NCBI GenBank assembly: GCA_945872355.1
Contig: CAMBZU010000004.1
Span: 3,609-67,608 of the forward strand
Direction of reading: 5' to 3'
Origin: Chitinophaga pinensis
GTDB lineage: Bacteria > Bacteroidota > Bacteroidia > UBA4408
Length of the DNA: 64,000 bases
In this document: one piece after another, positions 1-64,000 of the stretch
Position numbering within the stretch: the first letter of the stretch is position 1
Layout of the letters: each line of letters begins with the position of its first letter
Translations under genes and position numbers: made by a program
Notes under the pieces: generated by a model
The model's input: the letters and a program-made list of their open reading frames with translations, nothing else
What the model was told of the DNA's origin: nothing
Database searches by the model: none

Positions 1-1499
1 ATTACATAACCTACTTTAATCATGTTTCTTAATTCACAAAGTTGTTTACTTACTGTGGTTCTTTCATACAAATTTTCTGTTTCTTTATGAAGAATAAGTA
101 GTCTATCAAATGCACGTTTTAAACGTAAATCTGAACGCACAATGCCAACATAATTACTCATAATGGCTTGTAACTCTTTTAAACTTTGTGTAATTAATAC
201 CATTTCTTCGGGGCTGGCAGTGCCTTCTGCATCCCAATCTGGAATGCCATTCATTAATGAAATTTGACTGGCAGTTTCAATAGCATGCACCGCTGCTCTA
301 TGAGAAAAAACTAAAGCTTCAAGCAATGAATTAGATGCCAATCTATTTGCACCATGCAAGCCCGTTCTTGAACACTCGCCAACTGCGTACAAATTTTTAA
401 TACTACTTCTTCCAAATTCATCAACATCAATACCTCCGCACATATAATGTGCAGCCGGAACAACTGGAATTAAAGCTTGAAAAACATCAATATTAAGTGA
501 TAAACATTTGTTATAAATATTAGGAAAATGTTTGATAAAATCGGCCTGATTTAAATCTCTGCAATCTAAATAAACAAAATCATCGCCGCGTGTTTTCATT
601 TCGTTATCAATGGCCCGCGCTACAATATCACGTGGGGCAAGGTCTTTCCTTTTATCATATTTTATCATAAAAGCTTCGCCTGCCTTATTTTTAAGCACGG
701 CTCCAAAACCTCTAACTGCCTCTGAAATTAAAAAAGAAGGATGTTGCCCTGGTTGATATAAAGATGTTGGATGAAATTGAATAAATTCCATATCCTTAAT
801 TTTACCTTTAGCCCTGTAAACCATGGCTACTCCATCTCCTGTGGCAATGGTAGGATTGGTTGTACTTTCATAAATATGACCGCAGCCACCTGAAGCCATT
901 AGAATTGTTTTAGCAGCAATAATTTCAATCTTTTCTGTTTTAAGATTTAAAGCGTAAACTCCATAACATTCAATGCCTGGTGTTTGGCTATTTACCCATA
1001 TTCCAAGATGATGTTGTGTAATTATTTCCATGGCATAATAATGAGCTAATATCTCAATATTAGGATGCGAATGAGCTTGTGCTAAAAGCGCTCTTTCTAT
1101 TTCAAAGCCTGTATTGTCTTTATGATGTAGTATTCGCTTTTCTGAGTGTCCGCCTTCTTTTGCTAAATCATAATTACCCGCTTCTGTTTTATCAAATTGA
1201 GCGCCCCAATTAATCAATTCATCAATTCTTTGCGTCGACTCTTCAATGACTAGTTTTACAATTTGCTCATCACAAACACCATCTCCACAAATTAATGTAT
1301 CTTCTATGTGTTTGCGATAAGAATCTGGTTCATACATTACTGCAGCAATGCCGCCTTGTGCGTATTTAGTGTTGCTTTCATCTTCATCAGATTTAGTTAA
1401 CATCAACACTTTCCCAAAAGCTGCCACTTTTAAAGCAAAGCTAATACCCGCAATACCAGAACCTATAACTAAAAAATCTACCTCTCTTTTTTGCATCAT
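1..1499 (-). CDS. nadB: L-aspartate oxidase (3' end runs off the window; absent from the ORF track)
   Basis: Manual translation from ATG at 1499 gives MMQKREVDFLVIGSGIAGISFALKVA (FAD-binding GxGxxG). The frame contains TKYAQGGIAAV, EGGHSEKRILH, EFIQFHPT and GLHGANRLASNSLLEALVF, and ELRN near position 1. Confidence 0.95.
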   Translation of the reverse strand, partial: MMQKREVDFLVIGSGIAGISFALKVAAFGKVLMLTKSDEDESNTKYAQGGIAAVMYEPDSYRKHIEDTLICGDGVCDEQIVKLVIEESTQRIDELINWGAQFDKTEAGNYDLAKEGGHSEKRILHHKDNTGFEIERALLAQAHSHPNIEILAHYYAMEIITQHHLGIWVNSQTPGIECYGVYALNLKTEKIEIIAAKTILMASGGCGHIYESTTNPTIATGDGVAMVYRAKGKIKDMEFIQFHPTSLYQPGQHPSFLISEAVRGFGAVLKNKAGEAFMIKYDKRKDLAPRDIVARAIDNEMKTRGDDFVYLDCRDLNQADFIKHFPNIYNKCLSLNIDVFQALIPVVPAAHYMCGGIDVDEFGRSSIKNLYAVGECSRTGLHGANRLASNSLLEALVFSHRAAVHAIETASQISLMNGIPDWDAEGTASPEEMVLITQSLKELQAIMSNYVGIVRSDLRLKRAFDRLLILHKETENLYERTTVSKQLCELRNMIKVGYV

Positions 1500-1543
1500 T
1501 AAAATAAGAATATCACATAATAAGTAATCGTTTTACTTATAAA

Positions 1544-2431
1544 TTATTCATGTCCTGTAAACTCATTTCGCTCTACATATTCTATAATCTTTCCAGCAAT
1601 ATCAACCTTTGTAGCTCCTTCTATCCCTTCTAATCCAGGTGATGAATTTACTTCCATTACCAATGGGCCTCTTTCACTGCGCAACATATCAACACCGGCA
1701 ATGGCTAAGCCTAATTTTTTTGCTGCTTTAATTGCAGTTGCTTTTTCTACTGATGTTAGCTCTATTACAGTTGCAACACCGCCTCTATGCAAATTTGACC
1801 TAAAATCTCCTTCAGCACCTTGACGTTTCATAGCGCCAACAATTTGTCCATCAACAATAAATGCGCGCACATCAGCACCTTTAGCTTCCTTAATAAACTC
1901 TTGAACAAGTATGTTCACCTCAACCCCTAAAAAAGCCTCAATTACTGATTTTGCTGAGTTTCTAGTTTCAGCCAAAATAACACCAATTCCTTGCGTGCCT
2001 TCTAACAGTTTAATAACAACAGGCGCGCCTCCAACTTGTTCTAAAACATTGTCAATATCCTTTGGATGTGAGGCAAAAGCTGTTTTAGGCATGCCAATAC
2101 CAGACTTAGCCAACAACTGCAAACTTCTTAATTTATCTCTTGAGCGCACAAGTGCTTGCGACTCTACTGCCGAAAATATTTTCATTTGTTCAAACTGTCT
2201 CACCACAGCTGCCCCATAAAAAGTTACCGAAGCACCAATCCTTGGAATAATAGCATCAACACCAACTACATCGTTCCCACCATATACTATTTTGGGCTTG
2301 CCTTGTTCAATTACCAATACACATTTTTGATGATCCAAAATAAGCATTTCGTGCCCTCTTTGTTTGCCAGCTTCGAGCAATCTCCTAGTGGAGTACAAGG
2401 AAGGGTTTCTTGATAAAATAGCTATTTTCAT
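1544..2431 (-). CDS. rimK: RimK family ATP-grasp alpha-L-glutamate ligase
   Basis: [45 protein letters not shown] and [12 protein letters not shown] are canonical RimK motifs. Confidence 0.95.
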
Positions 2432-2448
2432 TTAATTTATATTGAGTT

Positions 2449-2901
2449 TTATTTTAACGACTCTAAAAGATGTTCCTCAGCAACATTTACTAAAAATCTA
2501 CCCTTTAATAACTTCCTTCCAACGAGCACCGGAAAGCGCATATTTGATCTGCTTGTGAGCGAAACAGAACCTCTAACTTTTCTTTTCCCCAATAAAATAA
2601 GCGTTTTTATTACATACCGATCTTCTTGGTCGCCAAATGAATTTTTAAAAGTTTTTAGCTTGAAATTTTCAAATTGCTGCGCTGCACTTGTAAAATTTTC
2701 ATGCCCAGGATCAAGTAATTTAAAACATAAAATCGACTTCCCATTTATAATTTTAACTGCTATATCATAACAATGAATAGTAGTTGAATAGGCGCCTGTA
2801 TCTATCTTTGCTTCAATGTTAAACAAATGCAAATCAGGAAAACTAATTCGTTCTCTTCTTCCAATTACTACTAAATTTTGTGATTTATTTTTTATAGCCA
2901 T
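2449..2901 (-). CDS. RimK-associated retropepsin-like protease (RimB / putative ATP-dependent Zn protease family)
   Basis: IGRRE, AKIDTGAYST and RSNMRFPVLVGRKLL motifs; directly upstream of rimK. Start moved from 2985 to the ATG at 2901 (MAIKNK). Confidence 0.85.
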   Translation of the reverse strand: MAIKNKSQNLVVIGRRERISFPDLHLFNIEAKIDTGAYSTTIHCYDIAVKIINGKSILCFKLLDPGHENFTSAAQQFENFKLKTFKNSFGDQEDRYVIKTLILLGKRKVRGSVSLTSRSNMRFPVLVGRKLLKGRFLVNVAEEHLLESLK

Positions 2902-3106
2902 GCCAACCTCCAATGCAAATAAAATCAAAATAATAATGCAAAAGACAAGTTCCTCAAAATACTTTTTTTGATTTAAAACAACCATTTGTGAATATCTTAG
3001 CCATACATATTTAAAATAAGAATTTCATTAAGCATATCATTGTGTTTCAAATTTCTTATATTTGGTTTATTGAATACAATAACTAAATTTAAGTACACTC
3101 ACTTTT

Positions 3107-4390
3107 ATGGATAGATTTACTGGTCTGATTGGAATTATTTTAATCCTTGGAATTGCTTATTTATTGAGCAATAATAAAAAGCAAATTAACTATCGCTTAG
3201 TTGGCACTGGATTGCTGTTACAAGCCTTATTGGCAGTTTTTATTCTTAAAGTTCCCTTAGGTCAAGCTATCTTTGGTAAATTAGGAAATGCTGTAAGTAA
3301 ATTACTAGAATTTAGTGACCGTGGTGCCGATTTTGTATTCGGAATTTTGGTCAATAAAGAAAAATTAGAAAGCGTTTTTGGCGCAGGTAGCAGCTTTATT
3401 TTTATGTTTAAAATAATGCCCACCATCATTTTTGTTTCAGTTTTAGTAAGCATTGCCTATCATATTGGTTTAATGCAAAGAATTGTTGCTGTTGTTGCAA
3501 AAGCTGTGCATTGGTTAATGGGCGTGAGCGGTAGCGAAGCTATAAGTAATGTAGCAAGTGCTTTCGTTGGTCAAGTTGAAGCGCAAATTATGATAAAACC
3601 ATACATAAGCAGCATGACTATGAGCGAAATATTAGCTTCAATGGCAGGAAGCATGGCTTGTATTGCTGGCGGAGTTATGGCTGTTTACATTTCAATGGGT
3701 GTGCCTGCCGAATATTTAATTGCCGCCAGTTTAATGGCAGCTCCCGGGGCATTGGTAATATCAAAAATTGTACTTCCCGAAACAGAAGAGTCAACAACCA
3801 AAGGCACTGTAAAATTAGAAATAAAAAAAGCCCATGCTAATTTAATGGATGCAATATCGCATGGAGCTTCTGATGGCCTAAAAGTTTCTTTAAATGTTAT
3901 TGCAATGTTAATTGGCTTCATTGCATTAATTGCTATGATTGATGCTATTTTAGGCTACACCGGCAGAGGAATGATGTCGGCAGGAATGTCACTTTCTGCT
4001 GTTGGAATTGATTTAAATGTACTATCATTAAAACAAATACTTGGTGCATTCTTTTCTATTTTTGCTTTCGCAATGGGCGTTCCTTGGAACGAAGCTTCAC
4101 AAGTTGGTGGGCTCCTAGGTACAAAAATGGTCATAAACGAATTTGTTGCTTACAGCGATTTATCTGCAATGATTAAAGCTGGTGTATTAAGTAAAAAAGC
4201 ACTTACAATTGTAAGTTTTGCGCTTTGCGGCTTTGCCAACTTTAGTAGTATTGCCATTCAAGTGGGTGGCATTGGCGAATTAGCTCCTGATCGACGACAA
4301 GACCTCGCAAGACTTGGTTTCAAAGCGCTTATTTGCGGTACTTTAGCCAGTTATTTATCGGCAACCATTGCCGGAATTTTGATTGGCTAA
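3107..4390 (+). CDS. CNT family Na+/H+ nucleoside transporter (NupC-like)
   Basis: FVGQVEA, MAAPGALVISK, KMVINEFVAY and FALCGFANFSSIAIQVGG motifs. Confidence 0.92.
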   Translation: MDRFTGLIGIILILGIAYLLSNNKKQINYRLVGTGLLLQALLAVFILKVPLGQAIFGKLGNAVSKLLEFSDRGADFVFGILVNKEKLESVFGAGSSFIFMFKIMPTIIFVSVLVSIAYHIGLMQRIVAVVAKAVHWLMGVSGSEAISNVASAFVGQVEAQIMIKPYISSMTMSEILASMAGSMACIAGGVMAVYISMGVPAEYLIAASLMAAPGALVISKIVLPETEESTTKGTVKLEIKKAHANLMDAISHGASDGLKVSLNVIAMLIGFIALIAMIDAILGYTGRGMMSAGMSLSAVGIDLNVLSLKQILGAFFSIFAFAMGVPWNEASQVGGLLGTKMVINEFVAYSDLSAMIKAGVLSKKALTIVSFALCGFANFSSIAIQVGGIGELAPDRRQDLARLGFKALICGTLASYLSATIAGILIG

Positions 4391-4630
4391 ACTATTTTGC
4401 GCATCATTTATACATGAGATCATTAAAAATTACTTTGCTTATTGCATTTGTATTACAAAGCAATTTTTTAAGGCAAAAGCATCAATAAATGGAGGGCTGC
4501 AGGCAAACTTATCACGCATCTCAATATTGATTAGCAAATGTAAAGATGGCGTAAATGCAGCGAAAATGAAGATCAAGAAAATAAAAGAACAGCATTTAGA
4601 ATTGTAAAAACAAACTAAAACCATATCATT

Positions 4631-5515
4631 CTGTTTACTCGCTATAAAAACTATTTCCTTTTACACTTAACTGTATTTATTTTTGGATTTACTGGCATTT
4701 TAGGTAAACTCATTACAATACCTGCTCAAAATTTAGTTTGGTACAGGTTATTAATAGCCATAGTGGCACTTTTTATTTTTATAAGAGGTATTAAAAAGCA
4801 AAATATAAAATGCAGCAAACAACAATTGTTATTTTATGGAATTACAGGTGTTATAATTGCATCGCATTGGGTATTTTTCTATTTAAGTATTAAAGCAGCG
4901 CCAGTGAGCATTGCTGTAGTTTGTTTATCATCTTCCACCTTCTTTACAGCGCTAATTGAACCTCTTTTTTATAAAAGAAAAATTATTATTTATGAAGTAA
5001 TTCTTGGGCTCATTATTATACTTAGCTTATACCTAATTTTTAAAATAAATTATACCTATAAACTGGGCATGATATACGGCATAATATCAGCCTTATTAGC
5101 TTCTATTTTCCCAGTATTAAATGGAATACTTATTAAGAACAGTAACGCCTACACACTTACTTTTTATGAACTTATTGGAGGTTTTATACTCCTCTCTGTT
5201 TACTTTATTTTTAACGGCAACTTTAACGCTTCTTTTTTTATGGTGTCGCTTGCTGATTATCTTTGGTTAATTATACTTGGCATTGTATGCACGGCTTTTA
5301 CTTTTGTAATTGGCGTAGAAATTATGAAAGAAATTAGTCCCTATACTGTGGTGCTTAGTATCAATCTAGAACCTTTATATACGATTATTATTGCAGCCCT
5401 ATTCCTAGGAGAAAGTGCTTACCTAAGCAATGGTTTTTATTGGGGCACAGCGTTTATATTAAGCACTATTTTCATCAATGCTTTGCTCAAAAAAAAGTTC
5501 GCGCAAGTTTCTTAA
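4631..5515 (+). CDS. EamA/DMT family transporter (probable non-canonical start)
   Basis: Two EamA-like halves. The frame extends upstream of the track start (GTG 4763) through LFTRYKNYFLLHLTVFIFGFTGILGKLI...LVWYR to an in-frame TAA at 4616-4618. Confidence 0.85.
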   Translation: MFTRYKNYFLLHLTVFIFGFTGILGKLITIPAQNLVWYRLLIAIVALFIFIRGIKKQNIKCSKQQLLFYGITGVIIASHWVFFYLSIKAAPVSIAVVCLSSSTFFTALIEPLFYKRKIIIYEVILGLIIILSLYLIFKINYTYKLGMIYGIISALLASIFPVLNGILIKNSNAYTLTFYELIGGFILLSVYFIFNGNFNASFFMVSLADYLWLIILGIVCTAFTFVIGVEIMKEISPYTVVLSINLEPLYTIIIAALFLGESAYLSNGFYWGTAFILSTIFINALLKKKFAQVS

Positions 5516-5521
5516 TGAAAA

Positions 5522-8500
5522 CTAATTTTTTGCAATCGTAATTTTCTTGTATTGAACATGCTTTTGACCTTTTAATGAAATAATATAATTACCCGCTGAC
5601 AAATAATCGCAGTTAATACTTAATAAGCCATTTACTTGATCTTTCGCGCTGAATACTTTCTCATAAACAATACTACCTTCAATAGCTGTTATTGATACGT
5701 TAATTATTCCTGAATTTACATCCCCAATTTCAAGCGTAAATTTACCCGTGTTTGGATTTGGATAAATGTTCCAATCATTTGTTTCAGCATTTGCAGCCTC
5801 TATACCTGTTGCGATACTATTCGACAAAGCTGAGCAGCCGTTGCTCCCAATCACACCAACTGAATATGCTCCTGTTTGATTGGCTAAATAAAATGAATTG
5901 GTAGCTCCTAAAATTGCAGCACCATTGTAATACCACTGTAAATTGCCTAATGTATTTGCAAATAAAGTATCATTACTGATGCTTATCACTGCAGACGCAG
6001 GATTAGGCAAAACAACTATTTGTATGGTATCTGAATAAGTAGCACAGCCAAAAACATCAACCGTTTTAATGGCATAATATCCTGAAGTGTCAGTACTAAA
6101 AGAAATATTGCCAAAATTATTTGGATACCATTGATAAGTTTGAGCATTGCTTGATTTTATAATAACACTCGCCCCCTCGCAAAGGGTGTCATTACCTGTT
6201 AGCGTAATGATTGGAATAATGGCTGGGCTGACTGATATGTAATTTAGTTTTGTAATTGAGTCTGTTCCAAAACCATTTGTTGCTATTAAACTAACATGAT
6301 TATAAGTACCAGGATTGCTATAAGTAACAATCGGATTTTGATCTGTTGAGGTGGAGGGGTTACCTCCAGGAAACGACCACAACCAAGATGTAGGATTGTT
6401 AAAGGAATTATCCGTAAATTGAACTGTAAAACCAGGACATCCACTTACAACATCGGCATTAAAATTTGCAAAAGGCAATTGGCTACTTGGATTATAAATA
6501 CTGCTTTCCCATAAACCTCTGCCGTAGGTTGCAGCCCTCAGTTTATTACTATTATATTGAATTTCTAATTCATCAACACGCACATTAGGCAAACCATTCA
6601 TATAAGGCACCCACATATTGATAATGTCATCAAAATAATATACGCCAAAGTCAGTTCCTACATAAATGCCATCAGCTGTTCCTGTTTGATTTACTATTGT
6701 ATTTACTGGAATATTTGGCAAGCCTGCACTTAAATTTTGCCACGTTGCACCTCCATCTATAGATTTATAAACTTTATTTGTTGCATTGTAACCCGATCTA
6801 CAGATCCATATTTTATCAGGGTTAGTTTGGTCAATCGCAATGTCGGTAATCGGATTTGAACCAGCACTAGGCACAGTTATCGAACTCCAACTAGTACCCC
6901 CATTACTTGTTTTATTTATTGACGTACTGTTCGAAATATAAATATATGATGGGTTACTTTTAGCTACTTTCAAAATAGTTAATCCGCCAATATTTAAATT
7001 AGATATTTGGGTCCAACTATTTCCTCTATTAGTTGATTTCCATACATTTTTATACCCTGCAAATAAGGTATTTGCTGCGCTTGGATGCTGCATCCAAGGT
7101 GTTACCCACTCACCGTCTTCATTAATATTATTTTTGATCCCTTGAAAACTATTACCACCATTACTCGACCTACTTATATTTCCATATTGCGATTCTCCAT
7201 ATTGATAATTTGGGTCATTCCAATCTACAAAACACTCCATTCCATCGCCACCTAAAATATGCGCCCATTGGCCTGAGCTGTATTGATTTGTACCGTTATC
7301 TTGCCAGCCTTGCAAAACAAGTGATGAATTTGTAGCCGAGCAGCCCAATTTATACATTTGCCCAATTTGTAAACCATTGCTTAAGTCGCTCCAATTGCCC
7401 GAACCAATTGTTGATCGAAAAATACCACCATCAGCGCCTGCAAATAATATCCCGGCATTCGGTTTAAATATCAAATCGTGCACATCGGCATGCACATAAG
7501 CTGTGCCATTTGCACCTTGCCAATGGGCTTCAATATTCCAATTATTCCCACCATCAGTCGAAAGCCAAATGTTAACTCCACCAACAGCTACTATATTTTC
7601 ATCCAATGGTGAAACAGCAATACTTAGTGTATACCATCCTTGTCCATCTGTATCAGCTCCATCCCAATCCCAACCAAGCAAATTTGGGAAATCGGCTTGC
7701 AGTATAAAGTTTGTGCCCGAGTCATTGCTTTTGTAAATCCCTTTAAACCCATTGTTGGAGGAATTAGATGATACTAAGTAAACAAGTTCTGGGTTAGCTT
7801 GTGTAACTGCTATTGACATCCTTGAAGAGCTGCTTGCTATGGGCAAACCAGATGAAATAGAAACAAAGGTTGTTCCGCCATCGGTTGACTTATAAAAATT
7901 AGTATTTGAAGTGGCATACAAAACATTACTAGTTCCTGGCTTTAATTCCAAATCCCTAACATTGTTTGTAGTGAGCACCTTGGTCCAATTTACACCTGCA
8001 TTGTTCGATTTATAAATACCATTGCTTGCTGCAGCCCAAAGTATATTTGAATTAGTTGGGTCAATGATTATTCTTGAAACATATCTTCCTTGCGATACTG
8101 TAAAATTTAATCCTGTTATCTGCCATGTAAGGCCTGCATCAACCGATTTCAAAACGCCAATGCCAGGTGCATCGCCCGCTGCTAAGTCACCACTGGCCAA
8201 ATATATTATATTAGGATTGTTTGCATCAACTGCAACATCGCTCACAGCTAATGAGGGCAATACACTTGTCATTACTGTCCAAGTAGCACCAGCATCTATA
8301 GATTTCCAAAGTCCACCCACTGGGGCACCAGCAAAAATTGTATTCGGCTGGGTAGGATGAAATCTTACACATGTTAATCTTCCCGCACCACCACCATCAG
8401 TAGGCACAGTAAATGCACCCATAGGTTGCCAATTTCCGCTGGCTTGCATAGAACTTCTGTAAATTGGATCAGCTATTAACCTTTCCATTTCTTTTCCACT

Positions 8501-8785
8501 CTCCAACATTAGTGACCTATCGCCCGAAGGAAAAACACGAGGTTTTATTGTATGTTCCCAACGTTTATACAAAAGTAAACCTTCACTTTCTATTTCATCT
8601 TTTCTATCAAACATAAAAAAACTTTTCAATTTTTCTTTACGTTCTTGCTTTTTCCAATGCTTATTAAATGATTGCTGTATCTCAAAAAAGTTAGCATTCG
8701 GGTCTTCCATTTTTTTAACCCACTCTTGTGCAAACAAAGTGGTTGAAAAAAGCAGAAAATATAAAAAGGTATAGTTGATTTTCAT
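5522..8785 (-). CDS. T9SS-secreted BNR/Asp-box (VPS10-like) beta-propeller protein with PKD domain
   Basis: Signal peptide, many SxDGGxxW Asp-boxes, PKD motif (PTSWLWSFPGG...YSNPGTY), C-terminal IYPNP...GNYII...KKITI T9SS CTD. Confidence 0.85.
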   Translation of the reverse strand: MKINYTFLYFLLFSTTLFAQEWVKKMEDPNANFFEIQQSFNKHWKKQERKEKLKSFFMFDRKDEIESEGLLLYKRWEHTIKPRVFPSGDRSLMLESGKEMERLIADPIYRSSMQASGNWQPMGAFTVPTDGGGAGRLTCVRFHPTQPNTIFAGAPVGGLWKSIDAGATWTVMTSVLPSLAVSDVAVDANNPNIIYLASGDLAAGDAPGIGVLKSVDAGLTWQITGLNFTVSQGRYVSRIIIDPTNSNILWAAASNGIYKSNNAGVNWTKVLTTNNVRDLELKPGTSNVLYATSNTNFYKSTDGGTTFVSISSGLPIASSSSRMSIAVTQANPELVYLVSSNSSNNGFKGIYKSNDSGTNFILQADFPNLLGWDWDGADTDGQGWYTLSIAVSPLDENIVAVGGVNIWLSTDGGNNWNIEAHWQGANGTAYVHADVHDLIFKPNAGILFAGADGGIFRSTIGSGNWSDLSNGLQIGQMYKLGCSATNSSLVLQGWQDNGTNQYSSGQWAHILGGDGMECFVDWNDPNYQYGESQYGNISRSSNGGNSFQGIKNNINEDGEWVTPWMQHPSAANTLFAGYKNVWKSTNRGNSWTQISNLNIGGLTILKVAKSNPSYIYISNSTSINKTSNGGTSWSSITVPSAGSNPITDIAIDQTNPDKIWICRSGYNATNKVYKSIDGGATWQNLSAGLPNIPVNTIVNQTGTADGIYVGTDFGVYYFDDIINMWVPYMNGLPNVRVDELEIQYNSNKLRAATYGRGLWESSIYNPSSQLPFANFNADVVSGCPGFTVQFTDNSFNNPTSWLWSFPGGNPSTSTDQNPIVTYSNPGTYNHVSLIATNGFGTDSITKLNYISVSPAIIPIITLTGNDTLCEGASVIIKSSNAQTYQWYPNNFGNISFSTDTSGYYAIKTVDVFGCATYSDTIQIVVLPNPASAVISISNDTLFANTLGNLQWYYNGAAILGATNSFYLANQTGAYSVGVIGSNGCSALSNSIATGIEAANAETNDWNIYPNPNTGKFTLEIGDVNSGIINVSITAIEGSIVYEKVFSAKDQVNGLLSINCDYLSAGNYIISLKGQKHVQYKKITIAKN

Positions 8786-8964
8786 TTACAAAGGAATAAT
8801 ATTTATTTTAATACGTATAAATAACAAGTTCATACTAAACTTGTTTTGCAAAAACAGGAAAACAAATGAAACAAATAATTCTTATAGCAACAAAAAACAG
8901 CTTTATAAATAAATACCCTGTTCATAGTGCGCAATTTGTGTTCAACAATACTAGCTAATTTTCA

Positions 8965-9456
8965 TCAAAGCATTGTACTCCCATAAATCTCATTCAGCTC
9001 CTTATTTGTCAATTTACAATTAATCCACTCGGCATCTAAAAGTACAGGCATTTTTTTATAAAAGTTGATGGCTGATTCGTTCCAATCCAACACTTGCCAT
9101 TCCATTCTTCTTACCCCTTGTGCTTGTGCTACATTGCCCACTTCATTAAACAATAATTTGCCCACACCTAAACCTCTTTTTGATTCAGTTACAATAATGT
9201 CTTCTAAAAACAAACATCGCCCTTTCCAGGTAGAGTATTTGTAGTAGTACAAGGCCAATCCAATTGTTTTTCCTACTTCAATAGCTACAAAAAACTCAAA
9301 TATAGGCCTTTCGCCAAACCCTTGCTGCTCCATTTCAATTAGGCTTACACTTACCTCATTGGGTGCTTTTTCGTATACTGCCAATTCCTTTATAAGCCCA
9401 AGCACTGCTGGTAAATCTGCCACAACACCTTTTCTTATTATTACATTATTTTTCAT
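8965..9456 (-). CDS. GNAT family N-acetyltransferase (SSAT/diamine acetyltransferase-like)
   Basis: LIKELAVYEK, YSTWKGRCLFLEDI, RGLGVGKLL and WQVLDWNESAINFY motifs. Start set at ATG 9456, since the longer track start overlaps the upstream gene. Confidence 0.9.
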   Translation of the reverse strand: MKNNVIIRKGVVADLPAVLGLIKELAVYEKAPNEVSVSLIEMEQQGFGERPIFEFFVAIEVGKTIGLALYYYKYSTWKGRCLFLEDIIVTESKRGLGVGKLLFNEVGNVAQAQGVRRMEWQVLDWNESAINFYKKMPVLLDAEWINCKLTNKELNEIYGSTML

Positions 9457-9461
9457 TTTAT

Positions 9462-10664
9462 TTAATTTATTGAACGCGTATCTAAGGCATCGCGCAAGCC
9501 ATTCCCCAACAAAGTAAAAGCCAAAACCAATAACATAATGGCACAACCTGGCGCAAGCGCTAAATAAGCTTTATCAAGCACAATGTAGCCGTAGTGTTCT
9601 TTAATCATATTGCCCCAACTTGGCATAGGTGGCTGTGCCCCAACCCCCAAAAAGCTTAATCCTGCCTCTATTAAAATAGCATTTGCAAAATTACTGGCCG
9701 AAATAACAATTAAAGGACTCCAAGCATTGGGTAAAATGTGTTTAAAAATTATCCTGAAGGGTTTATAACCTAGGGCCCTCGCCGCTTCTACAAATTCCTT
9801 TTCGCGCAAACTTAAAAATTGTCCTCTTGTAATTCTGGCAACCTCAACCCACATGGTTAAGCCCACGGCAATAAATATTTGAGAAAAACCTTTTCCTAAC
9901 AACAACGTAATTGAAATTACCAATAGCAAGGTAGGAATCGACCATATTACATTAATAAACCAAGTTATGATGGCATCAACCCTTCCTCCGTAATAACCTG
10001 CAACAGCGCCCATAAAAACACCAACGAGCAAAGAAATAAAAACTGCTATTAATCCTACAGAAAGTGAAATAATTGTTCCGGCCAAAAGCCTACTCAGCAA
10101 ATCACGTCCATATTTATCAGTACCTAACAAATAGGTTTCAGTTTGGATATTAGATTCAATAATTTTAATGATTTCTTGCTGCCTTATGCTTTTATTTTTA
10201 CCATTTTCATGGATAAATGAAATTTCTTTTGATTTTTCATCATAGTTAGATTTGGCAATTGCATAAACTGCGGTCACCATCTTCATTTTCTGCTCCGGCA
10301 TTAAGTTTTTAGGATCGCCACTATAATCATTATATAAAATTTCATCGCCAACAAAACGATACTTAGATATTGGAATGTATTTATATAAATTTTCCCTACC
10401 TCCGAAAAAAAGCAAGTTAAAAAAGTTTTTTTCGTTAATTGTTTTACCGTTCAATACTTTAAGCATTTTAACTTCAAAACCTGGTTTTTGTGCAGCAATG
10501 GGCAATAACATTTCCTTGGCCATTAATGTTTTGTCTTTTCTAATATTGGCGCCTAAAATAGCTGTTAAGATGGCGAGTAGAATTACAACCAAACCAAAAA
10601 CTGCTGGTTTGTTTTTTAATAATTTAGTAAAGGCTAAAGCGCCGGGCGATTTACTTTTAAGCAA
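9462..10664 (-). CDS. Peptide ABC transporter permease (OppC/DppC-like) with periplasmic insertion
   Basis: LGTDKYGRDLLSRL, EFVEAARALG (EAA loop), EAGLSFLGVG and GNGLRDALD motifs; TTG start. Confidence 0.92.
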   Translation of the reverse strand: MLKSKSPGALAFTKLLKNKPAVFGLVVILLAILTAILGANIRKDKTLMAKEMLLPIAAQKPGFEVKMLKVLNGKTINEKNFFNLLFFGGRENLYKYIPISKYRFVGDEILYNDYSGDPKNLMPEQKMKMVTAVYAIAKSNYDEKSKEISFIHENGKNKSIRQQEIIKIIESNIQTETYLLGTDKYGRDLLSRLLAGTIISLSVGLIAVFISLLVGVFMGAVAGYYGGRVDAIITWFINVIWSIPTLLLVISITLLLGKGFSQIFIAVGLTMWVEVARITRGQFLSLREKEFVEAARALGYKPFRIIFKHILPNAWSPLIVISASNFANAILIEAGLSFLGVGAQPPMPSWGNMIKEHYGYIVLDKAYLALAPGCAIMLLVLAFTLLGNGLRDALDTRSIN

Positions 10665-10728
10665 TGTTGTAAATTTCGTGTAAAGCTAAATCATTTTAAC
10701 TTTATTCAAAAGGGAATTAAAAAAAAAG

Positions 10729-10757
10729 ACCTGTCAGCTTTTAAAAACCTAACAGGT
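10729..10757. repeat. REP-like palindrome ACCTGTCAG-CTTTTAAAAAC-CTAACAGGT
   Basis: Imperfect inverted repeat around a TTTTAAAAAC core; a second hairpin with a similar core lies at 10939-10971. Confidence 0.5.
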
Positions 10758-10793
10758 ATATATTGCGCGCTTTTGCCTAGCTTTTGTTGAATT

Positions 10794-10920
10794 TATACCG
10801 ATGTGAAATAAGCAATGGCCCAAATTTTTTCACGGCATTTGTCCCAAACTTTTTTCCGATCGGCATTTACCAATGTATGATTTTAAATGATTGGCATAAT
10901 TTATAAATCACATTGGTATT
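10794..10920. mobile_element. MITE-like element, copy A (127 bp)
   Basis: Terminal inverted repeats ATACCGATGTGA / TCACATTGGTAT. Reverse complement of 61556-61683 with 8 substitutions and 1 gap by manual alignment. Confidence 0.85.
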
Positions 10921-10938
10921 ACATGCTAAATCAAAAAC

Positions 10939-10971
10939 AGCCCTTGCAGATTTTAAAAAACTTCAAGGGTT
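10939..10971. repeat. REP-like palindrome AGCCCTTG...TTTTAAAAAAC...CAAGGGTT
   Basis: Imperfect inverted repeat with a core like that at 10729-10757. Confidence 0.4.
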
Positions 10972-10978
10972 AAAAAAC

Positions 10979-11010
10979 AAAAAAGCCCCTAAAATTGAGA
11001 GGCTTTTTTT
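10979..11010 (-). terminator. Intrinsic terminator of tRNA-Glu/rpsT
   Basis: On the minus strand AAGCCTCT-CAATTTT-AGGGGCTT followed by a T tract, about 20 bp after the rpsT stop. Confidence 0.8.
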
Positions 11011-11028
11011 AAAATATTATTGAAATTA

Positions 11029-11283
11029 CTATGCTAAAGCAGTAACGTGCTTAGTCAATTTTGACTTAATATTACCTGCTTTGTTCTTATGAATTACATT
11101 TTTCTTAGCTAACTTATCAATCATTGAAATTACATCAATTAACTTGGTTTCAGCTTCTTTTTTATCAGCTAATGAACGAAGTGCTTTAATAGCATTACGC
11201 GTAGTTTTTGCGTAATAACGGTTATCAACACGTTTTGCATCGTTTGATCTGATTCTTTTAATTGCTGACTTATGATTAGCCAT
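11029..11283 (-). CDS. rpsT: 30S ribosomal protein S20
   Basis: MANHKSAIKRIR...IDKLAKKNVIHKNKAGNIKSKL. Confidence 0.97.
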   Translation of the reverse strand: MANHKSAIKRIRSNDAKRVDNRYYAKTTRNAIKALRSLADKKEAETKLIDVISMIDKLAKKNVIHKNKAGNIKSKLTKHVTALA

Positions 11284-11334
11284 TTTGTTTAGTTTTAATA
11301 ATAATTAATTCTTCTTCTTTACTCTTTAACTTCG

Positions 11335-11406
11335 TAGCCCGTAGGGGAATCGAACCCCTCTTACCAGGATGAAAACCTGGCGTCCTAACCCCTAGACGAA
11401 CGGGCC
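11335..11406 (-). tRNA. tRNA-Glu (TTC), CCA not encoded
   Basis: GGCCCGTTCGTCTAGGGGTTAGGACGCCAGGTTTTCATCCTGGTAAGAGGGGTTCGATTCCCCTACGGGCTA folds as a cloverleaf with anticodon stem CCAGG/CCTGG around TTC and T-loop GTTCGA. Confidence 0.97.
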
Positions 11407-11427
11407 TCGTTTTTTTGAAACGGAGCG

Positions 11428-11435
11428 CAAATGTA
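11428..11435 (-). promoter_or_regulatory. Bacteroidota sigma-A -7 box (TACATTTG) for tRNA-Glu/rpsT
   Basis: Exact TAnnTTTG match about 22 bp upstream of the tRNA. Confidence 0.75.
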
Positions 11436-11477
11436 AAACATTTTTCTGAAACACAAAAAATATTTTATCATTTATTG

Positions 11478-12173
11478 CTATTTTATTCCTTTTTCATCTT
11501 CAAACTGAAATTTAAACCCAAGCCTTTTACCTGTTTGAATGTTAATATTACTGGTAGATTCATTAATTTCCGAGACAGTTATTTCTTTTTGTGTTTCGTA
11601 GGGCGGTGTGTATAAATCAAATTCCAAGGTGGCTAAAATAATGGTTTGAAGCAAATTAAGGGCCTTTTCAGCCGTAAATTTTTCATTTCCAAAATCGTTA
11701 TGACCAATTGTAATTTTCCTGTTTTTACTTTCCACAAAATAATGTGTTTCCTTATTTACAAAAATTCGGCCCATTAAATAACCTACATCGTTTACGCGAT
11801 AATACTTAAAGCTATCCGCCAAAAAATTGTATACGCTAATCAATCCACAAAATGAGCGCATTTCGTTATGCAAAACATAGGGTGACTTTTTTATGTAATG
11901 CCCTCCATCAAACTCAAAAATATTTGTATGCATCTGAAAAACAAGTAAATCACCCGCAACTTTCAACTCAAACATAAATTCACTTCGATCATTAAATTCA
12001 ATTGCTACGCGTTTGTCAATAGCTAAAACTGCGCGCTTTAAATTATCAGCTTCAGTTTTTGCAATATCTTTTAGCATGCAGAACGCAGCTCGTGTTTCTT
12101 GAAAAATATCTTGCTTAACGCTAGATTTTTCTTTGATAACTTTGATGATTTGATCTTGCAAATTTTGATCCAT
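11478..12173 (-). CDS. Conserved hypothetical protein
   Basis: Long ORF 10 bp downstream of proS, with motifs GDLLVFQMHTNIFEF, YNFLADSFKY and TGKRLGF; start set at ATG 12173. Confidence 0.8.
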   Translation of the reverse strand: MDQNLQDQIIKVIKEKSSVKQDIFQETRAAFCMLKDIAKTEADNLKRAVLAIDKRVAIEFNDRSEFMFELKVAGDLLVFQMHTNIFEFDGGHYIKKSPYVLHNEMRSFCGLISVYNFLADSFKYYRVNDVGYLMGRIFVNKETHYFVESKNRKITIGHNDFGNEKFTAEKALNLLQTIILATLEFDLYTPPYETQKEITVSEINESTSNINIQTGKRLGFKFQFEDEKGIK

Positions 12174-12183
12174 GTCGGTTGAT

Positions 12184-13659
12184 TTAGTAAGCTTTTGCAA
12201 ATAAAACTCTTTGCGTAGAAGTCTTTCCAGAATAAATACATACGCCTTCTTCTAAGGGATTGTTCAGAGGAATACACCTAATTGTAGCTTTTGTTTCTTG
12301 TTTTATCAATTCTTCAGTTTCTGGTGTTCCATCCCAATGGGCCGAAATAAATCCGCCTTTATTTTCTAAAACATCTTTAAATTGGTCATAAGTTTCTACC
12401 TGATGAATCATACTATCTCTATATTTCAATGCTTTTTGGAACAAGCCATCTTGGATTTCAGTAAGTAAGCCAGCAATTTCCTGTGTTAAGCCTTCTTGTG
12501 GCACAGTATGCTTTTCTTTGGTATCTCTTCTGGCCAATTCCACCGTGCCATTTTCCATGTCTCTGCCACCAATAGCAATTCTAAGTGGTACACCTTTAAA
12601 TTCATAATCAGCAAATTTCCATCCTGGTCGCTGATTATCTCTATTGTCGTATTTAACCCTAATGTCCCTATCTTCTAATTCTTTTTTTAATTGATTTGCG
12701 TATGCATTTATTTTTTGCAATTGCTCATCATCTTTATAAATAGGCACTATAACCACTTGTATTGGCGCTAACTTTGGTGGCAGCACTAAACCTTGATTGT
12801 CAGAATGCGACATAATAAGCGCACCCATTAATCGTGTTGAAACGCCCCAAGAGGTAGCCCAAACATACTCCAACTTCCCTTCTTTAGAAGTAAATTTAAC
12901 ATCAAAAGCCTTTGCAAAGTTTTGTCCTAAAAAATGGGAAGTTCCTGCCTGTAAAGCCTTTCCATCTTGCATTAAAGCTTCGATACAATAGGTATCAAGC
13001 GCACCTGCAAATCTCTCATTGGCTGTTTTTTTACCTCTTATAACTGGCATGGCCATAAAGTTTTCAGCAAAATCTGCATATACATCCAACATTCTTTCTG
13101 TTTCTTCAATAGCTTCATCTGCTGTAGCGTGCGCTGTATGACCTTCTTGCCATAAAAACTCAGCCGTTCTTAAAAACAAACGTGTTCGCATTTCCCAACG
13201 CACCACATTGGCCCATTGATTAATTAACAAGGGTAAATCTCTGTAGGATTGAATCCAGCCTTTATAAGTATGCCAAATAATAGTTTCAGAAGTCGGTCGC
13301 ACGATCAATTCTTCTTCCAACTTAGCATCCTCATCAACCACAATGCCTTTGCCATCAGGCGAATTTTTAAGGCGATAATGTGTTACAACAGCACATTCTT
13401 TAGCAAAACCATCAACATGAGATGCTTCTTTACTAAAAAAAGATTTAGGTATAAATAAAGGAAAATAGGCGTTTACATGACCTGTTTGTTTAAACTTTTT
13501 ATCAAGTGCTTGTTGCATCATTTCCCAAATAGCATAACCATGCGGTTTTATTACCATGCAACCTCTAACTGCACTGTTTTCTGCAAGGTCAGCTTTGATA
13601 ACTAAATCGTTGTACCATTGCGAGTAATTCTCTTCCATTGTTGTGAAATCCTTAGCCAT
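12184..13659 (-). CDS. proS: Proline--tRNA ligase (eukaryote/archaeal type)
   Basis: [26 protein letters not shown] and [13 protein letters not shown] motifs, C-terminal FAKAY; 491 aa with no INS editing domain. Confidence 0.97.
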
Positions 13660-13771
13660 ATTTTTTTTGGTATAGTATTTGTAATTTTGTGATCGATCCC
13701 TTTTTCAGGGCTCAAAAATAAGATTAAACTTTTACCGAATCGAATTGTCTAACCAAATAAATTTAAAAGAC

Positions 13772-15661
13772 ATGAAAACACTCTTCTCAATTATAGCTAT
13801 TAGCAGTTTAGCACTTGCAAGTTGCAACACAGCTAAACAAACCAGCCGAAGTAATGATGATGACGTTTATTTTAACGCCAAAAACACGCCTCCAGCCAAC
13901 AACAGCAATAACAACAGTGGTAACAACAGCAATGCTGCTAACAATAAAACTTCACAAGGAAGCAGTGATTACACCCCTTCAGAAAATTCGGAAAATAACA
14001 ATTCTAATAGCGGAGGAAACTACGATTATACAAACCAAAATCAGTCAAGTAACACTTCAAGCCAATCGAGCAATGGTGATACCTATGTAACCAATAATTA
14101 TAATAATAACGATTTTGATTATGATAATTATTACGATTACGCTTACGCTTCTAGGATCAGGAGATTTCACTCAGTAAATAACTATTGGAATTATTATGAT
14201 CAATTTTATACCAATTCCTACTATTACAATTACAACCCTAATAGCTACGGTACAAGTATTTACATGGGATACAATTGGTGGGGCCCAGGTTATACTACTA
14301 CAGTAGTATATTCACCAAGTTGGGGTAATGGTTGGAACAATAATTATGGTTGGGGATGGGGATATAACCGCCCATGCTGGGGTTGGGGATATTCACCTGT
14401 ATACTCTTATGGATGGGGATATCCAACTTATGGCAACGCTTACGGATATGGAAATGCTTATGGATGGGGGCACCCATATAATGGTTGGGGATATAACAAT
14501 GGCTATTACAATGGATACAATAATGGCTATTATGATGGTTACAATGCAGGCATGAACAACGGAAACTATTATAATGGTTTTGATAGAAATACCTATTATT
14601 ATGGCCCAAGAACAACTGCAAGCACAACTGGAACAATTGGAAGAGGTTACAGGGGCAATTCGCTTTCACAAAGTTACGAAGAAGCCAATGGTATTGATCA
14701 TGCAAGAGGGATTGACAGAATTATAACTGCAAAAGATATAAACAGTAGTGCTGCCAAACCTGCCAATAACACTAACGGAACAGCTGCTAGACCCTTAGAA
14801 AACAATGCCAGCAAGCCAACATTTGACAGTCGCCCTAACAGTGCTAAAGATAATGCAACTAACACTTCTTATGACACTCGACCTGCAACTAGCAATACTG
14901 CCAAACCAGCAAATGGAAACATTGAAGCTAAACCTGTAAACTCAAACAATAGCAAGCCTTCTGGTACATTTGATAGCAGACCAGCAAATGAAAACCGCCC
15001 AGCTAACAACTATGATAGCAGACCTGCAAACGCAAATGAAAACCGTCCTGCTAATAACTTTGATAGCAGACCAGCAAATGAAAACCGTCCAGCTAACAAC
15101 TATGATAGCAGACCTGCAAACGCAAATGAAAATCGTCCAGCTAACAACTATGATAGCAGACCAGCTAATACTTATGAAAGTAGACCTGAAGTTCCTAGCA
15201 ACAGTAGACCTTCAAACAATTATGAAAGTAGGCCTGCAAGCCCTAGTGAAAACAGACCATCAAACAATAACAACAATTTTGATACTAGACCAAGCAACTC
15301 CCCTGCCCCATCAAACAGCAAACCAAGTTATGAAAGCAGACCTGCAAATCCAGGGACCAATTATAACAATAATCAAAATCGTCCAAGCTACGAATCAAGA
15401 CCAAATACACCATCAAAAAGTGAACCGAGCAATGTAACACCAAATAGAAACAGTGGTGGTTCTGGTTCTCAAAGAAACGATGCAGCTCCGTCGAAGGGAG
15501 GCAGTGGAAATAGTTACTCAAGACCTTCTAATTCGAGCCCATCATATAGCGCACCAAGCGGTGGTGGAAGAAGTTCAGGTGGAAGTTCAATAGGTGGAGG
15601 AAGTAAAAGTGGCGGTAGCAGCGGCAGTGGTGGCGGTAGAAGCAGTGGTGGTAGAAAATAA
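13772..15661 (+). CDS. Lipoprotein with long low-complexity N/Y/G/W, (D/E)SRPAN-repeat and S/G-rich regions
   Basis: Lipobox MKTLFSIIAISSLALASC, short motifs DDVYF and YASRIRRFH, then low-complexity sequence; divergent from proS and upstream of a FadL-like barrel. Confidence 0.85.
   Translation: MKTLFSIIAISSLALASCNTAKQTSRSNDDDVYFNAKNTPPANNSNNNSGNNSNAANNKTSQGSSDYTPSENSENNNSNSGGNYDYTNQNQSSNTSSQSSNGDTYVTNNYNNNDFDYDNYYDYAYASRIRRFHSVNNYWNYYDQFYTNSYYYNYNPNSYGTSIYMGYNWWGPGYTTTVVYSPSWGNGWNNNYGWGWGYNRPCWGWGYSPVYSYGWGYPTYGNAYGYGNAYGWGHPYNGWGYNNGYYNGYNNGYYDGYNAGMNNGNYYNGFDRNTYYYGPRTTASTTGTIGRGYRGNSLSQSYEEANGIDHARGIDRIITAKDINSSAAKPANNTNGTAARPLENNASKPTFDSRPNSAKDNATNTSYDTRPATSNTAKPANGNIEAKPVNSNNSKPSGTFDSRPANENRPANNYDSRPANANENRPANNFDSRPANENRPANNYDSRPANANENRPANNYDSRPANTYESRPEVPSNSRPSNNYESRPASPSENRPSNNNNNFDTRPSNSPAPSNSKPSYESRPANPGTNYNNNQNRPSYESRPNTPSKSEPSNVTPNRNSGGSGSQRNDAAPSKGGSGNSYSRPSNSSPSYSAPSGGGRSSGGSSIGGGSKSGGSSGSGGGRSSGGRK
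14971..15169 (+). repeat. In-frame 90-bp tandem duplication (42+48 bp subunits)
   Basis: TGATAGCAGACCAGCAAATGAAAACCG... begins at 14971 and 15061, with a partial third unit at 15151; encodes DSRPANENRPANNYDSRPANANENRPANNF/Y. Confidence 0.9.
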
Positions 15662-15703
15662 TTGCTGCTTTATTAACTTAAATTACTCATTAAAAATTAC
15701 AAA

Positions 15704-17167
15704 ATGAAAACATTTATTAGTGTAAGCTTTACCCTTACTGCATTGGTTTTAGGACTTTCTATAAATGCAATAGCACAAAATGAAGATGATGCACTAAGGT
15801 ATTCAAATACAAAATTTGGAGGAACGGCCAGGAGCACAGCAATGGCAGGTGCATTTGGCGCTTTGGGATCAGACTTTTCTTCCTTGAGTATAAATCCGGC
15901 CGGCATAGGCTTGTATAGAAAATCGGAGTTTACTTTTAGTCCTGCGGTTGGAGGAGCTGCAACTCAAACTAATTATTTTGGAGAAAGCTATAAGGATGAT
16001 AGATATCAATTTAATGTTTCCAACTTTGGGATAGTATTAGCTGGAACACAAGATTCAAAAAGCAACAATTGGAAAGGTTTTGGATTTGGATTTGGCTATA
16101 ATAGACTGGCTAATTTTAATAATAGGGCTATTGTTCAAGGCAACAATGCAACAAGCAGCCTAACTGATGTATATTTATCAGAAGCCAAAGCTTTAGACCC
16201 TTCAAACCTACCAGCGTTTGGCACCGATATGGCTTGGAGTACTTATTTGATTGATACTTTAAATGGCAATTACATTAGCGCTATGCCATCCAACATCAAT
16301 AAAACACAAAGAAAAACCATTGAAAAAAGAGGAGGAATGGGCGAAACTGTGATTGCACTTGGTGGTAATTACAACAACAAACTTTTTATGGGAGCCACTT
16401 TAGGTATCCAAAAAATACGTTATTGGGAAGAAAGTAATTATAGCGAAAGCCCCTTGAGTGACACTTTTGATATACAAGGTTTTTCAGTAAATAATTACCT
16501 AAACACCGATGGAACCGGAATGAATCTTAAATTAGGTGTAATATACATGCCAATGCCCTATGTTAGGATTGGTGCTGCATTTCATTCACCTACTTTTTTT
16601 AATATGCACGATAACTTTAGCACAGGCATGACCACTTCATTTAACGATGGAACAACAATTAATGCCGGTACTGATGCCAATGGAGGCGGAGATAAAGGGA
16701 ATTATGATTATAGATTTAACAGTCCGTTTCGTGCTGTGGGTTCTTTGGCATTTATTTTTGGGCAATATGGTTTAATAAGTGCAGATTATGAGTATGTTGA
16801 TTATAGAGAAGCGCGTTTTAGAGCTGTTGGCTATAGTTTTATTGACCAAAATAATACCATTAGAGATAAATACCAAGCAGTTGGAAACATCAGAGTAGGT
16901 TCAGAAATAAAATTAAACCCCTTTAGTATTAGATTTGGATATGCATTATATGCAAGTCCGTTCAAAGATAAATCTTTGATGAGCGATCAACAATTTTTTA
17001 CAGGAGGTTTTGGTTACAGACAAGATGGTTTTTTTGCAGATATCTCTTACATGAGAAGCATGTATAATGAGAAATATTATATTTATAACAGCTCTTTCAA
17101 CCCAACAGCTTCGGCAAATAAGTTAACAAGTGGAACTATCACAGCTACACTAGGAGTAAAATTTTAA
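15704..17167 (+). CDS. OmpP1/FadL family outer-membrane beta-barrel
   Basis: DALRYS...GTARSTAMAGAFGALGSD...INPAGIG (FadL-type NPA hatch motif), amphipathic strands, C-terminal F. Confidence 0.88.
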   Translation: MKTFISVSFTLTALVLGLSINAIAQNEDDALRYSNTKFGGTARSTAMAGAFGALGSDFSSLSINPAGIGLYRKSEFTFSPAVGGAATQTNYFGESYKDDRYQFNVSNFGIVLAGTQDSKSNNWKGFGFGFGYNRLANFNNRAIVQGNNATSSLTDVYLSEAKALDPSNLPAFGTDMAWSTYLIDTLNGNYISAMPSNINKTQRKTIEKRGGMGETVIALGGNYNNKLFMGATLGIQKIRYWEESNYSESPLSDTFDIQGFSVNNYLNTDGTGMNLKLGVIYMPMPYVRIGAAFHSPTFFNMHDNFSTGMTTSFNDGTTINAGTDANGGGDKGNYDYRFNSPFRAVGSLAFIFGQYGLISADYEYVDYREARFRAVGYSFIDQNNTIRDKYQAVGNIRVGSEIKLNPFSIRFGYALYASPFKDKSLMSDQQFFTGGFGYRQDGFFADISYMRSMYNEKYYIYNSSFNPTASANKLTSGTITATLGVKF

Positions 17168-17186
17168 ACCTTAATTTTAAAAAAAC

Positions 17187-17582
17187 ATGAAAAAAAGTCT
17201 ATTTACATCGCTCTTTACTTTATTGATTTTTACCTTTGTTCATGCTCAAGAATTGCGTAAAAGCGGCTCTATATTTGGAAAAATTGAATCAAATGGTGAT
17301 GTGCGCATCAATGGAAGCATCAAAGGAAAATTTGAATCAAATGGGGATATTCGAGTTGCTGGAAGTATTAAAGGTAAAATAGAAAGCAATGGTGATATCC
17401 GTAAAAACGGTTCTATTATGGGTAAAGTAGAGAGCAATGGCGATGTGCGCCTGAACGGAAGCATTGTTGGAAAAATAGAAAGCAATGGCGACATCCGCAA
17501 AAGCGGTAGTATTATTGGCTCAGCACAAGGCGTTAAAAAAGAACAAGCGGCAGTAATGTACTTTTTCGAGTTTTTCGATTAA
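17187..17582 (+). CDS. Secreted 16-aa repeat protein, probable beta-flower family
   Basis: Signal peptide, five full and one partial (I/V)RxxGSIxGK(I/V/F)ESNGD repeats, hydrophobic C-terminal helix QAAVMYFFEFFD. Confidence 0.7.
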   Translation: MKKSLFTSLFTLLIFTFVHAQELRKSGSIFGKIESNGDVRINGSIKGKFESNGDIRVAGSIKGKIESNGDIRKNGSIMGKVESNGDVRLNGSIVGKIESNGDIRKSGSIIGSAQGVKKEQAAVMYFFEFFD

Positions 17583-18259
17583 TTTAAACTCGAAAAAAGG
17601 AATTTATTAGGACCTAGTAAATTTTCTTTTACTGCATACATTACTAAGCCAGCGGTATTGTTTACCCGTAGTTTACTCATCATATTTTTACGATGTGTAT
17701 TTATTGTGTGGGTGCTCAGACATAAAATATCTGCAATTTGTTTGTTAGAGTTACCTTCTGCAATCAGTTTTACGATATCTAACTCTCTTTCGGTTAAAGA
17801 GATGCCTTGGCAACTAATTTCGTTGCTAGGAATAACATGGCTGCACTCACCAATTTGTATTTGATGAAGCACTTTACCGCATAAAAAATCTTCTCCAGCT
17901 GCTGTTTTATGTAATGCTTCAATAATTTCATCTCTACCACAATCATTTAAAATATAACTGTGCGCCCCTGCTTTAAATGAACTTAAAATTACTTCTTTTT
18001 GCGGCATGGCAGTGATGGCTAAAACTTCAATTTTTTGGAAATTTCTTTTTGCCCATTGAATATTGCTGCACTCAAATCCTTCGGATGTAAAGTCTATCAC
18101 TAATAAATTTACCTCATTCAATTTTAACTTTTCGAAAAGTAAATCTTGATTTTCGACCCAAGCCACTAAATTAAAATTGGGTAATTGCTCTACTAAGTTA
18201 GTTAGCGCGGCACCCACCAAATAATTTCCATTGGCAATAACAACGTTAATTAAATTCAT
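17579..18259 (-). CDS. NarL/LuxR family response regulator (atypical receiver)
   Basis: Receiver-like N-terminus; HTH LTERELDIVKLIAEGNSNKQIADILCLSTHTINTHRKNMMSKL. Confidence 0.9.
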   Translation of the reverse strand: MNLINVVIANGNYLVGAALTNLVEQLPNFNLVAWVENQDLLFEKLKLNEVNLLVIDFTSEGFECSNIQWAKRNFQKIEVLAITAMPQKEVILSSFKAGAHSYILNDCGRDEIIEALHKTAAGEDFLCGKVLHQIQIGECSHVIPSNEISCQGISLTERELDIVKLIAEGNSNKQIADILCLSTHTINTHRKNMMSKLRVNNTAGLVMYAVKENLLGPNKFLFSSLN

Positions 18260-18278
18260 TCTAAATAATATTTATGTG

Positions 18279-18286
18279 CAAAAGTA
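18279..18286 (-). promoter_or_regulatory. -7 promoter box (TACTTTTG) for the LuxR regulator
   Basis: TAnnTTTG match 20 bp upstream of the ATG. Confidence 0.65.
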
Positions 18287-18390
18287 ACATGTAAATAAAA
18301 GAATCAAAGAAAAAGTTATTTTTAATCTGCAGTTACAATGTACTTGTTTGCAAATCAAACATTTAGATTTAAACATAGTTTCCTTAAGTT

Positions 18391-19371
18391 TTACTCATCG
18401 CTCAATCTTAAGTATGGAGTAATTTTTTTTAATAGGTTTTCGTTCATGGCCATGCACTTTTTGAGGTCGGTAATTTGTGTGTATTTGCCGTGAGCATTGC
18501 GGTAATTTACCAATGCTGTAGCCACATTGTAGCTTAAATAAGGATGTTTGTTTAACTGCGATACTGAACAGTTGTTGATATTTATAGTTTTAACCGACAT
18601 GAGATCTAAAGTTAAATGTGACTTTAGTTTACTAAAGTTGTTGGTATCTATGCCTTCCAATTCGTATAACTGCGCTAAATTTATAAAGCCACCAAGGGCA
18701 ATTTTGTACTTAAAAACTTTTTCAATAACAAGAGAATCGAGCAGGCCCAATTGCTTTAAATTCCATTTTGAACAAGTGTTAAATTCAAATGTGAGAGATT
18801 GTTTAATAGCTTCAAGACGTTGTGCCTTTTCTTTTGCCTTTCTTTCTTGCGTTATAAAGCTTGTATCGTTATTCAAGCTCAAAGACTTTTGAGGCACTTT
18901 TTCTTCAATTTGAATATAGGGAATAAGCTGCTGCCAAGTTTCTTTTTTTACCGCCCATATTTTAAAAACATCAGCAGCTTTTTTAAAACTTCCACCCTTG
19001 CTAATATATTTTAAAATAACATCACTTTGCTTTTTAGTTAAGCCAAGCGCCTGCCATTGCGTAGCATTCAATTTATTGGGATCGAATATAAAACGCTGTG
19101 CTTCTTTTTTATACGAATGAAAAGTAACCACATCATCATTAAATGCTTCATTTGATTTACTCTCGCTATATTGATGCTTTCCTTGGTTTTCGAGACTATC
19201 AAGTAAATGAGGGTCTACTAAAATTAGATGCGGAAAGGCATTTTTGATTGGATGGTAAAAGTTGAGTGCCCATAGTATTATCAACTGTATCATTAATAAA
19301 ATAGCAAGAAGTACCAATCCTTTTTGGCCTCTTTTTTCGAATGTAAAAAAGTCTTTGAATACTTTCTTCAT
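18391..19371 (-). CDS. Helix-hairpin-helix (ComEA-like) membrane-anchored protein
   Basis: N-terminal TM, FDPNKL..QWQALGL, LGGFINLAQL, ININ....QLNKHPY...IVNYRNAHGKY-type HhH repeats. Confidence 0.85.
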   Translation of the reverse strand: MKKVFKDFFTFEKRGQKGLVLLAILLMIQLIILWALNFYHPIKNAFPHLILVDPHLLDSLENQGKHQYSESKSNEAFNDDVVTFHSYKKEAQRFIFDPNKLNATQWQALGLTKKQSDVILKYISKGGSFKKAADVFKIWAVKKETWQQLIPYIQIEEKVPQKSLSLNNDTSFITQERKAKEKAQRLEAIKQSLTFEFNTCSKWNLKQLGLLDSLVIEKVFKYKIALGGFINLAQLYELEGIDTNNFSKLKSHLTLDLMSVKTININNCSVSQLNKHPYLSYNVATALVNYRNAHGKYTQITDLKKCMAMNENLLKKITPYLRLSDE

Positions 19372-19471
19372 AAATTTACATTTATTTCTACTTTAAATTC
19401 ATCCGTTGAGCCTATGGCAAAACAATTTAAATCCAAAAATATAAAAGTGTAAGCGATAAACATTTTAAAGC

Positions 19472-19505
19472 AAAAAAAAGCACGAAACTTAATTCGTGCT
19501 TTTTA
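19472..19505 (-). terminator. Intrinsic terminator of slyD
   Basis: AAAAAGCACGAA-ACTTAA-TTCGTGCTTTTT perfect stem with A/T tracts. Confidence 0.85.
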
Positions 19506-19519
19506 TTTATTTATTGTTA

Positions 19520-20038
19520 TTAATGATGATGTCCTCCTGGTCCGTGAACATGACCGTGGCTTAACTCTTCTAATGTAGCAGTGCGAACTTCTAAAACCTC
19601 ACCAATAAAATGAAGGTTTTTACCTGCTAAAGGATGATTGAAATCCATTTTAACATAAGTGTCTGTAATTTCTTGAACCAAGCCTTGCATGCTATTACCT
19701 TCATGATCGTGCATTGGCAGTGTGTTTCCAACTACTACCATTTCTTCGTCTATATTGCCATCTTCATCTTTAAAAGCTTCAATGGGAACATTCACAATAT
19801 GGTCGGCATGCACTTGTCCGTAACCTCTTTCAAAAGCTACTTTAAAATCAAACTTATCACCTTTAACTTTGCTATTGAGTGCAGTTTCAAAGTCTTCTAA
19901 TAAATCACCATTCCCATATAAAAATACAAATGGGTTTTCAATACTTGTTTCTTCTACAAGCGTTTCTGCTTCACCTTCTTTGTCGTATACTGTAAGAATG
20001 TAATTTACAGAAACCACCTTGTTTTTTTCGATTATCAT
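19520..20038 (-). CDS. slyD: FKBP-type peptidyl-prolyl isomerase, SlyD-like
   Basis: DFNHPLAGKNLHF...VRTATLEELSHGHVHGPGGHHH (His-rich tail). Confidence 0.9.
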   Translation of the reverse strand: MIIEKNKVVSVNYILTVYDKEGEAETLVEETSIENPFVFLYGNGDLLEDFETALNSKVKGDKFDFKVAFERGYGQVHADHIVNVPIEAFKDEDGNIDEEMVVVGNTLPMHDHEGNSMQGLVQEITDTYVKMDFNHPLAGKNLHFIGEVLEVRTATLEELSHGHVHGPGGHHH

Positions 20039-20487
20039 GTATGTTTTGTTTTATAAATTTACACAAATAACCAACTTATTTTTAATTCTGCAAAGGTGAA
20101 TGTGAAATAATGTGGCAAATGAATGTTTTTTTGAATAATATATTTATATACTTTATCGCGAAAGCTTTATAATTATATTAAAGCAGCAATTATTTTATAT
20201 TGTTTTGGAATGTTCAACCCAAATAACGCATTAGGAACCTACTCAAATTCTTTTTCTTCAATCTCATATACTTAATCACATTTTTACTTTCACAACTCGC
20301 TATTCTTTGCTTGCAATAGTGGGCGCGAACGCTTATTATTATTATTTTTGTTGTTGCGCAAAAAAAGCTAATTACTGATTTTAATTAAGCTGGAAAGTAT
20401 TGAGAAAACCTAAAAAATTATATGCCTATTAAAGAATATTTTTATTGTTAGTTTTGGAGCAATAAGAAACACTAAAATAAATTAAAA

Positions 20488-20883
20488 ATGCATAAACATA
20501 TTGCACATATTGCTTTAGTAATTGATGATTACGACAAAGCTATTGCCTATTACACTCAAGTTTTAATGTTTAAATTGAAAGAAGATACACTATTAGCTCC
20601 TGGCAAAAGATGGGTATTACTTGCACCATCGAGCCATGCCGAAACATGTATTTTATTAGCGAAAGCTATTAATGATGATGAGTTAAGCAGGGTTGGTAAC
20701 CAAACAGGCGGGAGGGTTTTTTTATTTTTATACACTGATAATTTTGGGAGAGACCATCAACATTTAATTTCACAAAAAGTTAAAATTGTGCGAGCACCTG
20801 TAATTGAAAAATGGGGAGAGGTACTGGTGTTTGAAGATAGGTACGGAAATCTTTGGGACTTAATAGCGCCAACAAACAAGTAA
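20488..20883 (+). CDS. VOC/glyoxalase family protein
   Basis: HIALVIDDYDKAIAYY, KRWV, GNQTGGRVFLFL and FEDRYGNLWDLI motifs. Confidence 0.9.
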   Translation: MHKHIAHIALVIDDYDKAIAYYTQVLMFKLKEDTLLAPGKRWVLLAPSSHAETCILLAKAINDDELSRVGNQTGGRVFLFLYTDNFGRDHQHLISQKVKIVRAPVIEKWGEVLVFEDRYGNLWDLIAPTNK

Positions 20884-20890
20884 GATTTTT

Positions 20891-22261
20891 ATGTTTGCCA
20901 TTATTGATATTGAAACTTGTGGAGGAAAATTCGACTTTAAAAAAGGAAGAATAATAGAAATAGCAATTTTAATTCATGATGGATTAAGTGTTGTGGATGA
21001 GTTTACTACATTGATAAATCCGGAGTGTTATATTTCTACTTACTTTACAAATATATCGGGCATTACAAATGCCATGGTAGATGATGCGCCTAAATTTTAT
21101 GAAGTGGCCAAACAAATATTAGAAATTACAAAAGATAAAATTTTTGTGGCACATAATGTTGGATTTGATTATGGTTTTATAAAAGAAGAATTTGCTTCAT
21201 TAGGATATAGCTTTAAACGTGACACCCTTTGTACTGTAAGACTTTCACGAAAGTTAATTGCAGGAATAAAATCCTATAGCTTAGGCAACCTATGCAGCTA
21301 TTTTGGGATTGAAAATGAAGCCAGGCACAGGGCTAAAGGCGATGCCTTAGCAACTTCAAAATTATTTGATGTATTGATGCAAATAAAAAGTGACCATCCT
21401 CAGTATAAAACCAAAGGTTTGGATGAACTAATGGTACGCAGAATTGATAAAATTAAAAAATATATTCTTGATAAACTGACAGAAGAGTGCGGTGTATATT
21501 ACTTTTTAGATCAAGATGAAAATATTATTTATATTGGTAAGAGTAAAAATATGTACCAAAGGGCCTTAAGCCATTTCAACAGTAAAGAGCAAAAAGGACG
21601 AAAAATGTTGAATGAATTGTACAATGTTGATTTTGTAAAAACTGGAAATGAGTTGATTGCTTTATTGCTAGAAAATGAAGAAATAAAAAATCATAAACCT
21701 AAATTTAATAGACTCAGAAAAGCAGATTCATTTTCTTATTGTATTGATTGGGAGAAAGACCGGCAAGGCATTATCAATTTTAAGTTACTTCCTTATGAAT
21801 CACCAAGCCATGCTTTATTACTTTTTACAAGTTATGCGAGTGCAAGAAATTGTTTAGACAGCATGATTGATGCATATACTTTGTGTGTTAAATTTTGTGG
21901 ACTTGCAGATTCAGAAGCCGTTTGTTTTAATCATCAAATAAAAAAATGCAATGGCATTTGTGCCAATGAAGAAGCTGCTGCTGTGTACAATAAAAGAGCA
22001 TTGGAAATTATAAAAAAACATTCCTATAAACATCCTGATTTTGCAATAATTACAGAAGGTAGAACGAATGATGAAAAATCTTTGATGCTGATTATAAATA
22101 ATAAATATTATGGCACAGGTTACTTTGATGAATATGTACAATTAAATTCGATTGCAGACTTTAAAGAACTTGTTGCTAAAGCAGCGTATTACCCCGACAA
22201 CGATGATTTAATAAGGAGTTGGTTAAAAAAGAACAATCCTAAAATGATTGTTTTGAAATAA
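20891..22261 (+). CDS. DnaQ-like DEDDh 3'-5' exonuclease fused to a UvrC/Cho-like GIY-YIG domain
   Basis: IIDIET, VAHNVGFD and HRAKGDA (Exo I-III); GVYYF...IIYIGKS; Cys cluster CVKFC...CFNHQIKKCNGIC. Confidence 0.9.
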   Translation: MFAIIDIETCGGKFDFKKGRIIEIAILIHDGLSVVDEFTTLINPECYISTYFTNISGITNAMVDDAPKFYEVAKQILEITKDKIFVAHNVGFDYGFIKEEFASLGYSFKRDTLCTVRLSRKLIAGIKSYSLGNLCSYFGIENEARHRAKGDALATSKLFDVLMQIKSDHPQYKTKGLDELMVRRIDKIKKYILDKLTEECGVYYFLDQDENIIYIGKSKNMYQRALSHFNSKEQKGRKMLNELYNVDFVKTGNELIALLLENEEIKNHKPKFNRLRKADSFSYCIDWEKDRQGIINFKLLPYESPSHALLLFTSYASARNCLDSMIDAYTLCVKFCGLADSEAVCFNHQIKKCNGICANEEAAAVYNKRALEIIKKHSYKHPDFAIITEGRTNDEKSLMLIINNKYYGTGYFDEYVQLNSIADFKELVAKAAYYPDNDDLIRSWLKKNNPKMIVLK

Positions 22262-22335
22262 ATAGACAATTAGATAGATTATCTATTAATATTTGCTTTT
22301 GCAACATTTTAACAAGCAATCTATTTACATAAAAC

Positions 22336-22343
22336 TATATTTG
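22336..22343 (+). promoter_or_regulatory. -7 promoter box (TATATTTG) for the TonB-dependent receptor
   Basis: TAnnTTTG match 19 bp upstream of the TTG start. Confidence 0.6.
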
Positions 22344-22361
22344 TAAAATAAGAATTATATA

Positions 22362-24836
22362 TTGAAAAATATTTTTAACATTTTAGCCTTTTTACTTGCT
22401 GCAAATTCTATTTTGCTGGCCCAAGATGGTAGTTTTAAAATAGGCGATGGCGCTGCACCTCCTCAAGCTAAACTATCAGGTAAAGTAATTGATAATACTA
22501 CTAAAGCAGCAATTGAATTTGCTACCATTTCTATTTTTCGTATGCCCAAAGACACCTTGTTTGGCGGTGTAGTTACAAATGCTGACGGTTCCTTTGAACT
22601 TGAAAAATTACGTCCAGGAAAATACAAGTTAAGCATTGCATTTATGGGTTATAAAACCTTAACAATAGATACATTGTTACTCCGGAGAATGGAAGAAAGA
22701 GATTTGGGTAAAATTTTATTGAACAGCAATGAGAAAGTGCTGAACGAAGTAACCATTGAAGCCCAGCAAGACATGGTAAAAAACACCATCGATAAAAAAG
22801 TGTTTAATGCAGAAAAACTATCAATTGCAAATGGAGGTTCTGCCAATGATGTGTTAGCACAAGTACCAACTGTAAGCGTTGATATTGATGGCAATATTAG
22901 TTTGCGTGGCAGCGGAAATGTTACCATTTTAATTGATGGAAGACCAAGTGGGATGAGCGGTGCAGGGAGAGCGGGCGTGCTTTCTGGCATACCAGCAAGC
23001 GCCATTGAATCTGTTGAAGTAATCACCAATCCTTCTGCAAAATACGATCCCGATGGCATGAGCGGAATTATTAATATTGTGCTAAAGAAAAACAAACTAC
23101 AAGGTACCAATGGCAATGCTTCAATAAGCGCTGGTACAAACAATAAATACAATGGCAATTTATCATACAACTATAGAAAAAACAAGATCAATCTTTATAG
23201 CAATTATAGCTTTAGATACAATGAAAGATACGGGAATGGTTATGTAAATCGTGAAACTTATGCTGGCAATACGGTTAATTATTTAATTCAAAATAACAAT
23301 TCCAACAACCTAAATCGCAACCACAGTGCAAAAATTGGAATGGATTATAATGCCAGTAAATTAGCTACCCTTGGCTTTAATGTTACATTGAATTATGAAA
23401 ATAAAACAGAACAAGAAAAACTAATTAATAACTCATCAAATGAAAGCTATCAATTGGCTTCTGCATTTAACAGATACACAACTAATCCAACATCAGGGCT
23501 CTCTCAAGATTACAACCTCAACTATCGTCAAAAATTTAAAACACCAAAACAATTGTTGAGTATTGAAAGCAATTATTCAAAAAACAACAACCTTTCAACA
23601 TCCTTCTACCGACAAGAAAATAGCTGGGAGAATTATCAAGAAATAACACCTTATTGGAACTATCAAAACAATAAGAGCAATACTGACTTTAGTATTAATT
23701 CTAATATGATAGATTTTGAAAGTCCTTTGTTTAAAAATGGAAAAATTGAGAGTGGTTTTAAAAATATCAATAGGGTAATTGATAACGATTTTTATTCTGA
23801 AACATTTAATAATACAAGCGCTAATTTTGTATCAGATGATAGTTTAAATAATCGTTTTATTTACAATGAAAATATTTATGCAGCTTACACTAGTTTTGGT
23901 CAAACACTTGGCAAATGGAGCTACAAAACAGGTTTACGTGCCGAACAAGCCAATACAAAATCTACTTTAATAAACAACGACAGCAGTTTTGTAAATAATT
24001 ATTTTAATATTTTTCCAACGGCTTTTTTAAACAGAAAACTTAACGATAAACAAGAGATACAATTAAATTATGGAAGGCGAATTAATAGGCCCGGAACAAG
24101 GCAATTATCGCCTTTTACTGATTATAGCAATCCTTTGATACTGCGTGTTGGAAATCCATATTTAAAACCTGAGTACACGCATAATTTGGAGTTCACCTAT
24201 CTCTACAACCATAAAAAAGTTAATTTTTCAACTACTTTATTTTACAGAAAAACAGTTGGATTAATTATGCGAAATATCAGCATTAATGCAAACAACCAAA
24301 CGATTGTATCATTTACCAATATAGGCAGTAGCGACAATATGGGAATTGAAACAGTAAGCAGAATTGACTTATATAAATGGTGGAATATTACTGCAAATAT
24401 CAATGGTTTTCAAACAGTTATTAAGGGCACCAATCAGGATGGTGAAATTAATACTTCGAACCTAAGTTGGAATGCCAAAATTTTAAGCAATATGTTGCTA
24501 AAAAAAGGATGGTCGGTACAAGCCAGCGGTATGTACAATGCAAGAAACATTATGGCACAGGGCACAATTTTACCTATGAGTCAGGTTGATTTTGCAATAA
24601 AAAAAGAGGTGTTTAAAAGCAAAGGAACTTTTACCTTAAGTGTTAGCGATTTATTTGATCAAATGAGATTTAGAATAAGTACAGCCGGCAGCAATTTTAG
24701 TCAAGAAACAGAGCGAAAACGTGAAACCAGAATAGCTACGCTCACCTTTAATTACAGATTTGGATCAGGTGATTTTGCGCAGCGCAGAACAAAAAGCAAA
24801 GACAACGATTATAAAAATGATGATGGGGGATTTTAA
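22362..24836 (+). CDS. TonB-dependent receptor / outer-membrane beta-barrel with carboxypeptidase-regulatory-like N-domain
   Basis: Signal peptide, plug motif ISLRG...IESVEVITNPSAKYD.DG.SGIINIVLKK, GNPYLKPE, terminal FNYRFG. Confidence 0.9.
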   Translation: MKNIFNILAFLLAANSILLAQDGSFKIGDGAAPPQAKLSGKVIDNTTKAAIEFATISIFRMPKDTLFGGVVTNADGSFELEKLRPGKYKLSIAFMGYKTLTIDTLLLRRMEERDLGKILLNSNEKVLNEVTIEAQQDMVKNTIDKKVFNAEKLSIANGGSANDVLAQVPTVSVDIDGNISLRGSGNVTILIDGRPSGMSGAGRAGVLSGIPASAIESVEVITNPSAKYDPDGMSGIINIVLKKNKLQGTNGNASISAGTNNKYNGNLSYNYRKNKINLYSNYSFRYNERYGNGYVNRETYAGNTVNYLIQNNNSNNLNRNHSAKIGMDYNASKLATLGFNVTLNYENKTEQEKLINNSSNESYQLASAFNRYTTNPTSGLSQDYNLNYRQKFKTPKQLLSIESNYSKNNNLSTSFYRQENSWENYQEITPYWNYQNNKSNTDFSINSNMIDFESPLFKNGKIESGFKNINRVIDNDFYSETFNNTSANFVSDDSLNNRFIYNENIYAAYTSFGQTLGKWSYKTGLRAEQANTKSTLINNDSSFVNNYFNIFPTAFLNRKLNDKQEIQLNYGRRINRPGTRQLSPFTDYSNPLILRVGNPYLKPEYTHNLEFTYLYNHKKVNFSTTLFYRKTVGLIMRNISINANNQTIVSFTNIGSSDNMGIETVSRIDLYKWWNITANINGFQTVIKGTNQDGEINTSNLSWNAKILSNMLLKKGWSVQASGMYNARNIMAQGTILPMSQVDFAIKKEVFKSKGTFTLSVSDLFDQMRFRISTAGSNFSQETERKRETRIATLTFNYRFGSGDFAQRRTKSKDNDYKNDDGGF

Positions 24837-24858
24837 TAATTAACTTTCTTGAAATAAA

Positions 24859-25806
24859 TTATTTTTCGAAACTCTTCAGTTGTTTATCGATAATATTTAA
24901 TCCTTCTCTGAATGACTTTGGTTTATAGCCCAATTGATTAATTGCTTTATCCAAAACAAAACCAGTTCTTGGTGGCCTTTTTGCTGGTTGACTTAAGGTT
25001 GCTGAAGATACCACTTGAATAAGCCTTTTATCTAACTGCCAAAAATCAGCAATTTGATATACTAAATCTAAAATACTGTAGGTATCTCTACCGCTAATAT
25101 TAAAAACGCCCGAAGCCTTCTTATCGGCAATCAACATACAACCTTCAGCTAAATCTTCGGCCAAAGTAGGTGCTCTAAATTGATCGTTAATTACCTTTAT
25201 TTCTTCTCCTTTTTGCAATGCCGATTTTGCCCATAAAACAAGATTAGATCTACTCATATTGTCAACTACACCGTACACAATAATTGTTCTTACAATGGCC
25301 CAATTAATTGTACTTTCTTCCACTAACAAATCGGCCTTGTATTTTGAAAGTCCATAATAAGATATGGGATTAGGCTTATCGGTTTCAGTATAAGGGCCTG
25401 CTTCGCCATCAAAAACAAAATCGGTACTTAAATGAATAAAATGTGGGCGATAATTTTTTTCTGTGTGCTTCATTTTTTCTAATGCCCTCAATTGATAAGC
25501 AACTGCATCTACATTAATTACATCGCATGCTTTTCTTTCTTTTTCGCAATGATCAACATTTGTCATCGCTGCGGTATTAATAATTACATGTGGTTTTGTT
25601 TGGGCAAAAACCCTTTGAACTTCAGCCTCATTTGTAATATCCAATTCGAAATATTGGTAGCCTTTTTTAATTACCAGTCGGTTCTCACCTCTTGAAGTAG
25701 CAATAATTTGGTACTGTTTAGCACTTGTTAAATTTCTTTCGAGAAGCAAATAAACTAGCTTTTGGCCTAATAAACCATTGGTTCCTGTAATTAATATACG
25801 CTGCAT
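24859..25806 (-). CDS. dTDP-4-dehydrorhamnose reductase family (RmlD-like SDR)
   Basis: ITGTNGLLG, AAMTNVDHCE, HLSTDFVFDG, YGLSK and DQFRAPT motifs. Confidence 0.88.
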   Translation of the reverse strand: MQRILITGTNGLLGQKLVYLLLERNLTSAKQYQIIATSRGENRLVIKKGYQYFELDITNEAEVQRVFAQTKPHVIINTAAMTNVDHCEKERKACDVINVDAVAYQLRALEKMKHTEKNYRPHFIHLSTDFVFDGEAGPYTETDKPNPISYYGLSKYKADLLVEESTINWAIVRTIIVYGVVDNMSRSNLVLWAKSALQKGEEIKVINDQFRAPTLAEDLAEGCMLIADKKASGVFNISGRDTYSILDLVYQIADFWQLDKRLIQVVSSATLSQPAKRPPRTGFVLDKAINQLGYKPKSFREGLNIIDKQLKSFEK

Positions 25807-25928
25807 GAAATATTAAAATTGGTAGAAAATTATCATTTGAATAATTATACAAATATAGAAGCAAAAAGATAACATCAATTAGATTGATTTTTGTATGTTT
25901 GGGACCAATTTCAAAAACAAATTTTAGA

Positions 25929-27857
25929 ATGAAAAAAATAGTACTATTATTAATTGTTGGAGCTTGCACTGCACTTAGCGTTGTTGCGCAACCTACACTC
26001 ACATTTACAACCTTTAGCACTGGTTATAGCAGAGTTATAGACATTAGACATTGTAACGATAGCCGTTTGTTTATGGTTCAACAAGCTGGTAAAATTATAA
26101 TTTGCGACAGTTTAGGCGTGCAAAATCCAACACCTTTTATAGATATCGCTGGTTTGTGCTCAAATCCCTCTGGACAAGGAGATGAAAGGGGTTTATTAGG
26201 CATGGCATTTCATCCTGACTACAAAAACAATGGTTATTTTTACCTTAATTACACTGCTTTTTCTGGCGGGGCAACAACTATTGCAAGATACAGCGTTAAT
26301 AGCACAGATTCTAATTTAGCTGATTTAAGCAGCGGCACAATTATATTAACTATTGCACAACCCTATTCAAACCATAATGGTGGCTGCTTAAGATTTGGAG
26401 CAGATGGCTATTTATACATTGGTACTGGTGATGGTGGAAGTGCTAATGACCCCGGAAATCGTGGGCAAAACAATACACAATTACTTGGAAAAATGTTACG
26501 AATTGATGTTGATAATCCACAGGCACCTTTAGCTTATGGCATTCCATCAGATAATCCTTATGTTACTAGTACTACAAATAAAAAAGAAATTTGGTCTTAT
26601 GGCTTACGCAATCCCTGGAAATGGAGTTTCGACCGTATTTATGGGGATTTGTGGATTGGTGATGTAGGACAAAATGCATGGGAAGAAATTGATTACGAGC
26701 CACTAGGGACACCTGGAGGTAGAAATTATGGCTGGAGATGTTATGAAGGCAATGTAACAACCTCTGGTGTAAGCCAAACTGGCTGTCCTACTTTTAATTC
26801 CACCACAGCTCCTGTGGCTGTTTTTAGCCATAGTGCAACTTCTGCCTGTTCTGTTACTGGTGGTTATATTTACAGAGGTGCAAAACATGCTAGTTTATAT
26901 GGTTACTATGTATATACAGATTATTGCGACCACCGTATAAGATTAACTAAAAACAATTATGACGGCACTTTTACCACTTATGATTTAGGTACAGTTGGAG
27001 GTTCAGGTTACTTTGTAACATTTGGCGAAGATTATAGAGGAGAATTATATGTTGCATTTAATACTGGTTCAACAATACAAATTAAAAAAATTGGCGCTAC
27101 AGGTTGTTTACCAACTGCGGCAATCATTTCTTTACAAGATACAATGAATCTTTGCTTTGGCGATGCTTACCCAACATTATCTTCAATTTACCACCCCGAA
27201 AATACTTACCAATGGCTTAAAGATGGCGTTGCAATTAATGGTGAAACAAGCGCAAATTTAGCAACTACAGCCGATGGTGCATATACAGTTCAAGTAACTA
27301 ATTCAAGTGCTTGTAGCAATACATCTACTCCAATGAATATTATCACTAATCAATTACCAGCCGTTTCATTTAGCGGTTTAGATACCACTATTTGTGAGTT
27401 AGATGCAGCTTTAACCTTGGTTGGAAATCCTGCTGGTGGCACATTTGCAGGAACTGGTATGAATGGAAATATTTTTGATCCGGCAGTTGCAACAGCTGGT
27501 TTATATGATATTTCTTATACTTACACCAATGCTGGAGGTTGCGATACTGCGGTTACACAATCGGTAGAAGTAACAGTTTGTACTGGTATTGGTGCTAAAA
27601 CAAATGTAGTTGGTATTAATTTATTCCCAAATCCTAATGATTGTAATTTTACTTTAGCATTCAATGCAAATGTAAATACTTCTGTGAGCCTTATGGTTAC
27701 AGACATTACTGGTAAAATTGTACACAACGAAAATGTTTCAAGTGTGAGAGGAACTAACCAAGTAAATCTAAATTTAAGCAATTTACAAAAAGGTTTTTAC
27801 TTGTTAAAAGCCGCTGATGCTGTTGGCGAAACAAACAAATCATTTATCATTCGTTAA
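25929..27857 (+). CDS. PQQ-dependent glucose/sorbosone dehydrogenase-like protein with T9SS CTD
   Basis: ERGLLGMAFHP, NHNGG, GDGGS, YGLRNPWK and DVGQNAWEE motifs; C-terminal LFPNP CTD; start set at ATG 25929. Confidence 0.9.
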   Translation: MKKIVLLLIVGACTALSVVAQPTLTFTTFSTGYSRVIDIRHCNDSRLFMVQQAGKIIICDSLGVQNPTPFIDIAGLCSNPSGQGDERGLLGMAFHPDYKNNGYFYLNYTAFSGGATTIARYSVNSTDSNLADLSSGTIILTIAQPYSNHNGGCLRFGADGYLYIGTGDGGSANDPGNRGQNNTQLLGKMLRIDVDNPQAPLAYGIPSDNPYVTSTTNKKEIWSYGLRNPWKWSFDRIYGDLWIGDVGQNAWEEIDYEPLGTPGGRNYGWRCYEGNVTTSGVSQTGCPTFNSTTAPVAVFSHSATSACSVTGGYIYRGAKHASLYGYYVYTDYCDHRIRLTKNNYDGTFTTYDLGTVGGSGYFVTFGEDYRGELYVAFNTGSTIQIKKIGATGCLPTAAIISLQDTMNLCFGDAYPTLSSIYHPENTYQWLKDGVAINGETSANLATTADGAYTVQVTNSSACSNTSTPMNIITNQLPAVSFSGLDTTICELDAALTLVGNPAGGTFAGTGMNGNIFDPAVATAGLYDISYTYTNAGGCDTAVTQSVEVTVCTGIGAKTNVVGINLFPNPNDCNFTLAFNANVNTSVSLMVTDITGKIVHNENVSSVRGTNQVNLNLSNLQKGFYLLKAADAVGETNKSFIIR

Positions 27858-27877
27858 TATTGTTTGATTAAATTTTG

Positions 27878-27910
27878 AAAGCTGCTTTCTATTTGAAGGC
27901 AGCTTTTTTT
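27878..27910 (+). terminator. Intrinsic terminator
   Basis: AAAGCTGCTTTC-TATTT-GAAGGCAGCTTT followed by a T run. Confidence 0.85.
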
Positions 27911-27935
27911 ATTTTTACATAAATTATTTTACCCC

Positions 27936-29084
27936 TTGCAATTAAATAATAATAAAGTAATCTATTTTCCTTTACTAGATGCCACTAGGTTTATAGCATT
28001 TATTCCTGTTTTTTTAACACATTGTTTTATTAGCTCAAATTCAGCAATTGAAAATGCCAATTGGTTTAAGCAAATTACACACTTTTTAGATGTTGGTTTA
28101 TTAGGATTAGATTACTTTTTTGTGCTTTCTTCTTTTTTAATAACAAGATTAATTATTGATGAAAGACAGCAATTTAAAACATTCAGCTTTAAGCTGTTTT
28201 TTATTAGACGCAGCTTAAGAATTTGGCCACTTTATTTTTTAATGGTGGCTATTGCTTTTATTTGTGAATATAGCGGTTTATTAAATACGCCATTGCCACC
28301 ATTGTTACCTTTTTTAAGTTTTACCTTAAACCTTTACATAGCAGAAAATGGATACCACTTTTTGTTCTTTTTAGTGTTTTTATGGAGTATTTCAGTGGAG
28401 GAACAATTTTATATTTTTTGGGGAATAATATTACATATTGGATCAAAAATTAATGCCAAATTTTTTCAGTACAGTATTCCAGTCATTGCTTATAGTTTAA
28501 TACTGCTTTCGCTTGGGTATAGGGCATCGCATAGTGAGCAAGCGCTTAAACTATATTTTCATACCTTTAGCGTTACAGCAAATTTTGGAATAGGAATTTT
28601 ATTGGCCTATTTAAGTGCTTACACTAAATGGTTTGTGCCTTTTGTTGAACGATTAAGTAACAAATCAATTTCGCTATTATTCATCATTTTATTACTCTCT
28701 ATTTGTACCTACACCATTGTATTTACAAGCCCATTTGCCATATTACTTGAGCGCATCTATTTTTCATTTTTATTTGCTTCAATTATTTCAGTGCTGTGCT
28801 ACTCACCAATCACTTCATGGCTTCAAAAGTTTTTTAACCCTTTTGATTACTTAGGTAAAATTGCGTTAGGGTTATATTTTTATCATGGTATAGTACTTAC
28901 AATTTACAGCAAATTAATGTTACAATTTCCAATAGCAGAGCAAGCTTGGCAAGTAATGATATTAAATCCTTTAATAATGTTAACTTTAAGCATAATATGT
29001 GCATCATTAAGTTATAATTACTTCGAAAAACCTATACTTGCATTAAAAAATAAATTTTACCGCCTTATTTCGCCTACTGTATGA
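27936..29084 (+). CDS. Acyltransferase family 3 (OafA-like) membrane protein
   Basis: LDATRFIA, DYFFVLSSFLIT, FFIRRSLRIWPLY, LWSISVEEQFY and SYNYFEKP motifs. Confidence 0.9.
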   Translation: MQLNNNKVIYFPLLDATRFIAFIPVFLTHCFISSNSAIENANWFKQITHFLDVGLLGLDYFFVLSSFLITRLIIDERQQFKTFSFKLFFIRRSLRIWPLYFLMVAIAFICEYSGLLNTPLPPLLPFLSFTLNLYIAENGYHFLFFLVFLWSISVEEQFYIFWGIILHIGSKINAKFFQYSIPVIAYSLILLSLGYRASHSEQALKLYFHTFSVTANFGIGILLAYLSAYTKWFVPFVERLSNKSISLLFIILLLSICTYTIVFTSPFAILLERIYFSFLFASIISVLCYSPITSWLQKFFNPFDYLGKIALGLYFYHGIVLTIYSKLMLQFPIAEQAWQVMILNPLIMLTLSIICASLSYNYFEKPILALKNKFYRLISPTV

Positions 29085-29821
29085 TAAAGAAACAAATTCC
29101 AAATACCATTACGCTGCTTAACTTGGTTTGTGGTTGTTTGGCAATTATAAGTACTTTCCATAAAACATTTGAACTTACAGCGCTACTTGTCATAATTGCG
29201 GCTGTGCTCGATTTTTTTGATGGTTTTGCTGCACGCCTCTTGAAGGTTCATTCAGAAATGGGTAAACAACTCGATTCATTAGCCGACATGGTTACTTTTG
29301 GCGTAGTGCCTGGCTTTGTAATGTACCAGTTAATTATTTTTGCTATAGGCAGTGGCGAAGCTTTTATGGGCCCTAATGAACCAGTATGGTACTTAGCTTA
29401 TATTGCTATGCTCATTCCCGTATTTTCTGCCTATCGATTGGCGAAATTTAATATAGATACAAGGCAGAGCGACTCTTTTATTGGTTTACCAACACCTGCA
29501 AATGCGCTATTGATTTGCTTCTTACCTATGTTTATGACTAATGAAGGCAATGTAGTTGCAGATTTACTATTAAAACCTTATGTATTAATTGTTATTTGTG
29601 TTGTAGTATCCTATCTTATGATTGCAGAACTGCCGCTTATTGCATTAAAGTTTAAGCAATTTAGCATTGTTGGAAACGAATGGCGCTATGCCATATTATT
29701 GTTGTCCTTTTTATTACTTTTAATATTAAAACAATTGGCAGTGCCGCTTATTATTATTTTATATGTAATTTTGTCGGTGTTACAAAACAGTTTAAGTAAA
29801 ACAAAAACACCAGCTCACTAA
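29081..29821 (+). CDS. pssA: CDP-diacylglycerol--serine O-phosphatidyltransferase
   Basis: IPNTITLLN, DFFDGFAAR, GKQLDSLADMVTFGVVP, RLAKFN and FIGLPTPA motifs. Confidence 0.88.
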   Translation: MIKKQIPNTITLLNLVCGCLAIISTFHKTFELTALLVIIAAVLDFFDGFAARLLKVHSEMGKQLDSLADMVTFGVVPGFVMYQLIIFAIGSGEAFMGPNEPVWYLAYIAMLIPVFSAYRLAKFNIDTRQSDSFIGLPTPANALLICFLPMFMTNEGNVVADLLLKPYVLIVICVVVSYLMIAELPLIALKFKQFSIVGNEWRYAILLLSFLLLLILKQLAVPLIIILYVILSVLQNSLSKTKTPAH

Positions 29822-29823
29822 TT

Positions 29824-30075
29824 ATGAAATTTATAGCCGAAATTGACATTATGCCTTTAAAAGCTTTACTTGACCCACAAGGAAAGGCAGTTTCTCAAAG
29901 CATGAAAAACCTTCACCTCCCAGAAATAAGCAATGTGCGCATTGGCAAACATATTAGCTTAGAGGTAGAAGCTAATAGCAAGCAAGCAGCAGAAAGTAAA
30001 GTTGACGAAGCATGCAAAAAATTACTGGCCAACCAAATTATGGAAAGCTACGTTTTTGAGCTTGTTGAACAATAA
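29824..30075 (+). CDS. purS: Phosphoribosylformylglycinamidine synthase subunit PurS
   Basis: LLDPQGKAV, VRIGKHI and CKKLLANQIME motifs. Confidence 0.95.
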   Translation: MKFIAEIDIMPLKALLDPQGKAVSQSMKNLHLPEISNVRIGKHISLEVEANSKQAAESKVDEACKKLLANQIMESYVFELVEQ

Positions 30076-30143
30076 AAATTCTTTCCCTTTATTAAATAAC
30101 ATAGCCTTTGCTGTGTTTGTTAAATGCTTAATTAAATATTAAA

Positions 30144-30614
30144 ATGAGCAAGCCTAGTTTTGATGTAATTTATATGGAGTTAGCCCAAAAACTAGCAGCG
30201 CGTTCTCATTGTGTTAAAATGCATGTTGGCGCAGTATTAACTAAAGATACCAGAATAGTTTCCTTGGGTTATAATGGCCCACCTGCCGGCACGCACAATT
30301 GCGATATTGAATGGCCCGAGGAAGGTTGCCCGCGCGATAGCAAAGGAAGTTGCTCTTTAGCATTACATGCCGAACAAAACGCCATTTTATATGCTTCAAA
30401 AAATAATGTTAGTGTTGAAGGGGCAACTTTGTATATCACCTTGTCTCCTTGTATTGCGTGTGCTCGCATTATTTTTACCACTGGTATTCGAAAAGTAATT
30501 TACTTAAATAGCTATGCCGAATATAAAAAAATACCAAGCGATGAAGGCGTTGATTTCTTAAAGAAATTTGGCGTTGATGTAATTCAATTTAGTAGTTTAA
30601 ATCTTGAATCATAA
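30144..30614 (+). CDS. dCMP deaminase family protein
   Basis: GYNGPP, HAEQNA and PCIAC Zn motifs. Confidence 0.92.
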   Translation: MSKPSFDVIYMELAQKLAARSHCVKMHVGAVLTKDTRIVSLGYNGPPAGTHNCDIEWPEEGCPRDSKGSCSLALHAEQNAILYASKNNVSVEGATLYITLSPCIACARIIFTTGIRKVIYLNSYAEYKKIPSDEGVDFLKKFGVDVIQFSSLNLES

Positions 30615-30635
30615 GTAAAAATATCTTCTTCCACT

Positions 30636-32261
30636 TTGGAAAATAACCATAAAAACAGCAGTCCTTTTCTTCCCTTATTTTTTGCATTAGCGCTTGTTGT
30701 AGGCATTTTTATTGGTATCAGGCTCAACCGCAACAGTCAGCAAAATCAATTGCTGCAAATGTTTAGCAATGAAAATACGAGCCAAAATAAATTAGATGAA
30801 TTACTGAATTATGTATTAAGAGAATATGTAGATACACTCAATCGCGATAGTTTAACAGATAAAACCATTGAGACTTTATTAGGTAATCTTGATCCGCATT
30901 CGGCCTATATTCCTGCTGCTGATTTACAAGCAACAAATGAACCTTTAAATGGTAATTTTGAAGGCATTGGTGTAGAGTTTAATTTATTGCGCGACACCAT
31001 TTATGTTGTAACAGCTATACCTGGTGGTCCATCGGAAAAAGCAGGTATAAAAAGTGGTGACAAAATTATTTTTGTTGATGGCAAAAAGGTTGCTGGCATT
31101 GGCATTACTAACGAAATGGTATTTAAAAATTTAAAAGGTAAAGGCGGCACTATTGTAAAGATTGGTGTGCTTAGATTTGGTACTGCAAACATCGAATATT
31201 TTAAAATTACCCGAGGTAAAATCCCTATTTATAGTATTGATGCATCATATATGATGGACAGCATCACAGGCTTTGTAAAAATTAGCAGATTTGCCTCTAC
31301 TACTTTTATAGAATTTGAAAGCGCACTTGCTAAACTTGATAAGTTAGGCATGAAGCAACTAATTTTAGATTTAAGAGGGAACCCAGGCGGATATCTTGAT
31401 GCAGCTATTGATATTTGTGATGAGTTTTTACCTAAAGGCAAAATGATTGTTTATACTCAAGGAAAAAACAGGCCACGACAAAATTCAACGGCCACTGAGC
31501 AAGGGCGATTTGAGCAACAAAAATTGGTCATCTTAATTGATGAAAATTCAGCTTCTGCAAGTGAAATTGTAGCTGGAGCTATTCAAGATAACGATAGAGG
31601 AGCTATTATTGGCAGAAGATCCTTTGGTAAAGGACTTGTTCAAGAGCAAAATGAATTTAAAGATGGATCGGCCATTAGATTAACCATTGCGCGCTATTAC
31701 ACACCATCTGGCAGATCAATACAAAAGCCTTATACAAATGGCAATATAGAGGATTATTATAATGAAGAAATGGAAAGATACGATTCGGGCGAATTGGTAA
31801 ATGCTGATAGTGTTAAACTCAATAAAAAATTAAAATACACAACGCCTGCAGGTAAAATAGTTTACGGCGGTGGTGGCATTATGCCCGATTATTTTATCCC
31901 TATTGATACAACTAAATTAAGTAGGTATATTTCTGAATTGCTTTACAAAAATATTATTAATGATTTTGCCTTAGAGTATGTAAATAAAAACAGGGCGAAT
32001 TTAAAATACGCAAGCGCTAAAGAGTTTAATCAAAAATTTGTGGTTAATACACCATTGGTAAACGAACTAAAAGCCTACGCAAATAAAAACAACATTAAAA
32101 CCAAGGCAAATGATTTTGAGAGAGGTTTGGATGTATTGAGTAATCAATTAAAGGCATACATTGCAAAAGATATATTTAATCAAGAAGCCTGGTTTTTTGT
32201 AAAAAATTCACATGATGATGCTTGCAAAAGGGCATTACTGCTATTGTATAGTAAATCTTAG
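30636..32261 (+). CDS. S41 family carboxyl-terminal processing peptidase
   Basis: LDPHS, PDZ domain, LDLRGNPGG, SASASEIVAGA, RSFGKGLVQ and RYYTPSGRSIQ motifs. Confidence 0.93.
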   Translation: MENNHKNSSPFLPLFFALALVVGIFIGIRLNRNSQQNQLLQMFSNENTSQNKLDELLNYVLREYVDTLNRDSLTDKTIETLLGNLDPHSAYIPAADLQATNEPLNGNFEGIGVEFNLLRDTIYVVTAIPGGPSEKAGIKSGDKIIFVDGKKVAGIGITNEMVFKNLKGKGGTIVKIGVLRFGTANIEYFKITRGKIPIYSIDASYMMDSITGFVKISRFASTTFIEFESALAKLDKLGMKQLILDLRGNPGGYLDAAIDICDEFLPKGKMIVYTQGKNRPRQNSTATEQGRFEQQKLVILIDENSASASEIVAGAIQDNDRGAIIGRRSFGKGLVQEQNEFKDGSAIRLTIARYYTPSGRSIQKPYTNGNIEDYYNEEMERYDSGELVNADSVKLNKKLKYTTPAGKIVYGGGGIMPDYFIPIDTTKLSRYISELLYKNIINDFALEYVNKNRANLKYASAKEFNQKFVVNTPLVNELKAYANKNNIKTKANDFERGLDVLSNQLKAYIAKDIFNQEAWFFVKNSHDDACKRALLLLYSKS

Positions 32262-32308
32262 TTGATCAACGATTCCAACTATGTAATTTGGGTTTAATTC
32301 ATATTTCT

Positions 32309-33892
32309 TTACATTGAATAATTTTCAAATTTAAATTGAATTTTAATTATGTCTTTATTCTCCATGATATAACTCGGTAAAATACCGTTATCCCAAATTG
32401 CAATTTTATACTTTTTTAATGCTATTTGATTGATTTGTTCTGGCGAAGGAATAATCTCATAAGCAATATAATTTGTAAAAAACATCATCGCAATATTTCC
32501 TTTGGTTCGCACCGTGGTATTAAAAACTACATAGTTATTATCTCCTAATTGATCAACTGTACATTTTATAAAATTCATTTCATTAAAATCTGCTTCTCTG
32601 TAATAATTAAGAAGTGGTTTCCAATAGGTATGATTAACTTGAATTTTTTTGGGATTTAAGAGAAAAAAACCAATTACAACCAACAATATTGGTGTAAATA
32701 CAGGCACAAAATGCTTGATTCTAATTTTATCTTTTAACTGTACAATTGCAGCATCTATAAGACTTGCGAGCCCTAAAAACAAAAAAGGTGATACTATAAT
32801 TGTGAACGAAGTCATTTTAGTTGCAGCCAATGTATAAAACGTGTAAATAATAATTGTGGCAAGTAAAATAGCATACCTATAAGCACTTATTTTAATTTTA
32901 TAAAGGAATATTAAAAGACCTACTAAATATAAAAATGGTATTGCAACGCCTGCGCCATATATTTCTCTGAATGCATTAAAATGAAACCAGCCATCTCCTG
33001 TATGACCCTCTAGTGCTTCGAAAAAGTGTCTTGTATTATAACTATATTCAAAAGCAGCTTCATTAGGAAATTTTAGGTGTGTATAAATTTGCCATGGAAC
33101 AAAAACTAAAAAGCTAATTATGATTGATTGAAATAATGGTTTGTAAGACTTTATTTTTTTCCAATTAGAAGTATCATCACTTCCTAGTGTAAAAAACCAT
33201 ATTGCATAAATGAGCAAACCAACTAACCACTTTACAAGCACAGCAAAACCTGCAAAAAGCCCAATCATAATAATAAAACGCATTTTTTTACTCTGTTGAT
33301 ATTCAAACCATGCCCAAAAACTTGCTATAACGTAAAATAAAAAAGAAATATCATTATGATCTGTAGAGAATTTTCCTGCAACCAATTCAAGTATATAATA
33401 TGCCATAGTAAAGAAAAGTGCTGCATAATAACCAACGCTTTCATTCGTTGTTATTTTACCAATACGAAAAATCATTAAAGCAGCAATTGCATGTAGCGCT
33501 ATACTTGGTAATCTTACTGCCAAAGTATTAAATCCAAATAGCTTTAAACTAATTGCTATTTGCCATAAAAACAAAGGTTGCTTATGCAGCCAAACAGAGT
33601 TTCCCGCCCAATTTTGCACATCATAGCCTAATAATGGAAAAGGATAAAGTGTAGGTTTAAGTGGATTTAATAACATATTTTTTGCCACCAAGGCATGAAA
33701 TTGTTCATCCCAAGTAATTAAGAAAGGATCCAAGTTTGCCGTAAAAAAACCTATGCCTAAAGCGCCTATAAACAATAAAACCAAGCTGGCGCGTATGCTC
33801 TGAAAACTAAAAAAAAGGATTGAAGCCAATAAAATAATAACACTAATGTAAAGCGGCAAAACCTGATGATTGTTGAAGTGATGAAGCGTCAT
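32309..33892 (-). CDS. ArnT/PMT-like (GT83/GT39, GT-C fold) glycosyltransferase
   Basis: WDEQFHALVAKNM, HKQPLFLWQ, AVRLPS and AVLVKW motifs; polytopic membrane protein. Confidence 0.8.
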   Translation of the reverse strand: MTLHHFNNHQVLPLYISVIILLASILFFSFQSIRASLVLLFIGALGIGFFTANLDPFLITWDEQFHALVAKNMLLNPLKPTLYPFPLLGYDVQNWAGNSVWLHKQPLFLWQIAISLKLFGFNTLAVRLPSIALHAIAALMIFRIGKITTNESVGYYAALFFTMAYYILELVAGKFSTDHNDISFLFYVIASFWAWFEYQQSKKMRFIIMIGLFAGFAVLVKWLVGLLIYAIWFFTLGSDDTSNWKKIKSYKPLFQSIIISFLVFVPWQIYTHLKFPNEAAFEYSYNTRHFFEALEGHTGDGWFHFNAFREIYGAGVAIPFLYLVGLLIFLYKIKISAYRYAILLATIIIYTFYTLAATKMTSFTIIVSPFLFLGLASLIDAAIVQLKDKIRIKHFVPVFTPILLVVIGFFLLNPKKIQVNHTYWKPLLNYYREADFNEMNFIKCTVDQLGDNNYVVFNTTVRTKGNIAMMFFTNYIAYEIIPSPEQINQIALKKYKIAIWDNGILPSYIMENKDIIKIQFKFENYSM

Positions 33893-33945
33893 AATTTTGT
33901 AATTTTATAGCTTAAAAATTAAAAAACTATTGCTAAGTATAAAAA

Positions 33946-34827
33946 TCATATCCCTGTCCTAATTCTAATAGCAACACCTACATTTACAAAAAAGCCTTGA
34001 TTGATGGGTTGATAAATTGGATGATTTAACACCACATTATCTCTTGATTTGTTAAACATTATTTGCTTTGGTCCGTAGCCAAAAGTACGCCCCAACTCAG
34101 CATAGCAAACCAGCTTTTTGGTGATGTAATAATCAAAGAAATATTTTACCTGATTTTCCTGATTCCAAATGTAATCACTGTTCAAATAACTGCTTAATCT
34201 ATAGCTTCGGCCGTATACTCTTGAACCTACACCAGTATATAAATGATTGCTAATTTTAAACTCTAAGCGATTCATTAATGGGAAAGTACCATAGATCATC
34301 CATCGTGGACTTATTTGCCAATCAATACCTAACAAAGGCACAAAGAAATTTCCAAAAGGTTCTTTATTGTAATACATGCCAGCTTTGGCGCGAAAATGTT
34401 TTCCAAATTTATATTGTAGTAATACAGAACCTCCATATTGCTTATCATATTGATTTAGTTTTTTTTCAAAATCAGTTGCTATTTTAGGAATAAATAAAAA
34501 CACTGCAGATAGCTTTTTACCAAAGTAATGTTGGGCGCCAATGCCAAAAGTTAAAGCATATAAGCTTCTTTCTTTGATATCATAAGCTGTGTTTTTAGAA
34601 ACCAATTCTTCGGTATTTAGGCGAACAATGATGGTGTTCTTTGCATTTATTTTTAGAGGTAAAAGTAAGCCTGCAAAATAATTGCTTGTAAGGTTTGTGC
34701 CAACTCCATTGCTATATTTTGTATTTAATTTTTGTGCATTAAAAGTGGCAATATCAGTAAATGGTTGTGCATAAATTGCAGAAAAACTGACTACCAATAT
34801 TGTGTAAATAATTGCAAGTTTTTTCAT
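33946..34827 (-). CDS. Outer-membrane beta-barrel protein (DUF6268-like)
   Basis: Signal peptide, alternating aromatic strands, FFVPLLGIDWQ motif. Confidence 0.6.
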   Translation of the reverse strand: MKKLAIIYTILVVSFSAIYAQPFTDIATFNAQKLNTKYSNGVGTNLTSNYFAGLLLPLKINAKNTIIVRLNTEELVSKNTAYDIKERSLYALTFGIGAQHYFGKKLSAVFLFIPKIATDFEKKLNQYDKQYGGSVLLQYKFGKHFRAKAGMYYNKEPFGNFFVPLLGIDWQISPRWMIYGTFPLMNRLEFKISNHLYTGVGSRVYGRSYRLSSYLNSDYIWNQENQVKYFFDYYITKKLVCYAELGRTFGYGPKQIMFNKSRDNVVLNHPIYQPINQGFFVNVGVAIRIRTGI

Positions 34828-34834
34828 AGTGTTT

Positions 34835-36025
34835 TTAAGTTATTACCTCATCAATACTCTTTAAAATAATTTTACAAGCTTCATCAATTTCATTATCACT
34901 AATAATCAAAGGTGGCGCAAGTCGCATGGCATTATCACAAAATAAAAACCAATCGCAAATTAAGCCATTTTTTATACAGCAATCAATTATTTTTTTGTTG
35001 TTTTCAAATGAATCGAACTGAATTGCCAACAATAAACCAACACCTCTTATTTCTTGTATTTTATGATGAATTAATTTGCTTCGAAAAAGCAATTCTTTTT
35101 CTTTTACTTCATCAATTAAATTATTATCCAATACAAATTCTAGCGCAGCTAAACCTGCCGCGCAGCAAACAGGATGACCGCCAAAAGTAGTAATATGACC
35201 TAACATTGGACTGTGCGCTAAGCTTTGCATAATTTGAGAAGAAGAGATAAATGCACCTATTGGCATTCCACCGCCTAGGCTTTTACTCAAGCACAAAATA
35301 TCAGGTACAATACCGTAATGTTCAAAAGCAAACATTTTACCGGTTCGGCCCATACCGCATTGTATTTCATCTAAAACCAGCAGCACACCGTGCTTTTTAC
35401 AAGCTGCTTTTAGAGCCAGAAAATAGGCTGCACTTGCTGTTCTTATGCCTGCTTCGCCTTGCACTGTTTCAATAACTACACAGGCAACCGTTTCATCAAT
35501 TAAATTCAAATCGTCAAAATTACCAAACTCAACAATGGTATTACCCGGTATTAAGGGCCTGTAGGCATTTTTATAAGTTTCGCTACCCATAATACTCAGC
35601 ACACCTTGCGAGCTTCCGTGATAGGCATTTTTACATGAAATAGTTTTAAATCTTCCCGTATATCTTTTTGCCAATTTTAATGCACCGTCAATGGCTTCTG
35701 CCCCTGAGCTTACAAAATATATATTTTGCAAATTTTGAGGCAGCAAGGCGCAAAGCTTTTGTGCAAATAACACTTGTGGACCTTGCACAAACTCACCATA
35801 CACCATTAAATGCATATAACTTTGTGCCTGCTTTGTAATGGCTGCAATTACTTTGTGATTACCATGACCAACATTACTCACCGCAATACCCGAAATTAAA
35901 TCTAAATAACGTTTTCCATTTACATCCCACATATACACACCTTCTGCACGCTCCATCTCCAACAATAGCGGAAAAAAAGTAGTTTGGGCGTTATGCTGTA
36001 AAAAAAGTTGGCGGTTATTGAGCAT
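34835..36025 (-). CDS. Class III PLP-dependent aminotransferase (ArgD-like)
   Basis: SGAEAIDGALKLA, YHGS, ETVQGEAG, DEIQCGMGRTG and SKSLGGG motifs; start set at ATG 36025. Confidence 0.9.
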   Translation of the reverse strand: MLNNRQLFLQHNAQTTFFPLLLEMERAEGVYMWDVNGKRYLDLISGIAVSNVGHGNHKVIAAITKQAQSYMHLMVYGEFVQGPQVLFAQKLCALLPQNLQNIYFVSSGAEAIDGALKLAKRYTGRFKTISCKNAYHGSSQGVLSIMGSETYKNAYRPLIPGNTIVEFGNFDDLNLIDETVACVVIETVQGEAGIRTASAAYFLALKAACKKHGVLLVLDEIQCGMGRTGKMFAFEHYGIVPDILCLSKSLGGGMPIGAFISSSQIMQSLAHSPMLGHITTFGGHPVCCAAGLAALEFVLDNNLIDEVKEKELLFRSKLIHHKIQEIRGVGLLLAIQFDSFENNKKIIDCCIKNGLICDWFLFCDNAMRLAPPLIISDNEIDEACKIILKSIDEVIT

Positions 36026-37346
36026 GATTTTCACTTGTAAATTTGCCAATATAGGCAGGATCTGTTTTCAAAAATAATTTCCAATAAATTTCTTTATCAA
36101 TACCATCCCATGGCAATATAAAATTTACTTTTTGATACGTTTGAATTTGAGCAATTAAAATACAAGATACAATGGCTAATAACCCTATCCATTTACCGCT
36201 TTTAACTTCACGAAAATACCCAATCAATAAAGCCAATGGAATACTAAAAAATACATAAAAATCAATCATTGGTCGCATACCAAAACCTCCTCCATAAAAC
36301 CACATCCACCATGACGATAAAATATAAATGACACATATTAAAAATATTGCTAAAGCTTTAGTTTGAAATGACGATTTTTTTGCCAAGATGATAAGACCAA
36401 AAAGTGCTAAAAAAAGTAAAGGTGCATAAACAAATAATCCTCTTCTATAGCTAAATAAAAAATCATTGATGTGTGGATTTAGAAAATTAAATTTTTCATT
36501 CCCGTAGCTGTAAACAAAAAATGCTCCTGCCGCTTGTTTATAATAAATAAACTGAATAGAAATTATTGCTAATAGCAGCGTTAATACTGAGATGAGTTGA
36601 ATGCCTTTGGTATTTTTAAACCCTTGATGTAAATTTTTTAAACTCCCAGCCAAAAAAGGCAAAGCCAAAATAACAATTGCATTGGAAGGTCTAATGAGCA
36701 CAATAAATGCAAACAAAATGGCTGCAATTTTTATATATTTTAAAGTATATGTTTCAAAATATTTTTTAGCATAATAAGCAAAAGCACTCATGATAGCCAT
36801 TGAATAAACATGCGACATACTTGGCTCTGCAACCGTATAATAAAATAAATTGGTGGCAAAAACAATGGCAAAAAGTGCAATAAATATTTCAACTTCTTTA
36901 CAGAAATAAAGCAATAATAATTTCCTCATAAAAAACAATCCAAGCAATAAATAAAAACATGCGCCAATAGCAATCATCATTTGATAAACAAAGGAATAAC
37001 CATCAGTAGGTAGCGATGAAAGTGCAGCAAAAAAATGCGCTGTGGCAAAAAATGGACTCATTAAAATAGCAGTTCCTACCCAATATTTATTTACATTCTT
37101 TTCATCATACTTATTAGTAAAATCAACTGTGTTGCCAGGTTTGTAATACTTTGTTTCGTATTGATTTACAAATTGAAATTGCAAATCGTTGTATATAAAA
37201 ACAGCTGGCAGATAAGCGTAATAGCCTTTCCCATCGCTACTTATGCACCTGTTCCAATTGTTATTTTTTAATTGTTTGAAGCACATAAAAATAGTGCATG
37301 CAGTTATTACACTAATATATATCCAATATTTTATTGATTTTTCCAA
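36015..37346 (-). CDS. Polytopic membrane protein, probable GT-C fold glycosyltransferase
   Basis: SDGKGYYAYLP loop after TM1, NKYWVGTA, EPSMSH, LIRP and WWMWFYGGGFGMR motifs. Confidence 0.6.
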   Translation of the reverse strand: MEKSIKYWIYISVITACTIFMCFKQLKNNNWNRCISSDGKGYYAYLPAVFIYNDLQFQFVNQYETKYYKPGNTVDFTNKYDEKNVNKYWVGTAILMSPFFATAHFFAALSSLPTDGYSFVYQMMIAIGACFYLLLGLFFMRKLLLLYFCKEVEIFIALFAIVFATNLFYYTVAEPSMSHVYSMAIMSAFAYYAKKYFETYTLKYIKIAAILFAFIVLIRPSNAIVILALPFLAGSLKNLHQGFKNTKGIQLISVLTLLLAIISIQFIYYKQAAGAFFVYSYGNEKFNFLNPHINDFLFSYRRGLFVYAPLLFLALFGLIILAKKSSFQTKALAIFLICVIYILSSWWMWFYGGGFGMRPMIDFYVFFSIPLALLIGYFREVKSGKWIGLLAIVSCILIAQIQTYQKVNFILPWDGIDKEIYWKLFLKTDPAYIGKFTSENHAQ

Positions 37347-37358
37347 AAAGAAATGTGC

Positions 37359-38162
37359 TTACCGTTGAGGCTTTAACTTATACATCAATTGCCAAAACAA
37401 TGATGGAAAAAAGCGCTTTAAATAAATTGGAATAATCTCTAATTTTCCAATGATAACTTCCTTTTTACCTTTTGCAACCGCTTTAATTATTTTTTGTGCG
37501 CAAACTTCAGCATCCATGCCTTTTTCAAGTCTTGCATCCACAGCCGATGCTGCTAAACCATCTTTATTTAAAGCGGATAAACCAATATTGGTTTTAATGG
37601 AGCCCGGACAAACCATAGTTACTCGTATTCCATTATCTCTGTTTTCGAGAAACAAAGACTCATAAAAGCCATGTAATGCATGTTTGGAAGCAGCATAGGC
37701 CGAACGTTCATAAAATCCAAACTGGCCTGATAAACTGCTTGTAATTACAAAATGACCATATTTATTTTTGAGCATCATTGGCAAAACAATTTTACTTAAC
37801 TGAATATTCGCAAAAAAATTGACCTCCATAATTTTACGATCAACATTTAAAGGGGTTTCTTTAGCTAATGACCTTTGACTTATACCTCCGTTATTGAACA
37901 ACAAATCTATGCTTCCAAATTTTTCAATGGCTTTGTCGGCAACACTTTGAAAAGTAGCTAAGGCTTCTAAATCAAATGGCAAAACAACTATTTCTGCAGG
38001 CAATGAACTGCATTTTTCTTTTATATTATTTAACTCTGTTGCTCGTCTTGCCGAGATAATGAGTTTTAAATTATATTGCGCTAATTGCAAAACAAGCGCT
38101 GCACCTATTCCCGATGACGCACCAGTAACCCATACTACCTTATGCTCATAAAAATTACGCAT
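37359..38162 (-). CDS. SDR family oxidoreductase (DHRS7-like)
   Basis: TGASSGIG, NNGGISQRS and YAASK motifs. Confidence 0.92.
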   Translation of the reverse strand: MRNFYEHKVVWVTGASSGIGAALVLQLAQYNLKLIISARRATELNNIKEKCSSLPAEIVVLPFDLEALATFQSVADKAIEKFGSIDLLFNNGGISQRSLAKETPLNVDRKIMEVNFFANIQLSKIVLPMMLKNKYGHFVITSSLSGQFGFYERSAYAASKHALHGFYESLFLENRDNGIRVTMVCPGSIKTNIGLSALNKDGLAASAVDARLEKGMDAEVCAQKIIKAVAKGKKEVIIGKLEIIPIYLKRFFPSLFWQLMYKLKPQR

Positions 38163-39676
38163 TATTTAATAATTGTAAACTTACCTTGAGCAACAGTTTT
38201 TTCATTAAGAATTAAACTATAAAAATACATGCCATTACTCAGGCTAAGATTATTTAGTGTAACACTACTCCCTTTATTGTTCTCCTTTGCAAAATAAGCT
38301 ACTTGGCTGGTTACATCATTTCCCAATTGATTATAAACTTTAATACTAAAAGCTTTACTGGCAATTAATGAAATTGGAAAATCAATATTTATTGTGGTTG
38401 AAATGCTAAAAGGATTAGGATATAATTGGTTTTGCGCTGCAACAAATGTGTTGGTTTCTTTGAGATTAACAAAGATGTCTGGCGTGCCTCCTATTATTAA
38501 TGTCGAGTCAACTTTTACAAAATAAATATTACTCAACCCTATTCCAAAACTATTTGTTGTGCCGATTAATGCGTATCCCGAATCGAGTGTTGCAATTACA
38601 TTATTTGCAACATCCTCAAAATTGCCGCCATAAGTAGAGCCGCCTTCAAAATAAAAACCTGTAGCTAATTTAACCAAAAACATATCGCCAAATCCACTTC
38701 CTAAACTAGTTGTGTTTCCAACAGTAAGAACCGCTCCATCAATACATTCAATTATCGAATTTAGTTTAACATCGCTTGTATAATTTGATTCATAAGCCTG
38801 TGCAATTGAATTATTTGAAAGATCAAAATTGATAATTAAGTTATTATAATTTTGAGGAAATAATACATTATGTGATGAACATCCCAATGCATATTTTCCA
38901 TCTGTTTTCTGAATTATATCACCACCTTCATCGTCACCATTTCCTCCAAAATAATTTTCAGAAATAACATTCCCATTTAAATCAATTCTAACTAGATAAA
39001 TATCCTTCCCATTGTTGCTTGTTTTTGTGTTTCCACATATTAAATAGCCATCTGAAATACTTATGATTGAATTAGCAACATCATCTTGAAGACCACCAAT
39101 CTTTTTACGCCATTGTTCATCACCATTCGCATCTGTTTTTATTATTAAAATGTCGCTAAAGGCATTTCCTGTATCGTAAGTTTTACCTGCCATAATAAAT
39201 CCACCATCAGCACAGGTATCCATGCTATAGGCAAAATCCCATTCATTAGTACCATAGTGTTTAGTCCAAATAGTATCGCCATTCATGTTGGCTTTAATTA
39301 AATAAAAATCATACGAACTATTTAAATAGCTGCTTGTATGGCCTGCCATTACTATGTTACCATCTTGCGTATATTTTATTTTACAGGCTCCTTCAATTTC
39401 AGCTCCGCCATAAGTGCGCTGCCATTCATAAGTTCCAAACTTATCCACTTTCAATAAGTAAATATCAGAACTACTCGAAAAACTATTTGAAGTGCAAAGC
39501 AACAAATAACCTGTATCTGCAGTTTGCATCAAATCATTTCCATAATCATAGGAATAGCCACCATATACCTTCTGAAACTTTTGCGTTTGTGCTTTTGAGT
39601 GAGGAAAAGCCAGCAGAAAGGCTATACTCAGTATTCCAAATCTGAGCAAATATTTATATTTATTAATTGCTTCCAT
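38162..39676 (-). CDS. T9SS-secreted beta-propeller repeat protein
   Basis: Repeated DxYLIKxDxxG...W.+.YGG units; C-terminal LYPNPF...GMYFY...GKFTI CTD. Confidence 0.82.
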   Translation of the reverse strand: MEAINKYKYLLRFGILSIAFLLAFPHSKAQTQKFQKVYGGYSYDYGNDLMQTADTGYLLLCTSNSFSSSSDIYLLKVDKFGTYEWQRTYGGAEIEGACKIKYTQDGNIVMAGHTSSYLNSSYDFYLIKANMNGDTIWTKHYGTNEWDFAYSMDTCADGGFIMAGKTYDTGNAFSDILIIKTDANGDEQWRKKIGGLQDDVANSIISISDGYLICGNTKTSNNGKDIYLVRIDLNGNVISENYFGGNGDDEGGDIIQKTDGKYALGCSSHNVLFPQNYNNLIINFDLSNNSIAQAYESNYTSDVKLNSIIECIDGAVLTVGNTTSLGSGFGDMFLVKLATGFYFEGGSTYGGNFEDVANNVIATLDSGYALIGTTNSFGIGLSNIYFVKVDSTLIIGGTPDIFVNLKETNTFVAAQNQLYPNPFSISTTINIDFPISLIASKAFSIKVYNQLGNDVTSQVAYFAKENNKGSSVTLNNLSLSNGMYFYSLILNEKTVAQGKFTIIK

Positions 39677-39679
39677 GCT

Positions 39680-40486
39680 CTATTTTAAGGCTTGGTGAAT
39701 TTTAATCAGTTTTTTCAATAAAGGTTCCATCATATCAAGTTGTAACATGTTGGCTCCATCAGATTTTGCATTTTTGGGATCAGGATGTGTTTCAATAAAC
39801 AAGCCATTAGCCCCAGCAGCAATTCCAGCAGCAGCTATCGTTGGAATCAAATCTGGGCGGCCACCTGTGACTCCACTTTCTTGATTAGGTTGTTGTAAAG
39901 CATGCGTAACATCAAGTACCACAGGCACCTCATGCTTTTGCATTTCAGGTATATTTCTAAAATCAACTACTAAATCATGATAACCAAAGGTAGTGCCCCT
40001 TTCGGTTAACATGATATTGTTATTTCCTGTTTGTTTCACTTTTTCAACAGCAAATTTCATAGAGTAAGCCGATACAAACTGGCCTTTCTTAATATTTACC
40101 CATTTTCCGGTTTCCCCAGCAGCCAATAACAAATCTGTTTGACGACAAAGAAAAGCTGGTATTTGCAATACATCTACATATTTTGCAGCAAGCGCAGCTT
40201 CAAGTTCGGTATGAATATCTGTTACCGTAGGCAATCCGTATTTTTCTCCTGCTAAAGCTAATATTTCAAGTGCCTTTTCATTGCCAATACCCGTAAATGA
40301 ACTAAGCTTTGATCTGTTGGCTTTTTTATAGGATGCTTTTAATACTAAGGGCACTTGTAATCTATTGCAAATTTCATTTAAACGACTTGCAATTTCAAAC
40401 AAATTCTCTTTACTTTCAACTACACATGGCCCTGCCAATAGAAAGAAATTCCCCGAATCAGTATATTTTATTTTATCAATCTTCAT
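39680..40486 (-). CDS. kdsA: 3-deoxy-8-phosphooctulonate synthase
   Basis: AGPCVVES, KASYKKANRS, QIPAFLCRQTDLL, NIKKGQF, ERG, DVTH and ETHPDP..AKSDG motifs; ATG overlaps the upstream TGA. Confidence 0.96.
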   Translation of the reverse strand: MKIDKIKYTDSGNFFLLAGPCVVESKENLFEIASRLNEICNRLQVPLVLKASYKKANRSKLSSFTGIGNEKALEILALAGEKYGLPTVTDIHTELEAALAAKYVDVLQIPAFLCRQTDLLLAAGETGKWVNIKKGQFVSAYSMKFAVEKVKQTGNNNIMLTERGTTFGYHDLVVDFRNIPEMQKHEVPVVLDVTHALQQPNQESGVTGGRPDLIPTIAAAGIAAGANGLFIETHPDPKNAKSDGANMLQLDMMEPLLKKLIKIHQALK

Positions 40487-41769
40487 CAAAACCAACTTTT
40501 AATAGAAAAAACTAAACTTTGTCCGCTTGCTTTTTTTGGCATTATTAAACCTTCTAATTGATTAGAACCAAGGCCAATGGTAAAACACTTCCATATCCTT
40601 TGTTGAAGCATTATACCATAATTAAAATAACCATATCCTCCATAACCAATACTAATTGTTGCATTGGTATTTTGCTTGTAAAAGTATGTTCCACCCACTG
40701 CTATAAATGGCAAATACACATCATTAAATCTATACCTGCCACTAAAGTTAAGTACAAATTTTCCCGGTATTAAATTATGACAATAATTTACTTGCAACCA
40801 AGCAGGCAATACTGTTTTAAAAGATTTGTTGGTGTTTCGCTTTCCTAAATTAAGCAATGAATCACTAGAAAGTTTTATTAATGAATCGTTTATAGTAATC
40901 AAATTTGGAATGTTGATTCCTTCAAACCTAAATAATGTATCATAGTTATAGGCAATAGCGCTATTTTTCCAATACAAATAACCAAAATCATTGACTGAAA
41001 TTTGCAATTTGTGCTGCTCCTTTGTAAGCAATTGATAATACATATCAACACTAAACCCTGCTCCTTTAGCATGATCTGGTATTAATTGTTTATTCTTTAA
41101 CGTATCTGTTCGATTGTATTTTCCTGCAATGTCTAAATCTAAATATTCACCATCTGTTGCGGTAAATAAATCAGCCTTACTCAAAGAGGCACGTTGCGCA
41201 TTCCTTCCATTTAAATAGCTCGCCATAAAACCAATTTGATACCTGTTTTCTTTTAACAACCAAGTTTTCTCAAGCCCAATCCCTGCTTGTTGATATGATA
41301 TAAAATCTAATTTAAAATCGGCCAATTTGGCTGTTTGATTTTCATACATCGCATTGCCAAAGAAACCCACATTGAAAAAATCTTTCGTCATTTCTAAATT
41401 CAAATGTCTTCTTTCTGCAATTCTTGCAATATAACTCCATCCTGTTTGTTTAAATACAGTATCTAATTGATGTCTAAAAACCACCCCTAAATCAGCATCT
41501 ACACCAAAACGATTGAGGTTCTTTAAATTCTTGGCTGCATTTTGCTTTACCTCATTGGTAAGATATCCTCCCTTATAAAAATCGGTATAAAAACTGTTGG
41601 GGAATGCGTTCGACTTGGCTGTGAAATTACCAAACATTTCAACATTAAAATGTTTTTGAGCACTTAATGAATCGGTAAATAGATTGATTTGGCTAAATAC
41701 ACTATTGGTGAAAAATAAAAATATTGAAGTGTAAAAAGCAGTGCTGTGTGACATTATACTACGCTTCAT
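40486..41769 (-). CDS. Outer-membrane protein (DUF5723-like barrel)
   Basis: Signal peptide, FFGNAMY, GAGFSVD and SVNDFGYLYWK motifs, C-terminal WF. Confidence 0.6.
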   Translation of the reverse strand: MKRSIMSHSTAFYTSIFLFFTNSVFSQINLFTDSLSAQKHFNVEMFGNFTAKSNAFPNSFYTDFYKGGYLTNEVKQNAAKNLKNLNRFGVDADLGVVFRHQLDTVFKQTGWSYIARIAERRHLNLEMTKDFFNVGFFGNAMYENQTAKLADFKLDFISYQQAGIGLEKTWLLKENRYQIGFMASYLNGRNAQRASLSKADLFTATDGEYLDLDIAGKYNRTDTLKNKQLIPDHAKGAGFSVDMYYQLLTKEQHKLQISVNDFGYLYWKNSAIAYNYDTLFRFEGINIPNLITINDSLIKLSSDSLLNLGKRNTNKSFKTVLPAWLQVNYCHNLIPGKFVLNFSGRYRFNDVYLPFIAVGGTYFYKQNTNATISIGYGGYGYFNYGIMLQQRIWKCFTIGLGSNQLEGLIMPKKASGQSLVFSIKSWF

Positions 41770-43364
41770 TATTGCACCTGTACATTAAATAAAATATTCC
41801 CTGTCAATTTCAAATCTAACTTATAATCACTATAAATTTTGTACTTGTTTGGATTGTTGAAAGTATTAATGGTAACAACAGCTAACACCCTACGTTTTTC
41901 TACTAATTTATTTAAAAGTTCATTGCTAATGGTGATTGGAAGTTTACTTTCTTGCGTGGTTCTTACTTTTCCATCTGCATCAGGTTGTGCAGCTAAAATT
42001 GTGGTTTTATCCATCAATTGCTCTTGCTTTTGCATGTTGTTATCTAAGAGGTAAAACTTAACATCTGCATCAAAAGGAAAACTATTTACAGCAATCAATT
42101 TTAGCGATGCCGATTTTACTGTGTTGTGCTCTTTTAATGTGTCTTTTTGTAAATATACAGTATCAATTAGAGTTAAATTGGTTGATGAAAAATGTAATGG
42201 AATATCTAATCTTACATGAGCATCAACAGCTTTATCAGTGTAAACAAAATCGTTCCCATTTGAAATATTACCAAACGGATTTAGTTCTGTAGCATAGCCA
42301 TAACTAAAATTTGTGGGCATGTTTTCTAATAAACTAACAATATTGCTATTGGTGCTATTGTATTCAAAACTATAAAAGCTTGGGGTAAAAGGAAAATCGG
42401 TGGCTCTATGCACATTAAAAGTTTGGGCTACGCTATTGTGCTGCAAAGCAACACTATTGCCTGTTTTATTGTTTATTGACTGAAAAGAAAGTAAGCTTGC
42501 TCTGATATCTGCTCCAATGCCGTTATTAATAGCTAAATTTAATGTTGCTTCTTGTAATGAAAAACTACCCGCAACTATTCTATCAAATAGCGATATACTT
42601 GAATTGGCATAACTTGTGTCTTTGCTTTGTCCAAAATAACCTTTAGCATAATAAGGCACAATACTTTTTAACTTTAATGAAACCAATAAACTATCTGTTG
42701 AAAATATTTGAGCTAAACCTGTTGCTGTATTACTTACATTGGCAATGAGGTGTGTTACCAAACGATTAACATTGGCTCCAGAAATACCTCTTAAATCAAT
42801 ATCATAACCATCTAAATTAAAAGTGGCGCTGTAATTTCCTCCATTGCTTGAATTATAAGCAGGAATAGTAGCATTAAAGGTGTAAGGTAACCCGTTTTTT
42901 ATGGCTTTGGGTAAAATATAAGTTACGTCAACTGGTTGGTTTATTTTATTAATGATCTTAACTTCAATCGCACCCGATTTTACAATGAGTCGGGAGAGTT
43001 CTAAAGGGGTAAAATTTAATTTTGTTTCTTCTGTTAAGTCTAAAAAATTATCGCCTGGATTTAAAAAAATGGAACCAAAAGGAATGGTAAAAAATTTAAT
43101 AATGGCAGTATCTGGCAACTGTTGCGCATTTACAAAGCCACTGCTGTTAAAATGATCATCATAAACCAAATCAATAGAATTATCACTATTTATTTGTGTT
43201 AGCGAGTCTGGTAAAATTTGATCAATGCCCAAGCTTGTTTTAAATATTGGCCCAAGTATATTGGTATCCCAATCGGTGGCTTCTCTTTTTTGACATGCGC
43301 TAAAACTGAGTAGCACAGCAAATAAAAAGAGGAATTGTTTTAAATAAAATAGATGCTTATTCAA
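41769..43364 (-). CDS. Hypothetical lipoprotein (partner of the adjacent barrel)
   Basis: Lipobox FSAC at about residue 24; beta-rich; stop overlaps the next start (TAATG). Confidence 0.75.
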   Translation of the reverse strand: MNKHLFYLKQFLFLFAVLLSFSACQKREATDWDTNILGPIFKTSLGIDQILPDSLTQINSDNSIDLVYDDHFNSSGFVNAQQLPDTAIIKFFTIPFGSIFLNPGDNFLDLTEETKLNFTPLELSRLIVKSGAIEVKIINKINQPVDVTYILPKAIKNGLPYTFNATIPAYNSSNGGNYSATFNLDGYDIDLRGISGANVNRLVTHLIANVSNTATGLAQIFSTDSLLVSLKLKSIVPYYAKGYFGQSKDTSYANSSISLFDRIVAGSFSLQEATLNLAINNGIGADIRASLLSFQSINNKTGNSVALQHNSVAQTFNVHRATDFPFTPSFYSFEYNSTNSNIVSLLENMPTNFSYGYATELNPFGNISNGNDFVYTDKAVDAHVRLDIPLHFSSTNLTLIDTVYLQKDTLKEHNTVKSASLKLIAVNSFPFDADVKFYLLDNNMQKQEQLMDKTTILAAQPDADGKVRTTQESKLPITISNELLNKLVEKRRVLAVVTINTFNNPNKYKIYSDYKLDLKLTGNILFNVQVQ

Positions 43365-43400
43365 TGATGTTTATCTTTTTAAATTAGAGGTAAACTTAAT

Positions 43401-43435
43401 AAAAAAAGGGTTACAATAATGTTTGTAACCCTTTT
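43401..43435 (-). terminator. Intrinsic terminator of mdh
   Basis: AAAAGGGTTACAA-TAATGT-TTGTAACCCTTTT perfect stem. Confidence 0.85.
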
Positions 43436-43455
43436 CTTTAAAAATTAGTGGGCAA

Positions 43456-44394
43456 TTAAGCAGTTGCTTTCATGTTATCTAAAACAGCCATCACTTCCTT
43501 AACTGCTTTAGCCGATTCTTTGCAAAGATTCATTTCTTCTTCATTCAATTTTAATTCAATTATTTTTTCGATACCGTTTTTACCTAAAATAACTGGCACA
43601 CCCATGTAGATATCTTTCATTCCATATTCGCCATTTAACCAGGCACAAACTGGGAACACTCTCTTTTGATCGCGAACAATTGCTTCCACCATTTGCGCAG
43701 CTGCCGCTCCTGGTGCATACCAAGCTGAAGTTCCTAATAGGTTCACAATTTCTCCTCCGCCTTTTTTAGTTCTATCAATAATTGCATCTAACTTTTCTTT
43801 TGATATCAATTCAGTTACTGGTATACCACCAACAGTAGTATATCTTGGAAGCGGAACCATAGTATCACCATGACCTCCCATTAATACAGCTTGAATATCT
43901 TTTGGCGAAACATTTAATTCAGTTGCTAAAAATGCTTTGTAGCGCGCAGTATCTAAAATACCCGCCATGCCAAACACTTTATTTGAAGGTAGTTTTGCAT
44001 TTAAATAAGCACAATATGTCATTACATCTAATGGGTTAGAAACCACAATAATGATGGCATTTGGTGAATGTTTAATAACATTATCTGTAACTGTTTTTAC
44101 AATGCCTGCATTGGTAGCAATTAAATCATCGCGAGTCATACCTGGCTTACGCGGTAAACCAGAAGTAATAACAACAACTTCTGAACCAGCCGTTTTCGAA
44201 TAGTCATTCGTGCTGCCTGTGATGCGGCTATCATACATATTTATTGGGGCTGTTTGCCACATGTCTAAAGCTTTACCTTCAGCAAAGTTTTCTTTAATGT
44301 CGAGCAAAACAACCTCATTGGCCAACTCTTTATGGGCAATTACATCTGCGCAGGTTGCCCCTACATTGCCTGCTCCAATAACAGATACTTTCAT
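43456..44394 (-). CDS. mdh: Malate dehydrogenase (LDH-like)
   Basis: IGAGNVG, PRKPGMTRDDL, VSNPLD, GILDTAR, GGHGD and SAWYAP motifs. Confidence 0.96.
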   Translation of the reverse strand: MKVSVIGAGNVGATCADVIAHKELANEVVLLDIKENFAEGKALDMWQTAPINMYDSRITGSTNDYSKTAGSEVVVITSGLPRKPGMTRDDLIATNAGIVKTVTDNVIKHSPNAIIIVVSNPLDVMTYCAYLNAKLPSNKVFGMAGILDTARYKAFLATELNVSPKDIQAVLMGGHGDTMVPLPRYTTVGGIPVTELISKEKLDAIIDRTKKGGGEIVNLLGTSAWYAPGAAAAQMVEAIVRDQKRVFPVCAWLNGEYGMKDIYMGVPVILGKNGIEKIIELKLNEEEMNLCKESAKAVKEVMAVLDNMKATA

Positions 44395-44429
44395 GATATT
44401 ATTTTTTAGTTTAGAAATATTAATTTGTG

Positions 44430-44437
44430 CAAATTTA
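44430..44437 (-). promoter_or_regulatory. -7 promoter box (TAAATTTG) for mdh
   Basis: TAnnTTTG match 36 bp upstream of the ATG. Confidence 0.65.
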
Positions 44438-44486
44438 GTAATCTGTAATTGATAAAAAAATGATATTAAATAAGGTTTATAAAATT

Positions 44487-46811
44487 CTATTTCACTTTCA
44501 ACAACTTCTTAGCCATTTTACCTTCAATGGATAGCATAATTGATGGCAGTAACAATAAATTAGTAAACATGGCAATCAATAAAGTTAAGGATAACAATAT
44601 TCCTAAAGCTGCCGTACTTCCAAAATCTGAAAGCGAAAAAATAAAGAAGCCGGCAAATAAAATAATATTGGTATAAATCATACTTCTACCTGTCTCTAAA
44701 ATGGTGGCATGCACCGCTCCTGCATAGGTTTGTGTTCTACTTTGCAATTCCTGTCTAAATCTCGATAGAAAGTATATTGTACCATCGCTCGAAATACCAA
44801 AAGCAATACTAAAAATTAAAATGGTAGATGGCTTAAACCTTATCCCAAAATAACCCATTAAACCTGCTGTAATAATTAAGGGTATTAAACATGGAAGTTT
44901 ACTCAATAAAATTATCCTTAAGCTTCTAAACAAGGCTAGTCCAATTAAAATAATTAATAAAATTTCAACCGCTAAGCTTTCTAATAAATTAGCTAATAAA
45001 TAATCGTTCCCTTTTAAAAATATTAAACTATGCCCCGTAAAACTTACTTTGTAATCTGTACCTGCAAATACCGAGTCTGCTTTAGGCTGTATCTCCTTCA
45101 TTAAGGTTTTAATGCGCTCAGAGCCTACATCTGCCATCTGATAACTGATGCGCGTATATTGTCTGCTTCTATCTAAAAACAAATTAAAATTCGACATATT
45201 GCTTTTAATAGGTAAACTATAATCCGATAGTTTTTTCAATTCTGTAAAGCCAGGCAAAATATAATATTTAGGATTTCCATCTTTATAAAACTGATATGAA
45301 AACTTTATGGCTTCGGCCAATGACAATGGTTTAGAAAACTCAGGATACTTGGCTATTTTCTTTTGCAGTGCATTTATTTTGTACAAAGCCTTAGCGTTAT
45401 CAGCAAACACACCATTGGGTTTCTTTGTATCTATTAAAATCTCAAATGGTAAAACCCCATTAAAGTTTTTTTCAAAAAAACGCAAATCATCATATACTTT
45501 GTCCTTTTGCGGAAAATCATCAACCACAAAACCCAACACTGAAATTTTAAACATTCCTATGATTGAAACCACGGTAACAATACCAATGGTAAAATAAACA
45601 GCTTTTCTTCTGTTACTTACTAAATATATAATGTAGTCTAACATTTTATTAACTCGCTTGCCTTCCAAATGCTTAGTATGTTTCATTTTTGGCGGAGATA
45701 AGTAGCTCAAAACAATAGGTATTAATATCAGCGTAATTCCAAAAGTAATCATCACATTAATTCCTGAAACTACACCAAACTCAACCAAAAGCGCACTATT
45801 GGTAAAATAGAGCACTGCAAAACCAATAGCTGTTGTTAAATTTGCTAAAAACAGGGTAATACCCATGGTGTTTATCATACGCGCCAAAGCCTTGGTTTTA
45901 TTCCTATGACGCGCATATTCTGCATGATATTTATTGATAAAAAATATACAATTTGGCACGCCAATAATTAAGATTAATGGCGGCACAAGCGCTGATAAAA
46001 CCGTTATTTTATAATTCAATAACTCAATGGTTCCTACCGACCAAATTACGCCAATAACAACTACTAAAAGCGATACAAAAACTGACGACATGGAACGAAA
46101 AAACACCCACAAAATCAAAAACATAAGCACCAAAGCCACGCCTAAAAATAATAACATTTCCCTTGATACTTTCTGCATAAAAACTGTTCTTATATAAGGC
46201 ATTCCGCTCAAATGCACATCAGTACCATGCTTTGCCGAATATGCCAAAGCCATCTTCTTAATTTCATTTACAATTTCTATCCGGTTTTTTGAATTAATTT
46301 CTGATTGCGAAAAGGTAACTGCCATTATATGTGAATCTGTTTCCTTGTTTAAAACAAATCCATCATAAAATGGCAATGAATCTAATGATAGTCGAACCCG
46401 ATTTAACTGCTCCTGGGTTTCGGGCAAATGGGTTAAAAAAGGAACAAACATTATTTTATGCAAAGAATCATCAAAGGCTACCTTGCTCACATTCGTAATT
46501 GCAATAACATTCTCAACACCTTTTATCTTTTTAATATCAAGCGATAAATTATGCCAATCATTAAATTTATTTATTGTAAAGAAATTTTTGTCTTGAACAC
46601 CAATAGCCATAATGTTGCCATCCTGCCCAAACAAATCTTTAAAATTATTGTACTCAGTATAAGCACTGTCGGTATTGGGTAATATTTTAGGAAACTCATA
46701 CGAAAGCTCAATTTTAGAAGCGTGATAGCCCATAAAAGCAGTTAGCATAGCTAATACAACAATAAAGGCAATACGATTTCTGAGTATTTTACGTGCAATA
46801 AATGGCCACAT
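44487..46811 (-). CDS. MMPL/RND family transporter
   Basis: Two repeats of TM + soluble loop + 5 TM; SGMPYIR, NLTTAIGF and AFGISSDGTIYFL motifs. Confidence 0.9.
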   Translation of the reverse strand: MWPFIARKILRNRIAFIVVLAMLTAFMGYHASKIELSYEFPKILPNTDSAYTEYNNFKDLFGQDGNIMAIGVQDKNFFTINKFNDWHNLSLDIKKIKGVENVIAITNVSKVAFDDSLHKIMFVPFLTHLPETQEQLNRVRLSLDSLPFYDGFVLNKETDSHIMAVTFSQSEINSKNRIEIVNEIKKMALAYSAKHGTDVHLSGMPYIRTVFMQKVSREMLLFLGVALVLMFLILWVFFRSMSSVFVSLLVVVIGVIWSVGTIELLNYKITVLSALVPPLILIIGVPNCIFFINKYHAEYARHRNKTKALARMINTMGITLFLANLTTAIGFAVLYFTNSALLVEFGVVSGINVMITFGITLILIPIVLSYLSPPKMKHTKHLEGKRVNKMLDYIIYLVSNRRKAVYFTIGIVTVVSIIGMFKISVLGFVVDDFPQKDKVYDDLRFFEKNFNGVLPFEILIDTKKPNGVFADNAKALYKINALQKKIAKYPEFSKPLSLAEAIKFSYQFYKDGNPKYYILPGFTELKKLSDYSLPIKSNMSNFNLFLDRSRQYTRISYQMADVGSERIKTLMKEIQPKADSVFAGTDYKVSFTGHSLIFLKGNDYLLANLLESLAVEILLIILIGLALFRSLRIILLSKLPCLIPLIITAGLMGYFGIRFKPSTILIFSIAFGISSDGTIYFLSRFRQELQSRTQTYAGAVHATILETGRSMIYTNIILFAGFFIFSLSDFGSTAALGILLSLTLLIAMFTNLLLLPSIMLSIEGKMAKKLLKVK

Positions 46812-46830
46812 CTTACAAAAAATTAAGCTG

Positions 46831-46838
46831 CAAAGTTA
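46831..46838 (-). promoter_or_regulatory. -7 promoter box (TAACTTTG) for the MMPL gene
   Basis: TAnnTTTG match 20 bp upstream of the ATG. Confidence 0.65.
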
Positions 46839-46877
46839 TAAGCCTTTTTTAAGTCGACTTAAATAATATTACTGAAA

Positions 46878-48086
46878 TTATTTAAATGGGCTCCTAACCT
46901 GCCAATTTGTGCTGTTTTCAGCCATAAAATAATCTGCCGAGTAACGATAGCCAATTTTTAAAACTGGATTTCTAATTTGAAAAAAATTGCTCTTAATTAA
47001 TGGTGTGGCTCCAGCAATGGCTTTGGCTTCGTAGGCAGTTCGTCCAAGTCTTAAGCAAGGTTTTTTTAGCGCAATGGTATCTTTAATACCCTGCTGCAAC
47101 ATACACTGATATAACTGATGACTTTTATTAACTTTATAATCAATGCCAATATAATATAATTCAACATGTTCAGCCATGCTAATATAAGTAGTAAAGCCAA
47201 CTATTTCATTATTCAACTTCCAAACTTTAAAATTGAAATTTTGCAGCATGGCTTTTTTCATTCCAATAAAATAAGCCATATTTAATACACCCATTTTAAA
47301 TGAACTTCTAGAAATTACATTTAGATATAATTCATTGAGTTTTGCCGCATGCTGGGCTATTTGTTCTGCACTAAAATCTTCAATTATAAAACTTGAAATA
47401 TGTGCTTCAATTTTTTTAGCTCTAACAGCGTATTTTTTACTTAAGGCTTCAATATAATTTTCAATATTTATCCAAGTCGATGGAACTTTCATTTGCATCA
47501 AAACATCATCGGGCATGGGTTTATATTTGCTATTTATTTTTAATAACTCATCGCTTAACAAGGCATTGGCATCTTTAACAATAAAAATACTACTGTCACT
47601 TGCTCTTTTTACTTTTGCCACAACCTTTTCAAATATCATTGCCAAATCAGCACTTTTACTCCATTGTTTTTTTATTACTAAACCTGGAATATCTGTGCTA
47701 AAAATATGACCATTTAACAAAAGATTATAAGTATGTGAAGCTATCAAGCAATATAAATTCTTAGCTGCAAATGACAAGTCAGAAAAATCAGGATAACAGG
47801 CCTTGCGCAACAATAAATTTTGAAAATAGAAAAGCGCAACTGTTTCATTGCCCTCCTTAACTATAACGTAATTGTATGTAAAGTCTACCAACTGCGCTTT
47901 TTCAGCAACACCAATTAAGGCTTTGCAATATTGCGGCTCGTGTTTTTTTGAAAATGTGTCCCATTCATCGGGCAACGCATCTAAGGTGGTGTAAATTTCA
48001 ATATTGTAATTCCCAAGCAAAATACACTGCCAAGGTAAAAAACGAGTGCTTATCTTTTGTGGTTTAATGATGGAGCTTGTGTTCAA
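46878..48086 (-). CDS. Tandem-GNAT (FemAB-like) fold protein
   Basis: W..IENYIEALSKKY..R, LYLNV, YIGIDY and LGRTAYEAKAIAGA motifs. Confidence 0.7.
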   Translation of the reverse strand: MNTSSIIKPQKISTRFLPWQCILLGNYNIEIYTTLDALPDEWDTFSKKHEPQYCKALIGVAEKAQLVDFTYNYVIVKEGNETVALFYFQNLLLRKACYPDFSDLSFAAKNLYCLIASHTYNLLLNGHIFSTDIPGLVIKKQWSKSADLAMIFEKVVAKVKRASDSSIFIVKDANALLSDELLKINSKYKPMPDDVLMQMKVPSTWINIENYIEALSKKYAVRAKKIEAHISSFIIEDFSAEQIAQHAAKLNELYLNVISRSSFKMGVLNMAYFIGMKKAMLQNFNFKVWKLNNEIVGFTTYISMAEHVELYYIGIDYKVNKSHQLYQCMLQQGIKDTIALKKPCLRLGRTAYEAKAIAGATPLIKSNFFQIRNPVLKIGYRYSADYFMAENSTNWQVRSPFK

Positions 48087-48093
48087 AGATACT

Positions 48094-48423
48094 TTATTGC
48101 TTCTCTCTATTTGCTGAAATGCTGTTGTCTAAAATAATAAAAACATCTTCATTGGGCTGTTTCATTAAATATTTCTCACGGGCAAAACGCTCTAAATAAA
48201 CCGGATCTTCAATTAAATGTTTTAAATCAGTTTCATTTTTTTCAATCTCAGCCAAATAATATTTTTTTTCTTCGTCCAGCTGCTTTAACTCTTGCACTGT
48301 TTTATATTGTGTTACAAAGTCATACCTATCAAAAAATAACAACCACGAAAGCAAAAATACAATGGTGATGGTGTACTTGTTTTTTAAAACAATTAATATT
48401 CTTTTTGCTTTTGGATTTAACAT
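48094..48423 (-). CDS. Septum formation initiator (FtsB/DivIC family)
   Basis: KNKY + TM + coiled coil + LERFAREKYLMK.PNEDVF. Confidence 0.9.
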   Translation of the reverse strand: MLNPKAKRILIVLKNKYTITIVFLLSWLLFFDRYDFVTQYKTVQELKQLDEEKKYYLAEIEKNETDLKHLIEDPVYLERFAREKYLMKQPNEDVFIILDNSISANREKQ

Positions 48424-48497
48424 ATTACAAAAATGATGTTTTTATTTGTTAGTTAAAAAATAAACTTACTCGATTATAAACAAAAACCTGTTTAAAC

Positions 48498-48884
48498 CTA
48501 CAATTCTGTTACTGGAAGATCAATATCTTGTTCTCCTGTTTTAGTTTTTACCTTAACTGCAATGCCGCCTGAAACAATTTCACTAACCGTAGAATCATAG
48601 CCAACAGCATAAATATAATAATCTCCTTTAAGCAATCCCTCAAAATGCGCATGTGCTGCAGCAGTGCCCTCTTGAACAGCTATTTTAGCATCATCATAAT
48701 CAGAAGCATTTACCCCAGGTAATTCTGTAGCTCCATATTTAATGTAAACAGTTGCGTTTGGAATGCTTGTTCCGTGATGCTTGGGAAATGCAGCAATAGC
48801 ATTATCGCCACCTGTTCCGTTCTTTTTGCAGGCCACAAGCGTTACAAAAGTTAAAATTAAAGCAATGTTGTTTAGTTTTTTCAT
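48498..48884 (-). CDS. Small hypothetical lipoprotein
   Basis: Lipobox LVAC; IPNATVYIKY and GLLKGDYYIYAVGYD suggest a prealbumin-like beta-sandwich. Confidence 0.75.
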   Translation of the reverse strand: MKKLNNIALILTFVTLVACKKNGTGGDNAIAAFPKHHGTSIPNATVYIKYGATELPGVNASDYDDAKIAVQEGTAAAHAHFEGLLKGDYYIYAVGYDSTVSEIVSGGIAVKVKTKTGEQDIDLPVTEL

Positions 48885-48896
48885 ATTATTTAATGA

Positions 48897-50837
48897 TTAG
48901 TTTTTTATAAATTGTTTGTTAAAATTATTTTCCTTGGTGGCAATAGTTATATGATATAGGCCTGCGGCTAAATCACTAATATCAACAGTTATACTTTTGT
49001 TAGCGCTGTCTATTATCATACTTTTGAATGCCATTTTTCTACCATCAATACTGTAAATATTAATTGATTCCATCCTGAAATTATTTTCATTTGGCACCTT
49101 AACATGAAGCATATCATTTGCTGGATTTGGAAAAACAAGTAGTTCATTTTCTTGATTTTTCAATTGTTTAATATTCGTCACTAAATTTTGATTGCATACG
49201 ATCCAATGTGTTGGATCAATAATAATGCTATCTACTTTAAAACCAAGTTGCGCTGTAAAGTTTTGTCCCGAAAATAGATGATTAAAAACAATGGTTGTAT
49301 CTGATATACTATTTTTAAAATGAATGGGAACAGGCATTTCAAAAAATGAAACAGAGCTGTGTGACTGCGTTTGCGATAAGGTAAAACTTACTAAGTTAGA
49401 ATTGTCCTGATCATAACTTAATTGATATGAAGGATACCCCTCTCCCCAATACCAATCATTAAAAAACTCATCTAAGTTTTGACCACTTTGTATTTCCAAT
49501 TCATTTTTTAAATCAATATTTCTAGCATAGCTATTGCTTAGCAAAGGATTGTTTTGATAGTTTTTTAAAGCCGTAAAAAAATTATCGTCTCCAATTTTCC
49601 ATCTAAGCATATGAAGCACCATGGCAGCCTTACTATAAGTTAACCGCGCATCAAATAATCTTGCAATATCCGTTGTGTCGCTCACAAAAACAGAACCATC
49701 TGCCGATGATGTAATAAAGTCTACTTGATTTGCCTTCCATATTTTCCAATATAAATTTGGAGAAAAGCGCTCATAGCACAAACCTGTGGCATAAGTAGCA
49801 AAACCTTCATTTAACCACAAATCTTGCCAAGAGCCACATGTAACATGATCACCAAACCACTGATGAGCTAATTCATGAGCCAACAATTCATAAGAGAAGC
49901 CACCAACAAAACTCATCGTTTGATGCTCCATGCCTCCTCCCCAATTAAATTGTGCATGCCCATATTTTTCGCTCATAAACGGATAAGGAACAAATAAGCT
50001 ATCGTAAAAAACCAAATGATTCAACATTTCATTTACTGCAACTTGAGCTTCATTCAAACTTTCGTTATAAACGTAGTTTACCACATTTAAATTGCCTGTG
50101 CTTAACTGCACCTGATTTGTAAAAACCGTATAATCTGTAACAGCTATCGCAACCAAATAACTCGCAATTGGATATCGATGTTTCCAGTGCGTATTTTTAT
50201 TTAAACCATTAACTATTTCACTCACTAATAATCCATTTGATGCTACTTTATATTGCAGTGGAGCATTTACAAAAACATCTATGGAATCTATTTTGTCATT
50301 TAAATCCTGTTTGGTTGGCCACCAATCTTTTGCGCCGTAGGGCTCTGATAAGGTCCACATTACAGGTGTATTATTGGCGCCATGGCTTTCGGCAGCAAAT
50401 GAACCAAATCCAGACCCTGGAGGTACGCCTTGATAAAATACTGTTAGTGAATCATAATTGGCCGAAGGTAAATATTGATTAAATGAAATGCTAAGTATAT
50501 TGTTATTTTGAAAATGATTCAATAAAAAACCATTCATCAAAACACTATCAACAGTTAAGCTATCATTCACTTCTAATTTTAATTCATTTAAACTATCGGC
50601 ATGATAAAAAAGATAATAAATATTTCCTGCAATGTATTTTATAGCTGGATCAACACTCCAATGCATTATGCAATATTTTAAATCATAATTATTAGGCAAT
50701 ACTGCTGCAATTTGTTTATTGGCCTTTTGAAAAAATTGTTTTTCTTGCTGTGCAATATGCTTTACTTCATTCTGCTGCGCATGTAAATTGAAAATAAAGT
50801 ATAGCAAACAAACTAAAAAAGCAATTGCATTTTTCAT
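48897..50837 (-). CDS. M1 family aminopeptidase with T9SS CTD
   Basis: GGMEH and HELAHQWFG...WLNEGFATY motifs; C-terminal VFPNPA CTD; start set at ATG 50837. Confidence 0.93.
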   Translation of the reverse strand: MKNAIAFLVCLLYFIFNLHAQQNEVKHIAQQEKQFFQKANKQIAAVLPNNYDLKYCIMHWSVDPAIKYIAGNIYYLFYHADSLNELKLEVNDSLTVDSVLMNGFLLNHFQNNNILSISFNQYLPSANYDSLTVFYQGVPPGSGFGSFAAESHGANNTPVMWTLSEPYGAKDWWPTKQDLNDKIDSIDVFVNAPLQYKVASNGLLVSEIVNGLNKNTHWKHRYPIASYLVAIAVTDYTVFTNQVQLSTGNLNVVNYVYNESLNEAQVAVNEMLNHLVFYDSLFVPYPFMSEKYGHAQFNWGGGMEHQTMSFVGGFSYELLAHELAHQWFGDHVTCGSWQDLWLNEGFATYATGLCYERFSPNLYWKIWKANQVDFITSSADGSVFVSDTTDIARLFDARLTYSKAAMVLHMLRWKIGDDNFFTALKNYQNNPLLSNSYARNIDLKNELEIQSGQNLDEFFNDWYWGEGYPSYQLSYDQDNSNLVSFTLSQTQSHSSVSFFEMPVPIHFKNSISDTTIVFNHLFSGQNFTAQLGFKVDSIIIDPTHWIVCNQNLVTNIKQLKNQENELLVFPNPANDMLHVKVPNENNFRMESINIYSIDGRKMAFKSMIIDSANKSITVDISDLAAGLYHITIATKENNFNKQFIKN

Positions 50838-50853
50838 AGAAAAAATTGAACTG

Positions 50854-50861
50854 CAAAGATA
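50854..50861 (-). promoter_or_regulatory. -7 promoter box (TATCTTTG) for the M1 aminopeptidase
   Basis: TAnnTTTG match 17 bp upstream of ATG 50837. Confidence 0.65.
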
Positions 50862-50977
50862 ATAGGATTTCATTCAATCATAAAATCAATAAGTGTTTGT
50901 GCGATGGCCAAGTAGTATTTTTATTTGCAGAAATACTAAATGTGATAGTGATTTTAAAGAAAAATAGTATTCGAAAC

Positions 50978-51039
50978 CCTGGATGCAAGGGCAGGAAAAC
51001 TCAAAACCTGCCCTTTTATCCACCACAGAAACATCCAGG
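50978..51039. other. Nested GC-rich stem-loop (candidate structured RNA)
   Basis: Outer stem CCTGGATG/CATCCAGG encloses inner stem AAGGGCAGG/CCTGCCCTT. Confidence 0.55.
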
Positions 51040-51121
51040 TAATATCATTGAAATAATACAGCTGAATCAAATCAACAGCGTGTTAATTCAACAGTATTAA
51101 ATAAATAAATGACTAATAAAA

Positions 51122-51466
51122 TTAATCGGGAGGCTGAATAAGCGAGAAATAAAAACCAGCAGGAATAAGCTCGGAGAAAGCTAAATAAGATTTTTTTTCT
51201 TCCTCAAAAGCAGCAGAAATGAAACTCGATGCTATGGTTTTGTAAAATAAATCAGTGCCGCATTTTTTTTCTAATGCTTCCTCATTTTCATCAGCATCAC
51301 AAGTCGCATCCTGAAAATAGCGATCAAAAAAACTCAAATCATTATCAGCGCTATAATACGCATATACAGTTTTAATTATTCGCTCAATTTTGTTCCCAAA
51401 GACCATAGAATTGCCTATTTGGCAAAGAAAAGAAACTAATAGCATATGTGATAAAACTCTTTTCAT
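51122..51466 (-). CDS. Small protein with hydrophobic N-terminus and C-terminal IQPPD (candidate leader/arrest peptide)
   Basis: 114 aa; own TATTTTTG box at about 51483-51490; ends GFYFSLIQPPD-stop. Confidence 0.65.
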   Translation of the reverse strand: MKRVLSHMLLVSFLCQIGNSMVFGNKIERIIKTVYAYYSADNDLSFFDRYFQDATCDADENEEALEKKCGTDLFYKTIASSFISAAFEEEKKSYLAFSELIPAGFYFSLIQPPD

Positions 51467-51644
51467 AGAGCAATTTGATTTACAAAAATATATTTTTTAC
51501 ATTCCCTAAATTCAAACAAAATGTTAAATTGAAGATGCTATTACAACTTAACAATCCACAACGCATCGTTAACAATATTTTTATTTATGCAGCGCATCAT
51601 TAAATTTAAAATAAAACTTTGTATAAATATTATTATAAACAGTT

Positions 51645-52952
51645 ATGGCAACATTTGAAGTTACAGGAGGCACAAGGCTTAAAGGTGAAATTATTCCACA
51701 AGGAGCAAAAAATGAGGCTTTGCAAATATTATGCGCTGTATTATTAACACCTGAAAAAGTGGTTATTGGTAATGTACCTGATATTGTTGATGTAAATAAA
51801 CTTATTGACCTGCTTAAAGCATTAGGTGTAAAGGTTGAAAAAACGGGGTATGAAGAATACACTTTTCAAGCCGATGATGTTAATGTTGATTATTTAAACA
51901 GCCCTGAATTTAAAAAGAAAGGTGCCGCATTACGTGGCTCTATCATGATAGTGGGACCGCTCCTTAGTAGGTTCGGAAAAGGATATATTCCACGTCCTGG
52001 TGGCGATAAAATTGGGAGAAGAAGATTAGACACGCATTTTATTGGTTTTCAAAACCTAGGTGCCAAATTTGAATATGATGAAAATGATAGCTTTTACAGA
52101 GTAGAAGCGAGCAACTTGCAAGGTTGCTACATGTTACTTGATGAAGCTTCTGTTACAGGTACAGCTAACATATTAATGGCTGCTGTAATGGCAAAAGGAA
52201 CAACCACAATTTACAACGCTGCTTGTGAGCCATATATACAGCAGTTATGTAAAATGCTCAACAGAATGGGAGCCAAAATAAGCGGCATAGGCAGTAATTT
52301 ACTTATTATTGAAGGCGTTGAATATCTTGGGGGCACCTCACATAGAATGTTACCAGATATGATTGAAATAGGTAGTTTTATTGGGCTAGCAGTAATGACT
52401 CAATCTGAAATTACTATTAAAAATGTTGCTTACCAAGAGCTTGGTGTGATTCCTGATGTGTTCAGAAAATTAGGTGTAAAAATGGAGTTGCGTGGCGATG
52501 ATTTATTTATTCCTGCGCAAGAATCTTATGAAATTGATACTTTTATTGATGGCTCTATTATGACAATTGCAGATGCTATTTGGCCCGGATTTACACCCGA
52601 TTTATTGAGCATTGCATTAGTAGTGGCCACACAGGCTAAAGGAAGTGTTTTAATACATCAAAAAATGTTCGAAAGCAGGTTGTTTTTTGTTGATAAACTC
52701 ATCGATATGGGGGCACAAATCATTTTATGCGACCCGCACAGAGCAACGGTAATCGGATTAAATCATCATCATGCCTTAAAAGGAATTTCAATGACTTCGC
52801 CAGATATAAGAGCTGGTGTAGCTCTACTTATTGCAGCAATGAGCGCCGAAGGCAAAAGCGTAATCGATAATATTGAACAAATAGACCGCGGTTACCAAAG
52901 AATTGATGAACGATTAAACGCTATTGGAGCTAAAATAAAAAGAGTTAATTAA
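51645..52952 (+). CDS. murA: UDP-N-acetylglucosamine 1-carboxyvinyltransferase
   Basis: GAKNEAL, LRGS, PGGDKIGRRRLDTH, SVTGTAN, WPGFTPD, MFESR, DIRAG and IDRGY motifs. Confidence 0.96.
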   Translation: MATFEVTGGTRLKGEIIPQGAKNEALQILCAVLLTPEKVVIGNVPDIVDVNKLIDLLKALGVKVEKTGYEEYTFQADDVNVDYLNSPEFKKKGAALRGSIMIVGPLLSRFGKGYIPRPGGDKIGRRRLDTHFIGFQNLGAKFEYDENDSFYRVEASNLQGCYMLLDEASVTGTANILMAAVMAKGTTTIYNAACEPYIQQLCKMLNRMGAKISGIGSNLLIIEGVEYLGGTSHRMLPDMIEIGSFIGLAVMTQSEITIKNVAYQELGVIPDVFRKLGVKMELRGDDLFIPAQESYEIDTFIDGSIMTIADAIWPGFTPDLLSIALVVATQAKGSVLIHQKMFESRLFFVDKLIDMGAQIILCDPHRATVIGLNHHHALKGISMTSPDIRAGVALLIAAMSAEGKSVIDNIEQIDRGYQRIDERLNAIGAKIKRVN

Positions 52953-54035
52953 TTACTCTTCCAGCTTTTCTTCCTCTTTTTCTGCTTCTTCTAAAGCATT
53001 CCAACCTTGCGCTGTAAGAGGATATAAAGCACCCGACTTTGTAATTAAATTACATCCTTGCGCTTGCTCTGTAACATGACCAATAACTGTAAAGTTTGGA
53101 TTGGCTTTTATTTTATCAAAATCTTTTAAGTCAATAGTGAAAAGCAGTTCGTAATCTTCTCCACCATTTAATGCACAAACTGTAGGATCTAAATTAAATT
53201 CCCTTGCTGTATTATAGGTTGTTGGATCTATTGGTATTTTTTCTTCATACAAATTACATCCTTTGCCAGAAGCCTTGCATATATGAATCATTTCTGAGGA
53301 TAAGCCATCAGAAATATCAATCATTGATGTAGGTAAAACTTCTAATTTATTAAGTAATTCTGTGATGTCAAATCTTGCCTCTGGTTTAAGCTGTCTTTCT
53401 AATATATAATCATGTCCTTCTAAATCTGGTTGAACTTGCTTATTAGAGCTAAGGTAAACTTCCTTTTCACGCTCTAACAACTGCAAGCCAACATAAGCTG
53501 CGCCTAAATCACCACTTACAATAATTAAATCATTTTCCTTAGCAGTATTTCTATAAACTATTTGCTCTTCCTGCGCTTCTCCAATGGCAGTAACACTAAT
53601 AATTAAACCCGAAGTAGAAGATGTTGTATCTCCACCAACTACATCAACGCCACACTTTTCGCAAGCAAGGTAAATACCTTGGTACATCTCATCAATTGCC
53701 TCTAATGAAAATCGATTACTTAAAGCAATGGAAACCGTAATTTGCCGAGGAGTAGCATGCATCGCCACCAAGTCTGAAATATTTACCATCACCGCCTTAT
53801 ACCCTAGATGTTTTAATGGCACATATGATAAATCAAAATGAACGCCTTCTATCAACATGTCAGTAGTAACAACACATTTTTTGTTGCCTTCAAACGATAA
53901 AACAGCAGCATCATCTCCTACCCCTTTCAACGTTGTGCTTTGCTTGTGTATAATGTTTTTTGTGAGAAAATGAATAAGCCCAAACTCGCCCAACTTTTCA
54001 AGTTCTGTCCTCGGTTGTGAATTATCTTGCATCAT
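52953..54035 (-). CDS. thiL: Thiamine-monophosphate kinase
   Basis: LGEFGLI, GDDAA, TTDMLIEGVHF, NISD, VGGDT, IDISDGL and GGEDYELLFT motifs; start set at ATG 54035. Confidence 0.95.
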   Translation of the reverse strand: MMQDNSQPRTELEKLGEFGLIHFLTKNIIHKQSTTLKGVGDDAAVLSFEGNKKCVVTTDMLIEGVHFDLSYVPLKHLGYKAVMVNISDLVAMHATPRQITVSIALSNRFSLEAIDEMYQGIYLACEKCGVDVVGGDTTSSTSGLIISVTAIGEAQEEQIVYRNTAKENDLIIVSGDLGAAYVGLQLLEREKEVYLSSNKQVQPDLEGHDYILERQLKPEARFDITELLNKLEVLPTSMIDISDGLSSEMIHICKASGKGCNLYEEKIPIDPTTYNTAREFNLDPTVCALNGGEDYELLFTIDLKDFDKIKANPNFTVIGHVTEQAQGCNLITKSGALYPLTAQGWNALEEAEKEEEKLEE

Positions 54036-54053
54036 ACTTAAATTATAAAAATG

Positions 54054-54061
54054 CAAAGGTA
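54054..54061 (-). promoter_or_regulatory. -7 promoter box (TACCTTTG) for thiL
   Basis: TAnnTTTG match 19 bp upstream of ATG 54035. Confidence 0.65.
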
Positions 54062-54078
54062 CTTAAATATCGTCATTT

Positions 54079-54996
54079 TTACTTGAGCAACGACTTTAAT
54101 TTTTCAGTGCGCTCAAAGCCAAAGAGCCTAAATAAGAAAACGTAAATGCTTGTGGTTGCTGCACTCACCTTCGGTTTAAAATCTTTAGGAATATGCAATG
54201 CATATGCATCAATGGCCAAGGTTTTATTGTGTAAATAAATTACTCTTATGGCATCAAACAAAGCCTGATAATAAGGATGCATCAAAACTTTGCTTGTTTT
54301 TTCTTCTAAAAACTTGATGATTGATATTCTCAAACTTAAATAACGCGCCATGTTTTCTGAAACATTTTGCTGCGAAATAGAGCCACCTTCTCTATCTCTA
54401 ACTATAGTCAAAGGCCTATTGTCATGAATTACTTTTGCACCCAAACGCATCATATTAAACATTAAAGCATACTCTTGACTACTTTTAAGTGTTACATCAA
54501 AGCCATTCGCAATTCTTACTGTTGTAGATTTAAATAAATTAGCGCTTGTTATACCTAATTGTGTATAAAGTAAACCAAGCCAAAAATCGTTATGCGATAC
54601 TTGATGTAACTTTTTATTTCCATTAAGCGATTGCCTGTGATAATCCGCTGCAATAATGTCTGGAAAACTATTTTCATTGATCAGTTTTACCTGATGCTGT
54701 ATTTTGTCTGGCGCTAATAAATCATCTGCATCTAAAAACTGAATATAATCTCCTTTAGCTTCCTGCAGGGCTCTGTTTCTTGCATATGGCGCACCTTTTT
54801 GTGTTTCTTGAACTAAAGTAATTAAATCGCTATGCTCAGCGGCAAAACGTGTCAAAATTGAAAGCGTATTATCGGTTGAATTATTGTTTACACATATAAT
54901 TTGCAGGGCTTTATAATTTTGGTTGAGCAACGACTGTATGCACTGTGCTATATATTGCTCCACATTGTAACAAGGAATAATCACAGAAATCTGCAT
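54079..54996 (-). CDS. Glycosyltransferase family 2
   Basis: ISVIIPCYN, NNNSTD, GAPYARN and FLDADD motifs. Confidence 0.92.
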   Translation of the reverse strand: MQISVIIPCYNVEQYIAQCIQSLLNQNYKALQIICVNNNSTDNTLSILTRFAAEHSDLITLVQETQKGAPYARNRALQEAKGDYIQFLDADDLLAPDKIQHQVKLINENSFPDIIAADYHRQSLNGNKKLHQVSHNDFWLGLLYTQLGITSANLFKSTTVRIANGFDVTLKSSQEYALMFNMMRLGAKVIHDNRPLTIVRDREGGSISQQNVSENMARYLSLRISIIKFLEEKTSKVLMHPYYQALFDAIRVIYLHNKTLAIDAYALHIPKDFKPKVSAATTSIYVFLFRLFGFERTEKLKSLLK

Positions 54997-55005
54997 ATTA
55001 ACAAC

Positions 55006-55512
55006 TTATTGAAAGGAAATCAATAACTGATTTTTTTCTACTGCATTGCCTTTCACCGCGTGAATTTTTTTAATTACGCCCGCTGTTGGTGATTTAATTA
55101 TGTTTTCCATTTTCATGGCCTCTAAAATCAATATTGCATCACCTTTGGCAATAGTGTCCCCTTCATTTACAGCAATGTTTAATACCAAACCTGGCATAGG
55201 CGCTTTTAACTCCAACACCTTTTTAGCTGCCAAGCTGTCCATTCCTAAACTCTTGAGTAAAGCATCAAATTGATCGGTAATTTTAATTGAGTTTAATTTA
55301 CCATTTAGTTTTAAATCTACTTGCTTGCCTATTTTGTCAACCTTTAGTATTTCAATATTATATGATTTACCGTTTTTAAGAATATGCCAATGGGTTGCCG
55401 AAGATTTTACGCGGTCGATAACAAAAGATGTATCGTTTATTTTTCCTTGTTGATATTGCTTATCGTCAAAGTCAATATCAAAATTTAGGTTATTGAGGTT
55501 TGCTTTTATCAT
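55006..55512 (-). CDS. Biotin carboxyl carrier protein subunit
   Basis: KAPMPG...LEAMKMEN biotinylation motif. Confidence 0.93.
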   Translation of the reverse strand: MIKANLNNLNFDIDFDDKQYQQGKINDTSFVIDRVKSSATHWHILKNGKSYNIEILKVDKIGKQVDLKLNGKLNSIKITDQFDALLKSLGMDSLAAKKVLELKAPMPGLVLNIAVNEGDTIAKGDAILILEAMKMENIIKSPTAGVIKKIHAVKGNAVEKNQLLISFQ

Positions 55513-55522
55513 AGCTTAATTC

Positions 55523-55777
55523 TTAAACAACAACAGGTAAGTTTACAGCCTCAACTGCTTTTATTTCTTTAACTGCTCTTTTAACCGTTTCTTCAACGCC
55601 CGCTTTCATAGTCATCATGCTCATGTTACAAGTGCTACAACTTCCGTGAAGCTTCACTCTTGCTACAAAATCATCAGTTACATCCACCAGTGAAACATCG
55701 CCTCCATCTGCTTCTAAAAATGGTCTAATTTGTTTTAAAGCCTCCTCTATTCTTTGATATAAATCGCTGTTCAACAT
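55523..55777 (-). CDS. NifU/NfuA C-terminal domain protein
   Basis: IRPFLEADGGDV...GSCSTC..S.MTMKAGVE. Confidence 0.93.
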   Translation of the reverse strand: MLNSDLYQRIEEALKQIRPFLEADGGDVSLVDVTDDFVARVKLHGSCSTCNMSMMTMKAGVEETVKRAVKEIKAVEAVNLPVVV

Positions 55778-55900
55778 TGTTTTTTGGTATAATTAAAGGC
55801 GAAATTAATAAAGTTAATTGAATGTGAAAATATTAGTGCAAAATGAAGCCACTTGACCTGAATAAAGTTGAAGCATAAACAAGCACCAATTGATGAAATA

Positions 55901-56027
55901 ATACCAATTACACTTTCAATTTAGTCCAATTGCGGCATTACCATATGGTACTAATTTCAAGTAGTATCGGCATTAACCATTGCATATTTATTTTTTAGTT
56001 GGCCTAAAAAATAAATGCAATTGGTAT
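55901..56027. mobile_element. MITE-like element, diverged copy C (127 bp)
   Basis: TIR ATACCAATTACAC / ATGCAATTGGTAT; ATCGGCATT.ACCA at nearly the same offset as in copy A; perfect 13-bp hairpin with TTGGC loop. Confidence 0.7.
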
Positions 56028-56140
56028 AATATGATTAAAAGTATATTCCCACCCTGCAAATGTTTTAATACATTGTTCCTTAAGAACCTAGATGCTATGC
56101 TGCACAACCAGACCAGGATGTACCCAAATTAAAATTTTTA

Positions 56141-56782
56141 TTACTTTTTTCTGCAAATCATCAGCCCATCTCTTAATGGCAGCAAAAAAGGTTCTACGCG
56201 TTCGTCATTAAACATCAATTCATTATAAGCATGCATAGCTATAGTATCAGCATCTTTCTTAACTGAATCATCAACAACCTTTCCACTCCATAATACATTA
56301 TCTGCAATAATATAACCGCCACTAATTACTTTATCGAAAACCATTTCATAATACAAGGCATAGTTTTTTTTATCGGCATCAATAAAAACCAAATCAAATT
56401 TTTCATTTATAGTGGGAATAATTGTTTGCGCATTTCCATTTATATAATGGAGTTGTGACGCTTTTTCCGACAAGGCAAAATACTGCTTGACTTTATCTGC
56501 TAATTCTTCATTTACATCAATTGTAATAAGCTTTCCATTGTTTGTTAAACCTTCTGCCAAACAAAGTGCAGCATAGCCTGTAAAAGTGCCTATCTCTAAA
56601 ATACAATTTGGCCTAATCATTTTGCTAATCATCGCTAAAAATCGGCCTTGTAAATGTCCCGATAACATGCGTGGCATCAATACCTCCAAATGTGTTTCTC
56701 TATTCACCTTTTGTAAAAGTGGGCTTTCCTTTTCACTGTGGAGCTCACAATATTTTTCTATTTCATGGTTAACAATGTGCAT
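56141..56782 (-). CDS. O-methyltransferase (caffeoyl-CoA/TrmR-like family 3)
   Basis: MLSGHLQG, LEIGTFTGY, FIDADK, ADNVLWSG and LRDGL motifs; start set at ATG 56782. Confidence 0.92.
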   Translation of the reverse strand: MHIVNHEIEKYCELHSEKESPLLQKVNRETHLEVLMPRMLSGHLQGRFLAMISKMIRPNCILEIGTFTGYAALCLAEGLTNNGKLITIDVNEELADKVKQYFALSEKASQLHYINGNAQTIIPTINEKFDLVFIDADKKNYALYYEMVFDKVISGGYIIADNVLWSGKVVDDSVKKDADTIAMHAYNELMFNDERVEPFLLPLRDGLMICRKK

Positions 56783-56783
56783 G

Positions 56784-58007
56784 CTATTCAAATGTTAATG
56801 AATTCATATACTTTTCTTCAAAAACTTCATTTGCAATATTGTAAAGTTGCTTGTTTGTTATCTTTTCTATTTCTTCATATATGGAGCTCAAAGTATCTAC
56901 CTTATTAAACATTAAAAGACTTTTTCCTAAAGCCAACATTACACTGCTGTTGTTTTCTTGTGCAAGCGAAATATTGCCACAAAGTTGCCGCTTTGCGCTG
57001 TGCAACTGCATTGAACTCAAAGGTGTTTCTCTTAACTTTTTCAGCTCTTTATAAACCAAGGCGGTGGTTTTTTGCAAGTACTTTTTATCTGTTCCTAAAT
57101 ATACTGCAAAAAGACCTGTATCGCTATATGCTACGTAGTTAGAGTCTAAATTATAAGCAAACCCATACTTCTCTCGGATATTTAAATTTAACCTGCTATT
57201 CATGCCCGGCCCACCTAATAAATTGTTGAGCAAAACCATAGCTGTTCTTTTTTTTGAACCTGCCGAAGGTGCCAAACTACCAATAATACAATGCGATTGA
57301 TTTGAATTTACTTTACTTACGATATGAAAATTTTTATTCGTTGTTGGCGCCCTTCTAAGCAATGGATTGCCCTTGGTAGTATAAATTGCAAAGTGTTTTT
57401 CCATCACTTTTTTTACATACTCTTTTTTGTAATTGCCTACAATGCTAAAAACCATATTCTTAATTAAATAATGCCTTTTTATGAAATCAATGATATGCTT
57501 TTGCTTAAAACTTTTCACACTCTCAACGGTACCCAAAATATTGTTTCCTAAAGGATGTTTGGTATAAAGATGGGTTTCAAAATCATCATAAATTTGTTCT
57601 GCTGGTGTATCTTTATAAGAGTGTATCTCATCAATAATAACATCCTTTTCTTTTTCAATTTCCTTTATTGGAAAAGTGGAGTTAAAAGTAATATCAGCAA
57701 TAAGCTCCACAGCTCGCTCTAAATATTGCTTTTGAAAAGAGGCATAAATACAGGTTTCTTCCTTAGATGTATATGCGTTTAACTCACCTCCTACACTATC
57801 TATTCTACCTAAAATATGATAAAACCTTCGCTTCGAAGTACCTTTAAACAAAGTGTGCTCAATATAGTGTGCTAACCCTTGTTCTGTTTGCTTTTCTTCG
57901 CGCGTTCCTGCATTTAAAATAATACCACAATGTGCAGCTTCGCCTACAACTTGCTTATAAATAACACGCAAACCGTTCGGCAATTCAAAAATATCAAATT
58001 CATTCAT
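56784..58007 (-). CDS. M16 family peptidase (pitrilysin/insulinase)
   Basis: HYIEH inverted zinc motif, NAYTSKEET, HPLG and SRL...IREKYG motifs. Confidence 0.93.
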   Translation of the reverse strand: MNEFDIFELPNGLRVIYKQVVGEAAHCGIILNAGTREEKQTEQGLAHYIEHTLFKGTSKRRFYHILGRIDSVGGELNAYTSKEETCIYASFQKQYLERAVELIADITFNSTFPIKEIEKEKDVIIDEIHSYKDTPAEQIYDDFETHLYTKHPLGNNILGTVESVKSFKQKHIIDFIKRHYLIKNMVFSIVGNYKKEYVKKVMEKHFAIYTTKGNPLLRRAPTTNKNFHIVSKVNSNQSHCIIGSLAPSAGSKKRTAMVLLNNLLGGPGMNSRLNLNIREKYGFAYNLDSNYVAYSDTGLFAVYLGTDKKYLQKTTALVYKELKKLRETPLSSMQLHSAKRQLCGNISLAQENNSSVMLALGKSLLMFNKVDTLSSIYEEIEKITNKQLYNIANEVFEEKYMNSLTFE

Positions 58008-58019
58008 AAAGTCTTTTCC

Positions 58020-58514
58020 TTACTGTTTTGTGGGAATTAAATCGGCAATAGCTACCCCTATCGATTGGTTTATTGTTTCTGTAATTCTACCAATTTCTAT
58101 CCCCTTTTGAAGGATGATAAAAACTGGTGTGTTGTTTATACTATAACTATTTTCTATGCCTTGTGGCGATCTTTTATCCCTGTCTAAAAAACATAAAGTT
58201 ATACGTTGTTTGCTTATGCCAGCCAAATCTATCACCTTGTAAAACTGTGGGAGCAACTGTTGACTTTTCTCACACCAAGTTCCTGCAAACACAATAAATT
58301 GTATGTCCTTGGACATTTCTTTTATGGCATTAATTGCCGAAATATTGAGCTGATAATTAAAATAGCCATCCTTATACCATCTAAAACTTAAACTTCGCTC
58401 CAATATCCTTACATCAGAAATACCTACAATTACGTTTTGCTCAGTATTTACTGAAGTTTGTGATAAGCCAATTTCACTCAAAAAAAGAAAAAACAATAAA
58501 AATTTGTAATGCAT
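58020..58514 (-). CDS. Exported thioredoxin-like protein (CxxS)
   Basis: Signal-like N-terminus from ATG 58514; FAGTWCEKS, TPVFI and EIGRI motifs. Confidence 0.75.
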   Translation of the reverse strand: MHYKFLLFFLFLSEIGLSQTSVNTEQNVIVGISDVRILERSLSFRWYKDGYFNYQLNISAINAIKEMSKDIQFIVFAGTWCEKSQQLLPQFYKVIDLAGISKQRITLCFLDRDKRSPQGIENSYSINNTPVFIILQKGIEIGRITETINQSIGVAIADLIPTKQ

Positions 58515-58673
58515 TGCAATCTTTTTAAGGAAGTTAAGTTCTTGTAATTTTAAACTGCAATAAAAGTACACAGCAATTCAACAACTGCCAATTTTAATTG
58601 TTGTGAATGGTAATTATATGTAAAACAGCTTGTTAAAAAAGGTTAAGCAAACACAGTAGTAACAAGGCTTATA

Positions 58674-58681
58674 TAACTTTG
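58674..58681 (+). promoter_or_regulatory. -7 promoter box (TAACTTTG) for the two-component operon
   Basis: TAnnTTTG match about 30 bp upstream of the GTG start. Confidence 0.6.
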
Positions 58682-58712
58682 ATTAAGTTTAGTGCATTAA
58701 ACAAATATTCGA

Positions 58713-60305
58713 GTGAATAATAAAAGAATTTTATTAGCAATTGTTGTTATCCTACTTGCCATTGGAGGCTTAATTGCTTTTCAATTGTATTGGATTAAAA
58801 GTGCAGTTGAAATTAAACAAGAAAGGTTCGACGCTGGGGTAAGTGAAGCGTTGCAAAAAGTAGCTTATAACCTCCAAAAAAAGGCAGTAGCTGCTAAAGT
58901 AACACGCAGACTTAACATGCACCGCCAATCTGAACGAGATGATCATTTATCTGAAAATAAAATATCCTTCAAAAAAAGAAAAAACAACTACAAAGACATG
59001 CGTTTAAATGTGTTTGAAGAAATAATAACTGATAGCGGCGGTGTTCAAACCAAAAAACAAAGTACTAAAACTTATAAAAGCAATGCGCTTAATCACCCCG
59101 ATTTTAAAATAAATGTCGATTTAAAAAAGAAAGAACCTTTTTCGGTAAACCAAAAAGAAGGCGGCAACAAAAGCCTAAGCTGGTTTTTAAATCAACAAGA
59201 CATGATGAACGATATTTTTGATGAGTTGGTAAGCATCAATATTTACAACGATTACAGCAATAAGATTGATACTGTTGCACTAGATAGCATGGTTAGGAGT
59301 GAACTAAAACAACAAGGTATTGATACAAAATATGAATATGGCATTTTAAATCAAAATCAAAATGCCTTTGTTTTCCCTGTTAAAGCACAATTAATTTCCA
59401 CACTCTTAAAATCACCATACCGAATTAGCCTTACTGCACAAAATATTTTTATCAACCCAAGGTACTTAAGTTTACATTTTCCCTCACAACAAAACTATAT
59501 CTTACGTAATCTATGGTATATGTTACTTGGGTCAGCTTTCTTAATTCTATTAATTATTTGGATGTTTTCATATACAATTGCTACTATATTTAAACAGAAA
59601 AAACTTTCTGATATTAAAAATGACTTCATTAATAACATGACGCATGAGTTTAAAACTCCAATTTCTACAATTTCTCTGGCTTGCGAAGTGCTAGGTGATA
59701 ATACTGTGGAAAAAAGTCCCCAAAAATTGGGTAATTACGTTAAGGTTATTAAAGATGAAAACAAAAGACTTGGGCTTTTGGTCGAAAATGTTTTACAAAC
59801 AGCTGTTTTAGATAAAGGTGAACTTAAATTGAAACTAAAGTCACTTGATGTTCACGAAATTATTGAAGATGTGCTCAACAACAGCTATGTGCAAATTGAA
59901 AATAAAAAAGCAGAAATAGAAATTGAATTTGACGCCATTGAATCAGTTTTAAGCGCCGACAAAGTGCATCTTTCAAACATTATTTATAACTTGCTTGATA
60001 ACGCTTTAAAATATGCTACTAACGATCCATTAATCACAATTTTTACTAAAAGCGATAATAAAGGAGTATATATTGGCGTTAAGGACAATGGAATGGGCAT
60101 CAGTAAAGAAAATCAAAAAAGAATTTTCGATAAGCTTTATCGCGTTCCAACAGGTAACATTCACAATGTAAAAGGTTTTGGATTAGGGTTAAGTTATGTT
60201 AAAGCAATTATAGAAAAGCATGGTGGCAGCATTTTTGTAGAGAGTAGCCTCGGTGTTGGAAGCACATTCACTTGCTTCTTCCCTTATAAACAAATAGAAA
60301 AATAA
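58713..60305 (+). CDS. Sensor histidine kinase (RprX-like)
   Basis: Two TMs, DFINNMTHEFKTP (H box), NLLDNALKY, DNGMG and GFGLGL motifs. Confidence 0.92.
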   Translation: MNNKRILLAIVVILLAIGGLIAFQLYWIKSAVEIKQERFDAGVSEALQKVAYNLQKKAVAAKVTRRLNMHRQSERDDHLSENKISFKKRKNNYKDMRLNVFEEIITDSGGVQTKKQSTKTYKSNALNHPDFKINVDLKKKEPFSVNQKEGGNKSLSWFLNQQDMMNDIFDELVSINIYNDYSNKIDTVALDSMVRSELKQQGIDTKYEYGILNQNQNAFVFPVKAQLISTLLKSPYRISLTAQNIFINPRYLSLHFPSQQNYILRNLWYMLLGSAFLILLIIWMFSYTIATIFKQKKLSDIKNDFINNMTHEFKTPISTISLACEVLGDNTVEKSPQKLGNYVKVIKDENKRLGLLVENVLQTAVLDKGELKLKLKSLDVHEIIEDVLNNSYVQIENKKAEIEIEFDAIESVLSADKVHLSNIIYNLLDNALKYATNDPLITIFTKSDNKGVYIGVKDNGMGISKENQKRIFDKLYRVPTGNIHNVKGFGLGLSYVKAIIEKHGGSIFVESSLGVGSTFTCFFPYKQIEK

Positions 60306-60323
60306 TATTTAAAATAAAGACAT

Positions 60324-61034
60324 ATGACAAAAGATTTCAAACCCAAAGTGTTATTAGTTGAAGATGATCCTAATTTAGGAAATCTATTGCTCGAATATCT
60401 GCAGGCTAAAGAGTATAATACAACACTTGCCACCAATGGTAAAGAAGGCCTTACGCAATTCAAAAACAATGTATATGATGTATGCATATTTGATGTAATG
60501 ATGCCAATTATGGATGGTTTTACCTTAGCGCGTGAAGTTAGAAAATTAGATGCCGAAACACCTATAGTTTTCCTCACTGCAAAATCAATGAAAGAAGATA
60601 CCATTGAAGGCTTTAATGCGGGTGGCGATGATTATTTAACCAAGCCATTTAGCATGGAAGAATTACTTCTTCGCCTAAAAGCTATTTTAAGAAGAACTAA
60701 AAACCAAACACTAACCAATAGCGATCAAAATAATTTTGAAGTAGGCGATTACAAGTTCGATTTTAACTTGCAAAAATTAGAAGTTGGAGGCAAGGCGCAA
60801 AAGTTAACCACGCGTGAAGCAGAACTCTTAAAATTACTTTGCATTAATGTAAATGATGTATTAGATAGAACCTTTGCTTTAAAATCTATTTGGCACGATG
60901 ATAACTACTTTAACGGTCGTAGTATGGATGTTTACATAGCCAAACTGCGCAAGTATTTAAGAGAAGATCCAAATTTAGAAATTGTAAATGTACATGGTAA
61001 AGGATTTAAACTTTTAGTTAAAAATACGCTTTAA
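60324..61034 (+). CDS. rprY: OmpR family response regulator RprY
   Basis: LLVEDDPNLG.LL.EYLQAK, FDVMMP.MDGFTLA, FLTAK, YFNGRSMDVYIAKLRK and NVHGKGF resemble Bacteroides RprY as I recall it. Confidence 0.8.
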   Translation: MTKDFKPKVLLVEDDPNLGNLLLEYLQAKEYNTTLATNGKEGLTQFKNNVYDVCIFDVMMPIMDGFTLAREVRKLDAETPIVFLTAKSMKEDTIEGFNAGGDDYLTKPFSMEELLLRLKAILRRTKNQTLTNSDQNNFEVGDYKFDFNLQKLEVGGKAQKLTTREAELLKLLCINVNDVLDRTFALKSIWHDDNYFNGRSMDVYIAKLRKYLREDPNLEIVNVHGKGFKLLVKNTL

Positions 61035-61053
61035 AATAAGTTTTCCTAAAATG

Positions 61054-61089
61054 AAAGCCTGAATATATTTAATTATTCAGGCTTTTTTT
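61054..61089 (+). terminator. Intrinsic terminator of the two-component operon
   Basis: AAAGCCTGAATA...TATTCAGGCTTTTTTT. Confidence 0.85.
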
Positions 61090-61371
61090 GTTGTTAATTA
61101 TATTGTAATTTCTTAGTACTAGAAACATACTTGTAAGGATTTAAGAGCTTACCATTTATCCAACTCAACTTTATTGCAAACCCGCTCCTGCAGCGCACCC
61201 ATAAGTTTAAACGTGATTGCCAGGGCAGCGCCCGAAGCACCGCGAAGCTGCATCAACACAAAAAGTAAACACGCGTTGATAATCTGCTTATAGGATAGGT
61301 GCTAGCTTTAAGCAAATTGCTTCGCCTTTGGTTTGCAATTAAGTCTTTTCTCAAGCAGTATTCTGTTGCTA

Positions 61372-61534
61372 ATACCAAATGCAAATATGTTTTAGGCCAA
61401 CGATTTAATTAATAAAATTTTTGAGATTGAGGCGGATATTGCAGGCATAGCAAGCAGCTAATCTCAAAATAGACAACGTAACTATCAAGAATTTTATCTT
61501 AAAGATTGGACAACAATGTATTTGCTTTTAGTAT
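61372..61534. mobile_element. MITE-like element, long copy D (163 bp)
   Basis: TIR ATACCAAATGCAAATA / TATTTGCTTTTAGTAT (14 of 16 complementary); first 30 nt match the reverse complement of copy C at 26 positions. Confidence 0.65.
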
Positions 61535-61555
61535 AATATACATCCGCCATCCTTT

Positions 61556-61683
61556 TATACCAATGTGATTTATAAATTATGCCAATAATTTAAAATCTTA
61601 TATTGGTAAATGCCGATCGGAAAAAAGTTTGGGACAAATGAAGTGAAACAAATTTGGTCCATTACTTATTTCACATCGGTATA
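61556..61683. mobile_element. MITE-like element, copy B (128 bp, TA-flanked)
   Basis: TATACCAATGTGA...TCACATCGGTATA; inverted near-identical copy of 10794-10920. Confidence 0.85.
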
Positions 61684-61692
61684 ACACAAAAC

Positions 61693-61729
61693 AAAAAGAG
61701 GGGCTTCTGAAATTCAGAAGCCCCTCTTT
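61693..61729 (-). terminator. Intrinsic terminator of the T9SS gene
   Basis: AAAGAGGGGCTTCTGAA-A-TTCAGAAGCCCCTCTTT near-perfect palindrome with a T tract on the minus strand. Confidence 0.88.
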
Positions 61730-61747
61730 AAAATAAACTAATTAAGC

Positions 61748-64000
61748 TTAGTGCAATACAACTTTTCTGTTGATTGTACCTTCATCAGTAATTAATTGCA
61801 CAAAATATACTCCCTTAGCAAAAGTGCTTAAATCAATAGCATTCTTGTATTGGCCAGCATATTGTCCTACTGCATCTGTATAAATTAATTGCCCATTTGT
61901 ATTCATAACTCTAACAGTCAAACTGTGAGTTTTTGAACCATTAAAGGCTACATTAATTAAGTCAGAAGTTGGATTAGGATACAACTCGAAAGATGTTCCA
62001 TCTGACAAAGTTTCAACGCCAGTTCCAACAATGGTAACGTCTTGATTAATGGTTATTGAACCACAATCATTACCAACAGTTAATACAACAGTGAATGTAC
62101 CATCGCCCAAATAAGTATGGGTTGGGTTTGTTGTATTAGACCATGGTGTTCCATCTCCAAAATTCCACTGACTTGTTACAAAATCATTAGAAGTGTTAGT
62201 AAACGTTGTCAAGCCACCAAGCACAGCATTATAAGTAAATGAAGCAGTTGGAAGAGGATTAACAACAACAGGTACAGTTGTTGAAACAGCTGTACAACCA
62301 CCAGCAGAAGTATAGGTTACACTATATAATCCTGTAGCATTTGCAAAAATGGCATTTGTTGTTTCCCCTGTGCTCCATGTATTTCCTGTTGGCTCTGAAC
62401 TCAATAATTGAACAGTTTCTCCTTCACAGAAAATTGTTGGACCACCAACAATAATATATGGCGTTGTTCCTGCACCAACAGTTGTTACGGTTGGTAAAGA
62501 AGTAGCTGAACAACCTGTTATAGCATCAAGCACAGTAACTGTAATAGTTTCTGCAGTGCCTATAGTAATAATTTGATTTGTAGAACCATTGCTCCAAGTA
62601 TTGTTAGATGCACTACTTGATGTTAAATCAACTGTAGCGCCGTTACATAATGCCAACAGTCCATTTGCCGAAATCGTTGGCACAGGAACCGAGTTAACTG
62701 TAATTGCAACAACATTTGAAACACCTGTGCAGCCGTTAACATCAGTAACTGTAGTAGCGTAGTTACCTCCTGTATTTACTGCAATTGTTTGAGTAGTTAA
62801 AGTATTAGTCCATAAATTACCAGTAGCTGCAGATGAAGTTAAATCAACTGTACCACCTAAACAGAATGTAGTTGCACCGTTTGCAGTTATTGTTACTATA
62901 GGATTAGCATTAACAGTAACTACTTCAGCAGTTGAAACTGCTGTACATCCATTAACATCGGTAGTTGTTACAACATAAGAACCAGAAGTTGTTACTACAA
63001 GATCTTGAGCTGTATTAGCATTGCCCCAATTGTAAGCATTTGCTTGTGAAGACGTTAATGTTACGGTACCACCATCGCAGAAAGTAGTCGCACCATTCGC
63101 AGTAATTGTTGGAGTAACTGGAGCAGGGAAAATCCCAACTGTTAAAGTACTTGTAACAGCCGAACAACCGTTAGCATTGGTAACAGTACAGAAATAGTCA
63201 CCAGCTGCTGATGCAGAAATGGTTGCTGTTGCTGTAATACCATCGTTCCATAAATAAGAAACACCACCACTTGCTGTTAAATCTACTGAAGCGTTACCAC
63301 AAACCGTGGTTGGACCATTTGCACTAATTTGTGCAGAAGGAGTAGTATTAATAGTAACTGTTTCAATAGCTGATTGCGCTGTACAACCTAAACCATCAGT
63401 AACTACTACTGAATAGTTATAAGTGCCTGCAGCTGTAACTTGAATAGTATCGTTAAACTCAAAAGTTGGAGTCCAAGTAATACCACCAGTCCAAGCAATT
63501 GATAATGTTACAGTATCACCTTCACAAACTGTTGATCCGCTTGAAGTAATAACAGGTGTTTGAGGTGCAGAAGCAATAACGTTAATAACATTACTTGTTG
63601 CACTACATCCGTTTCCATCTGTAATTGTAGATGAATAATCTCCACTTGCTCCTACAGTAATAGTTTGACTGGTTTGATTGGTATTCCAAAGATTTCCTGT
63701 AGCAACACTACTTGTTAAATCTACTGTACTTCCAGAGCAAACTGTTGTTGATCCGTTAGCTGTAATTATTGGAGTTGCAGGTAAGGTAGTTGTAACAGTT
63801 AAGGTAAAATTACCAACTGCACCTAAGTATCCTTGCACCAAAATATAATACATGGTACCTGGGGTTCCTGTCCATGAGTATTCAGATTGTACTCCGCAGA
63901 AGTCATCATTGCCACCTACACAAACTAGGTTTGAACAATCTCCAGAGAATACATTAATCTTACTATCATAGCCAGTACCAGTACATAAACTTGCAGTAAT
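61748..64000 (-). CDS. Large T9SS-secreted protein with tandem Ig-like/SprB-type repeats and PKD domain (5' end beyond the window)
   Basis: Frame is open to 64000 (ITASLCTGTGYDSKINVFSGDCSNLVCVGGNDDFCG...). Repeated P.ITANG.TT.C.G..V.LTSS....NLW units, WNFGDG PKD motif and LYPNPT CTD. Confidence 0.9.
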   Translation of the reverse strand: MTASLCTGTGYDSKINVFSGDCSNLVCVGGNDDFCGVQSEYSWTGTPGTMYYILVQGYLGAVGNFTLTVTTTLPATPIITANGSTTVCSGSTVDLTSSVATGNLWNTNQTSQTITVGASGDYSSTITDGNGCSATSNVINVIASAPQTPVITSSGSTVCEGDTVTLSIAWTGGITWTPTFEFNDTIQVTAAGTYNYSVVVTDGLGCTAQSAIETVTINTTPSAQISANGPTTVCGNASVDLTASGGVSYLWNDGITATATISASAAGDYFCTVTNANGCSAVTSTLTVGIFPAPVTPTITANGATTFCDGGTVTLTSSQANAYNWGNANTAQDLVVTTSGSYVVTTTDVNGCTAVSTAEVVTVNANPIVTITANGATTFCLGGTVDLTSSAATGNLWTNTLTTQTIAVNTGGNYATTVTDVNGCTGVSNVVAITVNSVPVPTISANGLLALCNGATVDLTSSSASNNTWSNGSTNQIITIGTAETITVTVLDAITGCSATSLPTVTTVGAGTTPYIIVGGPTIFCEGETVQLLSSEPTGNTWSTGETTNAIFANATGLYSVTYTSAGGCTAVSTTVPVVVNPLPTASFTYNAVLGGLTTFTNTSNDFVTSQWNFGDGTPWSNTTNPTHTYLGDGTFTVVLTVGNDCGSITINQDVTIVGTGVETLSDGTSFELYPNPTSDLINVAFNGSKTHSLTVRVMNTNGQLIYTDAVGQYAGQYKNAIDLSTFAKGVYFVQLITDEGTINRKVVLH

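Follow-up and report, generated by a model that had tools for sequence, protein, structure and literature searches.

Intergenic elements of a Chitinophaga pinensis genome are MITEs with a three-base TWA target duplication and a likely IS630-family partner

Introduction

What kind of element are the four ATAC...GTAT intergenic sequences of the window, i.e. the whole stretch of 64,000 nucleotides of Chitinophaga pinensis DNA analysed here, and which enzyme serves them? The first-pass annotation had read them as an ERIC-like non-autonomous family or, alternatively, as recombination or processing sites, with a bipartite motif (ATAC-N21-CCAA) at all eight ends and an enzyme encoded elsewhere.

Materials and methods

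The genome of the window (G000, 3.40 Mb) was compared with those of a sister species (G001) and of G002, all three belonging to the same genus, and with further genomes. Matches to ATAC-N21-CCAA in the window were compared with 100 dinucleotide shuffles, and the genome search with three Markov simulations. Two facing motifs at most 400 bp apart were counted as a convergent pair. For the transposase model NF033545 a cut-off of 100 bits was used. Unless otherwise stated, positions within ends are counted from TAC (T = position 1).

Four MITE copies in the window

The four window elements are MITEs, being short, non-coding and multicopy, with inverted ends, target duplication and an empty site:

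10796..10918, plus strand: MITE copy A, subtype A, 123 bp, TACCGAT end first; flanks TTA 10793-10795 and TTA 10919-10921
55902..56026, minus strand: MITE copy C, subtype C, 125 bp; flanks TAA 55899-55901 and TAA 56027-56029
61373..61533, plus strand: MITE copy D, subtype D, 161 bp; flanks TAA 61370-61372 and TAA 61534-61536
61558..61681, minus strand: MITE copy B, subtype A, 124 bp, inverted relative to A; unequal flanks TTA 61555-61557 and TAA 61682-61684

Copy A (G000:C4:14403-14527) is 96% identical to the subtype A reference and has the same two-hairpin fold as copy B; at its orthologous locus the intergenic DNA has diverged and gives no clean empty site. Folding yielded z-scores of -4.7 and -5.6 for the two strands of copy B and, as single-stranded DNA, of -4.2 and -5.2 for those of copy C. 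Subtype D is rare (2 full copies in the genome), and the right tip of copy D, TACTAAAA, is the tip of the resident IS630-family element. On the side of copy B, about 45 bp present in G001 are absent from the window. In three lake metagenome runs, contigs stack about 150-300-fold exactly over copy B, with loose ends at 61553-61557 and 61682-61684; joints skipping D or B were not seen in these runs, which is not evidence of absence. One RNA run gave no contig coverage of 61088-61758, which likewise is not evidence of absence.

End motif

Within the window ATAC-N21-CCAA occurs 12 times and is thus commoner than in shuffled DNA (mean 2.62, largest 7; 0/100 shuffles reach 12). Eight matches are the element ends (A 10795/10919, C 55901/56027, D 61372/61534, B 61557/61682), which confirms the motif at all eight, and the 29-nt ends quoted in the first-pass annotation agree letter by letter with the window sequence. 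The remaining four (15863-15891, 25136-25164, 45859-45887 and 58762-58790) have no partner and look like chance occurrences. The proposed scan of the genome gave 420 single motifs vs 119-136 in the simulations, and 67 convergent pairs vs 0, 0 and 1, with pair lengths peaking at 126 (n=26), 127 (n=10) and 129 bp (n=5).

A gap-free alignment of the eight window ends with four IS ends revealed T1, A2, C3, A11, C25, C26, A27 and A28 as invariant. Positions 8-16 are common to both ends of an element and different between subtypes, as had been noticed. The CCAA, described as invariant, is so in all eight window ends; beyond the window it is a consensus only, being found at positions 25-28 in 101 of 118 ends of the genome when copies were chosen by their tips alone, and in 60 of 94 ends of four other genomes (hand count of printed strings). 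The ATAC...GTAT boundaries also need adjustment: the motif stands, but the element proper is TAC...GTA, and the outer A/T is part of the duplicated TWA target.

Structure and spread of the MITE family

The 3.4-Mb genome contains 166 loci, 84 of them full-length. Full family size is about 126-129 bp (window copies 123-161 bp), a length held across orders, and an element's ends match each other over about 17-28 nt. Overlap with a long ORF was found in only 1/84 copies. A MITE consists of two hairpins in tandem; each hairpin includes an additional inverted copy of the end and has CCAA at its loop. Stem changes are compensatory in 10 of 22 pairs, the stems covary across lineages, and the 14 distinct types of hairpin-1 arms all fold. 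Copies are over-represented in gaps between convergent genes (23/77 vs 17% of the intergenic length) and under-represented between divergent ones (8/77 vs 24%).

The family is widespread in Bacteroidota MAGs. Between species, MITE copies are 98% identical vs 74-87% for the flanking genes, which points to recent horizontal spread in lake communities. No Rfam family was detected on the elements (a window scan at the gathering threshold gave one tRNA only, and an E-value scan of the D/B locus nothing on the elements), and there was no meaningful match in plasmid or phage collections. Neither a description of the family nor an IS630 member with TWA duplication was found in the literature searched, which included term searches of the reviews PMC10969869 and PMC3184786; the bulk MITE catalogue of PMC11602168 may contain the family in its supplements.

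Target site duplication and mobility

Identical 3-bp flanks were found in 63 of the 84 full copies (38 TAA, 25 TTA); the other 21 have unequal flanks. The middle base of the flanks matches in 69/84 copies vs 50% expected (p about 1e-9) and is independent of orientation (subtype A 18 A / 23 T; subtype C 10 A / 9 T), which excludes a TA duplication with one extra base. Nested insertions (C64:15564-15817) split known sequence at one TTA, which is then present twice, and mini-elements consisting of ends only (one of 31 bp, several of 50 bp) still have TWA flanks. At the locus of copy D, where the window reads TAA-D-TAA, G001 has the empty site GTTGC-TAA-TATAC with a single TAA, and site occupancy differs between the sister species at orthologous loci.

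Insertion is therefore at TWA with a 3-bp TTA/TAA duplication, as opposed to the 2-bp TA typical of IS630/Tc1-mariner elements; partitions based on TA are excluded by the empty sites together with the orientation test. The check for empty sites and TA duplication proposed in the first-pass annotation yielded one orthologous empty site and a TWA in place of a TA duplication. Target duplications, nested insertions and the empty site bear out the ERIC-like non-autonomous family in the form of MITEs, and the alternative of recombination or processing sites found no support.

IS630-family partner

The window contains no transposase. The partner search, for which IS630/mariner had been named first among the candidate types, led to an IS630-family IS that occurs in this genome and genus and whose ends have the same tip and box, in agreement with the expected enzyme encoded elsewhere. 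In a two-ORF IS of G002 (contig C270), the models NF033545 and DDE_3 (PF13358) give ORF2 123.2 and 87.4 bits, respectively, ORF1 matches HTH_33/32/29, and the ends are TACTAAAGTGAAATAATAAATAGACCAA and TACTAAAATGAATTATATACCAGACCAA. This IS is present at 97-100% identity in the window's genome, where its left ends close four contigs (flanks TAA, TTA, TAA, TGA) and its right ends open two (TAA, TTA). IS DNA is present in 3/8 genomes of the genus (G000, G001 and G002), the same three that have subtype A copies 90-100% identical to copy B.

A complete relative of 1162 bp in G001 (contig C12) reads TAA, TACCATTATGAATAAATAAATAGTCCAA...TTGGACTATTTTATAAATCACTTTGGTA, TAA; its right end matches that of subtype A at 24 of 28 positions. 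Of its insertion site only the right flank has a G000 orthologue, with TTA at the matching place, and the left flank is unaligned. Matching TWA flanks were found in 9/10 full IS copies examined, including all 8 copies of G287 (6 TAA, 2 TTA), the exception being G253 (TTA vs TAA). In G045, which belongs to another family, an IS630-family element has the end TACCGATTTGGTATCTGTTC, 19/20 identical to that of G045's own MITE, and the flank TTA. Two ORFs share the transposase between them in G001 and G002, and their -1 frame relation and an A6G run suggest possible programmed frameshifting; fused homologues of 322-375 aa exist, and for three the source gives the name 'IS630 family transposase' or 'transposase'.

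Since tip and box are common to the MITEs and the IS630-family IS, the bipartite motif is the terminal inverted repeat of this lineage. With the same tip, box and spacing, this IS is the likely source of the transposase for the MITEs.

Several observations speak against this partnership. In an even sample of the class, the strict paired motif was found in 10/401 genomes and a transposase relative in 9/401, with both only in G000. The tips differ, with TACTAAA in the resident G000 IS and TACCRAT in subtypes A and C, which are the abundant ones; only in G001 was an IS with a TACC tip seen. The G000 IS copies are known from their ends alone, their interior being unassembled, and an intact gene in that genome is only putative. 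In five MITE-bearing genomes NF033545 exceeded the cut-off only in G045, with stop codons; there was a weak 21-bit match below the cut-off in G005 and none in G115, G151 and G321. DDE_3 had no match in the complete genomes G041 and G042, each with dozens of MITE copies. The split transposase of G001 and G002 and the unequal flanks of the G253 copy and of 21 MITE copies also count on this side, and no IS copy gave a clean empty site.

Long members enclosing an ORF, suggested as a further place to look, were not found in the window's genome (four chance-looking pairs), the fetched loci or two complete genomes; the apparent cases L156 and L095 proved to be ordinary genes with a separate MITE on either side. 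ISAzo13 (PF07592) was sought without success in five genomes of the genus, the control genomes likewise giving no match, all rve-type elements were IS3-family with TG ends, and IS1595 was present only in G042. Recurrent ORFs beside foreign MITE copies contained no transposase-like cluster.

Alternative explanations

The TWA duplication itself invites comparison with Tourist-like MITEs mobilised by a transposase of the IS5 group or of PIF/Harbinger type (DDE_Tnp_4 / DDE_Tnp_1), since a 3-bp TTA/TAA duplication is the hallmark of PIF/Harbinger. Related IS5 subgroups have the same 3-bp duplication. Bacteroidota do carry elements of the ISL2, IS1031 and IS427 groups (PMC3196728, Table 2). Against such an origin, the resident IS5-like and IS982-like elements have unrelated ends, gagaccactgcaaaactcc and ACCTGAGTTCGATTAATAA; PF13359 finds only that IS5-like element (G000, G002) and nothing in G001, G004, G005, G007, G041 and G042, PF13586 gave nothing over the cut-off in G000, G002, G005, G041 and G042, and PF01609 was not found in G042. 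The actual ends are borne by the IS630-family element and no IS5-type transposase bounded by them was found in these genomes, so we regard this origin as very improbable. Spread of REP/REPIN-like hairpins by a single-strand HUH transposase (Y1, RAYT-type) that recognises hairpins and CCAA loops would fit the long hairpin with CCAA at its loop in each half, the covarying stems and the 10 Y1_Tnp matches in the genome. HUH transposition is not expected to yield target duplications, however, and 3-bp duplications and empty sites are present; moreover, the repeats that flank the RAYT-like genes are different, G+C-rich ones, and deletion derivatives reduced to the tips, without a hairpin, are still TWA-flanked. 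We regard this explanation, too, as very improbable.

The elements could also be structured intergenic signals kept by the host (e.g. transcript-end hairpins or protein-binding sites), either besides mobility or now instead of it where a transposase is absent. Such a role would explain the conserved length, compensated stems and conserved loops; the folding of all arm types, the enrichment between convergent and depletion between divergent genes and the MITE-rich genomes without a detectable transposase also speak for it. On the other hand, there is no Rfam match, occupancy varies between sister species, and purifying selection against promoter insertions gives the same 3'-end bias. Template-switch correction of palindromes can keep the arms matched without selection. 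Altogether, we judge a host signal to be unlikely, if less so than the two other transposase types.

Proposed mechanism

The most probable reading, which we hold with good confidence, is a MITE family of a Bacteroidota IS630-family (Tc1/mariner superfamily) lineage with two-part 28-bp ends, moved by the IS transposase in trans and duplicating TWA. The MITEs are mobile, duplicate TWA and have the end architecture of IS630-family elements in the same genomes; their movement by the IS630-family transposase is what we infer from these sequences. The elements would be short, non-coding cut-and-paste DNA transposons whose 28-bp terminal inverted repeats combine two functions. Cutting and joining by the DDE transposase is predicted at the tip, which reads TACCRAT or, in subtype D and the resident IS, TACTAAA; its N-terminal helix-turn-helix domains are predicted to bind the box (positions 21-28, consensus TAGTCCAA), two helical turns further in. 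IS copies of about 1.16 kb with the same ends would supply the transposase in trans, and insertion at TWA would duplicate all three bases. A tip domain with an inner binding domain had been suggested before; the same tip and box are found on the IS ends, and this division of labour is assigned by analogy with ISY100, Tc1 and Tc3. The inner hairpin arms, i.e. the extra inverted end copies, may aid transposition or persist by palindrome correction.

More tentatively, and with somewhat less than even confidence, we propose a Bacteroidota-wide branch of IS630/Tc1-mariner in which the 2-bp TA cut, nearly universal in the superfamily, has become a 3-bp TWA stagger and which has double-hairpin MITEs with compensated stems and the box at the loop. 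The latter arrangement is a hint that recognition of the ends may involve extruded hairpins or cruciforms and not duplex DNA alone.

Comparison with known systems

TA-specific integration is known above all from Tc1/mariner/IS630 elements, its textbook case, which are also in wide use as genetic tools; a naturally occurring lineage staggered by 3 bp at TWA, if true, would be a ready comparison for target DNA bending and cutting. The repeat family that fragments freshwater Bacteroidota MAG assemblies (IS and MITEs both lie at contig ends in G000) receives a name and a source enzyme, and the recurrence of the end motif across orders of Bacteroidota would thereby be explained.

REP/REPIN-RAYT systems also comprise abundant intergenic hairpins, and RAYT-like genes occur in the genome, but the present elements differ by target duplication, DDE-type ends and the absence of a RAYT association. 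Tourist and mPing have a 3-bp TTA/TAA duplication and an A+T-rich target. Tourist-like MITEs (mPing, mPIF) and the IS5 group share both with our family, whose ends are those of an IS630 transposase element, not of DDE_Tnp_4 or IS5. ERIC elements are described in PMC3184786 as enterobacterial, intergenic, about 127 bp long, with terminal inverted repeats, often at gene 3' ends and TA-flanked. Size, intergenic location, terminal inverted repeats and gene 3' ends agree, whereas by that description the enterobacterial host and TA flanks set ERIC apart from a Bacteroidota family with TWA flanks; ERIC is an analogy only.

The closest agreement is with IS630/Tc1-mariner: the transposase matches NF033545 and Pfam DDE_3 and has N-terminal HTH domains, the IS is short and simple (about 1.16 kb) with a target centred on T..A, and non-coding derivatives far outnumber it. 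RUP of Streptococcus pneumoniae with IS630-Spn1 is a comparable IS630-MITE pair. The terminal repeats of about 28 bp compare with 24 bp in ISY100, where, according to PMC2170065, the repeat is fully footprinted and bound by two HTH motifs and an AT hook, and ends of about 24-30 bp suffice. Differences are the TAC tips, the MITEs built as two tandem hairpins with extra inverted end copies, and the 3-bp TTA/TAA duplication. The last is unusual because the studied members of IS630/Tc1-mariner duplicate the dinucleotide TA (PMC2170065), and the compensated hairpins are likewise unusual.

End motif and frequency of the repeat family

In the window, the motif ATAC-N21-CCAA was found 12 times against 2.6 expected, a number reached by none of 100 shuffles. 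The first-pass annotation had proposed that all eight ends of four elements share this motif, and all eight were recovered among the window matches, accounting for 8 of the 12:

10795-10919, MITE copy A (subtype A)
55901-56027, MITE copy C (subtype C)
61372-61534, MITE copy D (subtype D)
61557-61682, MITE copy B (subtype A)

In the 3.40-Mb genome, single motifs numbered 420 versus 119-136 in three Markov simulations, and convergent pairs at most 400 bp apart numbered 67 versus 0, 0 and 1, with pair lengths peaking at 126, 127 and 129 bp. The excess over shuffles in the window and over simulations in the genome shows that the paired-motif repeat family is real.

The fixed place of CCAA held largely, but not without exception. 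Among copies of this genome selected by their tips only, it was in place at 101 of 118 ends, and in four other genomes, G005, G017, G041 and G042, at 60 of 94 ends (hand count). Ends lacking it mostly had single-base variants, 1-base shifts or flipped loops. When 50 distinct end types are compared, the commonest bases of the inner block are T21 (82%), A22 (82%), G23 (66%) and T24 (62%), followed by C (86%), C (84%), A (86%) and A (88%); T21 and A22 lie outside every selection pattern used to pick ends. In some G005 copies, e.g. C1:33066-33196 and C121:9795-9925, the hairpin-1 loop is inverted, with TTGG at 25-28 in place of the expected CCAA, as if the loop had flipped inside the palindrome.

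Element boundaries and target duplication

Five representative copies matched 166 loci of the genome (blastn), of which 84 are full-length, non-overlapping copies:

subtype A, 49 copies (including A and B of the window)
subtype C, 22 copies
subtype C', 8 copies
117-bp type, 3 copies
subtype D, 2 copies

A T stands three bases before TAC in 81 of the 84 copies and an A three bases after GTA in 82. The middle flank base, A or T, agrees between the two sides in 69 copies (p ~1e-9 versus 50%); the triplets are fully identical in 63 (38 TAA, 25 TTA). When copies are read in element orientation, A and T are about equally common at this position (18/23 in subtype A, 10/9 in subtype C), which rules out that only TA is duplicated next to an invariant added base. 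Nested insertions serve as empty sites within the genome: at C64:15564-15817 a subtype A copy is split by a subtype C copy, and a TTA that occurs once in uninterrupted A now stands on both sides. A 31-bp remnant of just the two tips sits within a C copy with TTA on either side, and single-hairpin 50-bp elements also have TWA (TTA or TAA) at both sides. The comparison of orthologous loci, which the first-pass annotation had suggested checking for empty sites and TA duplication, yielded a between-species empty site for D, GTTGC-TAA-TATAC in the sister species G001 versus GTTGC-TAA-[D]-TAA-TATAC in the window, although with TWA rather than TA duplicated. Flanks, nested insertions and empty site together establish TWA as the duplicated target and TAC...GTA as the element proper. 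The flanks of copy B are unequal (TTA/TAA), and some 45 bp that lie beside it in G001 are absent from the window.

An IS630-family insertion sequence with the same ends

A likely source of the enzyme presumed to be encoded elsewhere came from a DDE_3 search, which led to an IS at the start of contig C270 of G002, a genome of the same genus. Its first ORF carries HTH_33/32/29 and its second DDE_3 (87.4 bits); against the IS630-family model NF033545 (cut-off 100 bits), ORF1 reaches 56.8 and ORF2 123.2 bits. From the coordinates, we calculated that ORF2 lies in the -1 frame relative to ORF1; fused homologues have 322-375 aa. The ends of this IS carry the motif, tta|TACTAAAGTGAAATAATAAATAGACCAA and TACTAAAATGAATTATATACCAGACCAA|taa. 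Contigs of the genome that contains the window have the same IS (97-100% identity) at their ends; its interior is unassembled there, which is why the transposase escaped notice at first. The junctions in this genome are:

left junctions, flanks TAA, TTA, TAA and TGA
right junctions, flanks TAA and TTA

A subtype C MITE contains one of the right junctions. Among eight genomes of the genus, DNA of this IS was found only in the window's genome, G001 and G002, whose subtype A copies show the highest similarity.

A complete diverged relative of 1162 bp in G001 (C12; 1531-2692 of the fetched locus L204; flanks TAA/TAA) has the ends TACCATTATGAATAAATAAATAGTCCAA and TACCAAAGTGATTTATAAAATAGTCCAA, the latter sharing 24 of 28 positions with the right end of subtype A; comparison of its flanks with the window's genome yielded no empty site for an IS copy. 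Transposase relatives (ORF2 46-72% identical) occur in 9 of 401 class genomes. TWA flanks match in nine of ten full IS copies, including all eight in G287 (6 TAA, 2 TTA), while a copy in G253 has TTA versus TAA. In G045, an IS630-family element (142 bits, internal stop codons; flank TTA) shares 19 of 20 end bases with that genome's own MITE. Outside the genus and G045, MITEs and transposase mostly did not occur together in the samples searched, and the tips of the resident IS differ from those of the abundant MITE subtypes. Of the IS5/Harbinger-type, IS982, IS3, IS1595 and RAYT-like genes considered as partner, none examined carries MITE ends. An IS630-family transposase would move the MITEs in trans through a cut-and-paste mechanism.

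Predicted folding and stem covariation

As single strands, subtypes A and C are predicted to form two adjacent hairpins (z -4.2 to -5.6), and D to fold end to end (z -3.6). In the predicted hairpin 1, the inner ATTGGTA pairs with the tip TACCAAT, and AATGCCGAT, a conserved motif of the interior, forms the inner arm pairing with the opposite tip; the inner arms are additional inverted copies of the tip. In both hairpins, CCAA occupies the junction of stem and loop, 25-28 nt from each tip. Hairpin 2 shows compensating double changes in 10 of 22 pairs (RNAalifold, 14 elements from different MAGs); for hairpin 1, all 14 distinct arm types fold, and most of positions 8-23 show 2-4 kinds of Watson-Crick pair. 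The kept complementarity could reflect an aid to transposition, host use or palindrome correction.

Genomic context and spread

Only 1 of the 84 copies overlaps a long ORF. The 77 classifiable copies lie between tandem (46), convergent (23) and divergent genes (8), compared with intergenic length shares of 58%, 17% and 24%. A scan of the window and the D/B locus found no Rfam match to the elements. G+C-rich terminator-like hairpins followed by T runs directly adjoin A and B, which therefore sit just outside apparent transcript ends:

10727-10757, 10938-10978 and 10985-11010, hairpins beside A
61695-61730, hairpin beside B
11335-11406, minus strand, tRNA gene

Beyond this genome, subtype A occurs in five of seven genomes of the genus and in a second genus of the family; matches in one further family are weak. 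Public Bacteroidota MAGs from several orders contain at least 113 stretches with the paired motif, which was also found in 10 of 401 evenly sampled class genomes (one of them, G118, flagged unpublished), with none for the reversed control. In three lake metagenome runs, the depth of copy B was ~150-300x that of its flanks, and contigs diverge exactly at its ends. Subtype A copies of G001 and G002 reach 98% identity to B, versus 74-87% for flanking orthologous DNA, and occupancy at orthologous loci differs between these genomes and the window. This sequence comparison suggests that the IS/MITE pair has recently spread horizontally among lake Bacteroidota. In G002, the locus orthologous to D/B (C174:120472-122590) has B-like and D-like copies in opposite order, ~270 bp apart, which points to independent insertions or rearrangement within the same intergenic region.

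Other mobile elements

An unrelated second MITE family (~145-175 bp, ends CCCAGATTACGCA...TTTGGG) is nested in copies of the first and has ~38 related matches at contig ends. The genome also has ten Y1_Tnp matches (IS200/RAYT-like, several broken), which form groups, every group with its own flanking G+C-rich hairpin repeat, e.g. cacctgagcgtagtttccgaactacgctc; they make up REP/RAYT-style systems of a Bacteroidota genome. At C42:29044-29618, an IS5-like element of DUF772 type with the end gagaccactgcaaaactccaac directly adjoins part of the IS630-family transposase gene described above, which looks like one IS inserted into another. Positions outside the window are:

C39:12117-12390 and C32:9224-9532, second MITE family, 5-bp duplications ATTAT and TTGAA
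C89:9050-9394, C14:28279, C1:133067, C71:17473, C117:408, C8:27898, C2:30763, C3:24459, C28:6723 and C91:1730, Y1_Tnp matches
C47 (1017-2080 of the fetched locus L009), IS982-like element, 299-aa DDE_Tnp_1, ends ACCTGAGTTCGATTAATAA, 5-bp duplication TATTA, with a subtype A MITE 40 bp away

Comparison with known IS630 members

No description of the family or of a TWA-duplicating IS630 member was found in the literature searched or by term search of reviews. According to the ISY100 study (PMC2170065), two HTH motifs and an AT hook bind the 24-bp repeat of that element, and ends of 30 bp are enough. On this model, the 28-bp end described here may consist of a cleavage tip and, after a 13-bp spacer, a box (CCAA/TAGTC) bound by the paired HTH domain. 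ISY100 and the studied IS630 members covered there duplicate TA, whereas the MITEs and the IS described here duplicate three bases.

Follow-up and report, generated by a model that had tools for sequence, protein, structure and literature searches.

Two near-identical elements that lie in inverted orientation within the window (the whole 64-kb stretch of DNA that was analysed), and that are here called copies A and B, are unexceptional representatives of a MITE family with about 50 full-length copies, which are non-coding, 124 bp long and located between genes. Sequence comparison makes it very probable that they represent a genome-wide element lodged in 3-bp TTA/TAA repeats, for which the likely cut-and-paste enzyme, acting in trans, is a DD31E IS630-family transposase; the enzyme's own 1.16-kb elements share the 28-bp ends and 3-bp flanks of the MITE. 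The family, designated family 1, is apparently undescribed, and its interest lies in what probably drives it, namely a subgroup of DD31E IS630 elements whose target has 3 bases.

Copies A and B and their family

Copy A occupies positions 10796..10918 on the plus strand (123 bp) and copy B positions 61558..61681 on the minus strand (124 bp). Each differs from the 124-bp family consensus at 4 positions, copy B belongs to a small subfamily, and together they form the longest inverted repeat within the 64-kb window. The alignment reported in the initial annotation, between 10794-10920 and the reverse complement of 61556-61683 with 8 substitutions and one gap, was reproduced exactly; 7 of the substitutions and the gap lie inside the element, and the eighth substitution falls in the flanking repeat. 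Similarity does drop abruptly to background level outside, as had been noted, but the true ends lie 2 bases further in, at TACC...GGTA, and the outer bases of the proposed termini TATAC/GTAT(A/T) are instead part of a 3-bp TTA/TAA repeat. The 12-bp terminal inverted repeats with one mismatch hold for copy B, whereas copy A as then delimited has two mismatches. The palindrome CCGATCGG, described as central, is indeed present at 10856-10863, but it is the foot of the left hairpin and not a centre of symmetry, and it varies in congeners. No ORF of at least 50 aa overlaps copy A or copy B, and at the Rfam gathering score a tRNA is the sole match in the window, the element itself having no Rfam family.

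What had been seen as two copies proved to be a much larger set. BLASTN against the host assembly (3.40 Mb in 133 contigs, AT-rich with 33.9% GC, 96% complete), the copy-number check that had been proposed, returned 106 loci at E<=1e-3, of which 53 are near full length. Members are short, lack a transposase or other ORF, carry terminal inverted repeats, lie within target site duplications, are multi-copy and mostly intergenic, and have autonomous IS with matching ends. Among the 49 copies of 118–128 bp, the median pairwise distance is 8, equal to that between A and B; 52% of the 1176 pairs are as close as A and B or closer, and 7 pairs are identical. Copy B has two sisters at 1 difference, both on other contigs, while the nearest relatives of copy A are 5 differences away, and none of the 37 copies of exactly 124 bp is identical to the consensus. 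Family 1 is carried by 5 of 7 congeners and by 2 of 33 other relatives.

There is no element at the copy A site in G001, G004 and G005, nor at the copy B site in G001 and G002, and the family must therefore have moved, even if flank divergence at both sites prevents base-exact junctions. In G002 and G005, separate family-1 copies lie elsewhere behind the gene next to copy A, representing independent insertions into the same intergenic region. The relatively recent mobility suggested by the initial annotation is thus borne out for the family, by its 3-bp target repeats, element-free congener sites, independent insertions and identical pairs, but not for the A/B pair, which stands at the median distance and of which copy B has its sisters on other contigs. 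The further suggestion that the pair could seed an inversion found no support: pairs on the same contig are inverted in 9 cases and direct in 9, and in the synteny comparison the genes around A are also adjacent in G001, G004 and G005, and the genes around B in G001 and G002. Since the genes on either side of each copy are neighbours in G001 too, there is no fixed inversion between this genome and G001; the inverted orientation of A and B is chance, and the pair itself is uninformative about an inversion. Locus A was also compared with the contigs of 4 of 24 listed runs from lakes and rivers. Flank contigs extend 26–32 bases into copy A, on both sides in X2, on the left in X6 and on the right in X10, the left contig of X2 alone satisfying the 31-base rule for reaching the element, and X11 stops short of it. 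No empty-site allele, of the kind for which read mapping had been proposed, was seen at copy A among the contigs of these four runs, which show presence only, because contigs drop rare variants. Six RNA runs contained a mere 0.07–0.10 of the sequence words.

Ends and target repeats

The 28-bp ends are of a two-part IS630 type, with an outer TACCRAT and an inner RGYCCAA box. In copy A the left end lies at 10796..10823 (plus strand) and the right end at 10891..10918 (minus strand), with scores of 16.8 and 19.7 bits in a matrix made from IS ends only. The left and right ends are identical at 18 of 28 bases, including 10 of the first 11. On the plus strand, copy A is flanked by TTA at 10793..10795 and again by TTA at 10919..10921; copy B, on the minus strand and in element orientation, has TTA on its left (61682..61684) and a mismatched TAA on its right (61555..61557). 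Both ends are present in 71 elements. In 52 of them the 3-base flanks are identical, 5 show 2-base repeats and none a repeat of 4–8 bases. The flanks are TTA/TTA in 25 cases, TAA/TAA in 27 and mixed in 4 + 4 (Fisher p=1.2e-8), with other flanks in 11; the 19 of 71 elements with unequal flanks, copy B included, count against the preferred explanation.

Three empty-site comparisons each gave a repeat of 3 bp. They involve a family-2 element nested in a family-1 copy on contig C64, an element of G007 (L036) set against C60, and a 161-bp element in the window set against G001, where dropping 3 flank bases fitted best (66 vs 58–60). The C64 case came from seven long copies, of which one on C42 also gave 3 but had lost one end, the rest containing other insertions or deletions, and a search with 17 congener elements yielded one base-exact comparison, 2 that were too diverged and 14 without a paired match. 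A TA duplication at a palindromic target was rejected, as it predicts opposite TTA/TAA flanks, which were seen in 8 of 60 elements, and is contradicted by the empty sites. An inversion between A and B was likewise dismissed as the source of the unequal flanks of copy B, because swapping the flanks does not make both copies match. At the spot of copy B, G001 has about 35–45 extra bases, and a deletion beside the insertion is possible. Mixed TTA/TAA flanks are similarly frequent in the MITEs (8/60) and in autonomous IS (5/42) and could be explained by recombination between copies or by a feature of target repair.

IS630 elements as putative partners

A search with the PF13358 profile found IS630 transposases in 2 of the 5 congeners searched. 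G001 contains a complete 1162-bp element with TTA/TTA flanks and two overlapping ORFs (L050), and G002 a related element of 1166 bp, again with two overlapping ORFs (L049). In both, an A-run is located at the ORF overlap, which fits the IS630 criterion of two ORFs joined by a frameshift, and we infer frameshifting in IS of this type. Their catalytic halves score 112.6 bits (L050) and 124.5 bits (L049) against NF033545, for which the cut-off is 100. The right end of the MITE, taken from the family consensus, agrees with the L050 3' end at 24 of 28 bases, and the left end with the L049 5' end at 21 of 28. In the genome under study, the L049 type is represented by six ends at contig breaks (four of them left ends, two right ends), with 97.8–100% identity, as well as by two inner fragments, and TTA or TAA is found outside 5 of these 6 ends. 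The PF13358 profile gave no match on this genome; the IS is split over contig ends here, and it was BLAST that later found it.

A scan of GTDB genomes confirmed 249 relatives, 80 of which were analysed. For 20 of these 80 IS loci no pair of ends was recovered (8 are truncated by a contig end and 12 stayed under the score threshold), and another 15 were wrongly anchored or of deviating length. This left 45, several of them from the same genomes and one being L050 itself. Identical 3-base flanks are present in 38 of the 45 (20 TTA, 17 TAA, 1 TCA), the others comprising 5 with mixed TTA/TAA and 2 with other flanks. The Bacteroidota loci give the consensus end TACCAA-N14-TAGTCCAA, and the DD31E spacing, with 31 residues separating the second D from the E, occurs 79 times among the 80 loci. 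Derived from 67 distinct IS ends, with flanks and MITE sequence excluded, a matrix scores the ends of A and B at 16.8–19.7 bits, the IS themselves ranging from 16.7 to 38.4. It detects 224 sites of at least 12 bits in this genome versus 7 in the reversed genome, and TTA or TAA lies outside 207 of the 224, the flank being absent from the matrix. Among 49 distant plasmid matches (34–38% identity), the five examined, from Gloeothece, Acaryochloris, Rhizobium, Pseudanabaena and Trichormus, all have TACCA ends and matched 3-base flanks. The target of the IS630 group is described as TA (PMC8533490); the elements studied here have 3-bp TTA/TAA flanks in place of this dinucleotide (38/45 and 5/5). No description of a 3-base or TWA target of an IS630 element was found in the freely available article texts searched. 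A partial DD31E element of a Wolbachia phage is tabulated without a target site (PMC11544213).

Several observations speak against such a partnership. The resident IS starts with TACT, not TACC, has 17–21 of 28 bases in common with the family-1 ends, and is unassembled in its middle, while the best-matching L050 type was not found in this assembly. The MITE interior has no BLAST match to the L049 or L050 IS. A DNA search revealed no such IS in G004, G005 and G007 (87–99% complete), which carry more diverged MITE copies, and conversely G022 has the IS but shows no MITE. If IS630/Tc1/mariner biology is a guide, -1 frameshifting would yield the transposase, which would bind the inner RGYCCAA box, cut at the outer TAC and then insert the element at TWA with a 3-base stagger.

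Hairpin modules and sibling families

Family 1 folds into two hairpins of about 71 and 51 nt. In copy A, the left module spans 10796..10865 on the plus strand (70–71 nt) and the right module 10868..10918, also on the plus strand (51 nt), the latter being found solo elsewhere in the genome too. Stability relative to shuffles is higher for the right-to-left strand (z -4.7 and -6.0) than for the opposite one (-2.2 and -4.0). Two-sided changes affect 4 of 41 pairs in 9 cells among 27 distinct, related sequences; the covariation score exceeds all 500 shuffles and the pair count is attained by 23 of the 500, and this covariation is graded weak.

Sibling families have the ends, the two-hairpin build and the junction in common and differ in the interior. 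Family 2, with 28 full copies in the genome, is represented in the window at 55902..56026 on the plus strand by a 125-bp copy that combines family-1 ends and the two-hairpin build with a different interior and TAA/TAA flanks. The 75 end-paired elements comprise 39 of composition 1L+1R, 16 of 2L+2Ra, 9 of 2L+2Rb and 5 of 3L+2Rb, the remainder being 5 other mixtures and the 161-bp element. We considered whether the inner module ends could serve as working IS ends, but with scores of -12.0 and -11.0 bits they fall well below the outer ends (18.0 and 19.7), which alone look usable, and lone right modules are more simply read as deletions between direct TACCRATGT repeats. The element may have originated when two tiny hairpin modules were joined at the common junction, and sibling families would exchange modules by recombination at that junction. 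The 161-bp element, which has IS630-type ends and TAA/TAA flanks, lies at 61373..61533 on the plus strand, 24 bp from copy B. It is the only one of its kind among the 75, has one TACC end and one TACT end as in the resident IS, and its site is empty in G001 and partly occupied in G002.

Placement relative to genes

Placement was assessed with gene calls that were crude ORF picks. Of 58 family-1 copies, one overlaps a gene call and 3 are at contig edges, compared with an intergenic share of only 17% for TWA sites. Of the 54 copies that could be placed, convergent genes flank 21, where 12% would be expected (p=8e-7), and divergent genes flank 2, where the expectation is 27% (p=2e-5). The element would be read right to left by the nearest upstream gene in 38 of 52 family-1 copies (p=0.001), and the same test gave 14 of 20 for family 2 (p=0.12). 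Copy A is in the commoner orientation and copy B in the rarer. Survival may be filtered by selection on position and orientation, which would account for their intergenic position, usually behind the end of a gene, and for the predominance of one orientation.

The neighbours of copy A are rpsT (11029-11283, minus strand) and an ABC permease gene, and those of copy B a convergent RprY-like regulator gene and a gene for a T9SS-tail protein (minus strand, from 61748 to beyond 64000). Proteins with a T9SS tail are indicative of a Bacteroidota host. The initial annotation placed each copy just downstream of the terminator of a minus-strand gene. A terminator-like hairpin does precede each copy, behind rpsT at 10979..11009 and behind the T9SS-tail protein gene at 61695..61729 (both on the minus strand), but the two contexts are not alike: the distance is about 60 bp for copy A and 13 bp for copy B, and the copies face opposite ways relative to transcription. 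Across the family, such a hairpin lies ahead of 16 of 54 copies versus 120 of 889 other genes, so a preceding terminator is enriched about twofold and is not the rule.

Alternative explanations

The closest competitor of the preferred explanation keeps the same element and enzyme and supposes that only the middle base of TWA is duplicated, the true ends being A-TACC...GGTA-T with a 1-base stagger. In its favour, the complementarity of T and A makes the 1-bp and 3-bp readings yield the same filled and empty sequences, and among the 71 elements with both ends there is no repeated flank with a non-standard outer base. However, deviations from TWA are about equal at the outer and inner flank positions, as later mutation predicts, and so do not favour this version, and 3-bp TAA repeats are known elsewhere in the IS630-Tc1-mariner group, in Fot as described in PMC7386202; we consider the 1-base stagger unlikely. 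It is rather doubtful, too, that the main cause of the persistence of the family is retention of its hairpins by the host as RNA elements, such as the 3' stabilisers or terminators proposed for ERIC. The excess stability of the right-to-left strand, the covariation score, the surplus of copies between convergent genes and the preference for the orientation in which that strand is transcribed are all in line with such a role, and where no terminator lies upstream this orientation is seen in 30 of 38 copies, compared with 9 of 16 where there is one. Yet no site is conserved between species, the two-sided changes amount to just 9 cells in related sequences with a pair count that shuffles can reach, the orientation bias is equally explained by selection against one orientation, and the underlying gene calls were crude.

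Other movers appear very improbable. A resident RAYT (HUH) transposase could in principle spread the element as a REP/REPIN-like palindrome, given that the genome has 10 Y1_Tnp matches (PF01797), that the element is rich in hairpins, and that a solitary left module of family 2 is located upstream of one of the RAYT genes (on C1) and a family-2 end downstream of another (on C71). The RAYT-like genes, however, have their own, unrelated flanking palindromes, none of the ten Y1_Tnp stretches contains a family-1 copy, and the 28-bp ends and 3-bp flanks fit DDE IS630 elements. The IS5/ISL2 (PIF-Harbinger-like) group uses TWA targets and has one PF13359 match in the genome, but that match is an IS with the end GGTCTC, unlike TACC...GGTA, and the IS630 match already accounts for the ends of the MITE; a transposase of this group is as improbable a mover as a RAYT. 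Two further candidates were searched for: the PF01609 match is a 301-aa element whose ends differ from those of the MITE, and ISAzo13 (PF07592) gave no match in 5 genomes, the positive control being likewise silent. Least probable of all is that A and B arose by local duplication, act as a hinge for inversion or reflect an error of assembly. Their inverted orientation on one contig and the unequal flanks at copy B would suit such a reading, but similarity ends at the element ends, the A-B distance is that of the family at large, the neighbours on both sides are unchanged in G001, and the flank contigs of three other runs enter copy A.

Related systems and implications

Most bacterial MITEs have no identified mover, RUP being the sole exception in a 2007 review (PMC2229807). 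RUP, with IS630-Spn1 as its partner in Streptococcus pneumoniae, resembles family 1 as a small MITE tied to an IS630 element by TIR similarity and inserting into other repeats (PMC2229807, PMC3049150, PMC10969869), but differs, going by its description, in its length of 107 bp and its TA target (PMC2229807, PMC3049150). The enterobacterial ERIC, MITEEc1 and MITEPlu5 are described as 123–127 bp long, strongly folding, intergenic, orientation-biased behind genes and linked to an IS630-type transposon through end similarity (PMC6267812, PMC2229807); MITEPlu5/ERIC is given as 123 bp, with a TA duplication and IS630-like ends (PMC6267812). ERIC is one long hairpin family in Gammaproteobacteria, whereas family 1 consists of swappable two-hairpin modules in Bacteroidota. 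Nine pattern matches were found in E. coli K-12, five of which we take to be ERIC. These five are 123 bp with TAC...GTA ends, which the 124 bp and TACC...GGTA of family 1 resemble, but all lack the TAGTCCAA box; the printed 32-base E. coli ends, compared by eye, diverge from family 1 after the first 3–4 bases. The duplication described for ERIC is TA and that of family 1 the 3-bp TWA, and the possibility of TWA flanks in ERIC as well found no support, a 3-bp repeat being present in 0 of the 5 matches. Within the Bacteroidota, MITECca01 of Cardinium is similarly an intergenic MITE, mobile via a parental IS with matching inverted repeats, but it is described as about 240 bp and IS982-derived (PMC9769881).

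Among elements related to the autonomous partners, as distinct from the MITE, an ISAcma28-like element of Acaryochloris has TACCA ends, the DD31E spacing and TTA/TTA flanks, with 34% identity to the catalytic half of L050. Those of Gloeothece, Pseudanabaena, Trichormus and Rhizobium are also of the DD31E subgroup, a spacing of 31 being found in the 4 of 5 with a matched motif. Zator elements have TWA as target. Three-base target repeats occur in the superfamily of Fot and Fot-like pogo elements, with TAA for most Fot as described (PMC7386202). Fot/pogo and Zator/TP36 are, however, eukaryotic (TP36 bacterial) and have other DDE spacings.

We tentatively suggest, with limited conviction, that the DD31E IS630 subgroup of Bacteroidota, cyanobacteria and rhizobia may have traded the TA target of its superfamily for a 3-base TWA stagger, undescribed as such, and that in these freshwater Bacteroidota it may drive an ERIC-like MITE kit in which left and right hairpin modules can be exchanged and the orientation behind genes would be selected at the RNA level. 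Mobilisation in trans is directly testable, as all that this requires is available: the MITE, IS with corresponding ends, transposase ORFs that look intact, and empty sites. Should the 3-base target extend to the DD31E subgroup as a whole, the ends of IS630 elements and their MITEs are misplaced where TA repeats were annotated, and the subgroup provides a natural case for comparing how target length is set by IS630/Tc1/mariner enzymes.

Other repeats

At C39:12118-12389 and C62:21301-21547, family-1 copies contain a third repeat, about 140 bp long and with CCCA...TGGG as its ends, the overlap on C39 being 5 bp. This repeat is possibly tied to the 301-aa DDE_Tnp_1 element on C47, which is presumably IS982-like. 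At the end of contig C42, an IS5-type element end (L001) abuts a fragment of an L049-type IS630 transposase gene. The ten Y1_Tnp matches (L022-L031) are mostly RAYT-like, several of them broken or partly duplicated, and are grouped with their own palindromes. In the window, copy A is flanked by degenerate short palindromes at 10725-10765 and 10940-10975, which by their look we take to be REP-type repeats, the first being cleaner in G001. The region 61190-61330, between convergent genes, is GC-rich and non-coding and has no Rfam match at the gathering score; it is kept in G001 (within an 86% match) and missing in G002. Tandem repeats of 42–48 nt with a coding-like character are found at 14932-15260 and 17277-17516.

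Follow-up and report, generated by a model that had tools for sequence, protein, structure and literature searches.

A modular superfamily of MITE-like foldback elements in Bacteroidota

The locus and its relatives

The window (the whole 64,000-nt stretch of the Chitinophaga pinensis assembly that was analyzed) contains three copies of a short repeat, here called A, B, and C, with cores of 123–125 nt. Copies A and B, which both carry TAAAT(G/T)AT-TGGC-ATAATTTA, belong to one subfamily (A/B) and copy C to another. Copy C, to which most of the features in Table 1 refer, has no coding capacity, and the sole frame that overlaps it is a mechanical 50-aa ORF. When the window was searched with Rfam 15 at the curated score, the only match was the tRNA gene near copy A.

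Table 1. Positions in the window of copy C and its parts, of copies A and B, and of the nearby tRNA gene
Feature	Position	Strand	Remarks
Element core, copy C (subfamily C)	55902..56026	+	125 nt; 31 full-length copies in the same genome, 80–96% identical to this copy
Target-site duplication, left copy, TAA	55899..55901	+	TWA flanks identical in 23/31 C and 40/53 A/B copies
Target-site duplication, right copy, TAA	56027..56029	+	
Box 1, left end, TACCAAT	55902..55908	+	TACCGAT in most other copies
Box 2, left end, TCCAA	55925..55929	+	Positions 24–28 from the tip
Left foldback module, 71 nt	55902..55972	+	Terminated by the inner end ATCGGCA
First CGGCATT	55933..55939	+	Loop region of the left module
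Module junction, ATCGGCATTAACCA	55966..55979	+	Inner end ATCGGCA, spacer TTA, degenerate inner end ACCA
Right foldback module, 51 nt	55976..56026	+	Folding z-score of the right module −8.1
Inner arm of the 13-bp stem, ATTTATTTTTTAG	55986..55998	+	
Hairpin loop TTGGC (box 2 of the right end)	55999..56003	+	GCCAA on the other strand, positions 24–28 from the right tip
Outer arm of the 13-bp stem, CTAAAAAATAAAT	56004..56016	+	Within the right terminal repeat
Box 1, right end, ATTGGTA	56020..56026	+	
Copy A (subfamily A/B)	10796..10918	+	Flanks TTA and TTA
Copy B (subfamily A/B)	61558..61681	−	Flanks TTA and TAA, a discordant pair
tRNA gene	11335..11406	−	About 400 nt downstream of copy A

The genome from which the window comes (3.4 Mb in 133 contigs, G000 in the locus names below) contains 161 loci detected by blastn. 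Full-length copies account for 53 loci of the A/B type and 31 of the C type, and the remaining loci are fragments, deletion forms, and chimeras. The two consensus sequences have 88 of 141 alignment columns in common. The first-pass annotation of the window had described C as a diverged version of A/B that keeps its length and the positions of its motifs. The length and the motifs are indeed kept, but C is a member of a 31-copy subfamily of its own and not a diverged A/B copy. The motif that had been noted at offset 64 in A and 65 in C is present, and it marks the junction of two modules; CGGCATT, which was said to occur twice in both sequences, does so except in copy B, where it is found only once. 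The 14-nt junction motif has four matches in the window at one mismatch or fewer (0.04 would be expected): one in each of the three copies and one, at 31795 with one mismatch, that is a chance match in non-element sequence.

ORFs of at least 100 aa are overlapped by only one of the 53 A/B copies and by none of the 31 C copies. The window copy carries private changes, among them an A in the left tip where most copies have a G. In contigs from two lake metagenomes, most other copies have different letters from the window copy at 55943, 55947, and 56003, and at 56003 an A replaces the C in 127/180 and 1670/2602 contig-depth units. Across window positions 55892–56055, contig depth in two lake metagenomes is approximately 75–150 times higher over the element than over its flanks, and the assemblies break at the element.

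An A/B query matched 10 of the 41 genomes searched, the source genome included. Five of seven congeners carry the A/B family, and neither the A/B nor the C family was found in two congeners, each of which is 99% complete. Outside the genus, A/B matches occur in two or three other genera of the same family (one or two of them with weak single matches), and one genome from another family of the class matches the query at 69% identity. A pattern scan of one genome per species returned at least 107 stretches, many of them due to chance. The real elements among the scan matches listed come from metagenome-assembled genomes labelled Bacteroidia, Chitinophagaceae, Bacteroidetes, and others, with single copies in Draconibacterium isolates. 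The distribution of the family is patchy. The alternative against which the first-pass annotation had set its own reading, a decaying double-stranded DNA MITE, does not describe the family, which has been active recently and is not in decay. The element belongs to a large modular superfamily of Bacteroidota that is abundant in uncultured freshwater members of the phylum, where it can exceed 100 loci per genome, and that serves as a landing site for other elements.

Bipartite ends, modules, and target duplications

The element has terminal inverted repeats (TACCRAT ... ATYGGTA), and in most families both ends are bipartite, with a tip motif, box 1 (TACCRAT), and a second motif, box 2 (NCCAA), which occupies positions 24–28. 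We compared 46 end sequences, which are the two ends of 23 cluster representatives taken from 147 distinct duplication-flanked elements. Two blocks are conserved, namely positions 1–7, which are nearly invariant, and positions 21–28, and the spacer between them is poorly conserved. Within box 2, C25 is found in 34 ends, C26 in 37, A27 in 38, and A28 in 40.

The A/B and C consensus sequences split at the same place. Both have a 71-nt left module that ends in ATCGGCA, followed by a junction spacer (TT in A/B and TTA in C) and a right module of 51–54 nt that starts with TACCAAT, degenerate to varying degrees. Where the inner ends of a family are intact, GGCA is followed at the junction by TTA or TAA and then by TACC. 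The junction consists of two abutted inner ends, with a spacer that has the length of the target duplication. Within each module, the inner, inverted copy of box 1 and the adjoining spacer pair with the outer end. The hairpin of 13 perfect base pairs around TTGGC in copy C, which had been recognized at the outset and which we also find, is the outer right end paired with its inner copy, and the loop of this hairpin is box 2.

The modules are not bound to one partner. The left A/B module is joined to the right A/B module at 38 loci, and the left C module is joined to the right C module at 17 loci and to another right module at 7 loci. The right A/B module is found alone at 11 loci, at 4 of them as an exact 51-nt element flanked by a TWA duplication of its own, and a solo left C module is flanked by its own TTA duplication (G000:C1:133506-133576). 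There is also a third left module, D, of 59 nt; it was found at 23 loci, where its usual partner is a second C-type right module. Modules are found singly, with exchanged partners, and nested within each other.

It had been proposed that the hairpin has a conserved GCCA loop. Among A/B copies, variation is lowest in the outer 23 nt at either end (2.4–3.1%), higher in the inner arms (7.3–7.4%), and highest in the loop (9.4%). The loop reads TGGC in 38 of 53 A/B copies; in C copies it reads TTGGA (7 copies), TTGGC (4 copies), or another form (2 copies), and 18 of 31 have no match to the pattern. In other families the loop is TGC, CTAAAA, CTTTG, CTGCGA, or TGAC, or it is 12–13 nt long. Because box 2 is also found at the left ends and coincides with the loop in the right module, what was taken for a conserved loop is the subterminal box of a bipartite transposon end. 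As a loop the sequence is not conserved, and the version in the window copy is in the minority among C copies whose loop was readable. Two single copies have an inverted loop on an unchanged stem, with GCCA in place of TGGC or ACCA in place of TGGT (G000:C83:13454-13581 and L183:2068-2128), the outcome expected of a flip between two palindrome arms.

We scored the flanks of full-length copies as the three bases outside TACC...GGTA. Identical TTA or TAA words are present on both sides of 63 of the 84 copies, and discordant TWA pairs flank another 10. The identical flanks of A/B copies divide into 21 TTA and 19 TAA, those of C copies into 13 TTA and 10 TAA, and each subfamily has five discordant pairs. 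Because either word flanks copies that share the same internal variants, the middle base of TWA belongs to the target and not to the element. Nested insertions point the same way: one C element lies within an A/B element at a single TTA that was doubled by the insertion (G000:C64:15565-15764), and the sole TAA of the A/B right module has likewise been doubled where D-type elements have inserted at it. For the window copy, no empty site was found in relatives, where the spacer at the locus is different or rearranged, and no contig of two DNA metagenome runs joins across the element.

Staggered target cleavage by DDE-type enzymes leaves its mark as a short direct duplication whose sequence varies, which HUH single-strand transposons, REPINs, and integron cassettes are not known to produce. 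We identify the element as a MITE, a non-autonomous cut-and-paste DNA transposon with a two-foldback-module architecture, and assign this identification a probability of about 0.8, a figure that does not extend to the cause of the co-variation of the arms. It is an element of an ordinary kind in an unusual, well-ordered form, and what began as a single odd repeat has become a defined superfamily with bipartite ends, a 3-nt TWA duplication, two end-to-end modules, and free exchange of modules. A DDE-type transposase supplied in trans would cut the target with a 3-nt stagger; it would read box 1 and box 2, and the spacer between the boxes would be free to vary.

Searches of the source genome with PF01609, PF13359, PF00665, and PF13358 revealed no autonomous element with these ends, and searches of eight genomes of the genus with NF033563 and PF13586 revealed no gene with these ends; the assemblies searched are drafts, and multi-copy insertion sequences are frequently missing from such assemblies. 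All transposase genes that were inspected have other ends, and several candidates were rejected. The IS982-like gene beside an A/B copy in G000:C47 has other ends, as do the IS5-type fragments at the ends of contigs C42 and C74 and the full IS5-type copy in G002. The sole rve match is an IS3-type gene, and the single DDE_Tnp_4 match is a fragment at a contig end. DDE_3 had no match in the source genome, and no IS30-type transposase was matched in eight genomes of the genus. A gene with DUF772 and DDE_Tnp_1_2 domains, 69 nt from a C-type end (G007:C166), belongs to an unrelated insertion sequence that landed inside MITE copies; the ends of this insertion sequence were defined from three left and three right flanks. 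No long element was found at the solo ends and contig ends of the source genome or in 12 regions of relatives.

Hairpins and paired changes in their arms

When folded as single-stranded DNA, copies A, B, and C form two hairpins on either strand, one in each half, and no tip-to-tip panhandle. The folding z-scores range from −3.2 to −5.6, with 0 or 1 of 200 shuffles folding as well. The initial observation that pairing extends to the element tip and competes with pairing between the terminal repeats is borne out, as the two hairpins out-compete tip-to-tip pairing in all copies and on both strands. In a set of 33 diverse elements, folding surpasses that of shuffles (z below −2) for 27 right and 23 left modules, and the right modules of four loci (L201, L153, L167, and L147) fold no better than shuffles. 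Loop-side perfect stems of 7–14 bp, unrelated in sequence, are present in 13 of the 33 diverse right modules. The two C-type stems have common flanks and the same 2-nt bulge, and they differ by approximately four positions that are changed on both arms and by one added pair.

The arms of right modules match their own partners better than they match the arms of other clusters (mean score 7.4 vs 4.0, sd 2.6), whereas the left and right outer spacers are no more alike within an element (3.5) than between different elements (3.0). Because the arms fit their own partners and the left and right spacers do not, the complementarity of the arms is not simply the result of a common protein-binding sequence.

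We analyzed co-variation within the A/B-like group using a plain MAFFT alignment of 30 distinct right modules. Pairing is found in 92.5% of alignment cells, compared with 32–42% when the partner is slid. Two-sided changes are present in 4 of 23 pairs, a number that is reached by 14 of 500 shuffles and that compares with 3–6 in the slid controls; 10 cells have two-sided changes, which none of the 500 shuffles reach, and the covariation score is 0.068 vs 0.037. The signal inside this closely related group is modest. For 33 left modules, 94.2% of cells pair in the named structure and two-sided changes are present in 2 of 20 pairs, which 101 of 500 shuffles equal; RNAalifold predicted only a 5-bp tip helix for these modules. 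When 45 right modules were placed in a plain alignment, RNAalifold predicted no pairs; the families are out of register there by loop length. As the sequences are related, none of these co-variation figures is a probability. Unrelated stems occupy the same place in many families and the two arms change together. The co-variation claimed at the outset is supported, and between families it is real.

Unless templated mutation is controlled for, co-variation between the arms of an inverted DNA repeat should not be taken as a sign of selection. In palindrome-templated correction, a mutation in one arm is undone or transferred to the opposite arm, and the outcome mimics compensatory evolution. That the arms are alike through a foldback origin followed by such correction during replication is a plausible explanation, to which we give somewhat less than even odds. 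PMC7202029 describes imperfect inverted repeats as hotspots of template-switch mutation, which makes the arms more alike. The approximately four two-sided changes between the C-type stems, together with the perfect stems in 13 of 33 right modules, are more orderly than would readily be expected of a passive by-product. A second explanation, to which we give slightly lower odds, is selection in favor of folding, or of a cruciform, in which the two tips meet for transposition. Families that have the same architecture and unrelated stems provide a good test bed for distinguishing selection for DNA or RNA folding from palindrome-templated mutation.

The element could be the same MITE with hairpins that function in its transposition. 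Its modules would fold, either within a single strand or as a cruciform, so that both tips and the junction come to lie side by side, and the transposase would act on the folded form. We regard this as possible but on the unlikely side. The stems would be selected for pairing and not for sequence, which would explain why families have different stems even though box 1, box 2, the junction, and the module lengths are retained. The retention of a 71-nt left module in both A/B and C is in keeping with this, as are the large share of modules that fold better than shuffles around unrelated loop-side stems, the preference of arms for their own partners, which the left and right spacers do not show, and, in the A/B-like group, the excess of pairing, the covariation score, and the cells with two-sided changes. 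Free 51-nt modules would be too short to bend as duplex, and a folded form would ease synapsis in such elements. Against it, a G028-type family has no loop-side stem and yet is represented by seven distinct copies in the sample, and an 83-nt derivative without the right hairpin was found twice, with duplications. In addition, four right modules fold no better than shuffles, pairs with two-sided changes are no commoner in the A/B-like group than in the slid controls, RNAalifold found no consensus pairs in the plain alignment of right modules, and the inner arms and loop vary more among copies than the outer ends do. It is unlikely, in our estimate, that a duplication-making transposase uses a folded substrate in which the modules extrude and the tips meet the central end-to-end junction. 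If this were true, it would represent structure-dependent recognition in a duplication-making (DDE-like) system and thus a new mode of transposon end recognition.

A host-level RNA effect is an improbable cause of the likeness of the arms. More generally, the hairpins might matter to the host as RNA or DNA structures in the manner of REP sequences, through protection of mRNA 3′ ends, termination, or a small RNA, with copies kept or oriented through selection on neighboring genes, and we consider this quite improbable. A/B copies lie between convergent genes in 16 of 50 cases (342/2435 genome-wide) and between divergent genes in 3 of 50 (345/2435 genome-wide), but a depletion from promoter regions is also expected from purifying selection on a selfish element. 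Between co-directional neighbors, 24 A/B copies are oriented against the genes and 7 with them (binomial p = 0.003, based on crude ORF calls), which hints at a strand-specific effect; C copies have no such bias (8 vs 5, p = 0.58). Contigs of two metatranscriptome runs contain parts of other copies, but such contigs cannot reveal strand, ends, or true expression. Copies A and C have no terminator-like sites in or beside them, the element has no Rfam match, the loop and the inner arms are the most variable parts among copies, and the perfect stem is kept in only 29 of 53 A/B copies and 10 of 31 C copies. The functional RNA that the first-pass annotation had named as an alternative is not supported.

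Known elements and neighboring repeats

The first-pass annotation favored an HUH-type or attC-like folded substrate, meaning that the element would be acted on as a folded single strand by an HUH enzyme of the IS200/IS605 or RAYT type or by an integron-like recombinase; we consider this very improbable. The element has hairpins at both ends, its genome contains 10 Y1-family matches (one IS200-type gene and nine RAYT-like genes of approximately 130–196 aa), there are more such matches in MITE-rich congeners, and some MITE copies adjoin Y1 genes. However, three of the RAYT-like genes are copies of a unit of approximately 680 nt (90–96% identical, with several copies broken; G000:C117:115-793, G000:C8:27602-28280, and G000:C3:24246-24926 [L238–L240]) that is bounded by its own GC-rich GTAG hairpins, which are unrelated to the MITE ends, and no Y1 transposase was found whose own ends match the element. 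Seven of the nine RAYT-like loci have no MITE module within 1.3 kb, and at the other two the modules lie outside the shared unit. At G007:C178, where MITE and gene are closely adjacent, the gene is interrupted by another small element into which a C element has inserted. With respect to GC skew, copies have no significant preference for either orientation (26 vs 15, p = 0.12). IS200/IS605-type elements and PATEs are recognized by the absence of inverted termini and of a duplication and by a fixed insertion word, a combination that the element does not have. It also has no GTAG or CGTC tag beside a GC-rich palindrome, by which a REP or REPIN is recognized, and its stems are AT-rich. The GC-rich hairpin with GTAG is given as a hallmark of REP sequences in PMC3733652. 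As the MITE has true target duplications (identical at 63/84 copies and made from a single TWA in nested cases) as well as terminal inverted repeats, as the Y1 units have different, GTAG-type hairpins of their own, and as there is no significant skew bias, the HUH or attC reading is not supported.

We compared the element with known systems. In the tandem-dimer and circle junctions of IS30, IS21, and IS911, the ends abut with a 2–3-nt spacer that equals the duplication length, as they do here; the junction described here differs in being internal to a non-coding element of 125 nt and in joining inner ends that are degenerate. Tourist-like MITEs of PIF/Harbinger elements, and IS5-family subgroups that make 3-nt duplications, share the 3-nt TWA target duplication, but their ends are unrelated to those of the element, and the IS5-type genes that we found have other ends. 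As in integron attC sites, structure is kept while sequence varies and short boxes are conserved, but the elements are single dispersed copies with target duplications and inverted termini, and there are no cassette arrays. Correia elements duplicate TA, whereas the duplication here is a 3-nt TTA or TAA. The stems of REP and REPIN sequences undergo compensatory changes, as do the stems analyzed here.

The REP/REPIN sequences associated with RAYT (PMC3116915, PMC3337134, and PMC3733652) are hairpin doublets of approximately 100 nt between genes, often at gene 3′ ends, and in this they resemble the element; it differs from them by the lack of a GTAG/CGTC tag, by its AT-rich stems, and by its true target duplications. 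With bacterial MITEs such as the Correia elements of Neisseria, as reviewed in PMC2229807 and PMC10969869, it shares small size, the absence of coding sequence, AT-richness, and a mostly intergenic location, along with terminal inverted repeats, a target duplication, many copies, and stable stem-loops. It is set apart from them by bipartite ends with a second box at positions 24–28, by a fixed architecture of two foldback modules with an end-to-end junction, and by the exchange of modules between families, and no partner insertion sequence is known. PMC11602168 catalogues 81,380 MITEs of Bacteroidota. No description of the family was found in the parts consulted of the literature on MITEs in Bacteroidetes, including that paper, in whose catalogue the family may be listed without description.

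Other mobile elements were found in or beside the copies. The IS982-like element in G000:C47 (11370-12440; L061, positions ~1015-2085) contains a 299-aa DDE_Tnp_1 gene, has the ends AACCTGAGTTCGATTAAT, and directly adjoins an A/B copy, and in G002 an IS982-like element of the same kind is interrupted by an IS5-type element. RAYT genes are usually single-copy, and the nine RAYT-like matches in the source genome are unusual in this respect. The insertion sequence with DUF772 and DDE_Tnp_1_2, whose ends start with TAGGGCTTGCTG, is found in G001 (C110, C197, C281, and C295; L233 and L235–L237) and in G007:C166 (L225/L228). It is multi-copy in G001, with pieces at contig ends, and has twice inserted in C-type right modules. 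Another small element, whose ends resemble CCCAGATTACGC ... TTAATTTGGG, has inserted in the hairpin region of the MITEs and in a RAYT-like gene. Its loci are G000:C39:12118-12389, contigs C76, C415, and C251 of G007 (L101, L094, and L095), and G007:C178 (L244), and in G007 it is found at contig ends. Finally, a repeat of approximately 165 nt at contig ends of the source genome, for example upstream of the window (C4:1443-1623), has some 38 matches from several contig ends and is probably a further MITE family.
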